The position numbers were made by a program, and so were the translations under genes. The notes below the pieces were generated by a model. That model saw only the letters and a list, made by a program, of their open reading frames with translations, was not told the origin of the DNA and ran no database searches. A stretch of DNA of 39,997 bases, from the NCBI GenBank assembly GCA_965178125.1, contig OZ237748.1, forward strand, positions 1,178,001 to 1,217,997, written 5' to 3'. Numbering within the stretch: the stretch's first letter is position 1; each line of letters opens with the position of its first letter. This stretch comes from Bilabrum cf. latius. Its lineage: Eukaryota. Shown in pieces: positions 1 through 39,997 of the stretch.

Positions 1-72
1 ACGAAGAGTGGAGGTTGGCATTTCTCCAGTCAATCGCCTCCATTCGGGGTGGAAGAGCTCAGGACTGACAGA
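1..72 (+). repeat. End of a terminal-repeat-like sequence; identical to the reverse complement of 23187-23258
   Basis: ACGAAGAGTGGAGG...GGACTGACAGA matches 23187-23258 (minus strand) base for base. Identity stops after ACTGACAGA in both copies; the left end is cut by the window edge. Confidence 0.9.
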
Positions 73-87
73 CTAGACATGGCCTTA

Positions 88-126
88 GGCCCCTTCCCCC
101 GTCTGCCTTACGGGGGGGAAGGGGCC
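88..126. other. GC-rich hairpin
   Basis: GGCCCCTTCCCCC (88-100) pairs with GGGGGAAGGGGCC (114-126), a 13-bp perfect stem just after the 1-72 repeat. Confidence 0.7.
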
Positions 127-792
127 GGGAGCAGGGCGCGCCTCGTCCCGAAGCGAGGGAAGCCCAGCGCGGGCGTGACTCGCAGGGTGGTCGCGCAGCT
201 GGTCGCAAGCTGGTCCTGTGGCAGGCCTGGGGGGAGCCGGATGAATGGCCTTGCCGGCTGCTGACCTACGATATTCCGTGCAAAGATTGTTGCATTCAAC
301 ATAGTATGCAATCTATAGCCATGGCGTTTGAATGCGTGCGCGCAGGGTTGTCGGGGTCGCTCACTTCCACAGGTTGTCACTGCCACGGCATCGTCGTAGT
401 ACCCAGTGTTGTACACACGAACGCACCAAAGCTGCGAGCCAGCAAGTTAAGTTGAACACGATGTCTACACGACTTGTTGGTATTGTGATGTAAGTCACAG
501 CTCTTCTGAGCATCGCCACGTATGCCAGTCGTGTACAGGAAATCGCCACGTCACGGTGGCGTTGCCGAGCGGCGAAGATGAATTCCTGAAACACACTCTC
601 GCCTTGCAGCGATGCATGCACCTCGAGCAACCGACTGCCACACACAGTGTTGGAACGCCGCAGTCGTGCATCGTGGAGCCAATATCTGTCCCAATGCAAT
701 GGCGCTGGTGCGGGCGCCGTCTGATCTCCCTGCGAGCAGCGAGGTCCAGAATTCGGATGGTCGGGCCGCTCAGGAAGATGAGTGAAAATCGG

Positions 793-1453
793 GATCTATC
801 ACTGCGAGATTGTTTCGTCATGGTCTACAGTCCTCGCTACGATGCTTGGCTCTCAGGGCGGTGGCGTATTGCCACCTTTGTAGACACGCGTGTGTCTAGT
901 GACCGACCTGGCTCTATCTCCAGGTCATGTGCTAGTGGTCGGGCAGCCCTGGTATGGGCTGCCGAGTCACCATGCCTCACGGCTCTGCCAAGACTTGGAT
1001 TGTCTTGGCGAAGCGGTTACAACCGCTAACAGCGCGGAGCAACAGCCCTGTATCGATTCACTGCCAGTCAGTGCTTGCCCAAGGGGGAAGGTGGGCGGGT
1101 AAAATGTGATGAGTTACGAATGAAAAGACTGGCGATGGGATGCGATAGTAGGCACTGCTGCAGTAGCGCGGCTGTGGTAGTAACTGCGGGGATGGTGGGT
1201 GGGTTCAAAACAACAAGCAGCGGGAATCACCTCCTCTGGAGTTGCCCCTGCCTGTCTTCCCAGTGTGTATTGCCACATAATGACAATTATTACTGAGAAT
1301 ATCGGGGCACAGCTGTAGAACACAGGTGCCACCGAAATTCCGAACAAGTGAGAGCCTCACATCTGCGCTCGGACTTGCGACCAATACTACACAATCTCTC
1401 CGATCTAAATCACTTCGTAACGTGCCTCCGTACCTACGGCACACAACTGACGG
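793..1453. mobile_element. Dispersed non-coding repeat, copy 1 (661 bp), probable non-autonomous element or solo terminal repeat
   Basis: GATCTATCACTG...ACAACTGACGG is near-identical to 6247-6794 with sharp boundaries and unrelated flanks. This copy has a different, longer internal segment at about 1081-1205. Confidence 0.8.
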
Positions 1454-4400
1454 TTTCGGGCTCGGCCGTCGGGGCAAATTTCCGGTGCGTTGCCAGCGTC
1501 GGAGCTCATCGGAGCGCGGCGCGTAGGTTACTCCAGGTCTCAATCTAGCGATCCGGCGGGGCGGCGGGGCGGGTTGGCGTGGTCGAGCAGAGCGGATCGC
1601 GAAAACGACGGAAAGTTTTGCAGCATTGCCCGCCCAGCGGATGCCGTTGCCAGTGGGTGCGTTGCAATGTTTGTCGAAATACGCAGAGATTTGCAAGATG
1701 GATTTTCGAGTTAGGTCCTCGTTCGCGAGCGAGGTCCCCGGACGTCCGATTTCGGCTTGCTGCCGACGGAATTCTCGAGGTTTTTCGCCCCGGCATGCGC
1801 TTTCCCAGCGGTGATCGTGAAGCCGACTGGCATACAAAGTTGCGGATGCGTGATATCAAGTGCTTGGTTGGGGTCCGATGCCGGGTCCGGCGCGCGTGCG
1901 CGGCGCTAGGTCCAATTGTCAAAGTAGGGTGGGAGCGAGCCTATATATAATATCCTTAATCGTCTTAATTCTTTTTTTCGTTGTGTGTCTCCGCTGGTGG
2001 ACCAATCCACCGGTGGATTCAGGCACATCCGATCGGATGGCGATGGCTCTGTGTTCGCTGCCATGTCTGGTTGTATTTGGGTGGTTGAGTCTGTAATAGA
2101 AGCTTTCACGGAGGTCACGATGTCAGTCAGTGACTCATCGGATGTTGCGTTGACGACTTGCGAGCTCACGCCGTCCTTGCGAAGAGAGCGTGAGGCTTCT
2201 GGCGAGCATGGTCGCTCTTGCAGCCATTTTATCACTATCTATTATATCGCATGGCGTTGCGGAGAAACTGCACGAAGGCGTGGAACAGCGCTACGAGGAC
2301 GCTCACGTGGTGTGGCACGAGCACCTGGAAGCCTCCACCGCCGCTTCCCGGCGCCTCGACGCCGCTTCATTCAGCGTCACCAGCATTAAACTGACGGCAA
2401 ATCGCGCGTTAAGCGCAAGGAGGATGCTTCGTGCGGTGCTACATGTGATCGAGGCGGCACGCCGCGTGGAGCAGGATGCCAACGCCACGATCGCGAGGCA
2501 CGGCGCGCCGCAGGAGGCACATGAGCTGCTCGAGGCCAAGTACGGTGGCATATTATGCAGCGTAAAGAAGATCATGTGCGTTCCCGAGCCGGACAAGGAG
2601 GTCAGGTGCGCGAAAAGCGGAACAACCGTGGCATATTTGAGCCTGTGATGTCAGGCAAGTCCACCACGTCACCCTCATCCTAGCTCTCGCATCACGTGGA
2701 ACTGCTGATTCAAGGAGACTTCCCAACTGATTTGGTGGAGAATGCAACGCTCAAATCCATCGATGCAGAGGTGCTGCTATTTCCCCGCCTGGACGCTGAG
2801 GTGCACGGGGTGGAAGCCATGGCGCAAGGGGTGCTTCTGGAGGCACGCGACCCAGATGCCGGCAGCCCCGCAGGAGTGGCTGAGCAGCTGCGCGCCTCTT
2901 CCCGCCGGCTGGACGCGTGGGGGACGCGGGGGCGCGAGGTAGGCAAGCGCAAGGTGGCCGTGGTGCTGTTTGAATGGACGGACCCGTACGAGGGCACGAG
3001 GTTCGAGTTTCCCGAGGACATGATCAACGGGACGTGGGAGCGGATGGCAAACCTTGACGCTCTCGCGAAGAAGTGGAGCTACGGTGCACTGGAGTGGTAG
3101 ACTGACCTGTACGGCATTTACGAGCTGGGGTCTATCCGATACAGCGACCTCGAGCTCATGGCCGAGGAGGGCGCGCGCAGGTTCGAGAGGAGTGCCGTGG
3201 GCAGGCAGCTGGACCTGCTGGAGAAGTACGACTACGTCGCCTACTGGTAGTACTGGTACCCGCCCGCCTCCTTCACGCACGCCGGCGCCTTTGCTGACCA
3301 GCTGGGCAGGTTTTCTTATTACCAGGGCCTGGCGTCAGATCCACGGTGGTTCGAATTCGTCATGATGCACGAAATCGGCCACAACTTTGGCGTGGAGCAC
3401 GTGGGGCTGCTTGATTCCGAGTACGGGGACAGGTGGAGCGTCATGGGATACGGCCCGAAGGAGGGTGCCGGCTTCATCTGCGCCGACAAGTGGAGGAACA
3501 ACTGGATCAGCGACAAGAGGACGGCCCTCGTGAGTCAGAAAGGGGCGGCTGCCGACTGCCCCGGGTGCCTGCCGAGCGGCAGCGTCATTGAGCTAGGGCC
3601 AACCGATATGACCCGCCTTCCCAGCGACGGACCTGACGCCGACACGCCGCCATCCCTGCGGCCCGAGAAGACGAGGGAGTCACAATTGCACCTGTGCCTG
3701 GGTATCGCCCTCACCCCGGAAGGCTACAAGTCCCCCCATTCATTGATGTCTCAATACACCGGCATGCCGAGCGGCTACTTCCGACGCTGGCTCTTCATCG
3801 ATACTTTTGCCTGGAGCGTAAAGGCCTACGAAAGGGGGACCGACCGCAGGGGGTAGTTGCACATGTATGTGGGGAACTACGCCATAGTGCGCAAGAACGT
3901 TAATTAGGTCAATCCGGACACGGAGTGGGAGCATTACGAGAGCGATGGGTCTGTCATTGCCGGAGTGCCCAAGGGAGGGGTGCACATCTACGACGGTTCG
4001 GATCGGCCGGAATCTCGTGATGAGTACGGAAGCCCTTTTGTTCTGATCAGGTACATCGACTCGAAGAACTGGCCGTTTGACCGCAGAGCACCCATCAACA
4101 TTTCTGCGCCCGAGGGCATGGACGCCTACCCCTCCTCTAAGGTAGCCGTAGAGTACACCAACTTCTGGGGCGATGGGCTGTACGGCAAGGGTTGCAGCCT
4201 GCACGCATGCCAGGAGACGATCCAGGAGAGGATCATGAATGCACCTCGCCTGACCCTGGGCCGGATCGACCACGAGGTTCTGGTCGCCCGGTCCGAGCAC
4301 ACCTTTACCTGGAGGATCGATGCTGGTACTGGCGGCCCTCTGCAGCTGTCCCTGTGCCCCGGGGAGAGCGACTACGACGGTGACGTCCCTCCCGTTGGTG

Positions 4401-6246
4401 TCAGCGTCGCTCTGCACCGGGAGTCAATACCGCCGAGGGAGGTGCTGGGGTACGGTGCCCACCCGCACACGCGTGCCTACGTCCGCGGCAAGCGGTGCTT
4501 CGGACAGGATAGCATCGACGAGCGGTACGCAAGCGAGTTCCTGGGGCATGTGGAGCTGGTTCCGGGCGAGAGCTACTACCTGACCGTGTCTGTGAAAGAG
4601 CCAGAGGTGGTCCTTCGCCCGAGGGAGTCGTACCCGATTCACGTCCGGCAGGAGCAGGTCAACCTGCCCTGTGATCAGGTGTCTACTCCCGTGGGGGTGT
4701 TGACGGAGCAAGAGGGGCTGGTGAACGGCAAGCGCAAGTGGGCGGATGCAGAGGGGGTGCGGACGGTGCAGTGGCCCGGCAGCGAGTGGGTAGCCACGAT
4801 CAGCGCCTTCGGACGAGACCAAACCATCCCGCTGGGAAGCGACAAATCTGCCTTCGAGAACGCCATCGTGTGCGTGTGCCCCGAGGGGGCAGTGGCGGCA
4901 TACATGAGCCTGTACTTTGGGAACGAGGACGGGGGCAGGGGCATCTGCAGGACGTGTCCCGTGGGCACCACGTCGAGGGGGGGCTCGCGCGTGCAGGAGG
5001 AGTGCATGACGCGATGTAGGCGTACGATGCAGCGAAAAATGCTGTCGAGCGAGGGGGGGGTCAGGATGCCGAGCAGGTGGGCCTGAAGCTGGCCAAGGAT
5101 ATGGTGTAGGACGGCACGTACGAGAGCGTCCCTGAGGCGATCATTAAGGAGAACATGGTGGCAATGACCGATTACCGCGCCCACGTCGTGGATGTCAAGT
5201 GGGGAGACCCTGTGCAGGGGCGTGGGTGCGCGGGACAGGTGCCGGACAGTGAATCCGGGCTTGCACCTGGCGAGTGCATAGTGGAGTACACCACCACGGG
5301 GGCCATCGCTCAGATGGCTCGCATCGACAGTTTGCTGGAAGATGGGCTCGCGACTGGTGAAAAGAGAGCCACGGTGCCAGTTAACCACACCTTCACGCAC
5401 CAGCAGCCGTGGGCATGGTGGTCCTTCACCATCGACAGGCCCACGTCCGTCTCAATCGACACCTGCCTGAACGGGTCTCGAACCGACGACCGACTGGACC
5501 TGGGCCTGGCCGTCTTCACCATCGAGTCCAACAGGTACGTGCCCGTGTGGCAGAGCCTGGGGATGAACGTCCCTGCGAGTACCAATGCCCGCAGCGTGCA
5601 GTCCCACTGCACCAATCTTGACGTGAGGTCCCCGCACAGCCAGCTGGCACATACCAGCATCCCGACCAACACGAACCACGCAACCGGCGAGTCAATCCCG
5701 GTCAAGGTCGTGGTGATGGCCTACTCGAACAACTGGCTGTACAAACCCGAGGACATGTTCTTCGATGGACAGATCATCGTGGAGTAGAGGCACTCAGTCG
5801 TCGGGTGCAGGCACAACCAGTTCTACGTCAGCACTTACTACTTCCCTGTCAGGGAGATGCCCGACCCGCAGCCGGGCACCGGCGTGCCTATGTATGCCCC
5901 CATCGTCAACGAATGGGACACCTGGCGCGCCACGTCCTTCCCGGAAGGCCGGAACTGGGACTACCTCGCCAAGGCTGGCCCTGACAGCGACAAGTGGGGC
6001 GAGTTCAACTCGACCCATCACCTGCTGAAGACCACTACGATCAATTACGAGCGCCCGTGGTGCTACTGCAGCTGGGGGAGCAACAGCTGGTACGAACCCC
6101 AGAACAAGTGCACCCTGTGCCCCAAGAACATGGTCGGCAGCGATATGAGGGGGTGCTCGTGCCCCTGGCCGATGGTTGGTGTTGGGGAGCACTGCGACCA
6201 CTGCGCCGCTGAAAATTACCTGGCACCAACTGGCTGCGTCGCCTGC

Positions 6247-6794
6247 GATCTATCACTGCGAGATTGTTTCGTCTTGGTCTACAGTCCTCGCTACGATGCT
6301 TGGCTCTCAGGGCGGTGGCGTATTGCCACCTTTGTGGACACGCGTGTGTCTAGTGACCGACCTGGCTCTATCTCCAGGTCATGTGCTAGTGGTCGGGCAG
6401 CCCTGGTATGGGCTGCCGAGTCACCATGCCTCACGGCTCTGCCAAGACTTGGATTGTCTTGGCGAAGCGGTTACAACCGCTAACAGCGCGGAGCAACAGC
6501 CTTGTATCGATTCACTGCCAGTCAGTGCTTGCCCCGCCGTTACCCTCGAAACATCAAGCAGTGGGAATCACCCCCTATGGAGTTGCCCCTGCCTGTCTTC
6601 CCAGTGTGTATTGCCACATAATGACAATTATTACTGAGAATATCGGGGCACAGCTGTAGAACACAGGTGCCACCGAAATTCCGAACAAGTGAGAGCCTCA
6701 CATCTGCGCTCGGACTTGCGACCAATACTACACAATCTCTCCGATCTAAATCACTTCGTAACGTGCCTCCGTACCTACGGCACACAACTGACGG
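6247..6794. mobile_element. Dispersed repeat, copy 2 (548 bp), inserted in the protease coding sequence
   Basis: Near-identical to 793-1453. Begins immediately after the Cys codon TGC (6244-6246) of GCVAC; no target-site duplication visible. Confidence 0.85.
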
Positions 6795-7339
6795 ACTGGT
6801 GGCAGACGCAACCTTGATTCTCGTGTGGTCGGCAAGCAGCAGTGCTCCCTGTGGGATGAAAACGCCCCCGTACCGGTGCAAGAGCAGCCCAGGAACGTGG
6901 CAACGGTCCTTTCTCTCGTGCTGGAGCCGAGCCACCAGCCTAGAACCGGCGCGATTTCACCAGCGGCGGCATCTCGCAGGAAGTTCCCATCGAGGGCCTG
7001 CTGCCGGACCCTCCCACGAGCTTCGGCAGCTCGCATGGGCTCCACCTCCTTGGCTTCCCACACGCCATTATAAGCAGCCATTGGATCCTCGTTCTGGAAG
7101 GACACTCGCAGGCGATCACAGGAAGGGGCGTCGCAGCCGCGGTACAGCGAGGCGTCAGGCATGCCCATGAAGGGGACTTCGTCCACTGGGCAATCCACAC
7201 ATTCAGAAGCGTCATCGTCTTTCGTGGAATCGAGACCGTCGCAGGTCTGCTCGCCCTCCGACTCGTCCTTGTCGGACAGCGGCTACCAGCTGCTTGCCTA
7301 CCCCGAGTCAGCCAGGATGTGGGTGTTGCGACCGATGGC
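6795..7339 (-). other. Inverted 545-bp coding segment of the protease gene
   Basis: The minus strand reads AIGRNTHILADSG*ASSW*PLSDKDESEGEQTCDGLDSTKDDDASECVDCPVDEVPF...RLRLPPV (asterisks are TAG). Flipping it joins 6246 to 7340 in frame. Confidence 0.8.
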
Positions 7340-10300
7340 GCACGACTCCGTACCCCTGCTAGCACGCTGCTCGCTGGAAAGCGACTCGGGAACGCTGCAC
7401 TTCGCTGAGACGCTGGAGGCTGGGTGCTGGGAACGGATGGGCATCGAGGCCAATCCTCTCGCGGCCACGGAATCCTGTGATCGAGCAGCGGATGGGTACT
7501 TCCTGGACGAGGAGACAGCCCTCCCATCCCTTTGCCCTACCCTCCTGAACTCAACGGATAGCAACGTGACGATGCCATCGGGCTGTGCTCCGGGTGCATT
7601 CGACCTTGCGATGCCCCGGTGGCGCAAGCACGAGATCGAGGCGATCGAGGGCACGTGCGAACCCGGATCACTGGCGGACATTGGCTGCTCCTTCGGCTGC
7701 ATGGACGGCAAGTGCACGTGCCCGGCCGGCATGGCCTACGTCTACGAGGACAGTACCTGCGAGGTGTGTCCCGGGGGTACGTTCGCCACCGCCACTGACG
7801 GCCGCTGCCAGAAGTGCCCCGACGGGTCAACGTCACGCAGGGGCACTGCCCGTGCCTCGGATTGCGAGTGCTCTAAGGGCCTGGTCATGCAGGGAGAGGG
7901 CACCAATGCGGCATGTGGTGCACCTGATAGTCTGTATGTGCGTGTGCTTGGACAGGAGCACAGCCACGTCGCGGGGCAATACGTCAGGACGCCCTCGGAC
8001 CTGCCCGGCCTGCACGATGGGTTGCTGAATGGGAGACCCGTCTACCAGCAGCTGCATCCCCTTCGCGCTCCAGGGACCTACCTGGGCTGGGCGCGGCCGG
8101 CGCAGAACGATAAGGGGGGAGAGTGGGCATTTTTCCCCAACACGACCGACGACTTTGCCAGGTTCGCTGCAGCACCCGACAGGCAGGTGCTCAGCCCCTA
8201 CTTAGTGGATCCAGACGACTGGGAGCAGTTCAACAGCTCTACCTATTTCTTCCAGAAGGACGTCGAGATTCAGGTGGTGCTCAGGAGCGGGATTGCCGGC
8301 GTGGAGCACCCAATGCACTCCACCAGAGGACCCGTTGCTATGCAGAAGCATCCTTCACAGGAACAGCTCATCGCCCGACTGGTCGAGAATGGCCTCGCGC
8401 CTGCAGACACCTGTATTTCTTCGGGCAGTGCCGAGCTCTACCACGCGCTAGAGTCGGGTCTGGAGCTCCTCAAGAGGCCCACGAGCATGCTGCAGCGGCT
8501 GCCAGGACTAAAGGGAGCCATGGACTGGGCCGCCTGCGGCGATGCAGCTATCCCAACCTATACCATCGCTGCCACTACCCAGGCCGCGATGGAGGCTGCA
8601 TCTGTTGTGCGCGGTAGAGCGCGCTACGATTCCATGGCGGCATCGGCAAGCATCCTCGAGTCCCGCCTGGAGGCACATGCAGCCTCCGTGGCGACCTGGC
8701 TAGACGCCCGCACCTGGCTGCTTGCTGGCTTGGAGGTACCCTACGAGTACAACTGCAGCGCGTCCGAGATTGCCGCCATGGACGCTAGCTTCACCGTTGC
8801 TGACGCAGTGAATGCGTTTGAAACCGCGATGAATACCATTACCGTGAACTGCAGCGACTTTGGGTCGGGTGACCTGAACGGGATGCATCCCAGTATGTAC
8901 ATGCCTGGGTCCTCTATTTGGAGGCTGCTCACCAATGGTCCTATAAAGGCCGTGCATGTGCTTGCTAATGAGACGCTAACGGATGCCAAGTTGCTGTTTG
9001 AGGGGTACGAGGAGGAGCTGGGGGCGGACTCCAGTGCGAACATGCAGGACCGTGCCGCTGCCACCGCGCAGCTGCCACTGCAGGGACTCCTTGTGCAGGC
9101 CGCAAGGGGGCTACTGGTGCTGTCAAGCGTGACTCAGACGGAAGAACAGCTGTCCAGCGGCAGCATCTCGTCGATCTCAGGTGCCATTTGCCTAAAGGAC
9201 GCGGCTTGCGATGGAGGATGGCAGACCTACACCCCGTCCAGCATGCACGTTGGGTGCCACGCCTCCTGCGAGTCGTCTGCCGACGCAGTGAGCCTTGCCG
9301 CAGAGCTCAAGACGTGTGCCAGCAACTGCCGCAGGGGCTACTGTTCTGTCGAGGGCACGTGCCAGTGCAGCGCCGGCGCGTACGGCACGTGGTGCGATGC
9401 CAGCACGCCTGCCTGCGACAATGTGAATTGCGGGCGGGACGGGGTGTGCGAGGATGGAGCGTGCAAGTGCAACGAGGGGTACGAGGGCAAGCACTGCCAG
9501 ATCCGGGTGCCCACTTACACAAGCACCTACCTGGGCGGCCCTTGCGCCATCGGAGAAGGCGGGTTCTGCGGGAGGCACGGCAAGTGCACGGTCGTGGGAG
9601 ATATGCCTGTGTGCGAGTGCCTTGACGGGTACTGGGGCTCTGCTTGCCACATCCCGTCCGGGGTTGTTGTGGCGGGCGAGCCGGCAGGGGAGGTGGCTCT
9701 ATCTACCCGTTCAGTGGTACACATTCAGGAGAATACGGTGCTGCAGAGGATTCGCGTCTCTACTGGGGCGGCGGAAGCTAGGACGGAGAAGGTGAACCTG
9801 CCGAAGGACGGGACGGCCGTGGTGATTGCCACATTCCCAGGCGTTGAGCTGCCCCGGGGGGCTCGCGTCTCCTCTGCCACGGCGCAATTCGAAGCGGATC
9901 GAGACGACAGTGAGCCCCTGGGCGTGGAGGTGTCGCTGGGGATCGTGGATGATGGAGAGGACTTCCAGCACGTCGATTCTCTTGCTGACGTGGGCATCAT
10001 GTGCGAGCCCGTGAGGTGGGAGGTGCCAAAGCACGCCTTGGAGGTGCCTGTGGTGAGCACGCCTAGCTTCGCTCGTGCCCTAGAGGAGCTCGCGGGGCAT
10101 GCGCGTTGGACTGGCTATGGCACGGTGGTGGTGATGCTGCGGTCTTGGAAGGGCACGGGGCTGCGGGCCATGCGAACGTCGTTCGCTAAGCTTGACTATG
10201 CCTTCCAGCGGCCTGTTGCGGTGGTGGTTCCTGCGGGTGATGATGCCATGGAGAGCATGAACGGCACTGCCAGCGACACGGGCGTGACGACCGTGGTCTC

Positions 10301-11564
10301 TCAGTCGGACCCCCGTTGTCCGCCTCTTGAAGGACCCACCTGCACCGGAAGAGACTTGTGGGACGGTTCCCTTGGCATGTGCGTGCTGCGCCCCGCTGCT
10401 CCCATTGTCTGCCCTCCTGGGATGCTGCTCGACACTGGGGCCCAAACCTGCTTCCCGAGGATTGAATCGGAGGTATGGCCCGTATGCATCGACGATGGCT
10501 CTGCTCTGGATACGGAGCTCCTCGAGTGCAGCTATCCCGACGAGCTGCAGCCCACATGCAGCGACACGTAGATCCTTACGAACGCGTTCTAGTGCGTCGA
10601 GGCTCCCAAGGCGCGCTTCTGTCCTCCTAACGCGCTATACAACCAGAGCTCCAAGTCCTGCGTGACTCTGTGCGAATCCAGCTCCAACGTGATCGGATTT
10701 GGAGCGAGCGGGGGCATGCCCAACGGCGACTGCGCCTTCGTCAACGCCACGGAAAACGACGGCTCCGGCACGCTTTGCCCGTCGAATCCCGTGAACTACG
10801 GGATCAAGAAGGTGGGCAACGAGGTCAAGACGGTCGTCACCGAACTGGTTGAGCAGGTGGTCAGCGGAGCCCTCACGTTCCGCGGGTTGAACCTCGGATC
10901 TTTCGGGGTGGGCATGAAAAACGCGATCAAGAGGAGCTTGGCCCGCACTGGCGGCGTGGATTCGTCCAGGGTGATTATCACCAACATCTTCCGGAAGGAC
11001 CGAGGCGCTGCTAGAAGGCTGCAGGTGGGGTAGCCCTCCAACGGCACGCAAGCCAACAACACGCAGGCCAATGGGACGTCCTCTGACGGCGGCAATTATG
11101 GTAATGGTGGTGATGACAATGGCATCACGATTGAGTACGATGTGCTTGTCGACGATCCCAACACAGCTGACGCCATCGCGACGGCTCTTGATCCAAGCAC
11201 CACCGTCAACGCATCGGCCACGGAAGGTGGCATGGGTGGTGGTAGTGGTGGAATTGGAGCTCCCCCGGTGCAGATATCGTCCCTTGCCCTCATCAGGGCC
11301 ATCTTAGAGGAAGAGCTGGAGGTGGAGAACGTCACGGTGCCAGTCGGCGCCCTTGACGTGGAGCTGGAGCCTCCGCAGCAGGTCTACCGTACCTACGACG
11401 TCGGATTCGAGGAGCCGTCTGCAGTGGACCTGGTGGGTCTGGCTATGGGCATTCCCAGCCCATCCCCCAGTCCCACGCCCTCCAGCTCGCCCACGCCGAG
11501 CATCACCCCATCCACCAGCAGCACCCCCTCTACTACCAGCACCACGACGACTACGCCCACACCA

Positions 11565-11753
11565 GTGAGTCCTCTCGTGCTCCTGCCTGCACTTGCCCAC
11601 TGCTTCGCCTGAAACTGCCCATTGACCAGGTCACATTTGTTTGTTTGCCCCCGTACATGGGTTCTCTAACCCCCTTGTACAGCCTGCTCTGGATGGTAGC
11701 AGTGTATCCGATAAATTTGTTCAAGCCATTATGGTTTTTAAACTCTCCCGCAG
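11565..11753 (+). other. Spliceosomal intron (phase 0)
   Basis: Donor GTGAGT at 11565 and acceptor CTCTCCCGCAG ending at 11753. Removal avoids TGA 11610 and continues the S/T/P stalk into a 36-nt exon (STSSTASVSATP, 11754-11789). Confidence 0.7.
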
Positions 11754-11789
11754 TCGACTTCCTCGACGGCAAGCGTATCCGCCACACCG

Positions 11790-11985
11790 GTGAGCCAAAT
11801 GATGTATTCATCGATCGTCTCGCCTTCACGTAGTGCACCTAGGTATTGCAGGTGCAAGGCGAGTGTCAGAACGCTCTGCCACTCACGGCTGAAGCATTCC
11901 ATAGGCAGAGTCCCAGTGACCATATCGCAAAACCAACTCCTTAGCCTTCCTCCAGACTGTTGCTCTTGTACATTTTTTCCTGCAG
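11790..11985 (+). other. Spliceosomal intron (phase 0)
   Basis: Donor GTGAGC at 11790 and acceptor TTTTTTCCTGCAG ending at 11985. The next exon continues SPSVSSTTSPSP in frame to the TM helix. Confidence 0.75.
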
Positions 11986-12917
11986 TCGCCTTCAGTTTCA
12001 AGCACGACGTCGCCATCGCCTTCAGCTACCTCTACCTCGAGCAGCAGCTCAAGTCCGACGCCCAGCATCAGTGGCAGCAACAGCCCCAGCACCACCGCAA
12101 GCATCACTCCGTCGTCGAGCAGCAGCCCCGGCAGCAGCCCCAGCAGCAGCCCCGCTCTCAGCGGCAGCGCCAGCGCCAGTACTTCCCCCACCCCTATCTC
12201 CAACTCCCTCCTAGATGCAGCAGTTGACGGCGACGCGGACAGCGGCCTGAGCAAAAACACCATGATTGGCGTCATCATCGGCTCCATCACAGGCGGGCTG
12301 ATTGTGCTGGCGGTGGGACTGCTGGCAACTAATCGCTACTGCGGGCCCAGTCCTAGGATCAAGTAGCCCTCAAGGGGTCGCGTGACCAAGGGCAGCAAGG
12401 GAGGGAAGCAAGGCAACAGTGACCCGGTGGGGACACTGGAGGGCGGGCAGAGCTTCCAGATACAGACACCGATGGGATAGAGGTACGCAGGGGCTGCAGC
12501 AACGACATCTGCAGAGGGCAGTGGTGCAGGGGCAAGGCAGGCTAGGTCAGGAGTAGAGGGAGGACGTGGGCCCTCTTAGGGCTAATGGCGTGGGCTGGCC
12601 CCGCTCCATCAGATGCGAAGGCATAGCCGGTGAAGAGCCAGCAGCACTTGCTGCAGTACCGCTCGTCGGGCATTGGTGGGAAGTGAGAGGAAGAATGTGG
12701 CTCATCCCGGATGGAGGGACTTGTTGCGTTCATGGAAGCGGTGGCTGAATGAATGATGAGTGCGGTGCAGATTGGAAGCGGGTCCGGTGTCGTACCCGTA
12801 CGGCCTCTTCCTTTGCTATTTTTGCGGTATACTAGGAGCGTGACCACATTCATCGCGCATAGATTATCCGGATCAGGTAATGCGGCTCGAATACGGATCG
12901 AAATGAAATCATCTGAT

Positions 12918-15900
12918 TCACGCCCTGACCTGGTCCAGGTCGGCCGGATCACCCTTCCACGGGTCTAAATACCTCCCCGCCTCACGGAAAAGCCTACCCT
13001 CTACCTCACGCGAGTAGTCCCCCCGCCGCATCTGATCGTCACCAACAACGGCCAGCGAGCACATGCAGCCCCGCCTATCTACGCACAGGAACGGATCCAC
13101 CGCCCGATTACCTCTCTGCAAGCCACCTTCACCGTCACGTCGCTGTATCATGAGCGCATCATGGGCCTATGCCAATCCACGGAGGCAAGCCTCCTGCCCC
13201 AACCGCCGACCTGCCTCCTGTATCGTCTTCCTGGCCACATCCAACTCATCCATCTCGGCATGTTCATCAGAATCGCTCCCATCGCCGTCCTCCTACCCGC
13301 ACCTGCCTTTCCTCCCGCCACCACGACCTCCGCTAGAAGCCCGTAACGACGACAGCAGCCTCTGTCCTGCCACCACATGAGCCCTCGAAGGCTCCGTCAG
13401 CTCGTGCCCCACCACATGAGGCTGCTGCTTGAGCACCTCCACCAAGCATCGGGCAACCACCACCATAGCAGCGACAGGCGAAAGGCTATCAGCTTCCTTT
13501 CCGGCCTCTCGCGACTCCTGCACCCCTTCTGCTGCCCTTCCTGCTCCTGCCGCAAGTGCTCCAGCTGCTCCCCCGCCACTCCCCCTCTCGACCAGGTCCA
13601 CCGCCGACAGACACAGCAACACGCTGTCCAACACCCGGCACAGAGCACGAGCAACCTCCGGGTCTACCACGCGCACGCAGTAGCGCTGAGCCCTAACGCT
13701 CATGGCCACAGCTGCAGCAGGACTGGCCATGCTGGTGCCAGTTGCAAGGCCGATTTTGTTCGAGGGCCACAGGCAGTCAGCCAAGGTGACCTCTGTGCCA
13801 GGCTGCCACAGCTGCACGGGGGTCCCTTCACCAGCCCCATGATCAGTTGGAGGTGCCCTCAGTCCCTGAATCACCTTGGCTGCCAGCCCACCGACCGTCT
13901 CCACCAGCCGGGACGGGTCCTGCAGCCGGTCGCTCTCCTTGCCGAATGGCGCCCACTTCTAACCATACCTTAATGTACCGTCCGGTAACCGGTGCGATCG
14001 GAATTCTTCTTGACTACACGGAGCACACAATGCCATAATGGTGAGCACAACCACAATGAGCATGGGCGTCTGCTACAAGATACTGCCGATGCTAGTGCCC
14101 ACGACCGCGGTGGTTGACAGTCCGTACGCTTGGCTCGATATAACTACAACAGCCATACTGACACCAAAACCAAGCCACAGACACTATTGTAGAGCAACTG
14201 TCCACATGAAAGTATTAGGAAAGCGCTTCCAGCGCATGCCGCTCCTGCAGTCGCAGCTTGCGCCTCCCTGACAAGGCGCACTTGACGCAGGAAATGCATG
14301 GCCCTGCAGCTCGTCACGGACAGCTCCTAGTCGAACGCATCGGGCCAACGATGCCTTCCACCGCGACCAAGGCGTGCAAGACACAAGAGCAATCAAATAC
14401 AGCGAAACAGGCTACAGCCAAAACAGCACGAAAAGTGGCAGCGTGGCCAACTTGCCGACGTCGATCCCAGAATGCTTGAACCCCTCGAAACCTAGCACCA
14501 TCGACAGAGGGACACCCACGCAGAGCACCAGCAGCAGCATGGCCAGTCGAGTAGGAAGCATCGTCATCAGCATGGACCGGGGCAGCACGCCTTGCTCAGG
14601 TGCTAAAGCTGACGAGTAGAGGGTCCATCGGCCCGTCATAGGCCAATAGAGATGGTGTGCATTTGACAGCTGCTGTATCGTCTGATCCAGGCGGTTCGGG
14701 TGCGGCAGCAGCTCCAGCAGCACCGGCACTACCACGGCCAAAGAGCAATACAACGTTCCTACGGCAACGATGGCGCGCATTTGGCTGTGATCCATCGGCT
14801 CCCTGTCCCCGTATGCCGCCTCTGCTTGCACTGCCAGAGGCCTCGCCACTGCCGTCAGCAATGCCACCATGCACCAATACGTGACTGCAACTACTTGCGG
14901 GCCGACTAAAGATTGATTATAATTGGATTCTGTCACCGAGTCAGCTGGCGGATACCTGTCTAAGGAGACTAGCGGGTTAGCGCTCGTCCCTCCCCGCATG
15001 CACCCGCACATCTGCAGCACCACCGTCCATCCGATCGTGCTGGCCGACCAAGGCTCCTTCGCCCGCACACAGCTGTAGACCATTGCAGCCACCACCTGCA
15101 GTGCACCTGCAGCCAGCACCCCAAGCAACATGGAATCGATCTGAGGCACAGGATTAGCCGCGTCGGCCCACCGTAGCTACCTCGCCGCTACGTACCGGTT
15201 CCCTGTCACATGCGGATCTCTCAGCGACACACCGCAGTAGACCATGGATCGCTTGATCAAGGCCTCTGTCTCGTTCTTATTATGCAGCATGGGTATAAGC
15301 TGAAGAACGGACCCATTCCGGGGCAGCCTCACTATGGTGTTGTACTGCATGAAGCTTCCCACCGCGCTCCCGTTGTTGCCCTCTGTGAGACCCACCGATA
15401 GGGCGTTCCTCACGCACGTCTGCTGCCAGGGTCCCAGCATCAGCAGGATTGCTACCACTACTATAGCAGCACTTAGGGCACAGCGACAGCACTGGAGATG
15501 GCACAGTAGTTCTGAATGAGAGCAGCACACAGGCGGAGTATACTTGATGCCCTCTAGCCGCCCACCGTTCGCCTTGCTTGCCTCTCCCTCCCTCTCGTCG
15601 ATCAAGTCGGCCTGCTTCTCGTACCACTGGGAGAACACGTACTCGGCCGGGGTATAGGCATTAGTGGTCTGGTTCACGACGATTGGTAGTATGCGTGGAT
15701 TGCCACGGCGATCAAGATAATCCGGGGGATACTCTTGAGGGGACTATACGAGGAGGGGGGTGGCTGCAGTCGGTTGAGGTGCGAAAGCTGGTCCTGTTCC
15801 GGCAATGACGCTAGTTACAGCATCAGCAGCAGCAGCACCTCCACCATTTCTAGCACGGCTATCGACACCTCCAGCAATACCACTGCCACCGGCACTGCTA

Positions 15901-17075
15901 CCACCCCTGCCAGTGCCATACCCAGCAGCACCATGCACTCGGCCCACTTGGTTAAGAGCAGTATCCAACGAGTGCTCAACACGGCAAGTCGTGCCATGTC
16001 CCAGCCCGCTATAGCCCTATGCTCGTACGGCTGCACGCAGTCCTCGCGGGCCGCGACCCTCCTAGGCCTCCTCACAGGGCAGGGGCAGCTCCTTGATGTG
16101 GCCCGAGCGCAGCACGCAGGGGCCTTGCCTGTACCAGTAGGGCCGGAAATCAACATTTCCGACGTTTCCCCGGCAAAATGTTGGCGCTGGCTCCTGTTCC
16201 GAAAAAGCGTCTCCCGCTGACGGCGGAGAGGCCGGGAGCCCGCGCTGATCCACCAACCCATCGAGCGCCGCCAGCGCTCCCCCGCACGGGATGGCAGCGG
16301 CAGCCAGCATAGCATCTTGTCTTGCTCTCATGATGTCAGCAGCAGAAATGTCCAAGCCGTCGCCTGGTTCTGCTGCATGATCCGGATCGCCGTGTGCGCC
16401 CGCCTGCCCGCTCGACCTGCGGACCCCTTCGCCCAACACCACTAAAGGCAGTAAGTCGTCTGCTAACCTCAAGCACAGCGATCCATAAGTATCATGATCT
16501 GCATTTCTAGCCCCAAGCTCGTCGTAACTCCCTCCGGGCCCCGTGCGGGCGGTTGCACCGTCCGCCAAGCGGATACTCGGTAGGCGCTGAGGCTTGGACA
16601 TCGATATCAACGCCTGCACAAGCTCCACTCCCTGCACAACTGACTAGCGCAGCTGATGTCGGCGGGCCGTTTGATAGCTATCCTGCGTACGGCAGTCAGC
16701 ACTGAAGGTGGCTCGGCGAACGACCTCAGCAGGAGCAAGATCCGTCAACCTCATGTGAAGAGAGCAATCTGCCGACGCTGCAACTAGCGCGTTTTGGGTC
16801 CTTGTATCTAGCATTGCCATAAGGGGCTGCCGAATTCCTGTGTAAGGTAAAACATGAGCGAGACGTCCACGAGCAGGTGGAGAATGCAGCAACCACAGCA
16901 GCAAATCACTGCGGTGCATTAGGCAATACCTCACGCCGGTCTGGCACGATTCGGCTAAATGAATCCCTGCGTCCGGCTGATGCGGTACTTGAGCGCATGC
17001 TTGCCATGCTTTGCAAGGGGTTCTGGAGTGGTGATTGTCGCATGCCGAGTCTGAATTGTTGGAACCGCACCCAAC
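12918..17075 (-). CDS. Large (about 1300-1380 aa) hypothetical multi-pass membrane protein; 5' end uncertain
   Basis: Minus-strand ORFs 16644-16934, 16062-16637, 15744-15968, 15177-15677, 14412-15149, 14184-14396, 13293-13904 and 12918-13151 are all in one frame. The frame has 11 TAGs and no TAA/TGA between 12921 and 17075, and ends at TGA 12918-12920. Many hydrophobic segments at about 14000-15500. First in-frame ATG is at 16919. Confidence 0.8.
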
Positions 17076-17088
17076 TTACAGAACCCCA

Positions 17089-17964
17089 TTTGTCTCGAAG
17101 GGATCGAGGAGGGCTGCAGCGAAGGCCAAACGGGCGCTCGCAAGGGCGGTCCGGGAGGACTTTGCCAGCCTGGCTGTAGGGGCAGCCGAAAACAACAACC
17201 TCGCCGTGGCGATCGCCAACGTCAAGGCAGGGTTGGCTCAGAACGGGCAGCAGGACGGGGTGCCGGCAGCGGGCGCCGGAGGGAACGTGAACGCTGACGC
17301 TCCCCAGGGGGAAATGGGTCCCCAGGGTGGAGCTTAGGTGGTTTAGGCCATTGCAGCTGAAGCGTGAAGTCTGGTAGGTCCCGGGCCCTCGTTCCAGATG
17401 TTTCTTCGTGATAGCGTGCGCTTTTGAGTTGAGTCCACAAAATATCAGATTCCCCCCCATTGATCTCATTAGAACCCCCCCATTGATCTCTCCGTTGCCG
17501 CCTAGCACCAGCACGTGCGCGGGGAACAGCGTGTGTACCACACTATGTACTCACGGGTCATGCAGGACCACTCAAGGATCCTCGATTTTGTCTCGAAGGG
17601 ATCGAGGAGGGCTGCAGCGAAGGCCAAACGGGCGCTCGCAAGGGCGGTCCGGGAGGACTTCGCCAGCCTGGCTGTAGGGGCAGCCGAAAACAACAACCTC
17701 GCCGTGGCGATCGCCAACGTCAAGGCAGGGTTGGCTCAGAACGGGCAGCAGGACGGGGTGCCGGCAGCGGGCGCCGGAGGGAACGTGAACGCTGACGCTC
17801 CCCAGGGGGAAATGGGTCCCCAGGGTGGAGCTTAGGTGGTTCAGGCCATTGCAGCTGAAGCGTGAAGTCTGGTAGGTCCCGGGCCCTCGTTCCAGATGTT
17901 TCTTCGTGATAGCGTGCGCTTTTGAGTTGAGTCCACAAAATATCAGATCCCCCCCCATTGATCT
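17089..17964 (+). repeat. Direct duplication of 378 bp (17089-17466 and 17587-17964) carrying the 3' end of an ORF plus trailer; probable element remnant
   Basis: Offset 498 bp; three substitutions seen (17163, 17344, 17451). Encodes FVSKGSRRAAAK...GGA*VV(*/Q)AIAAEA followed by TGA. Confidence 0.85.
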
Positions 17965-18014
17965 AAAAATTATTCTGGTATTCTGGTATTCTGATCTAGG
18001 GTCGGCGCGGTCCG

Positions 18015-18549
18015 CTCGTGCCACGAGGCGACCTGTGCTTTGAGCACGAGGGGACGGCTTATCCAATCGATGTCACGGTGGTTGATTCCACTGCGGCAAC
18101 TTACCGTTGGGACCACTCGTCGTGGAGGATTGGTAGCGACTGGCAAGAGGGGTCTGCTTTGCGGGAAGCTGACCAGCTACGGCAGGCCCGTCGACCTCGG
18201 AGCGCTCGGCGTCCGGACTCCGGATCGGAGGAGAAGACAAGTGGTGTCCAGGGACTGTGAGGACCTGGTGAGGACACAGGAAGGGGCGGTGCGCAGGGGC
18301 GTGCGGGTCGTACCCTTTGTGGTGGACGTGTTCGGGGGGATCGGGGAGTAGTCGGTCAAGTTCCTGCAGGTGCTCGACAAGTTGCTGAAGATACGGTAGG
18401 AGGACAAAGTGCGGCAGGTTTCGACTGGGCCGGCCTAGCTGCTCTCAGTTGGTGAGGCCAGCAAAGTCTCTGAGATTGAGGTCGCTCGGTGGGCGCAGGA
18501 CCCGCTCGAGGAGCAGGCTCAGATGCGACGTAGCGATGCGGAGGAGTGA
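18015..18549 (+). mobile_element. Degenerate C-terminal restriction-like endonuclease (RLE) domain of a non-LTR retrotransposon (R2/CRE-type), 5'-truncated
   Basis: RGDL...IDVTVV, then after a frameshift K..SY...VVPFVVDVFGGIGE*SVKFLQVL, matching the PD-(D/E)xK RLE motif order. Three in-frame TAGs; ends at TGA 18547-18549. Confidence 0.7.
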
Positions 18550-18708
18550 GAAGGAGAGAGAATATAATATGTCTGAGTCAAAGCACACACTACCCAACTA
18601 CAACGACCACCCCAAGAGGCAATCGCGCTGGGCAGGTCGAACGGATCAGCAAGCTCACGCCATGGGCTCCGCAACAGAAGGAGAGAGAATATAATATGTC
18701 TGAGTCAA
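18549..18708 (+). repeat. 33-bp perfect direct repeat (18549-18581, 18676-18708) flanking 94 bp
   Basis: AGAAGGAGAGAGAATATAATATGTCTGAGTCAA occurs twice. Confidence 0.85.
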
Positions 18709-21700
18709 GGAGAGAGAGAGAGAGTATGGGGGCGAATGGAGGGGTTGGGGAGGGTAGAGCAAAGGGAGGGGGGGACGACGGTTCACCGGAACGGGGGAGG
18801 AAATGGTGGAGGAGACGATGATCGGTGGGGTCATTGGGTTGATGAGGCGGATAGGAAGGGGGAGGCACAGGCCGGGCAGGTGTGGGTTGGGGTATGTGTG
18901 ACGAGTGACTCGGATCAGGGGGATCGGATCACCGACCACATGCGGATGTGGAAGTTGAGAGGTCACAATTAGACTCGAGCGGCAATCAAGCCGCGTGCTA
19001 TTCGGGCGCTGAGGGGCAGCATTCGCCAGTTTTCTTATCGCGAGGCTATATTCGGGAATCGCGCGATGGACGCACAGGTTCTAATCGCCTCAGGATACGG
19101 GCCATGGCTAGCAGAGGATGGCGTAGCGAAAAAAGTATAGTATGTTGGCGTATCTACAGAATATTCGTAGATCATGAGCACGGGGAATCTGCTCCCCGAA
19201 GTCAGCCAGAGCGCAGCGATCGATTCTCCTGACTTCTCACCCAGGCTTGCACCGGGCAATGCCGTCTCAAAAGCACCAAGAAGAGATTTTCAGCAAGAAT
19301 TTGAAAGTGCTAGACGCTGTGTGGCTCCGTCGCGCGTCTATGAGCGAGAACGGGGATCTCAGTTGGAAGCTCTTGGTAACGATTTCGTGGCTGCAGCGCG
19401 CGGCATCTTTGCTGGGTTTCCCGCGGTCGAAATGTAGGATCTAGTAATTGAAATCAAGAATCGAGCAGGGCTTGTGTACAAACGTGTGCCTGCTTTGCGT
19501 TTCACGCGGGGTGACATGCAGGCCATTGAGGCTGCCACGGGAATTAGGTTCGTTGACGCTGGCGGCATTGCTGGCGGCGTGAAGGCGATCCATGAGGAAG
19601 CCGGCCTGTTCCTGAAGTTTGCCTTGGATCAGAAAGGGCTGTACGAAAGCGCAATGATGGCTGCCAAGGCCGCGAAGAGGGAGGCGGCGGCGAGCGCAAA
19701 GCTGATGGAAATGGAGAGTTTGGCATGCTCTACGCCGCTGCTCGAGTGCGTGGATCTCCGGCAGCGCTACAAAGATAGTTCCAGAACGAGAATGGTTCGA
19801 GTGTAGGTCTATGCCCGCGTGAGCGTGAGAAGCTTTCGCGCAAATGATAGCTCTTCGTGGCGAGATTCCACCCTCCGCGTCGGATCCTGCGACGGAGGAG
19901 TCACCATGCACACGGACGACGAGCAGGCGAGCGACGTGGTTAAGAGCCTCCAGTCGCAATTCTTCCTGGCGCCAAGCACGAGGAAGGTCGCAAGATTGTT
20001 CCGACACAGCATGGTTGCGGTCGAGCCCGGAGATAGTGCGGCTGGAGCCAGCAGTTCCTGCGGTGGTGACGAACCTAGTGCGTCGAGCGGGGCGGGAGCT
20101 GCCTACTGCACCACCGGAACTGAGATCCAGGACGCATCACCACCTACTGATCAGCCTAGGGGAAAAGCTGGGACTGCCGCCACTGGCGGCCGAGAGGGCG
20201 CGTGCCGAAACTTGCTCGATTTCTTAGCTCGCCACGGACTGCGCGAGCCATCCGCTGCTTTCATCCGGCAGCTGAGCGCAGACTGCCTCACCGATGGCAG
20301 GATGCAACGGAGCAGGGAACACACGGCACCGTTTTGGAGCATGCCGAGCAACGAATACAACGCCCTGGTTGCGAGGAAGACCATTGCGAAACACAGCCTA
20401 AGATTGGATCATGATATTTTGGCAAACGCGACACGGTTTGTTCACATTGTGGAGGCGCAGGAGGCTGTTGACGTCAGCCTGCCTCTACCATTCGATGTTG
20501 AAGTGCACCAGCTTGATGACGGGCAGCGCATGGTGCTGGACACGCACCGCTTGCTGCTTCCAGACGTTCTGTGGATGGATTGGGCTAGCACTCACGCAGA
20601 CGCAAAACCACGCGTGTGGATGCTGTAGCTGGAGGCTGGCGGGGGCGTCCTCAGGCGGGGTACGCTCAGAGAGTACCCGCTTTCTCACTCGCGCGAAAGA
20701 AAACCGAACTTTGAGAGGATCTCGCGGCACCTGAACGACGTGATTTGGGGAGGAAAAGGTGCAGCAGAATCGGGAGTGCTGTCTGCCTGCGGAGGCGGCG
20801 CTGTTGCTGGACCACAAGCGATACACTTTCCGGCTGACCGCATGGAGCACGACAGGGACACCGGCTCCGTTGTTGCCATTGGAATTGCTGCGCCTTTGCA
20901 CGAAGGGGGCAGTGATGCCTAGATTGGCGGCCGCCCTGAGGCCTCGGGCAGTACTGTAGCAGTGGCTGTGATATCGTGCCCGCGATGGTACTACTGTGGG
21001 AACACGTGCCTCACCTGCCTACTCCCCGCCGAGGCGGGTACTGTACTCAGTCAAACGCTCAGTGAAAGCGCTCGCCGGATCTCTCCAGATGCGGTGATGA
21101 GAGGCGATCGCACTGCAATGGAAGTCGTAAGAAAGCGCATTCGGTCACTCTACAAGACGGTCAAGAGCCAAGGCTACGGCTGGGTCCTATACAAACTCGG
21201 GAATCTCGACGAAGAACAGCTGGAGCAGAGACAGGCCTTGCGATCTATGCTCAAGAACGTGATCCACAGCTTTGGGCTCGGTCTGCGTCACGTAAGAGTG
21301 TGGCTGGAAGACGGACGCAGGAGAAAATAGCCAATGGTGGAAGAGCTGGTGCAGGCTATTGCATGTCCTCGGAGCGGCACGCTTGCGTGCGATAGCGTGG
21401 AAAGACTGCATGGCATAGTTTCGCAAGCTTTTTCTAGAATTGTGCCAGACGATGCCACGGGGTATGCAGATTCAACACAAGGTGCGATGGAATTGTCAAA
21501 CCGAATTGCGCTGGAGGCGCGTTGCTTTGCCTCGAAGGGGTTTTACGTTGGGCCTTCCATATCGCTGGATGTTCCACTCGAGCTGAACCGGCCGTATCAG
21601 CGCGATTCGTACCGGCGGTGTGCTGGCACATTCCACAGCATCACAGGAGCTACGTTGGAGTACTGCAGGAGCGGTCCTGCCAGGGCCATCGCGGAGGCGG

Positions 21701-22413
21701 CACACATGCAGAGATGCGGGGGCGACCAGATACCATCGCTGCAGATGCTGTTCGAACAGTTTTATACAGCTCCCGGCTCAGCCAGCCTAGACGTCACATG
21801 CGCCTTGATGCTTTCCAACTTGCATTTCAGCAAATTGCCGCGCACTCGGAGCATTCGCCGATGCATTAAGCTGGGTGAAACGAGTCGTCGATTCTCTCCT
21901 GCGCCGATGCGACTCTGCCACGCCTGCCGAGAATCTGGCGCGGGCTGCCCTGGCCGCTGCCGCTGAGTTTGAGGAGCGCGACCTCACAATTCTCGCTGGA
22001 CTAGGCTTGGCTCACGCATTGTCCTTGGAACGGCTGGATCGTGACGAGGAAGCATGCCGCGCGTACCGCCACTCGGAGTCTGACTGCATGGCATCGGGGG
22101 AGGCGTCCTTGGACATGCAACGCACGGCGGTACAATCGATGGTCGGACATGCCAGGTGCGTTGAGTCCTCTGGTTTACAGTAGGAAGCGTTGGCCTTGCA
22201 TCGGCGCGCGCTCGAACGTGCAGCAGCTACTCTGGGAGTGGAATCGCACGAGCATGTCGACTGTCTCATAGAAACTGCAAAGTGCCTCTGGAACTTGGAT
22301 GAAGACAGGGAGGCGCTCGAGACTGCCAGGAAAGCTTTGAATCTGGCATAGTCGATTAGTGGTCGAGTTCACGACCACCAGCTGCAGGAGCTTGACATCG
22401 TGACTTCCATGAA

Positions 22414-23157
22414 AGCTTCTTTTACAGACTCGCTGGGCACCGCCGCCAGGCCGCCAAGGCTCGCTGCAGGCCCGGGGCCACTGCCTGGAGCGTGTGCAAG
22501 GGATTGATCGCGGGGAATTGACCCCAGCGGCTGCCGGGCCGGTGCTCGGCCTGCCTGCCGCGGCCGGCTGCCGGCACGAGGCCCGGCACCTGCTGGAGCT
22601 CCACCCACAGCTCCACCCGCAGCCCCTGCTGCCAGGGCGCTTGAGGTCGACACCGCGCTCCCGGCGTGCGCATGTGCGTAGGCATCCTCCGCCTTGCGAG
22701 ACAGTACGAAGGTGTCCGAGTCCTGCGCCGTTGCGGTCGGCTCAGGAAGTTCAAGCCAGGATGCGAAGGACGGGAAGGAGTCAGGCAGAACCGTGGAATA
22801 GGGTTGTCCATGCACGCCCTTCATGGTGACCACCGCTGTCAACAAGTATCGAATCATTGATTCAATTATCTGTGCGCGCTTCGGAGACCCACGCCGTACG
22901 CCTTTGATGGCCTCGTTCCACTGCGCCTCTAGCGCGAGGAGCCGCTCTGCGGTAAACCCACACACTCCGGTCACCGATGCCCATTGCATTGGATCAGACA
23001 AGGCCCCAAAGCATGCCTCAAAAAGGAAAATAGCACGTTGAAAACCGGGTTCTTTCAAGGCCAACGTCGTGAAAATGCCACGCCAAAACTGCTGAAGCCG
23101 CGCCATCACGCCCTAGCGCTCCGGCTGAACTGTATCTGCACCCGCACCCGAAGACAT
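22414..23157 (-). CDS. Truncated ORF1/gag-like protein of the insertion (function inferred from position only)
   Basis: ATG at 23157 (MSSGAGADTVQPER*GVMARLQQFW...) reaches ORF 22369-23109 through one TAG. Helical N-terminal part, then an Ala/Gly/Pro-rich linker; runs off the element edge with no stop. Confidence 0.55.
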
Positions 23158-23427
23158 GAGACCACAACAAAAAGAATTCAAGACGATCTGTCAGTCCTGA
23201 GCTCTTCCACCCCGAATGGAGGCGATTGACTGGAGAAATGCCAACCTCCACTCTTCGTGGCCTGCCTCTTCCGTTAATCAGATTACGATGTCTAACGCTA
23301 CAATTCCTCTTCCCACCTACGGACAAGGTGTTGCGGCGTTCTCCTTCTTCGCAGAGCCATCCTCATCGCACAGACGCTTATCATCTCATTTGACGTCAAC
23401 AACGAATCAGACTCTGTCTCCTTAATA
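22414..23427 (-). mobile_element. 1014-bp retroelement-like insertion: about 240-bp terminal repeat followed by a truncated ORF
   Basis: Flanked by the 7-bp direct repeat CCATGAA (22407-22413, 23428-23434). TPR coding stops and resumes at its edges. 23187-23258 recurs at 1-72. Confidence 0.7.
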
Positions 23428-25674
23428 CCATGAAGCTGAAAGGCTTCGGATCACCTACCACTCCTTCCTGTCGGACGACAGCGCACAGAGCATCCACAGC
23501 CTCAAGCGATTGCTCAAAACGTAGAACAAGCTGCTTGGCCCGAGACATCCTGATTGCGCTCGCAGTCTCATCGATATCGGGCAGGCGTACGCCGATCTGT
23601 CCAAGAACGAGATTGCGCTGCGATGGCTGACGAGCGGAGCGCACGTCCGCCGGACAGCACTAGGCCCCAACGCATGGTAGCACGCGCACGACACGTTGAT
23701 TGTTGCATCCGGCCTGCGCTAGCTAGGAGGCAATGCAGAAGCGATTGCCGAGGTGAGAAGAGCCTGCTCTCTGAGCAGCAGCGCGTGGGGCGGCAAGCGA
23801 CTCAGGCGGTGCAGGTTCGTGGCCAGAGCAAGCCAGTTGCTGTGCGAGCTTGGAGACTGTGATATGGCGGCAAAGCTCGCCACAGAGAGTTATCATGCCA
23901 TAAAGGGCAAATTGGGCCCATCCTCGCCACTCTCCGCCACGTAGCTGAAAGCAGCAAGCAACAGCCTGTTGCAGGCAAAGAAGGGCGAGTTGGCTCTGGA
24001 GCTCACAAGCAAGGCGACTAAAGCTCTGCAAGATAGCACCAATGATTCGGCACCTGGCTAGGGTCTGGCGCTTGCCCAGTGCTACGGTGTACATGCAGCG
24101 TGCTTGCGGGAGCTAGGCCAGAACGAAGACGCGCTTCAATCCGACTTGCACGTCGTTGATCGGCTGGATTCGATCCGAAAATCAAAGGCAAGTAGCCGCA
24201 ACGATTGCGAAGCGGACATACTCCGGTGGGCAGAGGCTGCATATCGGCTCGCGCAGGAAGGCTTCGAAGCAAAGGGTGATTTTGAGAGCGCTCTGGCGCT
24301 GTGCCGCAGGATCCTCGACTTCGTTGCGCATCCAGGGGCATTACGCTGCGCCAGCCGCTGCCTGCGGGCGCGTGAGCAGGCCGACATGGCTGCTGAGCTG
24401 GAGGAGGAGTTTAGCTACTTGCTCGAAGAAAGTGATGACGACAGGTCGGGTGGTCTAGGGCGTGGAGGCAGCGTGACAGAGTCGAGCGATGAAGGCAGCC
24501 AGGCAAGTGATGCAAGTGATGCGAGCGAAGAAAGCGATGCCTGGCTGCGCAAGTGCGTGTCACCCAGCAGCGTCCCACTCGTGAGCGAATTCCAAGCCCA
24601 TGCAGCGATCGGTGACGCTGCAGACGAGGCCCTCGAATGTGGACAGGTCCATGAAAGCAGAAACAGCGTCGGCCCAGTTGGCGCTGGTGCCCGCGACGGT
24701 GGCCATGAGGAGGGCGCACGTGATCCTGCATACTCCGCGATTGCACTGGACGCAGCACTCGAAGCCGGTGCAGCAGATACGTTCGAATCGACCACAGACA
24801 GCTCCTCTAGACTCAGTTGCGTGGCGTCAATCAACAAGGAGGGAGAGGCTGCTGCCGGAATGTCCTTGCCGGTGGCAGAACCAGATACCTCGGAGTCTAG
24901 CTCAGACTCGGATAGCGATATGTCGGATGTATTCTGACGCATCGGGTCAATAAAAGAAAGAAATGGGGTTATTGGTTTGTTGCTGCGATCCCTTCACCTA
25001 ATCACACGTGTTAGAGCTTTCCAAGGAGTTACAGCATTTCTCGTGCAGCGGTTAGATGTTGGCGAAATGCAAATAGCGCCGGTTGCACAAAATTTTCAAC
25101 AAGATCCGTTAGCGTGACTAATCTAAACGTCACTGGAAAAAAACAACCTAAAATTTGTCCTCAATAGTTAGCGGCGGCAGCGATGCACAAAGGAAGCCAC
25201 GAAAAATATACAAAAGGGTTAGGTTTAGGGGTTAGCCCTAAGTCATGGTGGACACCGTGATCCGGATCATGACAGGGATCACTGACAACGAGACCCGCAC
25301 CATCCATGTGGATCGTGAGCACAGGGCTAGCCACCCGGTTACCTGCCCTGCCTCTGCCAGCGCGGTATTTGGTCCAAGCCGCCCTCCCGCCCCCTAGGCC
25401 CCGCTCCCCTGCTAGCTGTTTGCTGCTTGCTTTGTCGGTAAGAACTAGGCTGTGACAACCTCGGTAATGTGCGGTACACGACTAGATCTTACCCCTGCAA
25501 GATCGCATCCTGATTGAGCGCAGTCGACCAAGAGACAAATTAATGCTGCCTGGATTATGAAGTCTGTCATTTATGCTGCTAGCCGTTTTGGTCAGTTGTA
25601 GGCTATACCTCTATTTAGCTTCTATCTGAGATATATACATTCTAGCCATATCATATAAGGTGCCCACCTCCAAC

Positions 25675-25849
25675 CTGCCAACCATAACACTGCGCTTGCA
25701 ACCTCATCCATGGCGCTCACCTACGCCCTGCCAACTATCACACTACGCCTGCAACCTCATCCACGGCGTCCACTTCCGTTCTACCAACTATCACACTACG
25801 CCTCCAACTTCATCCACGGCACTCACCTGCGCCCTGCCAACCAACACAC
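25675..25849. repeat. 53-bp minisatellite, about 3.3 diverged copies
   Basis: Units starting CT(G/A)CCAAC at 25675, 25728, 25781 and 25834, abutting the first telomeric tract. Confidence 0.85.
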
Positions 25850-25850
25850 A

Positions 25851-26681
25851 GGGGGTTTAGGGGTTTAGGGGGGGGGTTAGGGGTTAGGGTTAGGGTTAGG
25901 GTTAGGGTTAGGGTTAGGGTTAGGGTTAGGGTTAGGGTTAGGGTTAGGGTTAGGGTTAGGGTTAGGGTTAGGGTTAGGGTTAGGGTTAGGGTTAGGGTTA
26001 GGGTTAGGGTTAGGGTTAGGGTTAGGGTTAGGGTTAGGGTTAGGGTTAGGGTTAGGGTTAGGGTTAGGGTTAGGGTTAGGGTTAGGGTTAGGGTTAGGGT
26101 TAGGGTTAGGGTTAGGGTTAGGGTTAGGGTTAGGGTTAGGGTTAGGGTTAGGGTTAGGGTTAGGGTTAGGGTTAGGGTTAGGGTTAGGGTTAGGGTTAGG
26201 GTTAGGGTTAGGGTTAGGGTTAGGGTTAGGGTTAGGGTTAGGGTTAGGGTTAGGGTTAGGGTTAGGGTTAGGGTTAGGGTTAGGGTTAGGGTTAGGGTTA
26301 GGGTTAGGGTTAGGGTTAGGGTTAGGGTTAGGGTTAGGGTTAGGGTTAGGGTTAGGGTTAGGGTTAGGGTTAGGGTTAGGGTTAGGGTTAGGGTTAGGGT
26401 TAGGGTTAGGGTTAGGGTTAGGGTTAGGGTTAGGGTTAGGGTTAGGGTTAGGGTTAGGGTTAGGGTTAGGGTTAGGGTTAGGGTTAGGGTTAGGGTTAGG
26501 GTTAGGGTTAGGGTTAGGGTTAGGGTTAGGGTTAGGGTTAGGGTTAGGGTTAGGGTTAGGGTTAGGGTTAGGGTTAGGGTTAGGGTTAGGGTTAGGGTTA
26601 GGGTTAGGGTTAGGGTTAGGGTTAGGGTTAGGGTTAGGGTTAGGGTTAGGGTTAGGGTTAGGGTTAGGGTTAGGGTTAGGG
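25851..26681 (+). repeat. Telomeric (TTAGGG)n tract 1, interstitial
   Basis: Perfect TTAGGG repeats with irregular first units. Confidence 0.98.
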
Positions 26682-26743
26682 TATCTAATATAAAGTCAGG
26701 GACAGGGTCGAGGAAAAAATATTTTCATCTTCATTTTTTGCAT
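26682..26743. repeat. Conserved telomere-junction leader, copy 1
   Basis: TATCTAATATAAAGTCAGGGACAGGGTCG...TTTTCATCTTCA.TTTTTG recurs at 29101 and 38078, each directly after TTAGGG. Confidence 0.9.
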
Positions 26744-27820
26744 CAAAATACGGAATTGAGATCTCGGCAACCAGAGTAGATATGAAGATGATTCAAACTG
26801 CATTGGGTCGGTCCTGGGGCACAACATGGGGCAAAATTTTATTAGGATCCGTTTTTGTCGCGCGGCGCCGATATGGCCGGATGAAGAATTTCGTGGACCA
26901 AAATACGGAATTGAGATCTCGGCAACCAGAGTAGATATGAAGATGATTCAAACTGCATTGGGTCGGTCCTGGGGCACAACATGGGGCAAAATTTTATTAG
27001 GATCCGTTTTTGTCGCGCGGCGCCGATATGGCCGGATGAAGAATTTCGTGGACCAAAATACGGAATTGAGATCTCGGCAACCAGAGTAGATATGAAGATG
27101 ATTCAAACTGCATTGGGTCGGTCCTGGGGCACAACATGGGGCAAAATTTTATTAGGATCCGTTTTTGTCGCGCGGCGCCGATATGGCCGGATGAAGAATT
27201 TCGTGGACCAAAATACGGAATTGAGATCTCGGCAACCAGAGTAGATATGAAGATGATTCAAACTGCATTGGGTCGGTCCTGGGGCACAACATGGGGCAAA
27301 ATTTTATTAGGATCCGTTTTTGTCGCGCGGCGCCGATATGGCCGGATGAAGAATTTCGTGGACCAAAATACGGAATTGAGATCTCGGCAACCAGAGTAGA
27401 TATGAAGATGATTCAAACTGCATTGGGTCGGTCCTGGGGCACAACATGGGGCAAAATTTTATTAGGATCCGTTTTTGTCGCGCGGCGCCGATATGGCCGG
27501 ATGAAGAGTTTCGTGGACCAAAATACGGAATTGAGATCTCGGCAACCAGAGTAGATATGAAGATGATTCAAACTGCATTGGGTCGGTCCTGGGGCACAAC
27601 ATGGGGCAAAATTTTATTAGGATCCGTTTTTGTCGCGCGGCGCCGATATGGCCGGATGAAGAATTTCGTGGACCAAAATACGGAATTGAGATCTCGGCAA
27701 CCAGAGTAGATATGAAGATGATTCAAACTGCATTGGGTCGGTCCTGGGGCACAACATGGGGCAAAATTTTATTAGGATCCGTTTTTGTCGCGCGGCGCCG
27801 ATATGGCCGGATGAAGAATT
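26744..27820. repeat. 155-bp satellite, subfamily A, about 7 copies
   Basis: Period 155 (ORF starts 26826, 26981, 27136...); copies are nearly identical. Confidence 0.97.
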
Positions 27821-28068
27821 GCTTGTCTCTGTAGAATGCATTGTGGATTCGTCAATTGTAGAATGGGTATTGTGTACATGACCGTTGTATTCGATTGATG
27901 GATTGCTTTGACTTAAGGTATTCATCGGCTGACAGCCAAGACTAAACAGAATGCCTCTTGGCTCCTACTATTCCGTCCTAACGGGTCACTGGCTGGCACT
28001 TTGGCAAGCTCCTCTCACAAGCTGGCCCAGCTGCCACTGACCTCAATTGCCATCCGCCTGGCTGCTTT

Positions 28069-28266
28069 TCACTCGTCATCGGAGGAGGGTTCCGCACCGA
28101 CAGCTGCCAGGAGCGCCTCCACAGCGTCCACGTCTGCCGCATTGAGATCTCCTTCCGCCGTCTTCTCGAGGGCCGTCATCAGGTCTGCGAGCATGCCCAA
28201 TCCGTGGTCCCTCTCTGCAATTGTTTCCTGCACGTCCTCGACCATGTCGTCGACAGTCCGGCTGAC
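28069..28266 (-). pseudogene. 5'-truncated paralog (last about 65 codons) of the 33594-35129 gene, capped by telomeric repeats
   Basis: 27916-28266 aligns to 33441-33791. Reads VSRTVDDMVEDVQETIAERDHGLGMLADLMTALEKTAEGDLNAADVDAVEALLAAVGAEPSSDDE then TGA. Confidence 0.9.
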
Positions 28267-29100
28267 TTAGGGTAAGGGTTAGGGTTAGGGTTAGGGTTAG
28301 GGTTAGGGTTAGGGTTAGGGTTAGGGTTAGGGTTAGGGTTAGGGTTAGGGTTAGGGTTAGGGTTAGGGTTAGGGTTAGGGTTAGGGTTAGGGTTAGGGTT
28401 AGGGTTAGGGTTAGGGTTAGGGTTAGGGTTAGGGTTAGGGTTAGGGTTAGGGTTAGGGTTAGGGTTAGGGTTAGGGTTAGGGTTAGGGTTAGGGTTAGGG
28501 TTAGGGTTAGGGTTAGGGTTAGGGTTAGGGTTAGGGTTAGGGTTAGGGTTAGGGTTAGGGTTAGGGTTAGGGTTAGGGTTAGGGTTAGGGTTAGGGTTAG
28601 GGTTAGGGTTAGGGTTAGGGTTAGGGTTAGGGTTAGGGTTAGGGTTAGGGTTAGGGTTAGGGTTAGGGTTAGGGTTAGGGTTAGGGTTAGGGTTAGGGTT
28701 AGGGTTAGGGTTAGGGTTAGGGTTAGGGTTAGGGTTAGGGTTAGAATTAGGGTTAGGGTTAGGGTTAGGGTTAGGGTTAGGGTTAGGGTTAGGGTTAGGG
28801 TTAGGGTTAGGGTTAGGGTTAGGGTTAGGGTTAGGGTTAGGGTTAGGGTTAGGGTTAGGGTTAGGGTTAGGGTTAGGGTTAGGGTTAGGGTTAGGGTTAG
28901 GGTTAGGGTTAGGGTTAGGGTTAGGGTTAGGGTTAGGGTTAGGGTTAGGGTTAGGGTTAGGGTTAGGGTTAGGGTTAGGGTTAGGGTTAGGGTTAGGGTT
29001 AGGGTTAGGGTTAGGGTTAGGGTTAGGGTTAGGGTTAGGGTTAGGGTTAGGGTTAGGGTTAGGGTTAGGGTTAGGGTTAGGGTTAGGGTTAGGGTTAGGG
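28267..29100 (+). repeat. Telomeric (TTAGGG)n tract 2, interstitial
   Basis: Perfect repeats except TAAGGG near the start and TTAGAA at 28741. Confidence 0.98.
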
Positions 29101-29161
29101 TATCTATTATAAAGTCAGGGACAGGGTCGGGGAAAAATATTTTCATCTTCACTTTTTGACA
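29101..29161. repeat. Conserved telomere-junction leader, copy 2
   Basis: Near-identical to 26682-26743 and 38078-38139. Confidence 0.9.
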
Positions 29162-30813
29162 AAATCCTGCGGGATACGATCTCGGCAACCACAGGAGATA
29201 TGAAGACCGTTCAAATTGCGTTGGGACGGCCTAGGGCCACATCATTGGCCAAATGTTCCTCAGGTTCCGCTTTTGACGCGCGGCGCCAATATTGGGCCTT
29301 GAAGATTTTCATGCTGAAATCCTGCGGGATACGATCTCGGCAACCACAGGAGATATGAAGACCGTTCAAATTGCGTTGGGACGGCCTAGGGCCACAACAT
29401 TGGCCAAATGTTCCTCAGGTTCCGCTTTTGACGCGCGGCGCCAATATTGGGCCTTGAAGATTTTCATGCTGAAATCCTGCGGGATACGATCTCGGCAACC
29501 ACAGGAGATATGAAGACCGTTAAAATTGCATTGGGACGGCCTAGAGCCACATCATTGGCCAAATGTTCCTCAGGTTCCGCTTTTGACGCGCGGCGCCAAT
29601 ATTGGGCCTTGAAGATTTTCATGCTGAAATCCTGCGGGATACGATCTCGGCAACCACAGGAGATATGAAGACCGTTCAAATTGCGTTGGGACGGCCTAGG
29701 GCCACATCATTGGCCAAATGTTCCTCAGGTTCCGCTTTTGACGCGCGGCGCCAATATTGGGCCTTGAAGATTTTCATGCTGAAATCCTGCGGGATACGAT
29801 CTCGGCAACCACAGGAGATATGAAGACCGTTCAAATTGCGTTGGGACGGCCTAGAGCCACATCATTGGCCAAATGTTCCTCAGGTTCCGCTTTTGACGCG
29901 CGGCGCCAATATTGGGCCTTGAAGATTTTCATGCTGAAATCCTGCGGGATACGATCTCGGCAACCACAGGAGATATGAAGACCGTTCAAATTGCGTTGGG
30001 ACGGCCTAGGGCCACATCATTGGCCAAATGTTCCTCAGGTTCCGCTTTTGACGCGCGGCGCCAATATTGGGCCTTGAAGATTTTCATGCTGAAATCCTGC
30101 GGGATACGATCTCGGCAACCACAGGAGATATGAAGACCGTTCAAATTGCGTTGGGACGGCCTAGAGCCACATCATTGGCCAAATGTTCCTCAGGTTCCGC
30201 TTTTGACGCGCGGCGCCAATATTGGGCCTTGAAGATTTTCATGCTGAAATCCTGCGGGATACGATCTCGGCAACCACAGGAGATATGAAGACCGTTCAAA
30301 TTGCGTTGGGACGGCCTAGGGCCACAACATTGGCCAAATGTTCCTCAGGTTCCGCTTTTGACGCGCAGCGCCAATATTGGGCCTTGAAGATTTTCATGCT
30401 GAAATCCTGCGGGATACGATCTCGGCAACCACAGGAGATATGAAGACCGTTCAAATTGCGTTGGGACGGCCTAGGGCCACATCATTGGCCAAATGTTCCT
30501 CAGGTTCCGCTTTTGACGCGCGGCGCCAATATTGGGCCTTGAAGATTTTCATGCTGAAATCCTGCGGGATACGATCTCGGCAACCACAGGAGATATGAAG
30601 ACCGTTAAAATTGCATTGGGACGGCCTAGGGCCACATCATTGGCCAAATGTTCCTCAGGTTCCGCTTTTGACGCACGGCGCCAATATTGGGCCTTGAAGA
30701 TTTTCATGCTGAAATCCTGCGGGATACGATCTCGGCAACCACAGGAGATATGAAGACCGTTCAAATTGCGTTGGGACGGCCTAGGGCCACAACATTGGCC
30801 AAATGTTCCTCAG
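29162..30813. repeat. 155-bp satellite, subfamily B, about 10.7 copies
   Basis: Period 155; shares GATCTCGGCAACCA, AGATATGAAGA, TTCAAA and CGCGCGGCG blocks with subfamilies A and C. Confidence 0.97.
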
Positions 30814-30849
30814 ATTCATTGTACTTCATTCAGTGCAAGTATGGCGTAT

Positions 30850-33331
30850 TGAAACCTACTCGGGGGAGGTTTCAAAACCTACCCAGGGCGGTTTCAAAAC
30901 CTACCCAGGGCGGTTTCAAAACCTACCCAGGGCGGTTTCAAAACCTACCCAGGGCGGTTTCAAAACCTACCCAGGGCGGTTTCAAAACCTACCCAGGGCG
31001 GTTTCAAAACCTACCCAGGGCGGTTTCAAAACCTACCCAGGGCGGTTTCAAAACCTACCCAGGGCGGTTTCAAAACCTACCCAGGGCGGTTTCAAAACCT
31101 ACCCAGGGCGGTTTCAAAACCTACCCAGGGCGGTTTCAAAACCTACCCAGGGCGGTTTCAAAACCTACCCAGGGCGGTTTCAAAACCTACCCAGGGCGGT
31201 TTCAAAACCTACCCAGGGCGGTTTCAAAACCTACCCAGGGCGGTTTCAAAACCTACCCAGGGCGGTTTCAAAACCTACCCAGGGCGGTTTCAAAACCTAC
31301 CCAGGGCGGTTTCAAAACCTACCCAGGGCGGTTTCAAAACCTACCCAGGGCGGTTTCAAAACCTACCCAGGGCGGTTTCAAAACCTACCCAGGGCGGTTT
31401 CAAAACCTACCCAGGGCGGTTTCAAAACCTACCCAGGGCGGTTTCAAAACCTACCCAGGGCGGTTTCAAAACCTACCCAGGGCGGTTTCAAAACCTACCC
31501 AGGGCGGTTTCAAAACCTACCCAGGGCGGTTTCAAAACCTACCCAGGGCGGTTTCAAAACCTACCCAGGGCGGTTTCAAAACCTACCCAGGGCGGTTTCA
31601 AAACCTACCCAGGGCGGTTTCAAAACCTACCCAGGGCGGTTTCAAAACCTACCCAGGGCGGTTTCAAAACCTACCCAGGGCGGTTTCAAAACCTACCCAG
31701 GGCGGTTTCAAAACCTACCCAGGGCGGTTTCAAAACCTACCCAGGGCGGTTTCAAAACCTACCCAGGGCGGTTTCAAAACCTACCCAGGGCGGTTTCAAA
31801 ACCTACCCAGGGCGGTTTCAAAACCTACCCAGGGCGGTTTCGAAACCTACCCAGGGCGGTTTCAAAACCTACCCAGGGCGGTTTCAAAACCTACCCAGGG
31901 CGGTTTCAAAACCTACCCAGGGCGGTTTCAAAACCTACCCAGGGCGGTTTCAAAACCTACCCAGGGCGGTTTCAAAACCTACCCAGGGCGGTTTCAAAAC
32001 CTACCCAGGGCGGTTTCAAAACCTACCCAGGGCGGTTTCAAAACCTACCCAGGGCGGTTTCAAAACCTACCCAGGGCGGTTTCAAAACCTACCCAGGGCG
32101 GTTTCAAAACCTACCCAGGGCGGTTTCAAAACCTACCCAGGGCGGTTTCAAAACCTACCCAGGGCGGTTTCAAAACCTACCCAGGGCGGTTTCAAAACCT
32201 ACCCAGGGCGGTTTCAAAACCTACCCGGGGCGGTTTCAAAACCTACCCAGGGCGGTTTCAAAACCTACCCAGGGCGGTTTCAAAACCTACCCAGGGCGGT
32301 TTCAAAACCTACCCAGGGCGGTTTCAAAACCTACCCAGGGCGGTTTCAAAACCTACCCAGGGAGGTTTCAAAACCTACCCAGGGAGGTTTCAAAACCTAC
32401 CCAGGGAGGTTTCAAAACCTACCCAGGGCGGTTTTTCAAAACCTACCCAGGGAGGTTTCAAAACCTACCCAGGGAGGTTTCAAAACCTACCCAGGGAGGT
32501 TTCAAAACCTACCCAGGGCGGTTTCAAAACCTACCCAGGGCGGTTTCAAAACCTACCCAGGGCGGTTTCAAAACCTACCCAGGGCGGTTTCAAAACCTAC
32601 CCAGGGCGGTTTCAAAACCTACCCAGGGCGGTTTCAAAACCTACCCAGGGCGGTTTCAAAACCTACCCAGGGCGGTTTCAAAACCTACCCAGGGCGGTTT
32701 CAAAACCTACCCAGGGCGGTTTCAAAACCTACCCAGGGCGGTTTCAAAACCTACCCAGGGCGGTTTCAAAACCTACCCAGGGCGGTTTCAAAACCTACCC
32801 AGGGCGGTTTCAAAACCTACCCAGGGCGGTTTCAAAACCTACCCAGGGAGGTTTCAAAACCTACCCAGGGAGGTTTCAAAACCTACCCAGGGAGGTTTCA
32901 AAACCTACCCAGGGAGGTTTCAAAACCTACCCAGGGAGGTTTCAAAACCTACCCAGGGAGGTTTCAAAACCTACCCAGGGCGGTTTCAAAACCTACCCAG
33001 GGCGGTTTCAAAACCTACCCAGGGCGGTTTCAAAACCTACCCAGGGCGGTTTCAAAACCTACCCAGGGCGGTTTCAAAACCTACCCAGGGCGGTTTCAAA
33101 ACCTACCCAGGGCGGTTTCAAAACCTACCCAGGGAGGTTTCAAAACCTACCCAGGGCGGTTTCAAAACCTACCCAGGGAGGTTTCAAAACCTACCCAGGG
33201 AGGTTTCAAAACCTACCCAGGGAGGTTTCAAAACCTACCCAGGGAGGTTTCAAAACCTACCCAGGGAGGTTTCAAAACCTACCCAGGGAGGTTTCAAAAC
33301 CTACCCAGGGAGGTTTGAAACCTACCCTAGG
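30850..33331. repeat. 22-bp tandem array GGTTTCAAAACCTACCCAGGG(C/A), roughly 110 copies
   Basis: Head-to-tail units with no spacers; the 22-aa periodicity of the spurious ORFs equals three units. Confidence 0.97.
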
Positions 33332-33593
33332 TGTGGGTTTGGGAATCCAGTGGTTATTGACCGATATTCAATGTTGTGGCTCGTTCTACGTAGCCATATG
33401 TATGCGTTAACCTCCTTGGTCGATACATCGCTTTGACATCAGGTATTCGTTGGCTTATAGTCAAGACTAAATAGATTGCGTCCTGGCTCCTACTATCCCG
33501 TCCTAACGGGTCACTGGCTGGCACTCTGGCAAGCTCCTCTCACAAGCTGGCCCAGCTGCCACTGACCTCAATTGGTATCCGCCTGGCTGCTTT

Positions 33594-35129
33594 TCACTCG
33601 TTATCGGAGGAGGGTTCCGCATCGACAGCTGCCAGGAGCGCCTCAACAGCGTCCACGTCTGCTGCATTGAGATCTCCTTCCGCCGTCTTCTCGAGGGCCG
33701 TCATCAGGCCTACGAGCGTGCCCAACCCGTCGTCCCTCTCTTGAATTGTTTCCTGCACGTCCTCGAGCATGTCGTCGAGAGTTCGGCTGACGCCCAGCGC
33801 TATGTCATCGCAGGCAGCGAGGATGCGGTCCACCAGGTGCCGCTGCTAGTCGGTGAAGCCGTTGTCATCCACTCCACCGTCGTTCTCAGAGTCGTCTTGC
33901 TGGTTCTGGGCCTCGTTCTCTTCTTCCTCATCCAGCTCGTCCTGATCCTCCTCGTCCTGCTGCACGAGTTCTATCGGAGCCTCATCCTCGTCCTCTTCAT
34001 CGGCTGCGTCTGCGTGGTATCGATCACCGATCTCCTCTTCATCCTCCTCAGAGTCCTGTCGAGGCAGTGATGCTGCTGCTCCACTCCTTGCGCCTCTTGC
34101 TCCCCTCTTGTCCTGGCCAACGGCGTGGCGAGCTCCTCCGCCATAGCCCGGTTGGAGAATGGGCGATCGCTTGTGCTGTATCTTAGCCCGAGGTGCCGCT
34201 TCAGTCGCCTTCCTGCGCTCCGGTTCTGCCGGTTGCGCACCTTCATCCCTCGGCTTTCCCTTTGACTTTCCCTTTGACTTGCCCGCGGCCTTGGTCCTGG
34301 CCTTCAATTTGGCCTTTGCCTTTTCCCTGGCCTTGGCCTCCGCTCTCCGCTTGGGGCCGAGTAGGTCGTTGTTCAGTCGCTCGGTCTATGAGTCGCTGGA
34401 CTCTGAGCCGTCTGAATCTTGCTCGCCTCGTTTCCTCTGGGCCTTGTAGGCACTGTGGTCCGCGACACCGTCGTCGGGGTCGTCCTCGTCGTCGTCGACC
34501 ATGGCACTCCGTTTGTCCTTGCCAGCACGGGGTGCTCCACTCGGCGAAGCAGCAGCGGCTCCCGCAGAAGCATCTTGGTCCCCTGCGGCTGCCGCGGCAG
34601 AGTCCTTGACTGCCATGTCAAACACGTCTTGGAACACAGCCTGCATGCCTCCACGCGCACGCACAGAGGCTTTCCCAGCTCCGTAGTCGCAGACGAACTT
34701 GATCGCGGTCTTGTAGTTCCTCCGCAAGCCATCCATGCCTGCCTTGAACCAAGGATTGTGGCTGGTAGAGTAGCCGCTGTCGCGCAGGCCCATGAGCATC
34801 TAATTCATCTTGCGGTAGCCTGGCGAGCTGGTGCCGCTAGTTGATGCAGCCGGATATAGGCGGTGACTCAGCACCTTCAGCATGTCAGGCGGCAGATCGG
34901 ACTCATTCAGGTCCAGCATGGCATCCACGCAGGCTTTGATGCCCTCTTTCTTGGTCCCCTAGTAGTGCTCGGTAGACCCGCAGAGTAACCCGCAATCTTG
35001 GTGGAGGCCCACGAGGGAGATCAGCAGGACTTGCTTGGCAGCAGACGTGCTGACGCCTGAAGCCAGGGCAGCCACGACGGGGCGGGAGGCCTTGGTGTGC
35101 TTGACGCTGTAGCTCTTTGCGGCGGCCAT
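33594..35129 (-). CDS. Hypothetical 511-aa protein: helical N-terminal domain, basic Lys/Ala region, acidic region, coiled-coil-like C-terminus
   Basis: ATG at 35129 (MAAAKSYSVKH...). Four in-frame TAGs (34959, 34800, 34386, 33846) join ORFs 34959-35291, 34386-34799, 33846-34307 and 33594-33833; ends at TGA. A paralogous fragment at 28069-28266 keeps the frame. Confidence 0.85.
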
Positions 35130-35357
35130 AGTACTCTGCGGTGCTGGGGGAACACGGGTAAGGCCACGAACAGGCGCTTGGATGCGGCAGCGAACACGGA
35201 CATGAGACCCAGGGAGTCTCCAGGGCAAGCTCGAGGGCAAAGAAAAAGAAGGCCACGACCCCGCGCACTCGGTCTCAGACCCGGGACCCATGATGTTAGG
35301 TCGATCCCCCAGTCGTGGGGGGGCGGACCCCAGCCCAGAAAAAAATTAAAAAAGATC

Positions 35358-35436
35358 GCCCCAACGGGAATCGAACCTCGGGGGTAGGCCTGGGTGCGAT
35401 TACCAACCGTACGCAATACCACTACACCACCACAGC
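35358..35436 (-). promoter_or_regulatory. tRNA-derived sequence with Pol III A and B boxes and an oligo-T terminator; cloverleaf degenerate
   Basis: Minus strand GCTGTGG-TGGTGTAGTGG(A box)...GGTTCGATTCC(B box)CGTTGGGGC, followed by TTTTTT. Acceptor, anticodon and T stems pair poorly. Confidence 0.55.
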
Positions 35437-35580
35437 AACCCACGCGAAACCGAAAAAAAAATACAGATTCGCATCAAAAGTGCACGCAACTTGCACTTGT
35501 CACGCCGAAACCTACCCGTTCACCCAACGAGCAGCGCGAAATCAGAAACACTCATATTGCGCTCCTTGTATTCAATTGCA

Positions 35581-35695
35581 GAGGGTTAGGGATTAGGGTT
35601 AGGGTTAGGGTTAGGGTTAGGGTTAGGGTTAGGGTTAGGGTTAGGGTTAGGGTTAGGGTTAGGGTTAGGGTTAGGGTTAGGGTTAGGGTTAGGGT
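35581..35695 (+). repeat. Telomeric (TTAGGG)n tract 3, short and interstitial
   Basis: About 19 units with one irregular unit near the start. Confidence 0.97.
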
Positions 35696-36010
35696 CAACG
35701 TGGTTCAGACGTTTGGCTCAATTGCGCGACGGCAAGCACTCGTTGGAACTAATCTCGCGCATATTATCAAATAATATAACATACTGCAAACAATTGCGCG
35801 GCGATATATAGGCTGCGCGCCCAATGCTCACTTTGCTTGCGGCAGGTGTGCTGCGACAACATTTGTGGTGGCCCGGATCAGGTTGCGGAACCTGATGCGC
35901 GGCACCGCCGTGACGAGTGCGCCACCAGGGAACAACGCATCGTACCATCATACTAATCACATCCCAAGTATATTATATATCCTTGTGGCATCTCTGTCCG
36001 CAGTCTGGTC

Positions 36011-37753
36011 ATGGCGCAGTCCACGTACGACGCCACCAAGCATGTGAAGGCTCTCGACTACCTTCGGGCCTTCCTGGACCGCCGCGCGAAGGGCTACGCT
36101 CAGAACCCGCATCGCGTGCGCATCGGAGTCCCAGGGCCACTTCAACCAGGAGGTGCCGCCCTGCCTGGCCCGCCGGCCGGCGAGGCGCAGGCCCAGATCC
36201 CGGCCCAGGTGGGGCCAGCGCCAGGCGGCCATGCCGCCGGGGGGGGCGATGCGGCAGGCCTGCCGGCCCCCGCCCCAGCCATCGGCGAGCATGCTCCGGA
36301 GCCCCAGCACCAGCAGCAAGAGGGCGCCCACCAACCACCACCTGGTGCAGCTCTTGCTGCTGGCCAGCAGGCGATGGCCGCCGCCCCGCCCCAGCACCCC
36401 GCTGGTCCGGGTGCCAACCTGCCGGTCCCAGGAGGCTTGCAGCCCGAGCCGCCAGCTGGCGATGCCGACGCCTTCCTCCCGATCCCGGAGCCCCAGCAGG
36501 AGCCTGCAGGTGGGCCAGCCGGCGTCGGTCCGGCCCCTCCAGCAGCCGAGCAGCAGCCAGCTGCCCAGGCTGCCCAGCACCAACTCGTCCCTGGGCCCGT
36601 GCCTCTCGCCGAGGTGCCCGTCCTGGCCGGGGTCGGCGCAGGGGAGGACGCGATGGAGGACGACGAGCCCCCAGAAGCGGTCCAGGCCATCTTCCTCGGG
36701 CGCCAAGCCGCCCACGCGGCCACCCAGGCAGCTCGGCAGGCCATGGTCTGGGATGCTCAGGGCCAGCAGCCGCTCTTCGGGGCAGAGGGAGGAGCGCCCG
36801 AGCTGCCCATCCCCGGAGTCGTGTTCGCTGCCGGTGCAGAGGCAGCCGGCGCCCAAGGCGGTGGCGCAGGCCCAGACGCCGGAGGGGAGGTCGGTGCGCC
36901 ACCCGTGCAGGCGTGGAACCTGGTCGTCGGCGACCCGGGGGGAGCGCAGGGAGAGGAGGCCCTGGCCGTCAACCTCCCGCCCGAGTACCGGTTCGGCATG
37001 CACGAGGCGACGGACGACCTCGCGCAGCACCCCATGCTGGCCTACCACATATGGGAGGTGGACGACGAGGCGGTGCAGGCCCTGCAGGGCCTGCTGACCT
37101 GCGTTGGCAGGCAGGAGCTGCCTCCCGAGGTGTGGAGGGCGCTCGCACCTCCAGTGATGGAGACGGTGACCATGCAAGGCATGCGGCGCTGGTGGGCGTA
37201 CCAGAGGCGCGCCGTTGTCGTCGTGGACAGCCTCCTGCATGCCGAGACTGATGCTGCCGGCGTGGAGCAGCGCGCGCAGAGGCGCGGCCGCTTTCTCGTG
37301 CAGCTCGTTGGCTGGACTGACATCACCAAGATGCTGGAGAGCGAAGACCTGAACGAGGAAGGGGCTGCCTTCATTCGGAGCAAGCTGGCTTCGGTGGCGG
37401 TCAGCTTCTGGCCGTCTCCGATGCTGGCGGAGCCCGGGCTGCACAGCCACAAGCTCTCTCCGCTCCGCACGGAGTGGGATCACTACATCGAGTACAACCG
37501 CGTGGACGAGACGGTCTTTGACGCGGTCGGGCTCTCCGAGCAGCCTCCAGCGTTCGTGTACGAGGACGAGGACGAGGACGAGATGGAGGAGGGGCCGGCG
37601 GCGCAGCCGGCTGGGGCGGAGGAGCATGCAGAGGGCGACGAAGATGCCGGGTATGAGGCTGGAGAAGGCGAGTGGGGTGGGGAAGGCCAGTGGGACTCGG
37701 ACGGAGACCAAGGCGGCGACGAGGAAGCGGATGGTGGAGATCCTAGGGGTTTT
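36011..37753 (+). CDS. Hypothetical protein (580+ aa): Pro/Ala/Gly/Gln-rich region, helical domain, acidic tail; 3' end runs into telomeric repeats
   Basis: Long ORF with strong GC3 bias and ATG at 36011. The apparent stop is a TAG inside the telomeric tract. Confidence 0.8.
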
Positions 37754-38077
37754 TAGGGTTTAGGGTTAGGGTTAGGGTTAGGGTTAGGGTTAGGGTTAGG
37801 GTTAGGGTTAGGGTTAGGGTTAGGGTTAGGGTTAGGGTTAGGGTTAGGGTTAGGGTTAGGGTTAGGGTTAGGGTTAGGGTTAGGGTTAGGGTTAGGGTTA
37901 GGGTTAGGGTTAGGGTTAGGGTTAGGGTTAGGGTTAGGGTTAGGGTTAGGGTTAGGGTTAGGGTTAGGGTTAGGGTTAGGGTTAGGGTTAGGGTTAGGGT
38001 TAGGGTTAGGGTTAGGGTTAGGGTTAGGGTTAGGGTTAGGGTTAGGGTTAGGGTTAGGGTTAGGGTTAGGGTTAGGG
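37744..38077 (+). repeat. Telomeric (TTAGGG)n tract 4, interstitial
   Basis: Irregular first units (TAGGGG TTTTTAGGG TTTAGGG), then perfect repeats. Confidence 0.98.
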
Positions 38078-38139
38078 TATCTAATATAAAGTCAGGGACA
38101 GGGTCGGGGAAAAAAAATTTTCATCTTCACTTTTTGTCG
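38078..38139. repeat. Conserved telomere-junction leader, copy 3
   Basis: Near-identical to the leaders at 26682 and 29101. Confidence 0.9.
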
Positions 38140-38859
38140 AAAAAATGCGCGCGACGATCTCGGCAACCACAGGAGATATGAAGACCGTTCAAACTGCATC
38201 GGGACGGCCTGGGACCACAACTGGGGGCAAATGTTCCCCAGGTTCCGTTTATACCGCGCGGCGACAATATGGCTGGACGAAGATTGTCATGCAGAAAAAA
38301 TGCGCGCGGCGATCTCGGCAACCAGATGAGATATGAAGACCGTTCAAACTGCATCGGGACGGCCTGGGACCACAACTGGGGGCAAATGTTCCCCAGGTTC
38401 CGTTTATTCCGCGCGGCGACAATATGGCTGGACGAAGATTGTCATGCAGAAAAAATGCGCGCGACGATCTCGGCAACCAGATGAGATATGAAGACCGTTC
38501 ATACTGCATCGGGACGGCCTGGGGGTACAATGTGGGGCAAATGTTCCCCAGATTCCGTTTTGACCGCGCGGCGACAGTATGGGGGGACGAAGATTTTCAG
38601 GCAGAAAAAATGCGCGCGGCGATCTCGGCAACCACAGGAGATATGAAGACCGTTCAAACTGCATCGGGACGGCCTGGGACCACAACAGGGGGCAAATGTT
38701 CCCCAGGTTCCGTTTATACCGCGCGGCGACAGTATGGTGGGACGAAGATTGTCATGCAGAAAAAATGCGCGCGGCGATCTCGGCAACCAGATGAGATATG
38801 AAGACCGTTCAAACTGCATCGGGACGGCCTGGGACCACAACTGGGGGCAAATGTTCCCC
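38140..38859. repeat. 155-bp satellite, subfamily C, about 4.6 copies
   Basis: Period 155; more internal variation than A or B. Confidence 0.95.
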
Positions 38860-39156
38860 GTGATTCTATTACATCAAGCATTGCAAGTATGGGGTTTGCA
38901 CACCTACATGGTTGGGTTTGCATACGTACATGGGTTCGGGTTAGGTAAGAGGTTTTCCTTAGGGGCGTTCATTAGCTGTAAATGAGATTTCTTGATTTCA
39001 GCCGTTCATTCGCACTTTGAGTCATCATCATGTGTCATGTGTGCGAAGTTTGGAGAATGGCTGGCACACAGCTCTCGAGCAATCGAGCAATACAAGTAAG
39101 TGCTCATCTGGTCGGCGCCACGCCCACAGTGACTGGGTGACTGGCGATCTTCATTA

Positions 39157-39395
39157 ATGTCAGAAAACCAAGTACCGTAAATGATACAGTGCAATAATGC
39201 AAACTCATGAATCAGCAAATCGAATTTGCAACTCCCCCACAAAGGGGCAAGGCTAGGAATAGGGTGTATGTCATATACCGGCGAGAGGAGGTTGGCCCCG
39301 AAAATTGGGTGGATTTTTTAATCATGTCAGAAAACCAAGTACCGTAAATGATACAGTGCAATAATGCAAACTCATGAATCAGCAAATCAAATTTG
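39157..39395. repeat. 72-bp direct repeat (39157-39228, 39324-39395), one mismatch
   Basis: ATGTCAGAAAACCAAGTACCG...CAAATC(G/A)AATTTG twice; the second copy is cut by the telomeric tract. Confidence 0.9.
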
Positions 39396-39997
39396 GTTTG
39401 GTTTAGGGTTAGGGTTAGGGTTAGGGTTAGGGTTAGGGTTAGGGTTAGGGTTAGGGTTAGGGTTAGGGTTAGGGTTAGGGTTAGGGTTAGGGTTAGGGTT
39501 AGGGTTAGGGTTAGGGTTAGGGTTAGGGTTAGGGTTAGGGTTAGGGTTAGGGTTAGGGTTAGGGTTAGGGTTAGGGTTAGGGTTAGGGTTAGGGTTAGGG
39601 TTAGGGTTAGGGTTAGGGTTAGGGTTAGGGTTAGGGTTAGGGTTAGGGTTAGGGTTAGGGTTAGGGTTAGGGTTAGGGTTAGGGTTAGGGTTAGGGTTAG
39701 GGTTAGGGTTAGGGTTAGGGTTAGGGTTAGGGTTAGGGTTAGGGTTAGGGTTAGGGTTAGGGTTAGGGTTAGGGTTAGGGTTAGGGTTAGGGTTAGGGTT
39801 AGGGTTAGGGTTAGGGTTAGGGTTAGGGTTAGGGTTAGGGTTAGGGTTAGGGTTAGGGTTAGGGTTAGGGTTAGGGTTAGGGTTAGGGTTAGGGTTAGGG
39901 TTAGGGTTAGGGTTAGGGTTAGGGTTAGGGTTAGGGTTAGGGTTAGGGTTAGGGTTAGGGTTAGGGTTAGGGTTAGGGTTAGGGTTAGGGTTAGGGT
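39396..39997 (+). repeat. Telomeric (TTAGGG)n tract 5, possibly the true chromosome end
   Basis: Perfect repeats to the window edge with the G-rich strand pointing outward. Confidence 0.97.

What the first reader, a model, noticed from the sequence alone, without database searches (positions are those of the whole stretch)
2208..35129. Alternative nuclear genetic code: TAG is a sense codon throughout the window
Seen: protein-like frames are cut only by TAG and continue in the same frame. Counts are 16 in the protease gene (e.g. 3098, 3248, 3854, 3905, 5785, 10569, 10590, 11031), 11 in 12918-17075, 12 in the TPR gene, 4 in 33594-35129, and more in the element ORFs. The HExxHxxGxxH catalytic domain connects to its signal peptide only through TAGs. 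Inference: this is genome-wide reassignment, not pseudogene decay, because random nonsense mutation would also create TGA and TAA, and two of the genes (12918-17075, 33594-35129) show no other lesion.
Basis: partly seen in the sequence, partly recalled or inferred. Interest (0 to 1): 0.93.

Follow-up and report, generated by a model that had tools for sequence, protein, structure and literature searches.

The report
TAG read as glutamine codon
In this GC-rich eukaryotic chromosome end, and in related environmental DNA, genes are interrupted only by TAG, which most likely encodes glutamine while TAA and TGA remain stops: a rare but already known type of nuclear genetic code.

Summary
The core observation holds. 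Seven long frames in the window carry 39 in-frame TAG and no in-frame TGA or TAA before their terminal stop. The off-frames hold 7-27 TGA each. Coding signal stays in the same frame across TAGs in 25 of 26 segments.

A DNA run reproduces the sequence with 0 differences. Mutational decay is rejected (P about 1e-10 to 1e-12).

Twenty-two related loci from four metagenomes show the same pattern: frames of 322-1752 codons, cut only by TAG and bounded by TGA or TAA. All 162 stops inside homology alignments are TAG.

TAG best fits glutamine. The window's TAG at 19804 sits in a column where 12 of 12 homologues have Q. Over 119 family TAG sites, Gln beats the next residue by 14.7 nats, with bootstrap 992/1000.

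TAA is not a sense codon: 0 seen against about 11 expected.

This matches the known UAG-to-Gln code (NCBI table 15 type), here in an unidentified non-ciliate-like lineage. No tRNA(CUA), eRF1 or peptide evidence could be obtained.

Two reader details fail. The protease signal peptide and catalytic domain lie in different frames. The TPR gene has a real frame change.

The parts
2525..5086 (+). Metzincin-type protease frame (HEIGHNFGVEH) with in-frame TAG at 2681, 3098, 3248, 3854 and 3905
   Evidence: Pfam Peptidase_M11 gives 5.5e-5, 22.8 bits against a cut-off of 21, matched only around the zinc motif. TAG 2681 may instead be an intron end (untested).
4675..6483 (+). Second protease frame with in-frame TAG at 5017, 5107 and 5785. 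It overlaps the first frame, so a frame change is needed somewhere in 4675-5086.
   Evidence: No Pfam hit.
7074..11612 (+). Third frame of 1512 codons, Cys-rich and EGF-like, with TAG at 10569, 10590 and 11031
   Evidence: Pfam EGF_TEN gives 9.8e-7, below its cut-off.
12918..17075 (-). Frame of 1385 codons encoding a multi-pass membrane-like protein of no known family. It has 11 in-frame TAG and no other in-frame stop.
   Evidence: No Pfam hit and no homologue by word search. Contigs of run X5 cover 12973-16836 with 0 differences and 0 gaps.
19237..21894 (+). CLU-like domain gene. Homology to relatives runs in one frame, with TAG at 19435, 19804, 20626, 20920 and 21328.
   Evidence: Pfam CLU 3.3e-8. 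102 homologues were found, the best at 51% identity. HSP map.
19804..19806 (+). TAG codon lying in a conserved glutamine column (RV-Q-V)
   Evidence: 12 of 12 homologues with a residue there have Q in alignment A1. 22 of 42 BLAST rows have Q. Three related loci also have TAG at this column.
21809..22507 (+). Continuation of the same gene in another frame, TPR_12-like, with 2 in-frame TAG. The frame change lies near 21852-21857.
   Evidence: (TPR_12 9.6e-6, below cut-off).
23426..24937 (+). TPR frame with TAG at 23522, 23678, 23720, 23942 and 24059
   Evidence: Pfam TPR_12 gives 1.6e-11.
33594..35345 (-). Frame encoding an acidic, low-complexity protein (ATG at 35129) with TAG at 34961, 34802, 34388 and 33848
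   Evidence: No Pfam hit.

Best explanation
The organism, and a clade of relatives seen in metagenomes, reads UAG as a sense codon, most likely glutamine. UGA and UAA remain terminators. This is the same code as NCBI table 15 (table number recalled).

Shown here:
- UAG lies inside conserved coding sequence.
- Only UAG does so.
- UAG aligns preferentially with Gln codons.

Inferred from established knowledge (Panek et al. 2017, PMC5304391, passages read):
- Decoding is by a tRNA-Gln with anticodon CUA, which pairs with UAG but not UAA.
- An eRF1 N-domain with weakened UAG recognition accompanies it.

About 15% of Gln codons in the window's frames would be TAG (36 TAG, 154 CAG, 48 CAA). Some genes of this subtelomeric window also carry frame changes that are separate from the code question.
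For: Window:
- 39 in-frame TAG against 0 in-frame TGA/TAA before the terminal stops in 7 frames. Off-frames carry 7-27 TGA each.
- The mutation null gives P = 2e-12 to 2e-10.
- Coding score is best in the TAG-containing frame in 25 of 26 inter-TAG segments.
- There is no shared sequence context around the TAGs.
- DNA run X4 is identical to the window.

Relatives:
- All 22 of 22 loci have frames of 322-1752 codons cut only by 1-22 TAG and bounded by TGA, TAA or a contig end.
- All 162 stops inside non-self tblastn HSPs (E<=1e-10) are TAG; 0 are TAA or TGA. This count includes near-duplicate loci.
- Six neighbouring genes with Pfam E<=1e-21 carry 29 TAG.
- A GH3 alignment to a solved xylosidase (E 1.8e-101) runs through 3 TAG and ends at the homologue's C-terminus, followed by TGA.

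Amino acid:
- TAG 19804 sits in a column with Q in 12 of 12 homologues.
- There are 119 TAG sites in 19 non-duplicate family sequences. Of the 18 in well-conserved columns, 8 are Q columns, against a Q background of 3.5%.
- In a family-specific likelihood, Q is best by 14.7 nats over E and 15.6 over R, with bootstrap Q in 992 of 1000.
- In contexts at least 60% identical, the partner codon at a TAG site is CAG 27, CAA 8 and TAG 27. The 64 other rows include 18 Arg codons.
- 50 database fragments end inside an alignment, and 14 of them have at least 10 partners. Four of the 14 stop just before a conserved Q: 12/13, 23/27, 11/13 and 10/12.

TAA:
- 0 in-frame TAA among 36 UAR codons in 5987 codons. 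About 11 would be expected at the CAA/CAG ratio of 48/154, and 0.762^36 = 6e-5 (my arithmetic counts).

Weak hint of transcription:
- Contigs of X5 and X6, from two studies, both end at 12973, where the sequence reads AG|GTATTT and DNA run X4 continues.
- An X5 contig fits only from its base 85, at 16836, next to ...TTACACAG|G.
- The run kinds are guesses.
Against: - No tRNA of any kind and no Rfam match was found in the window or in the related loci (tRNA: all 22 loci; Rfam: window plus 12 of the 22 loci). The decoding tRNA is therefore unseen.
- eRF1 is not in the window and no genome is held.
- There is no peptide evidence and no run on record as RNA.
- Within the window itself, only 1 of the 5 homology-supported TAGs lies in a conserved column. 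The other four are in variable columns.
- In the family alignment, 10 of the 18 TAGs in conserved columns sit in non-Q columns: P 3, R 3, S 2, D 1, G 1. One of them (L021) is in a column with R in 16 of 18.
- A simple pseudocount log-odds put R and Q level, at -85.7 against -85.8.
- Single comparison with a solved GH3 gives P, S and Q at three TAGs.
- The family is multi-copy and the counts over pairs are not independent.
- Use of TAG as a terminator as well cannot be excluded. TAG lies 2-5 codons before the closing TGA in L003 and L019.
Confidence: 0.83

Rival explanations
1. TAG is a sense codon but stands for another residue (Arg, Glu, Ser or other) rather than Gln.
For: - A simple log-odds tied R with Q, at -85.7 against -85.8.
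- Arg codons are the second commonest partners at TAG sites, 18 of 99 non-TAG rows.
- One TAG sits in a column with R in 16 of 18.
- UAG-to-Leu, UAG-to-Ser and UAG-to-Glu codes are known elsewhere (PMC11687900, passages).
Against: - The family-specific likelihood favours Q by 14.7-15.6 nats, with bootstrap 992/1000.
- Gln codons are 35 of 99 partners, against a 3.5% background.
- Q-to-R exchange is a common one-step substitution, which accounts for the Arg partners (general knowledge).
- Database fragments stop before conserved Q, and no other residue recurs as a strongly conserved next residue: E, L and W each follow one fragment.
Confidence: 0.07
2. UAG has two meanings, as in Condylostoma-type or Blastocrithidia-type codes: Gln inside genes and stop near mRNA ends. 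Alternatively it is read by efficient near-cognate readthrough without a dedicated tRNA.
For: - No tRNA(CUA) was seen.
- TAG lies 2 codons before the closing TGA in L003 and 5 codons before it in L019.
- C-termini of the family are not conserved, so true ends are unknown.
Against: - TAG density of 0.4-1% of codons across frames of 1000 codons or more would need near-complete readthrough at up to 22 sites per gene.
- The GH3 gene ends at TGA exactly at the homologue's C-terminus.
- The frames listed close with TGA or TAA, but TAA/TGA define those frames, so that does not test TAG termination; no gene was seen to end at TAG alone.
Confidence: 0.07
3. The frames are decaying pseudogenes or targets of a RIP-like C-to-T process (CAG to TAG) in a multi-copy subtelomeric family. 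On this reading the TAGs are true nonsense mutations at former Gln codons.
For: - The window is subtelomeric and repeat-rich.
- The CLU-like/TPR family has many copies.
- The TPR gene has a real one-base frame change, and the protease gene changes frame three times.
- CAG to TAG would mimic a Gln signal.
Against: - CAA to TAA and CGA or TGG to TGA would occur too. Under C>T/G>A changes only, TAG is 56% of outcomes, giving P = 1.7e-10 for 39 of 39.
- 0 TAA or TGA among 162 in-HSP stops in relatives.
- Conserved enzymes of several unrelated families (P450, GH3, PLD, GTP cyclohydrolase II, SET, Pan3), not shown to be multi-copy, carry TAG as well.
- Frames up to 1752 codons stay open apart from TAG.
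- GC3 remains high, 0.62-0.81.
Confidence: 0.02
4. The TAGs are removed before translation, either as 3' ends of small in-frame introns or by RNA editing.
For: - Two TAGs (2681, 5107) coincide with possible GTCAGG...TAG introns of 83 and 50 nt that would also repair frame changes.
- Splice-like motifs exist at 12972 and 16838.
Against: - TAGs sit inside ungapped conserved blocks with no extra residues relative to homologues, for example RMVRV-TAG-VYARV against RVIRVQVFA.
- No polypyrimidine or other shared motif lies upstream of the 39 TAGs.
- X5 contigs carry the TAGs unchanged, although that run may be DNA.
Confidence: 0.01

Closest known systems
UAG-to-Gln with UAA and UGA kept as stops (NCBI table 15 type; table number recalled). 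Reported in Iotanema spirale, Protocruzia tuzeti and two phyllopharyngean ciliate lineages (PMC11687900 and PMC5304391, passages read).
   Same: Only UAG is a sense codon. It aligns with Gln. UAA and UGA close the frames.
   Different: - The window has 60% GC and long TTAGGG arrays. I recall ciliate macronuclear telomeres as G4T2/G4T4 and their genomes as AT-rich, so it does not look ciliate.
- Relatives encode a cytochrome P450 and a CLU-like protein, which fits an aerobe better than the anaerobic fornicate Iotanema (inference).
- The lineage itself was not identified.
UAR-to-Gln codes (NCBI table 6 type). Reported in many ciliates, Hexamita, Streblomastix, ulvophycean green algae and Amoeboaphelidium protococcarum (PMC11687900, PMC6299283, PMC8271138, passages).
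   Same: A stop-to-Gln reassignment in a nuclear genome. An M11 (gametolysin-type) protease motif recalls green-algal biology (the link is only a lead).
   Different: - TAA is not used in frame: 0 seen against about 11 expected, and 0 of 162 in relatives.
- TAA closes several frames.
- Amoeboaphelidium genomes are about 40% GC (PMC10608142, table 1), against 52-60% here.
UAG-only reassignments to other residues: Leu in the rhizarian exLh and some phyllopharyngeans, Ser in Scotinosphaera, Glu in an oligohymenophorean ciliate (PMC5304391, PMC11687900, PMC8271138, passages).
   Same: UAG is uncoupled from UAA. The presumed mechanism is a tRNA with anticodon CUA.
   Different: Leu, Ser and Glu fit the TAG columns worse than Gln. 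E is 14.7 nats and S 19.1 nats below Q, and L is not among the best eight.

Membership tests
UAG-to-Gln nuclear code (table 15 type) | In-frame UAG inside conserved coding sequence | tested here: met
   - 5 TAG inside the homology-supported CLU-like region of the window.
- 162 TAG inside HSPs across the window and 22 loci.
- 3 TAG inside a GH3 alignment with E 1.8e-101.
UAG-to-Gln nuclear code (table 15 type) | UAG positions correspond to Gln in homologues | tested here: met
   - Q in 12 of 12 homologues at TAG 19804.
- Q best by 14.7 nats, bootstrap 992/1000, over 119 sites.
- 35 of 99 non-TAG partner codons are CAG or CAA.
- Against: 10 of 18 conserved-column TAGs are in non-Q columns.
UAG-to-Gln nuclear code (table 15 type) | UAA and UGA are not sense codons and do terminate | tested here: met
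   - 0 in-frame TAA or TGA.
- About 11 TAA would be expected if UAR were Gln.
- Frames close with TGA or TAA.
- The GH3 gene ends at TGA at the homologue's C-terminus.
- No TAA terminator was confirmed by a conserved C-terminus.
UAG-to-Gln nuclear code (table 15 type) | UAG is not used as a terminator | tested here: inconclusive
   C-termini of the family are not conserved. TAG lies 2-5 codons before the closing stop in L003 and L019.
UAG-to-Gln nuclear code (table 15 type) | A tRNA-Gln with anticodon CUA | not testable with these tools
   No tRNA gene in the window or in the 22 loci. No genome is held.
UAG-to-Gln nuclear code (table 15 type) | eRF1 N-domain altered so that UAG is not recognised | not testable with these tools
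   eRF1 is not in the window.
UAR-to-Gln code (table 6 type) | UAA also in frame at Gln positions | tested here: not met
   0 TAA among 36 in-frame UAR codons in the window. 0 of 162 in relatives.
Codes with all three stops reassigned or ambiguous (Condylostoma, Blastocrithidia, Amoebophrya types) | In-frame UGA as well as UAR | tested here: not met
   0 in-frame TGA, against 7-27 in the off-frames. 0 of 162 in relatives.

The most novel reading that the evidence does not exclude
A so far undescribed, environmentally recurrent clade of GC-rich, non-ciliate eukaryotes has uncoupled UAG from UAA and reads it as Gln, at about 15% of Gln codons. That would be an independent origin of this code under GC-rich rather than AT-rich composition. 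It would also mean that standard-code gene callers have shredded this clade's proteins in public databases: its family members appear as fragments ending before conserved Q.
Probability: 0.4. Interest if true: 0.75.

Novelty: new member of a known kind. Interest (0 to 1): 0.62.

Why it matters
Nuclear code changes are rare, and cases where UAG and UAA differ are rarer still.

A further lineage, apparently outside the ciliates and with a GC-rich genome, would add an independent data point on how UAG escapes eRF1 while UAA does not. It would also test whether GC pressure can drive such a change.

There is a practical consequence. Every gene of this organism and its relatives is mis-called under the standard code. 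Database homologues here are fragments of 72-480 residues from genes of more than 1000 codons. Annotation, phylogenomics and metagenome binning for this clade therefore need a UAG=Gln code.

Tried and rejected
- **Whole genome:** none is held for this window. Codetta-type inference, a tRNA(CUA) search and an eRF1 search were therefore impossible.
- **Word-based protein searches, all without hits:**
  - CLU-like frame, near lengths.
  - 12918-17075 frame, shorter lengths.
  - Protease catalytic part.
- **tRNA and Rfam scans:** tRNA scan of the window and all 22 loci, Rfam scan of the window and 12 of the 22 loci, nothing found.
- **Sequencing runs:** no RNA holder is listed.
  - The kinds of X5-X7 are guesses.
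  - X5-X7 give no cover over most of 2200-11000. That is not evidence of silence, and I do not use it to argue that X5 is RNA.
- **TPR-region TAGs against family homologues:** only 7 HSPs, all in variable columns, so uninformative.
- **C-termini of full-length family members:** they do not align, so terminator use at true ends could not be read from them.
- **Intron models for the protease frame changes:** dozens of GT..AG pairs are compatible, so none is resolved.
- **Protein Atlas:**
  - With database homologue P0030 it only returned CLU-family clusters, the top one being commonest in Euglenozoa. That does not place the organism.
- **Taxon:** not identified.
  - Amoeboaphelidium was considered and set aside on GC content (PMC10608142, table 1).
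  - Ciliates were set aside on TTAGGG arrays and GC (recalled telomere types).
- **Literature:** six full-text searches found no report of a GC-rich non-ciliate UAG-to-Gln lineage. The library lacks most subscription papers, and supplements were not opened.
Full report
**What the window is**

It is eukaryotic nuclear DNA of about 55-63% GC over most of its length. Its right third is built from long (TTAGGG)n arrays, all with the G-rich strand on +. These lie at 25874-26682, 28267-29101, 35582-35695, 37753-38078 and 39395-39997, the last running off the window. They are interleaved with a 155-bp satellite and a 22-bp satellite. This looks like a chromosome end with interstitial telomeric arrays.

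**Checking the observation**

I took TAA and TGA as the only stops. Seven long frames then appear:

| Frame | Codons | In-frame TAG |
|---|---|---|
| 2525-5086+ | 853 | 5 |
| 4675-6483+ | 602 | 3 |
| 7074-11612+ | 1512 | 3 |
| 12918-17075- | 1385 | 11 |
| 18577-21966+ | 1129 | 8 |
| 23426-24937+ | 503 | 5 |
| 33594-35345- | 583 | 4 |

- That is 39 in-frame TAG, with no in-frame TGA or TAA before the closing stop.
- The two other frames of each stretch hold 7-27 TGA.
- A coding score was trained only on the homology-supported CLU-like region. It is highest in the TAG-containing frame in 25 of 26 inter-TAG segments of at least 40 codons, so the reading frame continues across the TAGs.
- The 39 TAGs share no upstream motif such as a pyrimidine tract.
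- Contigs of DNA run X4 reproduce 2200-6273, 6766-17118 and 18991-22199 with 0 differences, so the TAGs are not assembly errors.

**Is it decay?**

Using the window's own codon usage, single-base changes that create a stop give TAG 50-54% of the time for transition/transversion ratios of 1-10. With C>T/G>A changes only, the share is 56%. The probability that all 39 are TAG is therefore 2e-12 to 2e-10.

A RIP-like process (CAG to TAG) would also turn CAA into TAA. With CAA/CAG = 48/154, about 11 TAA would be expected among 36 such events in the trimmed set of 5987 codons. None is seen, and 0.762^36 = 6e-5 (my arithmetic counts).

**Relatives**

A full HMMER search with the CLU-like frame (TAG as X) found 102 proteins at E<=1e-3, 9 of them at E<=1e-30. 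The best has 51% identity. Almost all are short fragments. They come from Logan, ENA, JGI and NCBI records without names.

I examined 50 fragments whose alignment reaches their last residue while the partner goes on.
- 14 of them have at least 10 partners.
- Four of those 14 stop immediately before a strongly conserved Q: 12/13, 23/27, 11/13 and 10/12.
- One more of the 14 ties Q with F.
- The others are followed by P, E, V, L, W, D or G, and probably end at contig ends.

A scan of metagenome contigs with a core alignment (A2) gave 22 loci from four metagenomes, at 52-60% GC.
- In all 22, the matched frame is cut only by TAG (1-22 per frame).
- It runs for 322-1752 codons, against 147-511 under the standard code.
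- It is bounded by TGA, TAA or a contig end.

Inside non-self tblastn alignments (E<=1e-10) there are 162 stop codons, all TAG. That count includes near-duplicate loci.

Neighbouring frames on these contigs encode cytochrome P450, a PLD-like protein, a GH3 glycosidase with a WSC domain, GTP cyclohydrolase II, a SET protein and Pan3. Their Pfam E-values run from 1e-21 to 1e-57, and they carry 29 in-frame TAG in all.

The GH3 frame aligns to a solved beta-xylosidase from residue 184 to its last residue (E 1.8e-101). The alignment passes through three TAGs and is followed by TGA.

**Which amino acid?**

The window's TAG at 19804 lies in the block RV-x-V. There, 12 of 12 homologues with a residue have Q in alignment A1. 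By BLAST, 22 of 42 rows have Q. The other four homology-supported TAGs of the window are in variable columns.

I made a MAFFT alignment of 19 family sequences. L002, L004, L006 and L018 were dropped as near-duplicates. It has 119 TAG sites with at least 4 aligned residues.
- Of the 18 in columns with at least 60% consensus, 8 are Q columns. The rest are P 3, R 3, S 2, D 1 and G 1. Background Q is 3.5%.
- A crude pseudocount log-odds tied R and Q.
- A likelihood using the family's own substitution profile puts Q first, by 14.7 nats over E and 15.6 over R, with Q winning 992 of 1000 site bootstraps.
- Where the 20 flanking columns are at least 60% identical, the partner codon at a TAG site is CAG 27, CAA 8, TAG 27 and Arg codons 18, with 46 others. 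These are pair counts and are not independent.

Glutamine is thus the best reading, but it rests mostly on relatives.

**TAA and TGA**

Neither occurs in frame. Both close frames. TGA is confirmed as a true terminator at the GH3 C-terminus. I could not confirm a TAA terminator at a conserved C-terminus, because family C-termini do not align. For the same reason, use of TAG as a terminator as well is not excluded.

**Transcripts**

No run is on record as RNA. Two observations are weak hints only:
- Contigs of X5 and X6, from two studies, both end at 12973, where the - strand reads AG|GTATTT and DNA run X4 continues.
- An X5 contig of 1867 nt fits the window only from its base 85, at 16836, next to ...TTACACAG|G.

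If X5 is RNA, the 3.86-kb exon 16836-12973 carries all 11 TAGs unchanged (0 differences, 0 gaps). The tool itself marks X5 as probably DNA.

*Protease gene.* The ATG at 2208 opens a signal-peptide-like frame that TGA at 2646 closes. The catalytic frame is a different one. So the link needs an intron or a frameshift, not only TAGs. Two more frame changes follow, within 4675-5086 and within 6483-7074. Many GT..AG pairs could join the frames. Two examples, 2601-2683 and 5060-5109, would turn TAG 2681 and 5107 into intron ends. None of this was tested.

*CLU-like/TPR gene.* The closest relative reads through residues ...LHYTKGPHNH-ADAIWW... in one frame. The window needs a one-base frame change near 21852-21857. 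That change is present in DNA run X4 and in the X5 contig 21167-22199. This copy may be a damaged member of a multi-copy family. That does not bear on the code, because relatives keep single open frames of up to 1752 codons.

**Mechanism**

This part is inferred. A tRNA with anticodon CUA reads UAG but not UAA. eRF1 changes at guanine-reading positions lower termination at UAG. Both points are discussed for Iotanema and the rhizarian exLh in PMC5304391 (passages read). Neither component could be looked for here.

**Comparison with known codes and novelty**

The code type is known. UAG-to-Gln with UAA retained is reported for Iotanema spirale, Protocruzia tuzeti and phyllopharyngean ciliates (PMC11687900, passages). 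It corresponds to NCBI table 15 (recalled).

The window does not look like a ciliate: it has TTAGGG arrays and 60% GC (ciliate telomere types recalled). It does not look like Amoeboaphelidium either, which is reported as UAR-to-Gln with about 40% GC (PMC6299283 passages; PMC10608142 table 1).

Six literature searches found no matching lineage. The organism remains unidentified, and the library is incomplete. I therefore file it as a new member of a known kind, with moderate confidence that the lineage is undescribed.

Noticed in passing
window 25874-39997: There are five (TTAGGG)n arrays, all G-rich on the + strand. Three of them are each followed by a 155-bp satellite (26744-27820, 29162-30817, 38139-38859). 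There is also a 2.5-kb array of a 22-bp unit (30852-33327). The last telomeric array runs off the window end, in the orientation expected for a chromosome end.
   Followed up: no
window 16874-19541: High-copy repeat. Word depth in DNA run X4 is 2000-4000, against about 52 for flanking single-copy sequence, with many variant contigs and internal joints. No Pfam hit in its frames. The first 400-650 bases of the 18577-21966 frame belong to this repeat, not to the CLU-like gene.
   Followed up: partly
window 6273-6766: Moderately repeated segment (depth about 1400 against 52) at which the X4 contigs break. It lies between the second and third protease frames.
   Followed up: no
window 35957-38089: A stretch of 68% GC that is open in several frames on both strands. 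The + frame of 710 codons (Ala/Pro/Gly/Glu-rich) runs straight into a TTAGGG array, read as (GL)n. No Pfam hit. It may be a telomere-associated element.
   Followed up: partly
window 21852-21857: One-base frame change in the CLU-like/TPR gene relative to its closest relative P0011. It is present in the DNA run and in the X5 contig.
   Followed up: yes
window 12972 and 16838 (- strand): Contig ends of X5/X6 coincide with AG|GTATTT and with ...TTACACAG|G. One X5 contig has 84 unplaced 5' bases. This suggests introns or a 5' exon for the 12918-17075 gene, in which case its true C-terminus lies elsewhere.
   Followed up: partly
L001-L022 (metagenome loci): The CLU-like domain plus KLC-type TPR family is multi-copy. 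14 of the 22 loci come from one metagenome, with pairwise identities mostly 30-55%. Standard-code gene calls have cut its members into fragments in public protein sets.
   Followed up: partly
L011:168-3113 (-): GH3 beta-xylosidase-like enzyme with an N-terminal WSC domain. Its best matches among solved structures are xylan 1,4-beta-xylosidases. Their fungal origin is recalled, not shown by any search. This is only a faint lead to the affinities or the diet of the clade.
   Followed up: no

What the first reader, a model, noticed from the sequence alone, without database searches (positions are those of the whole stretch)
6247..7340. Insertion-coupled inversion that restores the protease frame to the nucleotide
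Seen: deleting 6247-6794 and reversing 6795-7339 gives ...TGC GTC GCC TGC|GCC ATC GGT CGC...CTG CCA CCA GT|G CAC GAC, i.e. GCVAC-AIGR...LPPV-HDSV with no gain or loss of bases. It recreates a CxxCxxG motif like others in this protein. The outer breakpoints carry a 4-bp inverted microhomology (TGCG 6244-6247, CGCA 7339-7342), and element and inverted segment are nearly equal in length (548 vs 545 bp). Inference: a clean recombinase- or transposition-type rearrangement; a reversible switch for a surface protease is speculative.
Basis: partly seen in the sequence, partly recalled or inferred. Interest (0 to 1): 0.72.

Follow-up and report, generated by a model that had tools for sequence, protein, structure and literature searches.

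The report
Transposon-hit gene with a flipped block
A repeated mobile element has landed inside a large surface-protease gene of a marine-type eukaryote, and about 320 bases a little further on read on the opposite strand; this looks like ordinary gene damage near a chromosome end, not a reversible switch.

Summary
Partly confirmed. 6247-6794 is a real multicopy element: a second copy lies at 793-1453 with the same ends, and its read depth is several to tens of times that of the flanks. Removing the 548-bp element alone already puts the upstream ORF into the downstream ORF's frame (+ frame 0, open 6792-11612 except TAA 7071). Any flipped segment of the right phase is then "in frame".

They are not fatal, because this genome reads TAG as sense: 28 TAG, 0 TAA and 0 TGA in 5134 codons, and 7 of 7 ORFs end in TGA.

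Codon statistics show a real opposite-strand coding block, at about 6954-7273. The 160 bp next to the element look + strand coding. The 4-bp microhomology is at chance level.

Contigs of two runs carry the present arrangement and no alternative junction. No homologue exists to polarise the event.

Best reading: a simple element insertion plus a separate small static inversion, or an antisense insertion, in a subtelomeric gene. A switch is unsupported.

The parts
2208..5086 (+). N-terminal part of the large surface-protease gene. It starts at ATG 2208 with a hydrophobic, signal-peptide-like beginning, and carries HEIGHNFGVEH (peptidase M11-type zinc site) at about 3368-3400. The frame changes +0 to +2 near 2630, and the + frame 2 ORF runs 2525-5086.
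   Evidence: Translation. Pfam PF05548 Peptidase_M11 scores 22.6-22.8 bits against a cut-off of 21, over a short match only. Frame map. Five in-frame TAGs.
5014..6246 (+). Upstream ORF ('L', + frame 1). It ends in Cys-rich CxxC modules (...CDHCAAENYLAPTGCVAC) and is cut at 6246 by the element.
   Evidence: Codon log-likelihood is positive in + frame 1 over 5000-6259. Sequence. As it stands, the frame runs on into the element to TAA 6481 or TGA 6622.
6247..6794 (+). 548-bp multicopy non-autonomous element. It has a 63-bp imperfect inverted repeat (6247-6309 against 6690-6752), a 42-nt tail (6753-6794) and a variable centre (6535-6545).
   Evidence: Second copy and exact ends. Word depth is 378-2019 against 84-96 in the flanks in X1, and 325-552 against 10-15 in X3. 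Internal inverted repeat is 68% over 63 nt. No coding signal in any frame. No Rfam match.
793..1453 (+). Second copy of the element, upstream of the gene. It carries 124 bp in its centre (1081-1204) where the other copy has 11 bp.
   Evidence: The flanks are ...AAAATCGG | TTTCGGG..., with no target-site duplication.
6795..6953 (+). Stretch next to the element that looks + strand coding. It is in phase with L once the element is removed, and reads TGGRRNLDSRVVGKQQC...
   Evidence: + frame 0 scores +8.3 bits against -2.4 for minus frame 1. The delta of -11.3 for a minus-strand reading is matched by 1 of 487 windows and by 1.6% of 818 windows in the post-hoc test. The next Cys comes after 16 residues, like the gene's other CxxC modules at 10-15. 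The right edge is uncertain (6924-6972).
6954..7273 (-). Block coding on the opposite strand (minus frame 1): ...DKDESEGEQTCDGLDSTKDDDASECVDCPVDEVPF...RLRVSFQNEDPMAAYNGVWEAKE... It has no start or stop of its own.
   Evidence: Edges have 3-bit support of 6924-6972 and 7258-7390. The block is single-copy by depth, and a contig covers 6766-9000 with 0 differences in X1 and X3.
7071..7073 (+). TAA, the only non-TAG stop in + frame 0 between the element and the end of the gene. It lies inside the antisense block.
   Evidence: TAA occurs 0 times in 5134 coding codons.
7283..7300 (-).
7274..11612 (+). Downstream ORF ('R', + frame 0). It holds Cys-rich and EGF-like modules, a Ser/Thr/Pro-rich stalk and a hydrophobic C-terminus, and stops at TGA 11610-11612. 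The left edge is uncertain (7258-7390).
   Evidence: Pfam EGF_TEN and EGF_Teneurin. Sequence. Stop codon. Codon signal.

Best explanation
Two separate structural lesions lie in one large, subtelomeric, Cys-rich surface metalloprotease gene of a eukaryote that reads TAG as a sense codon.

Lesion 1. A young 548-bp non-autonomous repeat inserted plainly between 6246 and 6795. Nothing is rearranged at its edge. As the DNA stands, the upstream ORF runs into the element and ends there.

Lesion 2. About 160 bp further on, a block of roughly 320 bp (about 6954-7273) lies in the opposite orientation. The simplest origin is a small in-situ inversion made by break repair or replication template switching.

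The result is a fixed, disabling arrangement: a truncated or dead gene copy in a fast-changing chromosome end. It is not a controlled switch.

Shown: the element, its ends and its copy number; the present junctions in reads; the opposite-strand coding signal and its approximate limits; TAG as a sense codon.

Inferred: that the block was flipped in place, that the gene is disabled, and that the two lesions are independent.
For: - Element and exact ends.
- Removing the element alone restores the frame: + frame 0 is open 6792-11612 with 3 TAG and 1 TAA.
- Minus-strand coding signal at about 6954-7273: +31 bits against -5. None of 482 true-coding windows is as reversed. It is one of 18 regions at 25 bits or more, and no shadow frame of a known ORF in the window reaches that level. 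Best segmentation scores 67.9 bits against 23.2 for all-plus.
- + strand signal in 6795-6960. CVAC-TGG...C spacing of 16 matches the gene's modules.
- Two TAGs within 19 codons at 7283-7339 are unusual for the minus frame if it were coding (TAG is 28 of 5134 codons). This favours a right edge left of 7283.
- Contigs of X1 and X3 cover 4500-6273 and 6766-9000 with 0 differences, and no other joints are listed.
- Subtelomeric setting: TTAGGG arrays at 25874-26682, 28267-29101, 37753-38078 and 39395 to the window end.
Against: - No homologue or paralogue exists to show the ancestral order. There were 0 hits for the block in 1.84 billion representatives, 0 for the flanks, and no internal similarity (z at most 1.7).
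- Block limits rest on codon statistics trained on only about 5100 codons of this window.
- Being next to a mobile element is suspicious, and a single complex event cannot be excluded.
- The gene also changes frame near 2630 and 5015 without visible introns, so its expression rules are not understood.
- No RNA data were available.
Confidence: 0.5

Rival explanations
1. One reading: the whole 545 bp (6795-7339) is one inverted segment whose left breakpoint is the element's end. It was made in one transposase- or recombinase-type event, such as aberrant or one-ended transposition.
For: - Taken as a whole, 6795-7339 scores as minus-strand coding: delta +29.3 bits, at the 30th percentile of true coding, and 0 of 424 windows are as reversed.
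- The model gains 29 bits over no inversion.
- With TAG as sense, the minus frame is open end to end.
- An inverted TGC(G)/(C)GCA match sits at the two outer joints.
- The right edge 7339 lies within the 3-bit support interval.
Against: - The model scores 15.6 bits below the best segmentation.
- 6795-6960 looks + strand: 1 of 487 windows, or 1.6% of 818 in the post-hoc test.
- Frame restoration is automatic.
- The microhomology is at chance level: 2428 of 5000 shuffles give a hit.
- The other copy of the element shows no target duplication that could be matched to an inverted one.
- Two TAGs fall within 19 codons at its supposed start.
Confidence: 0.1
2. The antisense block is not flipped local sequence. 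It is a piece of another gene copied or captured into this gene in reverse orientation, for example as filler DNA at a repaired break.
For: - The block has no start or stop of its own and shows no similarity to the rest of the gene.
- The setting is subtelomeric and repeat-rich.
- The codon statistics fit this reading as well as an in-situ inversion.
Against: - The block is single-copy at 31-mer level: depth is 95.7, as in the flanks, so no identical source copy exists.
- No relative was found anywhere.
- The model needs a block length divisible by 3, and the present limits cannot test this.
Confidence: 0.18
3. There is no rearrangement. The + strand codes throughout 6795-7340, TAA 7071 is a recent nonsense change, and the minus-strand signal is the usual shadow of a GC3-rich gene.
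For: + frame 0 is open but for one TAA. The two frames share their third codon position, so each shadows the other.
Against: - The all-plus model is 44.7 bits worse than the best segmentation.
- None of 482 true-coding 66-codon windows shows a delta of -32.6 or lower.
- No shadow frame of a known ORF reaches 25 bits per 107 codons, but this block does.
- The + translation there is Ser/Arg/Ala-rich, as in an antisense reading.
Confidence: 0.04
4. A programmed or reversible arrangement: either an invertible switch for a surface protease, or a scrambled gene that is put in order at the DNA level, with the element removed like an eliminated sequence.
For: The lead is weak.
Against: - No in-phase inverted repeats flank the block. 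The best pair, 6827-6840 against 7289-7302 (13 of 14), is out of phase.
- No recombinase family was found in the ORFs scanned.
- No alternative joint was found in contigs of X1 and X3, although contigs drop rare variants.
Confidence: 0.03

Closest known systems
Transposon-induced flanking inversions by alternative or aberrant transposition (maize Ac/Ds; Tam3 in Antirrhinum)
   Same: A mobile element lies beside an inverted stretch of host DNA inside or near a gene. Ac/Ds inversions made by alternative transposition are described in PMC8225341 and PMC1592236; I saw only the search listing and abstract starts. The Tam3 case is recalled from memory.
   Different: In those cases the inversion breakpoint is the element's terminus and carries the family's target duplication (recalled from memory). 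Here the best-supported left edge lies about 160 bp from the element. The element shows no target duplication in its 2 copies. Only one element is present at the locus.
Small inversions from break repair or replication template switching (microhomology-mediated; recalled from memory)
   Same: A static inverted block of a few hundred bp, with no long flanking repeats and no dedicated enzyme.
   Different: No diagnostic microhomology could be fixed here, because the breakpoints are known only to about +/-25 nt and +/-65 nt.
Site-specific invertible switches (invertons such as fimS or hin; recalled from memory)
   Same: A short DNA segment whose orientation decides whether a surface protein can be made.
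   Different: Neither defining inverted repeats nor a recombinase were found. Only one orientation is seen. The organism is a eukaryote.
Non-autonomous DNA transposons (internally deleted derivatives, MITE-like)
   Same: Multicopy, with fixed ends, a variable deleted centre and long imperfect inverted repeats.
   Different: One inverted-repeat arm is subterminal, with 42 nt beyond it. No target duplication is seen. No superfamily could be assigned: Rfam gave none, there is no coding capacity, and exact-pattern scans of JGI metagenome contigs and IMG/VR found no copies.
Nuclear codes with UAG as sense and UAA not reassigned (rhizarian exLh, Iotanema spirale; PMC5304391, abstract read)
   Same: In-frame TAG inside long ORFs, TAA absent from coding sequence, and TGA as terminator.
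   Different: The amino acid is not determined here and no tRNA was found in the window.

Membership tests
Invertible DNA switch (site-specific inversion) | Inverted repeats bounding the invertible segment | tested here: not met
The best inverted repeat in the region, 6827-6840 against 7289-7302 (13 of 14 nt), is out of phase. No repeat of 7 nt or more has arms in both support intervals.
Invertible DNA switch (site-specific inversion) | Both orientations present in a population | tested here: inconclusive
   Contigs of X1 and X3 carry only the present order and no joints are listed. Contigs drop rare variants, and the runs may be the assembly's own source.
Invertible DNA switch (site-specific inversion) | A recombinase encoded nearby | tested here: not met
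   Pfam scans of 24 ORF translations from the window gave only M11, EGF_TEN, CLU, TPR and weak metalloprotease families. Not every ORF of the window was scanned.
Transposon-induced adjacent inversion | An inversion breakpoint exactly at the element's terminus | tested here: not met
   The codon segmentation puts the left edge at 6954 (6-bit support 6858-7041), which excludes 6795. The stretch 6795-6960 favours the + strand. This rests on statistics, not on a relative.
Transposon-induced adjacent inversion | The target duplication of the family split, in inverted orientation, between the two breakpoints | tested here: inconclusive
   TGC(G) and (C)GCA are present but at chance level. The family's own target duplication is unknown, and none is seen at copy 793-1453.
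Non-autonomous DNA transposon | Many copies with identical termini at different sites | tested here: met
   There are two copies in the window. Depth is 4 to 45 times that of the flanks. Other copies' flanks diverge at 6247 and 6794 in X1, X3 and X7.
Non-autonomous DNA transposon | Terminal inverted repeats and a target-site duplication | tested here: inconclusive
   A 63-bp imperfect inverted repeat (68%) is present, but the right arm ends 42 nt inside the element. Neither of the 2 copies has a duplication.
Peptidase M11 (gametolysin) | HExxHxxGxxH zinc site and a match to PF05548 above its cut-off | tested here: met
   HEIGHNFGVEH is present. PF05548 scores 22.6-22.8 bits against a cut-off of 21, but only over 34-44 residues of a 303-position profile. 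It is a marginal member.
Nuclear code with UAG read as sense | In-frame TAG inside long coding ORFs while the other stops are absent, and genes ending in another stop | tested here: met
   There are 28 TAG, 0 TAA and 0 TGA in 5134 codons. Seven of 7 ORF ends are TGA. ORFs of 853-1512 codons appear only when TAG is read through.
Nuclear code with UAG read as sense | A cognate tRNA(CUA), and the amino acid fixed from conserved alignments | not testable with these tools
   There is no tRNA in the window and no whole genome is held. No alignable homologues were found.

The most novel reading that the evidence does not exclude
The element insertion and the antisense block are two scars of one transposase-driven event at a chromosome end. 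In that case this unclassified element family, which shows no target duplication, would reshuffle subtelomeric surface-protein genes by local inversion. More boldly, the gene could be put back in order at the DNA level in some cells or stages. In either case other copies of the element elsewhere in the genome would show the same neighbouring flipped coding blocks.
Probability: 0.07. Interest if true: 0.65.

Novelty: new member of a known kind. Interest (0 to 1): 0.3.

Why it matters
As a structural finding it is modest: a mobile-element hit plus a small inversion in a subtelomeric gene copy is the expected wear of such regions.

Two things give it some value. First, it shows that 'the frame is restored' can follow automatically from the geometry. 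The two frames concerned share their third codon position, so in GC3-rich genomes each reads as an open shadow of the other. Frame restoration should therefore not be taken as evidence for an inversion there.

Second, the check exposed a genome that reads TAG as sense with TGA as its only observed terminator. It also exposed a young, unclassified element family shared by runs labelled as several organisms. Both deserve their own follow-up, and both affect how every gene of this organism is called.

Tried and rejected
- Whole-genome look-ups: none is held.
- Homologues to polarise the event: the 162-aa minus-strand ORF against 1.84 billion representatives gave 0 hits. The downstream ORF gave 0 hits against longer proteins and proteins of near length. 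The M11 region gave 0 hits.
- PDB search with the neighbouring CLU-like ORF to decode TAG: 0 hits.
- Pfam on both readings of 6795-7339: nothing.
- Smith-Waterman of both readings against the 6 long ORFs of the window, with 100 shuffles each: z from -1.4 to 1.7. My by-eye resemblance to a downstream module is therefore not supported.
- AlphaFold2 without an alignment on the 181-aa minus reading: mean pLDDT 37, uninformative.
- ESM Atlas: best score 0.77, to piggyBac-type clusters. This is below the tool's noise level and I rejected it as a lead.
- Other copies of the element, with flanks: two exact patterns in JGI metagenome contigs and one in IMG/VR gave 0 matches.
- Rfam over 500-7600: 0 matches. 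tRNAs in the window: 0.
- Earlier scan notes: nothing for this genome, sequence or relatives.
- No RNA holder was listed among the sequencing runs, so expression could not be examined.
- Intron explanations: 19-nt and 27-nt GT..AG candidates around the TAGs, and a GT-AG pair at 6983/7279, were considered by eye and dropped. The TAGs are explained by the code, and the long ORFs show no introns.
- A 7-nt direct repeat, CAGCGGC, at 6961 and 7277 was read by eye. It was considered as a target duplication and dropped, because removing the 316 nt between the repeat starts would break the frame and such a repeat is expected by chance (my arithmetic).
- The minus ORF 22369-23190 between two TPR-coding stretches was checked as a possible second flipped block. 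It looks like an ordinary separate gene.
Full report
SETTING. The window is eukaryotic and no whole genome is held for it. It is about 60% G+C over the gene-bearing half. Its right third is built of TTAGGG arrays (25874-26682, 28267-29101, 37753-38078, and 39395 to the window end), interleaved with 155-bp and 22-bp satellites. The locus is therefore subtelomeric. Sequencing runs that hold parts of the stretch carry coded organism names or marine, algal and protist metagenome labels. I did not try to name the organism.

GENETIC CODE. Every interruption of the coding-like frames is a TAG, and the protein-like reading runs straight through each one. Reading TAG as sense turns fragments of about 200 codons into ORFs of 853, 1129, 1385 and 1512 codons. 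In 5134 codons of five such ORFs there are 28 TAG, 0 TAA and 0 TGA. The A-ending partner of comparable codon pairs takes 20-32% of use, so TAA is not a synonym of TAG. The three ORFs that reach a TAA have it at the edge, and the other two have none. Seven of 7 ORF ends are TGA. UAG-only reassignment is known from a few lineages (PMC5304391, abstract; compare PMC6394959, passages). The amino acid could not be fixed here: there is no tRNA in the window and no alignable homologue.

THE GENE. Its parts, in order, are:
- An ATG at 2208 opens a hydrophobic, signal-peptide-like start.
- HEIGHNFGVEH gives a marginal Peptidase_M11 match of 22.6-22.8 bits against a cut-off of 21.
- Cys-rich CxxC modules follow.
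- The downstream ORF has EGF_TEN-type modules, a Ser/Thr/Pro stalk and a hydrophobic end, and stops at TGA 11610-11612.

The coding frame runs +0, then +2 from about 2630, then +1 from about 5015. After the element it is +0. The two earlier frame changes have no visible intron and are unexplained.

THE ELEMENT IS REAL.
- 6247-6534 and 6546-6794 recur at 793-1080 and 1205-1453, at 99.0% and 98.0% identity, and identity ends exactly at 6247 and 6794.
- In contigs of run X1 the summed word depth over the element is 378-2019 against 84-96 in the flanks. In X3 it is 325-552 against 10-15. Other copies' flanks diverge at 6247 and 6794 in X1, X3 and X7.
- Runs labelled as other organisms (X5, X7) hold the element but not the flanks.
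- It has a 63-bp imperfect inverted repeat (6247-6309 against 6690-6752, 68%) followed by a 42-nt tail. The centre varies (11 bp here, 124 bp in the other copy). Neither copy has a target duplication.
- It has no coding signal and no Rfam match.
- I could not class it further. Exact-pattern scans of JGI metagenome contigs and IMG/VR found no more copies.

THE FRAME ARGUMENT FAILS AS EVIDENCE. The element is 548 nt, which is 2 mod 3. The upstream codons end at 6246. After simple removal the next codon starts at 6795, which is + frame 0, the frame of the downstream ORF (7341-6795 = 546). That frame is open from 6792 to 11612 apart from sense TAGs and one TAA at 7071. The downstream ORF therefore stays in phase for any flipped segment [a..b], and the minus frame that is read depends only on (a+b) mod 3. 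That minus frame shares its third codon position with + frame 0, so each is the other's open shadow. The other supports are weak too:
- In-phase CGCA occurs at 7132, 7240 and 7339, and 2428 of 5000 shuffles give at least one.
- The un-inverted reading gives CVAC-TGG, also a CxxCxxG. Its next Cys comes after 16 residues, like the 10-15 in 5 of the gene's 6 CxxC modules. The reversed reading has its next Cys after 32 residues.

WHICH STRAND CODES. I scored codons with a table trained on the window's long ORFs (TAG included) and calibrated it leaving one ORF out.
- Taken whole, 6795-7339 behaves as minus-strand coding: delta +29.3 bits, at the 30th percentile of true coding, and 0 of 424 windows are as reversed.
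- The signal is uneven. Over 6961-7282, minus frame 1 scores +31 against -5 for + frame 0. Over 6795-6960, + frame 0 scores +8.3 against -2.4. Over 7283-7340 the scores are +4.3 against +2.0.
- The stretch 7073-7282 is more reversed than any of 482 true-coding windows. The stretch 6795-6960 looks reversed the other way: 1 of 487 windows, or 1.6% of 818 windows when the post-hoc choice of an end-anchored stretch is allowed for.
- A window-wide scan finds only 18 regions with 25 bits or more per 107 codons. These are the known ORFs, a few further likely genes, four satellite or telomere-repeat arrays that are artefacts, and minus frame 1 at 6947-7387. No shadow frame of a known ORF qualifies.
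- Maximum-likelihood segmentation (+, -, +) gives 67.9 bits for 6954-7273, with 3-bit support of 6924-6972 and 7258-7390.

A real antisense-coding block therefore exists, but its left edge is about 160 bp from the element. Its right edge is loose and may or may not be 7339. Two TAGs in the 19 codons 7283-7339 argue mildly for an edge left of 7283, given that TAG is 28 of 5134 codons.

READS. Contigs of X1 and X3 cover 4500-6273 and 6766-9000 with no differences. They run 27 and 29 nt into the element, just under the tool's 31-letter bridging rule, and cross 7339/7340 fully. No alternative joints are listed. The arrangement is therefore not an assembly slip. These runs may be the assembly's own source, and contigs drop rare variants. 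No RNA holder was listed.

NO OUTSIDE HELP. The block, the flanks and the protease region have no detectable relatives. Neither reading matches Pfam. There is no internal paralogy. The fold and language-model look-ups were uninformative. The ancestral order therefore cannot be read from a relative, which is the main weakness of every model here.

MECHANISM. My estimates are:
- About 0.5: a plain insertion of a young element, plus a separate small inversion of roughly 320 bp made by break repair or template switching. Together they truncate a subtelomeric surface-protease gene copy.
- About 0.18: the block is a foreign coding fragment captured in reverse.
- About 0.04: no rearrangement at all.
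- About 0.03: a programmed or reversible arrangement. There are no phased inverted repeats, no recombinase among 24 ORF translations scanned, and one orientation only.

COMPARISON. The locus works like known transposon-associated or repair-born small inversions. It fails the tests that define an inverton. It also fails, on present statistics, the test that defines a transposon-induced adjacent inversion, namely a breakpoint at the element's terminus. Ac/Ds examples are PMC8225341 and PMC1592236, of which I saw only the listing and abstract starts. The element behaves as an internally deleted non-autonomous DNA element but lacks a visible target duplication.

VERDICT. The locus is an ordinary kind of lesion involving an unclassified element. 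Interest is about 0.3. The TAG-sense code and the unexplained frame changes are the more remarkable things seen.

Noticed in passing
whole window; e.g. TAG codons at 2681, 3098, 3248, 3854, 3905, 5017, 5107, 5785, 10569, 10590, 11031: TAG is read as a sense codon: 28 TAG, 0 TAA and 0 TGA in 5134 codons of five long ORFs. Seven of 7 ORF ends are TGA, and TAA is absent from coding sequence. The encoded amino acid was not determined.
   Followed up: partly
about 2630, about 5015 and about 21840: The reading frame changes inside genes with no intron-sized gap: +0 to +2 and +2 to +1 in the protease gene, and +1 to +2 in the CLU-like gene. The one at 5015 lies in contigs of two runs with 0 differences. 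These could be real frameshifts, recoding or pseudogenes; I could not tell which.
   Followed up: partly
25874-26682, 28267-29101, 35582-35695, 37753-38078, 39395-39997: Five TTAGGG-type arrays of up to 139 units, the last running off the window end. They are interleaved with a 155-bp satellite (26744-27820, 29162-30817, 38139-38859) and a 22-bp satellite (30852-33327). This is a subtelomere with stacked interstitial telomere tracts.
   Followed up: no
1-72 against 23187-23258; 2087-2125 against 22393-22431: A perfect 72-nt inverted repeat lies 23 kb apart, touching the window start. A 39-nt one (92%) encodes a similar peptide (ESVIEAFTEVTMS / ESVKEAFMEVTMS) at the end of a minus-strand ORF at 22369-23190. 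This may be a second repeat family or a paralogous gene pair.
   Followed up: partly
18577-22507 (+) and 23426-24937 (+): A CLU (clustered mitochondria) domain ORF with 8 in-frame TAGs is followed by TPR_12 stretches. A second TPR ORF lies beyond a minus-strand ORF.
   Followed up: no
6247-6794 in runs X5 and X7: The element, but not its flanks, is present in runs labelled as other organisms: 1-10 differences per contig piece, and depth of 166-285 in X7. Either close relatives lack this locus or the element is shared more widely.
   Followed up: no
12918-17075 (-): A 1385-codon ORF with 11 in-frame TAGs and several long hydrophobic stretches has no Pfam family.
   Followed up: no

Follow-up and report, generated by a model that had tools for sequence, protein, structure and literature searches.

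The window analysed here, a stretch of DNA of 39,997 nucleotides with a GC content near 0.6, is a eukaryotic subtelomere characterized by TTAGGG arrays and spliceosomal introns. The original prediction had described a TTAGGG-telomere organism and such arrays are present, both terminal and interstitial. The window contains the following features:

2525 to 6483, plus strand: gene A, in two overlapping frames, 2525-5086 (5 TAG) and 4675-6483 (3 TAG, TAA end at 6481-6483)
7074 to 11564, plus strand: gene B exon 1, the frame opening at 7074 and ending on a codon boundary before GTGAGT
11565 to 11985, plus strand: putative gene B intron (from sequence alone), 421 nt, GT..AG, phase 0, with GTGAGT at its 5' end and a polypyrimidine tract then CAG at its 3' end
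11986 to 12585, plus strand: gene B exon 2, with a Ser/Thr/Pro stalk, a transmembrane helix and a tail, TAA end at 12583-12585
12918 to 16820, minus strand: gene D, coding part of 1,300 codons, ATG at 16820, TGA at 12918-12920
16838 to 16934, minus strand: gene D 5' leader intron, 97 nt, GT..AG, absent from one X5 contig
18577 to 21966, plus strand: first long frame of a CLU-domain gene, 1,129 codons, 8 TAG (CLU, 3.3e-8)
21809 to 22507, plus strand: the CLU-domain gene continued in the following frame with TPR-like sequence, 2 TAG
23426 to 24937, plus strand: ORF with TPR and an acidic tail, 503 codons, 5 TAG, TGA at 24935-24937 (TPR_12, 1.6e-11)
25874 to 26682, 28267 to 29101, 35582 to 35695 and 37753 to 38078: interstitial TTAGGG-type arrays
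33594 to 35345, minus strand: gene F ORF (511 codons if begun at the Met near 35129), 4 TAG, TGA at 33594-33596
39395 to 39997, plus strand: terminal TTAGGG-type telomere array

Gene A includes an HExxH metalloprotease-like region with a marginal match to Peptidase_M11 (5.5e-5); in its second frame the coding score fades before the TAA at 6481-6483, which makes this end doubtful. The first exon of gene B, with three in-frame TAG and neither TAA nor TGA, codes for a Cys-rich, EGF/teneurin-like extracellular protein (EGF_TEN, 9.8e-7). A Ser/Thr/Pro-rich reading runs on across the joint of the two exons, and the ORF that ends in the TAA at 12583-12585 is real and reads as the second exon of gene B, which the putative intron links to the first. 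Introns of roughly 190 nt had been predicted, but none of this size was seen: one verified intron measures 97 nt and the inferred one 421 nt. The only way into the TPR-like part of the CLU-domain gene is a +1 frame change near 21830-21845; the X5 contig that spans 21167-22422 shows no gap. The ORF with TPR and the acidic tail is situated past a high-copy repeat at about 22430-23400. Some genes of the window may thus be decaying, as this CLU copy needs a frame change and sits among subtelomeric repeats. The gene F product is an acidic/basic low-complexity protein. In protein collections, the closest homologs are fragments of 89-467 residues. Neither rRNA nor any other Rfam family was found in the sequence searched, and no tRNA genes were found in the window or in five related metagenome loci (L001-L005); eRF1 is likewise absent.

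Gene D codes for a multi-pass membrane protein with 11 in-frame TAG, for which no Pfam family was matched. Two contigs of the X5 run (12973-15075 and 15054-16836) span all 11 of these TAG with no differences, and an X5 contig joint at 16836/16934 marks the leader intron (CT..AC on the plus strand). Since one X5 contig lacks this 97-nt GT..AG intron, the run, labelled 'RNA? (probably DNA)' in the read records, is probably RNA. In that case, the X5 contigs that keep all 11 codons indicate that the gene D UAG codons are probably not edited in the mRNA.

The codon tally comprised 15 ORF segments and 11,193 in-frame codons, 6,104 of them from the window (8 segments, including segments of genes A and B to the left of the range first considered) and 5,089 from the five metagenome relatives. 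It holds 87 TAG, no TGA and no TAA, the last zero being partly by construction because TGA and TAA delimited the ORFs. In the window alone, 40 TAG, no TAA and no TGA were counted beside 47 CAA and 157 CAG, in line with the original prediction of many TAG but no in-frame TAA despite common CAA. The tallied ORFs carry Pfam and HMMER support, those of 503-1,512 codons in the window are interrupted by TAG only, and UAG makes up about 16-20% of the Gln-type codons. In the trinucleotide background (positions 1-25600, both strands), TGA and TAA together account for 1.7%, at a TGA:TAA ratio of 3.5:1, and TAG for 0.85%. By chance, then, 1,385 codons in a row would not lack both TGA and TAA, whereas the 11 TAG in this frame are close to the approximately 12 that the background predicts.

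Three checks bear on the construction bias. The first is a coding-context test that is independent of the ORF definition and counts a site if the coding score exceeds 5 on both flanks: coding-like sequence lies on both sides of 26 of 224 TAG sites and of 0 of 62 TAA sites. The second is an ORF of 1,752 codons in L003 (438-5696) that has family matches (CLU, TPR) spread over its length, contains 19 TAG (18 in the codon tally) and ends at TGA. The third relies on the CAA:CAG ratios. When the TAA:TAG ratio is set equal to CAA:CAG, the window should hold 12.0 TAA (P 2.8e-5 for none) and the pooled relatives 32.5 (P 1.9e-11), against none observed in either. No TAA was thus found in frame at a conserved Gln position, whether among the 11,193 codons or among the 62 TAA sites of the coding-context test, and UAA does not code for an amino acid. 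The earlier claim that only UAG is recoded is strengthened by the five metagenome contigs, which show the same interruption by TAG only; the recoding of UAG is probably shared by the window organism with a clade of relatives from the environment. The core of the observations is that UAG lies inside long, homology-supported and probably transcribed frames from which UAA and UGA are absent, with Gln as the best-fitting residue.

Eight ORF ends were available to evaluate termination. Six are TGA, and those predicted at 12918, 18547, 24935 and 33594 are confirmed (12918-12920 for minus-strand gene D, 18547-18549, 24935-24937, and 33594-33596 for minus-strand gene F); the two TAA ends are that of gene B and that of the doubtful ORF at 6481-6483. 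None of the eight requires TAG as its end. In gene B exon 2, three TAG precede the stop at distances of 73, 35 and 2 codons; a single codon separates the last (12577-12579) from the TAA (12583-12585), just as the prediction of a TAA at 12583 two codons after a read-through TAG had it. Similarly, the TGA of L003 comes two codons after the last TAG. Altogether, a TAG precedes the stop (first TGA or TAA) by 2, 2 and 5 codons in three of the eight ORFs, against about 0.3 such cases expected from 87 TAG in 11,193 codons.

Several scenarios may explain these ends. UAA is likely a working terminator, as the one good gene end of this kind, that of gene B, suggests. Alternatively, UAA could be unassigned and avoided, with an eRF1 specific to UGA and only a tRNA(CUA), as an intermediate toward a full UAR=Gln code. 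We consider this rather unlikely. The six TGA ends would agree with it, as would the fading coding score of the ORF that ends at 6481-6483 and the in-frame TGA that follows the gene B TAA 16 codons later, because of which a read-through of this TAA is conceivable. Yet, with GC near 0.6 and the background ratio of TGA to TAA, few TAA ends would be expected among eight anyway, and the short distance of two codons from TAG to TAA, seen for the TGA of L003 as well, fits a selected backup stop, in which case TAA would be functional.

Another possibility is that UAG has a double meaning that depends on its context, sense within genes and stop near the 3' terminus, a behavior reported in Condylostoma and Blastocrithidia (PMC5304391). 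The excess of TAG just before the stops is what such a code would produce and UAG could still terminate at gene ends. Nevertheless, the same pattern would arise if genes once ended at these UAG and translation now runs on to a backup stop close by, and the near-stop TAG are possibly a legacy of such stops. Moreover, the known codes of this kind affect all three stops or both UAR codons, while neither UGA nor UAA is ever in frame here, so that a context-dependent UAG seems unlikely. A code with all three stops as sense codons, like those of Condylostoma and Blastocrithidia, was rejected on the same zero counts of TGA and TAA.

The residue read at UAG was evaluated on the columns conserved enough to name one, a small sample of about 10 of the 87 TAG sites. 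At these 10 well-aligned sites, Gln is the sole residue with a positive mean BLOSUM score (+1.21 per site), followed by Glu (-0.27). As a control, 10-site resamples of 60 sense codons recovered the true residue in 99.4% of the cases. Gln also holds the two most conserved columns, residue 410 of the CLU protein in the window (Gln in 15 of 19 relatives) and residue 173 of L002 (17 of 42), which are the clearest sites. The alignments suggest that UAG is most probably read as glutamine. A different residue (Leu, the reading of Rhizaria sp. exLh; Ser, reported for Scotinosphaera; or Glu, Pro or Tyr) is improbable, although some sites point that way: two of the 10 informative ones (L003 residue 583 and L001 residue 497) are mainly Pro in the relatives, single sites align with Leu or Cys, and the Gln mean score is lower at TAG sites (1.21) than at CAG sites (2.29). 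Gln and Pro are neighbors in the code, CAG and CCG differing by a single base. Ser scores -0.43 per site. Leu was rejected, since its weighted share is 1.4 of the 10 sites against 3.9 for Gln and it falls outside the top six scores, which go down to -0.52 per site.

The two remaining explanations have very little to support them. Were both UAR codons read as Gln in the usual way (NCBI table 6 type), TAA would be rare through high GC3, a caveat that the original prediction had raised and that the GC3 of the window (0.6-0.78, with CAA at 23% of CAA+CAG) could sustain; however, L003, at GC3 0.52, has more CAA (38) than CAG (33) and still 18 TAG and no TAA, so GC bias is insufficient to explain the missing TAA, and this scenario, also contradicted by both P values and the empty coding context of the 62 TAA sites, is hardly credible. 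Equally hard to believe is the absence of any code change, in which TAG would stem from decaying subtelomeric pseudogenes, C-to-T mutation or UAG-to-CAG mRNA editing: the subtelomeric location, the frame change of the CLU copy and the high-copy repeats inserted nearby speak for it, but decay or C-to-T mutation would also turn CAA into TAA and CGA into TGA, of which there are none beside 87 TAG, the pattern recurs in five independent metagenome contigs, and X5 contigs without the intron retain every gene D TAG.

The reading that we favor, and consider probable, is that UAG is a sense codon, in all likelihood for Gln, that UGA is the main terminator and that UAA is kept out of coding sequences and most likely still a stop. 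By what is established for such codes (PMC5304391), UAG would be read by a tRNA-Gln with anticodon CUA, which cannot pair with UAA, and eRF1 would recognize UAG less well, with UAA and UGA still recognized as before.

UAA and UAG nearly always change meaning together, and few nuclear lineages are reported to separate them (PMC5304391, PMC11687900). In the fornicate Iotanema spirale, UAG encodes Gln and UAA and UGA are the stops (PMC5304391). The likeness, drawn from the published description of an organism known from its transcriptome only, extends to UAG as sense with Gln as the best fit, the lack of in-frame UAA and UGA, and a tRNA-Gln(CUA) and altered eRF1 predicted in both. In contrast, the main stop described for Iotanema is UAA (104 versus 15 UGA; PMC5304391), while TGA ends six of eight ORFs in this GC-rich sequence with TTAGGG telomeres. 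Phyllopharyngean ciliates and Protocruzia tuzeti are also reported to use UAG for Gln and UAA as a stop (NCBI table 15; PMC11687900). They resemble the window in the reassignment of UAG alone to Gln, the probable retention of UAA as a stop and the distribution of UAG throughout genes, as for a synonymous codon of Gln, but UAA terminates in 93.5-100% of the C-terminal protein alignments reported (PMC11687900), against mostly TGA here. The window also differs from a ciliate macronucleus by its TTAGGG telomeres, its GC near 0.6, its long multi-gene chromosome end and its spliceosomal introns. The ciliate telomere repeat type is different from TTAGGG, and a ciliate origin was excluded on the telomeres and the GC content.

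Amoeboaphelidium belongs to a TTAGGG-type opisthokont lineage with stop-to-Gln recoding, a small genome and a parasitic lifestyle, which could explain the presence of such an organism in runs labelled as others. It was nevertheless excluded, since the published accounts of Amoeboaphelidium protococcarum give both TAG and TAA as Gln (PMC6299283, PMC5304391) and a genome GC of about 40% (40.5%; PMC10608142), as opposed to GC near 0.6 and TAA never in frame here. Rhizaria sp. exLh, described with UAG=Leu and UAA and UGA as stops (PMC5304391), likewise separates the meanings of UAG and UAA in a non-ciliate protist, but with Leu where the window favors Gln. Similarly, the green alga Scotinosphaera is reported to have a UAG-only reassignment outside ciliates (UAG=Ser, UAA stop; PMC11687900), and the weak Peptidase_M11 (gametolysin) match of gene A would suit a green alga; yet Ser scores well below Gln at the TAG sites and this match is marginal.

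The window organism probably adds one more carrier to a rare code type already described, in which UAG reads as Gln (Iotanema). More tentatively, with somewhat less than an even chance, UAG=Gln arose in this GC-rich TTAGGG-telomere lineage, together with its environmental relatives, as an event separate from those in ciliates and fornicates. The lineage would then be at an unusual stage: UGA would end nearly all genes, UAA would be absent from their interior and perhaps barely used, and former UAG stops would survive as sense codons, one to four codons ahead of backup stops. A further carrier would be useful in itself, as it comes with a chromosome-level GC-rich assembly, relatives in several metagenomes and termination mainly by UGA. 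Standard-code gene callers will fragment every gene in this organism and its relatives, to be compared with the short homolog fragments in protein collections. Such a carrier would also make the tRNA(CUA) and eRF1 genes directly accessible, as they could not be in Iotanema or the rhizarian exLh, and add an independent data point on the constraints behind the coupling of UAG and UAA. If the independent origin is true, it would offer a genome-level view of how the two codons become uncoupled.

With TGA and TAA taken as the sole stops and TAG read as sense, the window holds open reading frames (ORFs) of 853, 602, 1,512, 1,385, 1,129, 503 and 583 codons, each containing 3-11 TAG. The genes concerned include the following.

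7074..11564 and 11986..12585, + strand: gene B, exons 1 and 2
12918..16820, - strand: gene D
18577..22507, + strand: CLU-domain gene
23426..24937, + strand: TPR ORF
33594..35345, - strand: gene F

On both strands of positions 1-25600, TGA occurs 678 times, TAA 191 times and TAG 437 times, counts which correspond in a random frame to one TGA or TAA in about 59 codons and one TAG in about 117. The gene D frame (1,385 codons) contains 11 TAG, where about 12 would be expected, but neither TGA nor TAA. TAG therefore behaves as an unconstrained codon would, whereas TGA and TAA are excluded. Over the window and its relatives, 15 ORF segments with 11,193 in-frame codons include 87 TAG and no TAA or TGA, these zeros being partly built in, since the segments are bounded by TGA or TAA and the frames were picked for the fewest such codons. 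The original prediction had reported TAG as the only in-frame codon of this kind, an observation that is confirmed, and its five stop positions all proved correct on checking the sequence.

If TAA were synonymous with TAG, their proportions should mirror those of CAA and CAG. On this expectation 12.0 TAA are predicted in the window and 32.5 in the relatives, and none is observed in either (P of none 2.8e-5 and 1.9e-11, respectively). In L003, one of five related metagenome contigs (L001-L005), GC3 is only 0.52 and CAA (38) outnumbers CAG (33), yet there are 18 TAG and no TAA. These codon counts and the P values imply that GC bias fails to explain the missing TAA, and the reservation that a high GC3 might account for their rarity falls. 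The extent of the L003 frame does not depend on the stop definition chosen, because homology supports its whole length. A further test covered all TAA and TAG codons, whatever their frame, that have 60 TGA-free codons on each side, both codons being scored zero: coding-like sequence was found on both flanks at 0 of 62 TAA sites versus 26 of 224 TAG sites. The three lines of evidence agree with the earlier claim that UAG is recoded and UAA is not, and the split in meaning between the two codons is well supported.

Eight ORF ends were examined. Six ORFs close with TGA (gene D, the TPR ORF, gene F, a repeat ORF, the CLU ORF of L003 and the SET ORF of L001), and TAA is found at the remaining two, in gene B and in ORF 4675-6483, whose end is doubtful. 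The structure of gene B bears on the former. A 421-nt intron (11565-11985) is predicted between the exons: it opens with GTGAGT (11565), right after the codon boundary at which exon 1 stops, and closes with a polypyrimidine tract and CAG (up to 11985). Beyond it the Ser/Thr/Pro-rich stalk resumes in frame, and then come a transmembrane helix and a brief tail, the end of which reads TAG-GGC-TAA. The possibility that the TAA-ended ORF 11920-12585 is mis-framed, the opposite strand having the usual GC1/2/3 pattern, was ruled out by the splice sites and the protein. The introns of roughly 190 nt previously proposed were not seen; the sizes found are 421 nt in gene B, as predicted here, and 97 nt in gene D.

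In three of the eight ORFs, a TAG lies 2, 2 or 5 codons ahead of the terminal stop, where about 0.3 cases would be expected by chance.

12577-12585 of the window: gene B
5688-5696 of L003: CLU ORF
1555-1572 of L001: SET-domain ORF

This clustering could reflect residual termination at UAG close to the 3' ends of genes. Alternatively, the near-end TAG may once have been stop codons, with translation today passing them and halting at a backup stop a few codons on, a reading that fits the data. If they are former stops with backups, the TAA of gene B would work as a stop; as an in-frame TGA lies 16 codons beyond it, termination of gene B at TAA is likely rather than certain. UAA is likely an active stop. 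Pseudogene decay or C-to-T mutation could also leave TAG in frame, but either would yield TAA and TGA too, and none is present.

Two contigs of sequencing run X5 (12973-15075 and 15054-16836) span all 11 TAG of gene D without a single difference. The second precisely lacks the 97-nt GT..AG intron in the gene D leader (16838-16934), and because of this exact deletion X5, although annotated 'RNA? (probably DNA)', is likelier to be RNA, without this being certain; none of the runs that contain the sequence is catalogued outright as RNA. Runs X5, X6 and X7, whose organism labels differ from those of X1-X4, carry the neighbouring genes at 95-100% identity; no coverage from these three runs was found over gene B (7308-11885) or the TPR ORF (23658-25600). 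Differing expression might account for this if the runs are RNA, and differing strains if they are DNA.

The amino acid inserted at UAG was assessed at 10 informative TAG sites, that is, columns whose flanks match relatives at at least 5 of 10 positions. Relatives have Gln opposite window residue 410 (15 of 19), L002 residue 173 (17 of 42) and L003 residue 951 (2 of 2), and mainly Pro opposite L003 residue 583 and L001 residue 497. Over the 10 sites, the sums of BLOSUM62 scores favor Gln (+1.21 per site), all other residues being negative and Glu coming next (-0.27). Resamples of 10 sites from 60 sense codons name the right residue in 99.4% of cases, a control somewhat favored by the fact that a sense residue aids its own alignment. 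UAG is probably read as Gln, which is the best reading of a small sample of aligned sites.

When the CLU frame was searched exhaustively with HMMER, 100 proteins were recovered at E<=1e-3 (56 at <=1e-10 and 9 at <=1e-30), mainly short pieces out of assemblies of metagenomes or sequencing runs. The conserved block, aligned and trimmed (A3), was used to fetch the five metagenome contigs. L003 has an unbroken frame of 1,752 codons with 19 TAG and a TGA end, matching CLU and several TPR families; other frames are as follows.

L005: 826 codons, 6 TAG
L004: 813 codons, 8 TAG
L001: SET-domain ORF, 5 TAG; CLU ORF, 4 TAG

Since L001-L005 show the same TAG-only pattern, the trait is a property of a clade and not of a single assembly. 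No matches of near length were obtained in a word-index search with the CLU ORF, a gene D search at shorter lengths gave only two fragments, both from one contig, and profile scans of genome and viral contigs with A3 detected no relatives. Atlas searches with two protein matches to the CLU frame gave nothing above 0.79 for P0004 and, for the distant full-length homologue P0024, a CLU cluster labelled 'commonest Euglenozoa'; no taxonomic conclusion is drawn from the latter, P0024 not being specially close to the clade. An apparent end of P0004 at a TAG of the window (residue 684) was dropped, as P0004 continues for 18 further residues.

The CLU-domain gene of the window matches Pfam CLU (3.3e-8), with TPR_12 downstream (1.6e-11). 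Unlike its uninterrupted L003 homologue, it requires a +1 frame change near 21830-21845, where there is no room for an intron, and it is broken up by a high-copy repeat. The sequence of the frame change is found gap-free in contigs of runs X4 and X5. The subtelomeric copy may be damaged, the frame change perhaps being a pseudogene lesion in a paralogue. The family of the clade contains an invariant MAAKAAKREAAAS block (window 19510-19803 and relatives), which canonical CLU proteins are not known to have, and may be a lineage-specific paralogue rather than the orthologue of CluA/TIF31.

GC content ranges from 0.48 to 0.68 across the 39,997-base window, and a TTAGGG telomere, as originally predicted, closes it. 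Four interstitial TTAGGG arrays alternate with two other repeats, a 155-bp satellite and a 22-bp unit; in the subtelomere (25674-33327 and 38139-38942) arrays of 134-139 units, satellite and 22-bp repeat form alternating blocks.

39395-39997: TTAGGG-type array, right end of the window
within the alternating blocks of 25674-33327 and 38139-38942: 155-bp satellite, 7, 11 and 5 copies
30852-33327: 22-bp unit, 112 repeats

The terminal and interstitial arrays, the satellites and the spliceosomal introns establish the window as a eukaryotic nuclear chromosome end. The telomere type, which ciliates are not known to have, together with the genome style excludes a ciliate source. Word depth in run X4 reaches about 4,800, against a baseline of about 52, at 6000-7300, 16464-19079 and 22350-23657, which are therefore dispersed repeats of about 10-90 copies; one of them splits the CLU/TPR gene. 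A further ORF (35957-38089, + strand), GC-rich, about 590 codons long and acidic at its C-terminus, directly enters an interstitial TTAGGG array at 37753 and looks like a gene cut off by telomere healing and later buried by subtelomere duplication. The repeat ORFs, genes D and F and this telomere-adjacent ORF have no match in Pfam, and neither Rfam families nor tRNA genes were found in the window and the five related loci.

According to PMC5304391, a tRNA with anticodon CUA pairs with UAG and not with UAA, and eRF1 must drop UAG recognition. In the present organism, a tRNA(CUA) would decode UAG only, alongside an eRF1 that would no longer recognize this codon. PMC5304391 and PMC11687900 describe UAG-only reassignment to Gln in Iotanema spirale, to Leu in a rhizarian, to Ser in Scotinosphaera, and to Gln or Leu in Protocruzia and phyllopharyngean ciliates. 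Amoeboaphelidium is excluded as a source by its GC content of 40.5% (PMC10608142, Table 1) and by its code, in which TAG and TAA both specify Gln (PMC6299283). No published GC-rich eukaryote with UAG as Gln was found in the literature covered, in which subscription journals and supplements are thinly represented. The assignment pattern of Iotanema (table 15) is also that of the code of the window, but Iotanema has 104 UAA versus 15 UGA ends, while ends here are mostly UGA. The type of code, which may have arisen independently in this case as originally suggested, is itself known, though rare, and the present organism is an additional carrier of it.

What the first reader, a model, noticed from the sequence alone, without database searches (positions are those of the whole stretch)
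25851..39997. Chain of telomere-attached modules with a fixed proximal junction and telomerase-healed distal ends
Seen: three modules (26682-28266, 29101-35580, 38078-39395) begin with the same leader fused exactly as (TTAGGG)n-TATCTA, then a 155-bp satellite, and end at variable points capped by new TTAGGG. Module 1 is a truncated relative of module 2, cut inside the same minus-strand gene. Module 3 shares the post-satellite linker (TGCAAGTATGG..ACCTAC) with module 2. The gene's 3' end faces the centromere. Established: this polarity and 5' truncation characterise retroelements added to chromosome ends (Drosophila HeT-A/TART; endonuclease-lacking Penelope-like Athena/Terminon elements). Inference: an undescribed family of telomere-targeted, possibly non-autonomous elements. 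No reverse transcriptase is visible here, and recombination between subtelomeres is an alternative explanation.
Basis: partly seen in the sequence, partly recalled or inferred. Interest (0 to 1): 0.82.

Follow-up and report, generated by a model that had tools for sequence, protein, structure and literature searches.

The report
Chromosome end built from telomere-capped blocks
One chromosome end carries a chain of related DNA blocks, each starting at the same base after a telomere tract and each cut short and re-capped with new telomere repeats, which records repeated breakage and re-extension and resembles known telomere-embedded repeats rather than a proven new mobile element.

Summary
Three modules (26682-28266, 29101-35581, 38078-39395) start with a ~60-bp leader joined as (TTAGGG)n|TATCTA in one register. 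Each continues into a 155-bp satellite and ends at a different point under a new telomere tract.

What I added:
- All five tracts begin with irregular repeats. All four that abut a module end in at least 17 perfect repeats. So each tract grew outward from a broken end.
- A fourth unit, X (35695-37744), is unrelated and carries a plus-strand gene cut at codon 578. A public protein 99% identical runs 158 residues further, so this is a true truncation.
- The modules have no room for a reverse transcriptase, no hammerhead ribozyme and no poly(A). Their main gene is decayed (4 nonsense codons), and m1 and m2 diverge about equally in leader, 3' UTR and coding sequence.
- Module 2 looks like ordinary subtelomeric DNA.

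Best reading (0.5): blocks embedded in the telomere, like yeast Y', C. elegans TALT or MoTeR arrays, copied from internal telomere/leader junctions by recombination between rounds of breakage and telomerase healing. A non-autonomous telomere-primed retroelement stays open (0.28).

The genome-wide junction test failed: no genome is held, and the read tool masked the junction.

The parts
25851..26681 (+). T0: first telomere tract. It starts with 33 irregular nt (GGGGGTTTAGGGGTTTAGGGGGGGGGTTAGGGG), followed by 133 perfect TTAGGG.
26682..28266 (.). Module 1: leader 26682-26743; 155-bp satellite x6.9 at 26744-27820; then 81 bp of unaligned sequence (27821-27901); then the 3' UTR and the last 65 codons plus stop of ORF A (minus strand). 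Cut at 28266.
28267..29100 (+). T1: starts TTAGGG TAAGGG, 139 repeats in all, with one TTAGAA at 28741-28746.
29101..35581 (.). Module 2: leader 29101-29161; 155-bp satellite x10.7 at 29162-30817; linker; 22-bp palindromic minisatellite x112.5 at 30852-33327; then unique body. The distal end is ambiguous by 1-4 nt.
33593..35129 (-). ORF A: 511 codons, with in-frame TAG at codons 57, 110, 248 and 428, ending in TGA. No family, fold or homologue apart from an 87-aa fragment (P0001).
35354..35438 (-). Degenerate tRNA-Thr(GGT)-like sequence followed by a T-run. ARAGORN calls it only at 90% of its default thresholds.
35582..35694 (+). T2: short tract, (A)GGGTTAGGGA followed by 17 perfect repeats.
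35695..37744 (+). Unit X: unrelated to the leader family. It has 316 bp of upstream sequence and a plus-strand ORF starting at 36011. Homology to the longer relative P0003 stops after codon 578 (…GGDP), where the new telomere begins.
37745..38077 (+). T3: starts AGGGGTTTTTAGGGT, followed by 53 perfect repeats.
38078..39395 (.). Module 3: leader 38078-38138; 155-bp satellite x4.7 at 38139-38859 (93% matches); the linker shared with module 2; 2.2 copies of a 22-bp-like unit; then unique body, in which 39324-39395 repeats 39157-39228. Cut at 39395.
39396..39997 (+). T4: terminal tract. It starts GTTTGGT, followed by 99 perfect repeats, and runs off the contig.

Best explanation
This is a real chromosome end that records at least four rounds of one cycle.

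1. Shown: the end is cut at an arbitrary point, and telomerase seeds a new tract on the non-telomeric stump. The first one to five repeats come out irregular.
2. Shown: the tract grows to a normal, perfectly regular telomere.
3. Inferred: its G-strand 3' end invades an internal telomere tract that lies just before a leader, at another chromosome end or on the sister chromatid. DNA synthesis then copies the leader, the satellite and the body outward. This would be break-induced replication, or unequal recombination within the tracts.
4. The new end is cut and healed again.

On this reading the leader family is a set of old, neutrally diverging subtelomeric paralogues, not a transcribed mobile element. 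The fixed junction is inherited and kept sharp by recombination. Unit X is a captured or co-copied gene fragment of the same kind as C. elegans TALT1.
For: - Direction of tract growth. 5 of 5 tracts start with irregular repeats. 4 of 4 tracts that abut a module end in at least 17 perfect repeats.
- X is truly truncated. P0003 matches X residues 405-578 at 172 of 174 and runs 158 residues further. P0004 matches X residues 1-369 at 359 of 369.
- X has the TALT1 structure: promoter plus 5' gene part between two tracts of the same orientation (PMC4595603, passages).
The two genes therefore very probably sit together elsewhere.
- Module 2 looks like ordinary DNA. It holds a decayed gene with 4 nonsense codons, a degenerate tRNA-like gene with a T-run and 4 kb of satellites.
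- Divergence between m1 and m2 is about even. The leader differs at about 9.5% of positions, the 3' UTR at 16 of 167, and the coding part at 14 of 198. In the coding part, 9 changed codons alter the residue and 4 do not.
- The modules have no room for a reverse transcriptase. Rfam gives no hammerhead or tRNA match. The satellite and leader show no compensatory structure: covariation terms +1.41 and +1.68.
- The same set of events is documented in MoTeR arrays: truncation with de novo telomere addition, BIR from other arrays, and capture of internal sequence (PMC7367193, passages).
- Yeast Y' tandems are often separated by internal telomere tracts of 20 to about 500 bp, in two cases 628 and 957 bp, and carry internal minisatellites and ORFs (PMC13177704, passages).
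Against: - No donor locus was seen, and copying by DNA synthesis is inferred only.
- 3 of 3 leader junctions are in one register, with flawless repeats right up to the leader. A junction inherited passively at the family's ~9% divergence should have picked up changes in the adjoining repeats. This reading therefore needs frequent renewal, by clipping of the invading end at the junction.
- ORF A has the polarity expected of an element primed from the telomere.
- The leader holds three telomere-like hexamers (TCAGGG ACAGGG TCGGGG) 14 nt from the junction. These recall the (NNNCCC)n tails of endonuclease-deficient Penelope-like elements (PMC8557442, figure legend).
- T0 and T1 are almost the same length (831 and 834 bp). 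Random-register invasion does not predict that.
- The ORF A-like fragment on the other contig is only 87% identical, against 97-99% for X. Simple block copying of A plus X therefore does not fit.
Confidence: 0.5

Rival explanations
1. A non-autonomous retroelement family primed from the telomere. A minus-strand RNA ending in ...CCCTGTCCCTGACTTTATATTAGATA, perhaps with a few CCCUAA at its tip, anneals to the G-strand overhang. A reverse transcriptase encoded elsewhere copies it (an endonuclease-deficient Penelope-like enzyme, a MoTeR-like enzyme, or telomerase itself). Reverse transcription stops early, giving 5'-truncated copies that telomerase then caps. Recombination may shuffle the copies later, as in MoTeR arrays.
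For: - Same register at 3 of 3 junctions, with perfect repeats up to the leader.
- Variable distal ends capped by new tracts.
- ORF A points its 3' end toward the centromere.
- The three modules share only the proximal tail and differ further out, as non-autonomous partners of a 3'-end-specific enzyme do.
- Telomere-like hexamers lie near the would-be RNA 3' end.
- Many leader variants in run X1: 15 contigs at one variant site.
- T0 and T1 have nearly equal lengths, as if the module was added to telomeres at their set length.
- MoTeR, FoTeR and Athena show the same polarity.
Against: - No reverse transcriptase and no gag-like ORF anywhere in 14 kb. ORF A and the X ORF match no Pfam family.
- No hammerhead ribozyme at Rfam E up to 5.
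- No poly(A).
- No covariation-supported RNA structure.
- The leader is not conserved above the 3' UTR.
- The body contains a pol III-type tRNA-like gene with its terminator.
- X cannot be explained this way without an antisense RNA.
- The internal tracts are 19-139 repeats long. FoTeR 3' junctions carry about 3-8 repeats. The longest inter-MoTeR tract cited carries 18.
Confidence: 0.28
2. A sub-hypothesis, compatible with the best explanation. Module 2 and X are one block (29101-37744). T2 is not an old chromosome end. It is a short telomere insertion laid down by telomerase at an internal double-strand break and then sealed by end joining.
For: - T2 is by far the shortest tract: 19 repeats against 54-139.
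- An ORF A-like gene and X very probably share one 12766-bp contig elsewhere.
- ORF A and X form a divergent gene pair about 770 bp apart once T2 is removed.
- Insertion of telomere repeats at internal breaks is described for mammals (PMC2246262; I saw only the search listing and the start of the abstract).
Against: - The other contig could not be read, so it is unknown whether a tract lies between the two genes there.
- Divergence is unequal: ORF A 87% against X 97-99%.
Confidence: 0.3
3. An assembly artefact: reads from different chromosome ends were joined through identical telomere tracts.
For: - No read or contig spanning a tract could be examined. Only contigs were laid, and the tool masked the telomere part.
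- Tracts of 0.3-0.8 kb of perfect repeat are hard to assemble.
- The T0/T1 length match is odd.
Against: - All tracts have the same orientation, so any join still needs real internal tract-to-leader junctions. Two true chromosome ends would meet head to head, and the window has no CCCTAA run.
- The three modules differ from one another by 8-26%, so they are not one collapsed copy.
- Each distal junction has its own irregular start.
- Runs from a second coded organism hold the leader and the m1-type and m2-type satellites.
Confidence: 0.07
4. A Helitron-like rolling-circle DNA transposon with a fixed 5' end (A|TC...) and a bypassed 3' end.
For: The leader reads TA|TCTAATATA, which recalls Helitron 5' ends. 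That motif is recalled from memory, not from any call.
Against: - No Rep/helicase ORF.
- No CTRR end or 3' hairpin.
- The base before TC is not part of a regular telomere repeat.
- Every distal end lies under an irregular new telomere start rather than a resumed repeat.
Confidence: 0.02

Closest known systems
Saccharomyces cerevisiae Y' elements (PMC13177704, passages)
   Same: Blocks of several kb at chromosome ends, arranged head to tail and often separated by internal telomere tracts (20 to about 500 bp, in two cases 628 and 957 bp). They carry an internal minisatellite and ORFs. They are spread and amplified by recombination and BIR.
   Different: Both ends of a Y' element are fixed. That study found none of its 15 short Y' elements interrupted by a telomere sequence. 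Here every module is cut at a different point and healed. There is no sequence or protein similarity, and no helicase here.
C. elegans TALT1/TALT2, the 'template for ALT' (PMC4595603, passages)
   Same: A block of ordinary genomic DNA between two telomere tracts of the same orientation, arranged in tandem inside telomeres. TALT1 is a promoter plus a first exon. Unit X matches this description closely.
   Different: TALT spread was seen in survivors lacking telomerase. Here telomerase is evidently active, because tracts are seeded on non-telomeric ends. TALT units are identical copies, whereas these are diverged paralogues with variable ends.
Magnaporthe MoTeR and Fusarium FoTeR arrays (PMC7367193, passages; PMC12857005, abstract and section 19)
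   Same: The element's 3' end is fixed to telomere repeats on the centromere side. Copies are 5'-truncated and capped by de novo telomere. Arrays are remodelled by breaks in the internal tracts, by healing, by BIR and by capture of other sequence. Variable tandem repeats lie inside the elements.
   Different: MoTeR1 and FoTeR encode a reverse transcriptase; nothing here does. Their internal tracts are short: 3-8 repeats at FoTeR 3' ends, and 18 in the longest inter-MoTeR tract cited. Here they are 19-139 repeats.
Endonuclease-deficient Penelope-like elements: Athena, Coprina, Terminons (PMC8557442, passages)
   Same: They attach to G-rich overhangs and are restricted to chromosome ends. Short (NNNCCC)n stretches lie near the 3' end. 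The leader has three NNNGGG hexamers on the G-strand, so it works like these in outline.
   Different: No PLE reverse transcriptase and no hammerhead ribozyme were found. The hexamers lie 14 nt from the junction and are not true telomere repeats.
Drosophila HeT-A/TART (PMC5537684, search listing only; details recalled)
   Same: Head-to-tail arrays at chromosome ends, with the 3' end facing the centromere and variable 5' ends. HeT-A lacks its own reverse transcriptase.
   Different: Drosophila has no telomerase repeats between elements. Its elements end in poly(A) and encode Gag (recalled). Neither feature is present here.

Membership tests
Endonuclease-deficient Penelope-like elements (Athena/Coprina/Terminon) | PLE-type reverse transcriptase ORF | tested here: not met
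   Unique sequence in the modules is 446, 2254 and 536 bp, and 1537 bp of the 2254 is ORF A. ORF A and the X ORF match no Pfam family at E up to 5, apart from one meaningless EBNA2 hit at E 1.6. Only these two module ORFs were scanned. The other module ORFs are translations of repeats.
Endonuclease-deficient Penelope-like elements (Athena/Coprina/Terminon) | Hammerhead ribozyme motif next to the 3' end | tested here: not met
   Rfam gave 0 matches at gathering score over the whole window. At E up to 5 over 26600-39450 it gave 45 matches. 43 are miRNA-precursor models and one is a viral CRE model; these 44 all lie on the 22-bp array. The other match is Fibro-purF, inside X. None is a hammerhead.
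Endonuclease-deficient Penelope-like elements (Athena/Coprina/Terminon) | Reverse-complement telomeric repeats at the element's 3' end | tested here: inconclusive
   The leader abuts the tract directly, so repeats belonging to an RNA cannot be told from the telomere. Three telomere-like hexamers lie 14 nt inside the leader.
[quoted passage not shown] | Reverse transcriptase and/or Gag ORF in at least the autonomous member | tested here: not met
   None in the window. An autonomous partner elsewhere in the genome could not be sought, because no genome is held.
[quoted passage not shown] | 3' end toward the centromere, joined to telomere repeats; 5'-truncated copies capped by telomere | tested here: met
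   DNA-level copying from an internal tract predicts the same pattern.
[quoted passage not shown] | Poly(A) at the 3' junction (HeT-A/TART, TRAS/SART; this feature is recalled) | tested here: not met
   The junction reads GGG|TATCTAAT, with no T-run on the G-strand.
Recombination-spread blocks embedded in telomeres (Y', TALT) | Block of genomic DNA between telomere tracts of one orientation, head to tail at a chromosome end | tested here: met
   Four blocks between five tracts, all G-strand on the plus strand, and no CCCTAA run.
Recombination-spread blocks embedded in telomeres (Y', TALT) | Both block ends fixed between copies | tested here: not met
   The proximal end is fixed in 3 of 3 leader modules. 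The distal ends all differ.
Recombination-spread blocks embedded in telomeres (Y', TALT) | Spread depends on homologous recombination/BIR; the same block with the same ends is found at several chromosome ends | not testable with these tools
   No genome is held. The read tool masked the junction.
Helitron | RepHel ORF, 5'-TC ... CTRR-3' ends with a 3' hairpin, insertion between A and T | tested here: not met
   Only a TC-like start is present. There is no 3' end, no hairpin and no Rep/helicase. The motifs are recalled.

The most novel reading that the evidence does not exclude
The leader-satellite family is a non-autonomous retroelement of an unidentified protist-like eukaryote. It has no endonuclease and no ORF of its own. 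It is copied straight onto full-length telomere 3' ends by a reverse transcriptase supplied in trans, either a telomerase relative or telomerase itself switching template. Each copy is then re-capped by telomerase. In that case the chromosome end is maintained by telomerase and retrotransposition in alternation.
Probability: 0.25. Interest if true: 0.8.

Novelty: new member of a known kind. Interest (0 to 1): 0.5.

Why it matters
The end is a layered record. Five telomere tracts each show which way they grew, and four blocks each show where they were cut. At least four rounds of loss, healing and re-extension can therefore be read from one sequence, in an organism that clearly has active telomerase.

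Very long, perfect internal telomere tracts (up to 139 repeats) are reported to be fragile in fungi and yeast. A genome that tolerates chains of them is a natural test case for how internal tracts are kept stable or turned over.

If the addition step proves to be RNA-templated, this would be a telomere-primed element with no gene of its own, outside animals and fungi. If it is DNA-templated, it is a wild, telomerase-positive counterpart of Y'/TALT amplification. That process is mostly known from telomerase-negative survivors.

Tried and rejected
- Junction census by reads. The tool skipped 38048-38084, which is the telomere part plus the first 7 nt of the leader. Whether the leader always follows TTAGGG was therefore not tested. 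Run X8 laid nothing and X6 laid only 33 nt. One 539-nt contig of X2 carries 61 letters upstream of 38085. If these contigs are built from 31-letter words (recalled), those 61 letters cannot all be perfect repeat. I could not see them.
- Expression: no RNA holder was listed.
- Leader in metagenomes: one exact 22-nt hit, L001, with unrelated coding-like flanks and no TTAGGG. I take it as chance.
- X relative in viral contigs: none.
- ORF A: no homologue of similar length, no Pfam family, no solved relative and no Atlas lead. The single-sequence AlphaFold model has mean pLDDT 42 and is unusable, so I ran no fold search. P0002 (E 1.5e-06, 29% identity, a repetitive protein) was not followed up.
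- X ORF: no Pfam family and no Atlas lead.
The only hint is a weak gametolysin M11 match.
- RIP as the cause of the four TAG codons. The 30 differences between m1 and m2 are 15 C/T transitions, 3 A/G transitions and 12 transversions, with no CpA bias. Rejected.
- TAG read as an amino acid. The 1136-codon and 581-codon ORFs contain no in-frame TAG. Unlikely.
- Conserved RNA structure in the satellite or leader. 2 of 34 and 4 of 52 pairs show compensatory change, and both covariation terms are unfavourable. No support, but only three subfamilies were available.
- The miRNA hits on the 22-bp array are artefacts of its palindromic unit.
- One paper search failed on term syntax and was replaced by other searches.
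- Supplementary files of the MoTeR, FoTeR and TALT papers were not seen. They hold the junction tables that would sharpen the comparison.
- Prior description. Six searches turned up no paper describing this family. The family has no name to search for, so this is weak evidence.

Full report
**What is there**

The last 14 kb of the window is a eukaryotic chromosome end. The G-strand (TTAGGG)n is on the plus strand and runs off the contig. The script found five G-strand tracts and no run of two or more CCCTAA anywhere.

Between the tracts lie four blocks:
- m1, 26682-28266
- m2, 29101-35581
- X, 35695-37744
- m3, 38078-39395

The three m blocks begin with a leader of about 60 bp joined as ...TTAGGG|TATCTA(A/T)TATAAAGTCAGGGACAGGGTCG, in the same register each time. 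The 22-nt core occurs 3 times in the window and 0 times in each of 100 shuffles.

Each leader runs into a 155-bp satellite, of 6.9, 10.7 and 4.7 units. The start of the array is at the same phase in all three modules. The m2 and m3 arrays also end at the same phase and share a linker.

Satellite consensus units are 74-80% alike between modules. Within m1 and m2 the units are 98-99% alike. Leaders are 90-92% alike.

m1 ends inside the same minus-strand ORF that m2 carries whole: 27902-28266 matches 33427-33791 at 91.8% over 365 bp.

**Direction of events**

Every tract starts irregularly:
- T0: GGGGGTTTAGGGGTTTAGGGGGGGGGTTAGGGG
- T1: TTAGGG TAAGGG
- T2: GGTTAGGGA
- T3: AGGGGTTTTTAGGGT
- T4: GTTTGGT

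Every tract that abuts a block ends in at least 17 flawless repeats. That is 5 of 5 irregular starts against 4 of 4 perfect ends. It is what telomerase seeding on a non-telomeric stump, followed by normal elongation, would leave. It means each block was added to a mature telomere 3' end. This step rests on the sequence directly.

**The fourth block**

It matches nothing else in the window. It holds 316 bp of upstream sequence and a plus-strand ORF that runs into T3.

Two public proteins match it:
- P0004: 359 of 369 identical over residues 1-369.
- P0003: 172 of 174 identical over residues 405-578, continuing for 158 more residues.

The window copy is therefore a genuine 3' truncation, healed after the codons for ...GGDP.

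P0003, P0004 and P0001 are each singletons from one source, and each is recorded on a contig of the same length, 12766. P0001 is an 87-aa fragment 87% identical to the first 78 residues of ORF A. They very probably share that contig, but I could not read it.

X has the structure described for C. elegans TALT1: a promoter and first exon between two internal telomere tracts of one orientation (PMC4595603, passages).

**Is it a retroelement?**

Features that fit:
- The fixed junction.
- The variable capped ends.
- The polarity of ORF A.
- Three telomere-like hexamers in the leader. These recall the (NNNCCC)n tails of endonuclease-deficient Penelope-like elements (PMC8557442, passages).

Tests that failed:
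- The unique sequence in the modules (446, 2254 and 536 bp) leaves no room for a reverse transcriptase.
- ORF A has four in-frame TAG codons. It has no family, no solved relative and no homologue of similar length.
- Rfam finds nothing at gathering score. At E up to 5 it finds 45 weak matches. 44 lie on the palindromic 22-bp array and one lies in X. None is a hammerhead or a tRNA.
- There is no poly(A) at the junction.
- Between m1 and m2 the leader differs at about 9.5% of positions, the 3' UTR at 16 of 167, and the coding part at 14 of 198. In the coding part, 9 changed codons alter the residue and 4 do not. Nothing marks the leader or the ORF as being under constraint.
- RNAalifold gives unfavourable covariation terms for the satellite and the leader.
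- m2 carries a degenerate tRNA-Thr-like gene with a T-run, and it is followed by a gene of the opposite polarity.

Taken together, m2 looks like ordinary subtelomeric DNA.

**What related data added**

No genome is held.

The m2 body is held by coded runs of several coded organisms. The shares of its sampled words are 0.86, 0.82, 0.54 and 0.27.

I laid contigs of X1, X2, X6 and X8 on 38048-38300:
- X1: 285 contigs. 15 of them carry a T at 38116, with a summed depth of 150054 out of 157400.
- X2: 13 contigs.
- X6: 1 contig, covering 33 nt.
- X8: none.

The loose ends show m1-type and m2-type satellite units in X1 and X2, and at least one further subtype. The family is therefore multi-copy and not private to this contig.

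The tool masked 38048-38084. The key test, whether the leader always follows TTAGGG, was not made.

**Reading**

I place 0.5 on DNA-templated addition. In this reading the healed telomere invades an internal tract in front of a leader elsewhere and copies outward, and the end is then cut and healed again. All these events are documented in MoTeR arrays (PMC7367193, passages) and Y' arrays (PMC13177704, passages).

Points against this reading:
- The flawless repeats right up to each leader.
- The common register.
- The near-equal lengths of T0 and T1 (831 and 834 bp).

I keep 0.28 on a non-autonomous telomere-primed retroelement. I put 0.07 on an assembly artefact. An artefact is unlikely because joins of the same orientation still need real tract-to-leader junctions.

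A compatible sub-hypothesis (0.3) is that T2 is a telomerase insertion at an internal break, so that m2 and X form one block.

**Comparison and novelty**

In outline this works like Y'/TALT blocks and like MoTeR/FoTeR/Athena arrays. It fails the defining tests for the retroelement families (no reverse transcriptase, no hammerhead ribozyme, no poly(A)). It differs from Y'/TALT in having variable, healed distal ends. Its internal tracts are also much longer than those reported for FoTeR 3' junctions (about 3-8 repeats).

I rate it a new member of a known kind. It is a sequence family with no database relatives, in an unnamed eukaryote.

Six paper searches found no description of it. The family has no name to search for, so that is weak evidence. 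Supplementary tables of the cited papers were not available.

Noticed in passing
window 25851-26681 and 28267-29100: T0 and T1 are almost the same length (831 and 834 bp), while T3 is 333 bp and T2 is 113 bp. This may reflect a tight telomere set length at the moment of block addition. It is unexplained.
   Followed up: no
window 35354-35438 (-): Degenerate tRNA-Thr(GGT)-like sequence with A/B-box-like motifs, followed by TTTTTTAATTTTTTT. ARAGORN misses it at default settings and Rfam misses it too. ARAGORN calls it at 90% thresholds. It lies upstream of ORF A inside module 2.
   Followed up: partly
window 33593-35129 (-): All four in-frame stops of ORF A are TAG, and the ORF ends in TGA. The relative P0001 has K at the first of these positions. 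The m1/m2 substitution spectrum is not RIP-like. Two long ORFs in the window contain no TAG.
   Followed up: partly
window 30852-33327: A 22-bp minisatellite of 112.5 copies whose unit is an inverted repeat (GAAACC...GGTTTC), with two variants (GGGCGG and GGGAGG) arranged in blocks. It causes spurious miRNA-precursor matches in Rfam. Module 3 has only about 2 diverged copies at the same place.
   Followed up: partly
window 26744-27820, 29162-30817, 38139-38859: Despite 20-26% divergence between the three satellite subfamilies, two blocks are nearly invariant: GATCTCGGCAACCA..AG.AGATATGAAGA and CGCGCGGCG. These are possible protein-binding or promoter sites.
   Followed up: no
window 25674-25849: A 53-bp C-rich tandem repeat (3.3 copies, 80% matches) lies directly before the first telomere tract. 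It is probably the native subtelomeric edge of this chromosome.
   Followed up: no
window 28741-28746: A single TTAGAA variant lies in the middle of T1, between 77 and 59 perfect repeats. It is the only internal variant in any tract.
   Followed up: no
window 1-72 and 23187-23258; 793-1080 and 6247-6534; 1205-1453 and 6546-6794; 17089-17466 and 17587-17964: Other repeats in the chromosome-internal part: a perfect 72-bp inverted pair 23 kb apart, two dispersed direct duplications (98-99% identical), and a tandem duplication of about 500 bp.
   Followed up: no
window 3251-3856 (+) and 7161-10571 (+): An ORF with an HEIGHNFGVEH zinc-protease motif and a weak gametolysin M11 match (E 7.7e-06). Also an uninterrupted 1136-codon cysteine-rich ORF with teneurin-type EGF matches and no homologue in the large protein collection.
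   Followed up: partly
window 39157-39228 and 39324-39395: A 72-bp direct repeat 167 bp apart in module 3. The second copy ends exactly at the telomere junction. It is probably the start of a 167-bp tandem array cut by the break.
   Followed up: no
L001 1119-1140: An exact 22-nt match to the leader core in a 1258-bp metagenome contig with unrelated, coding-like flanks and no telomere repeat. I take it as a chance match.
   Followed up: yes
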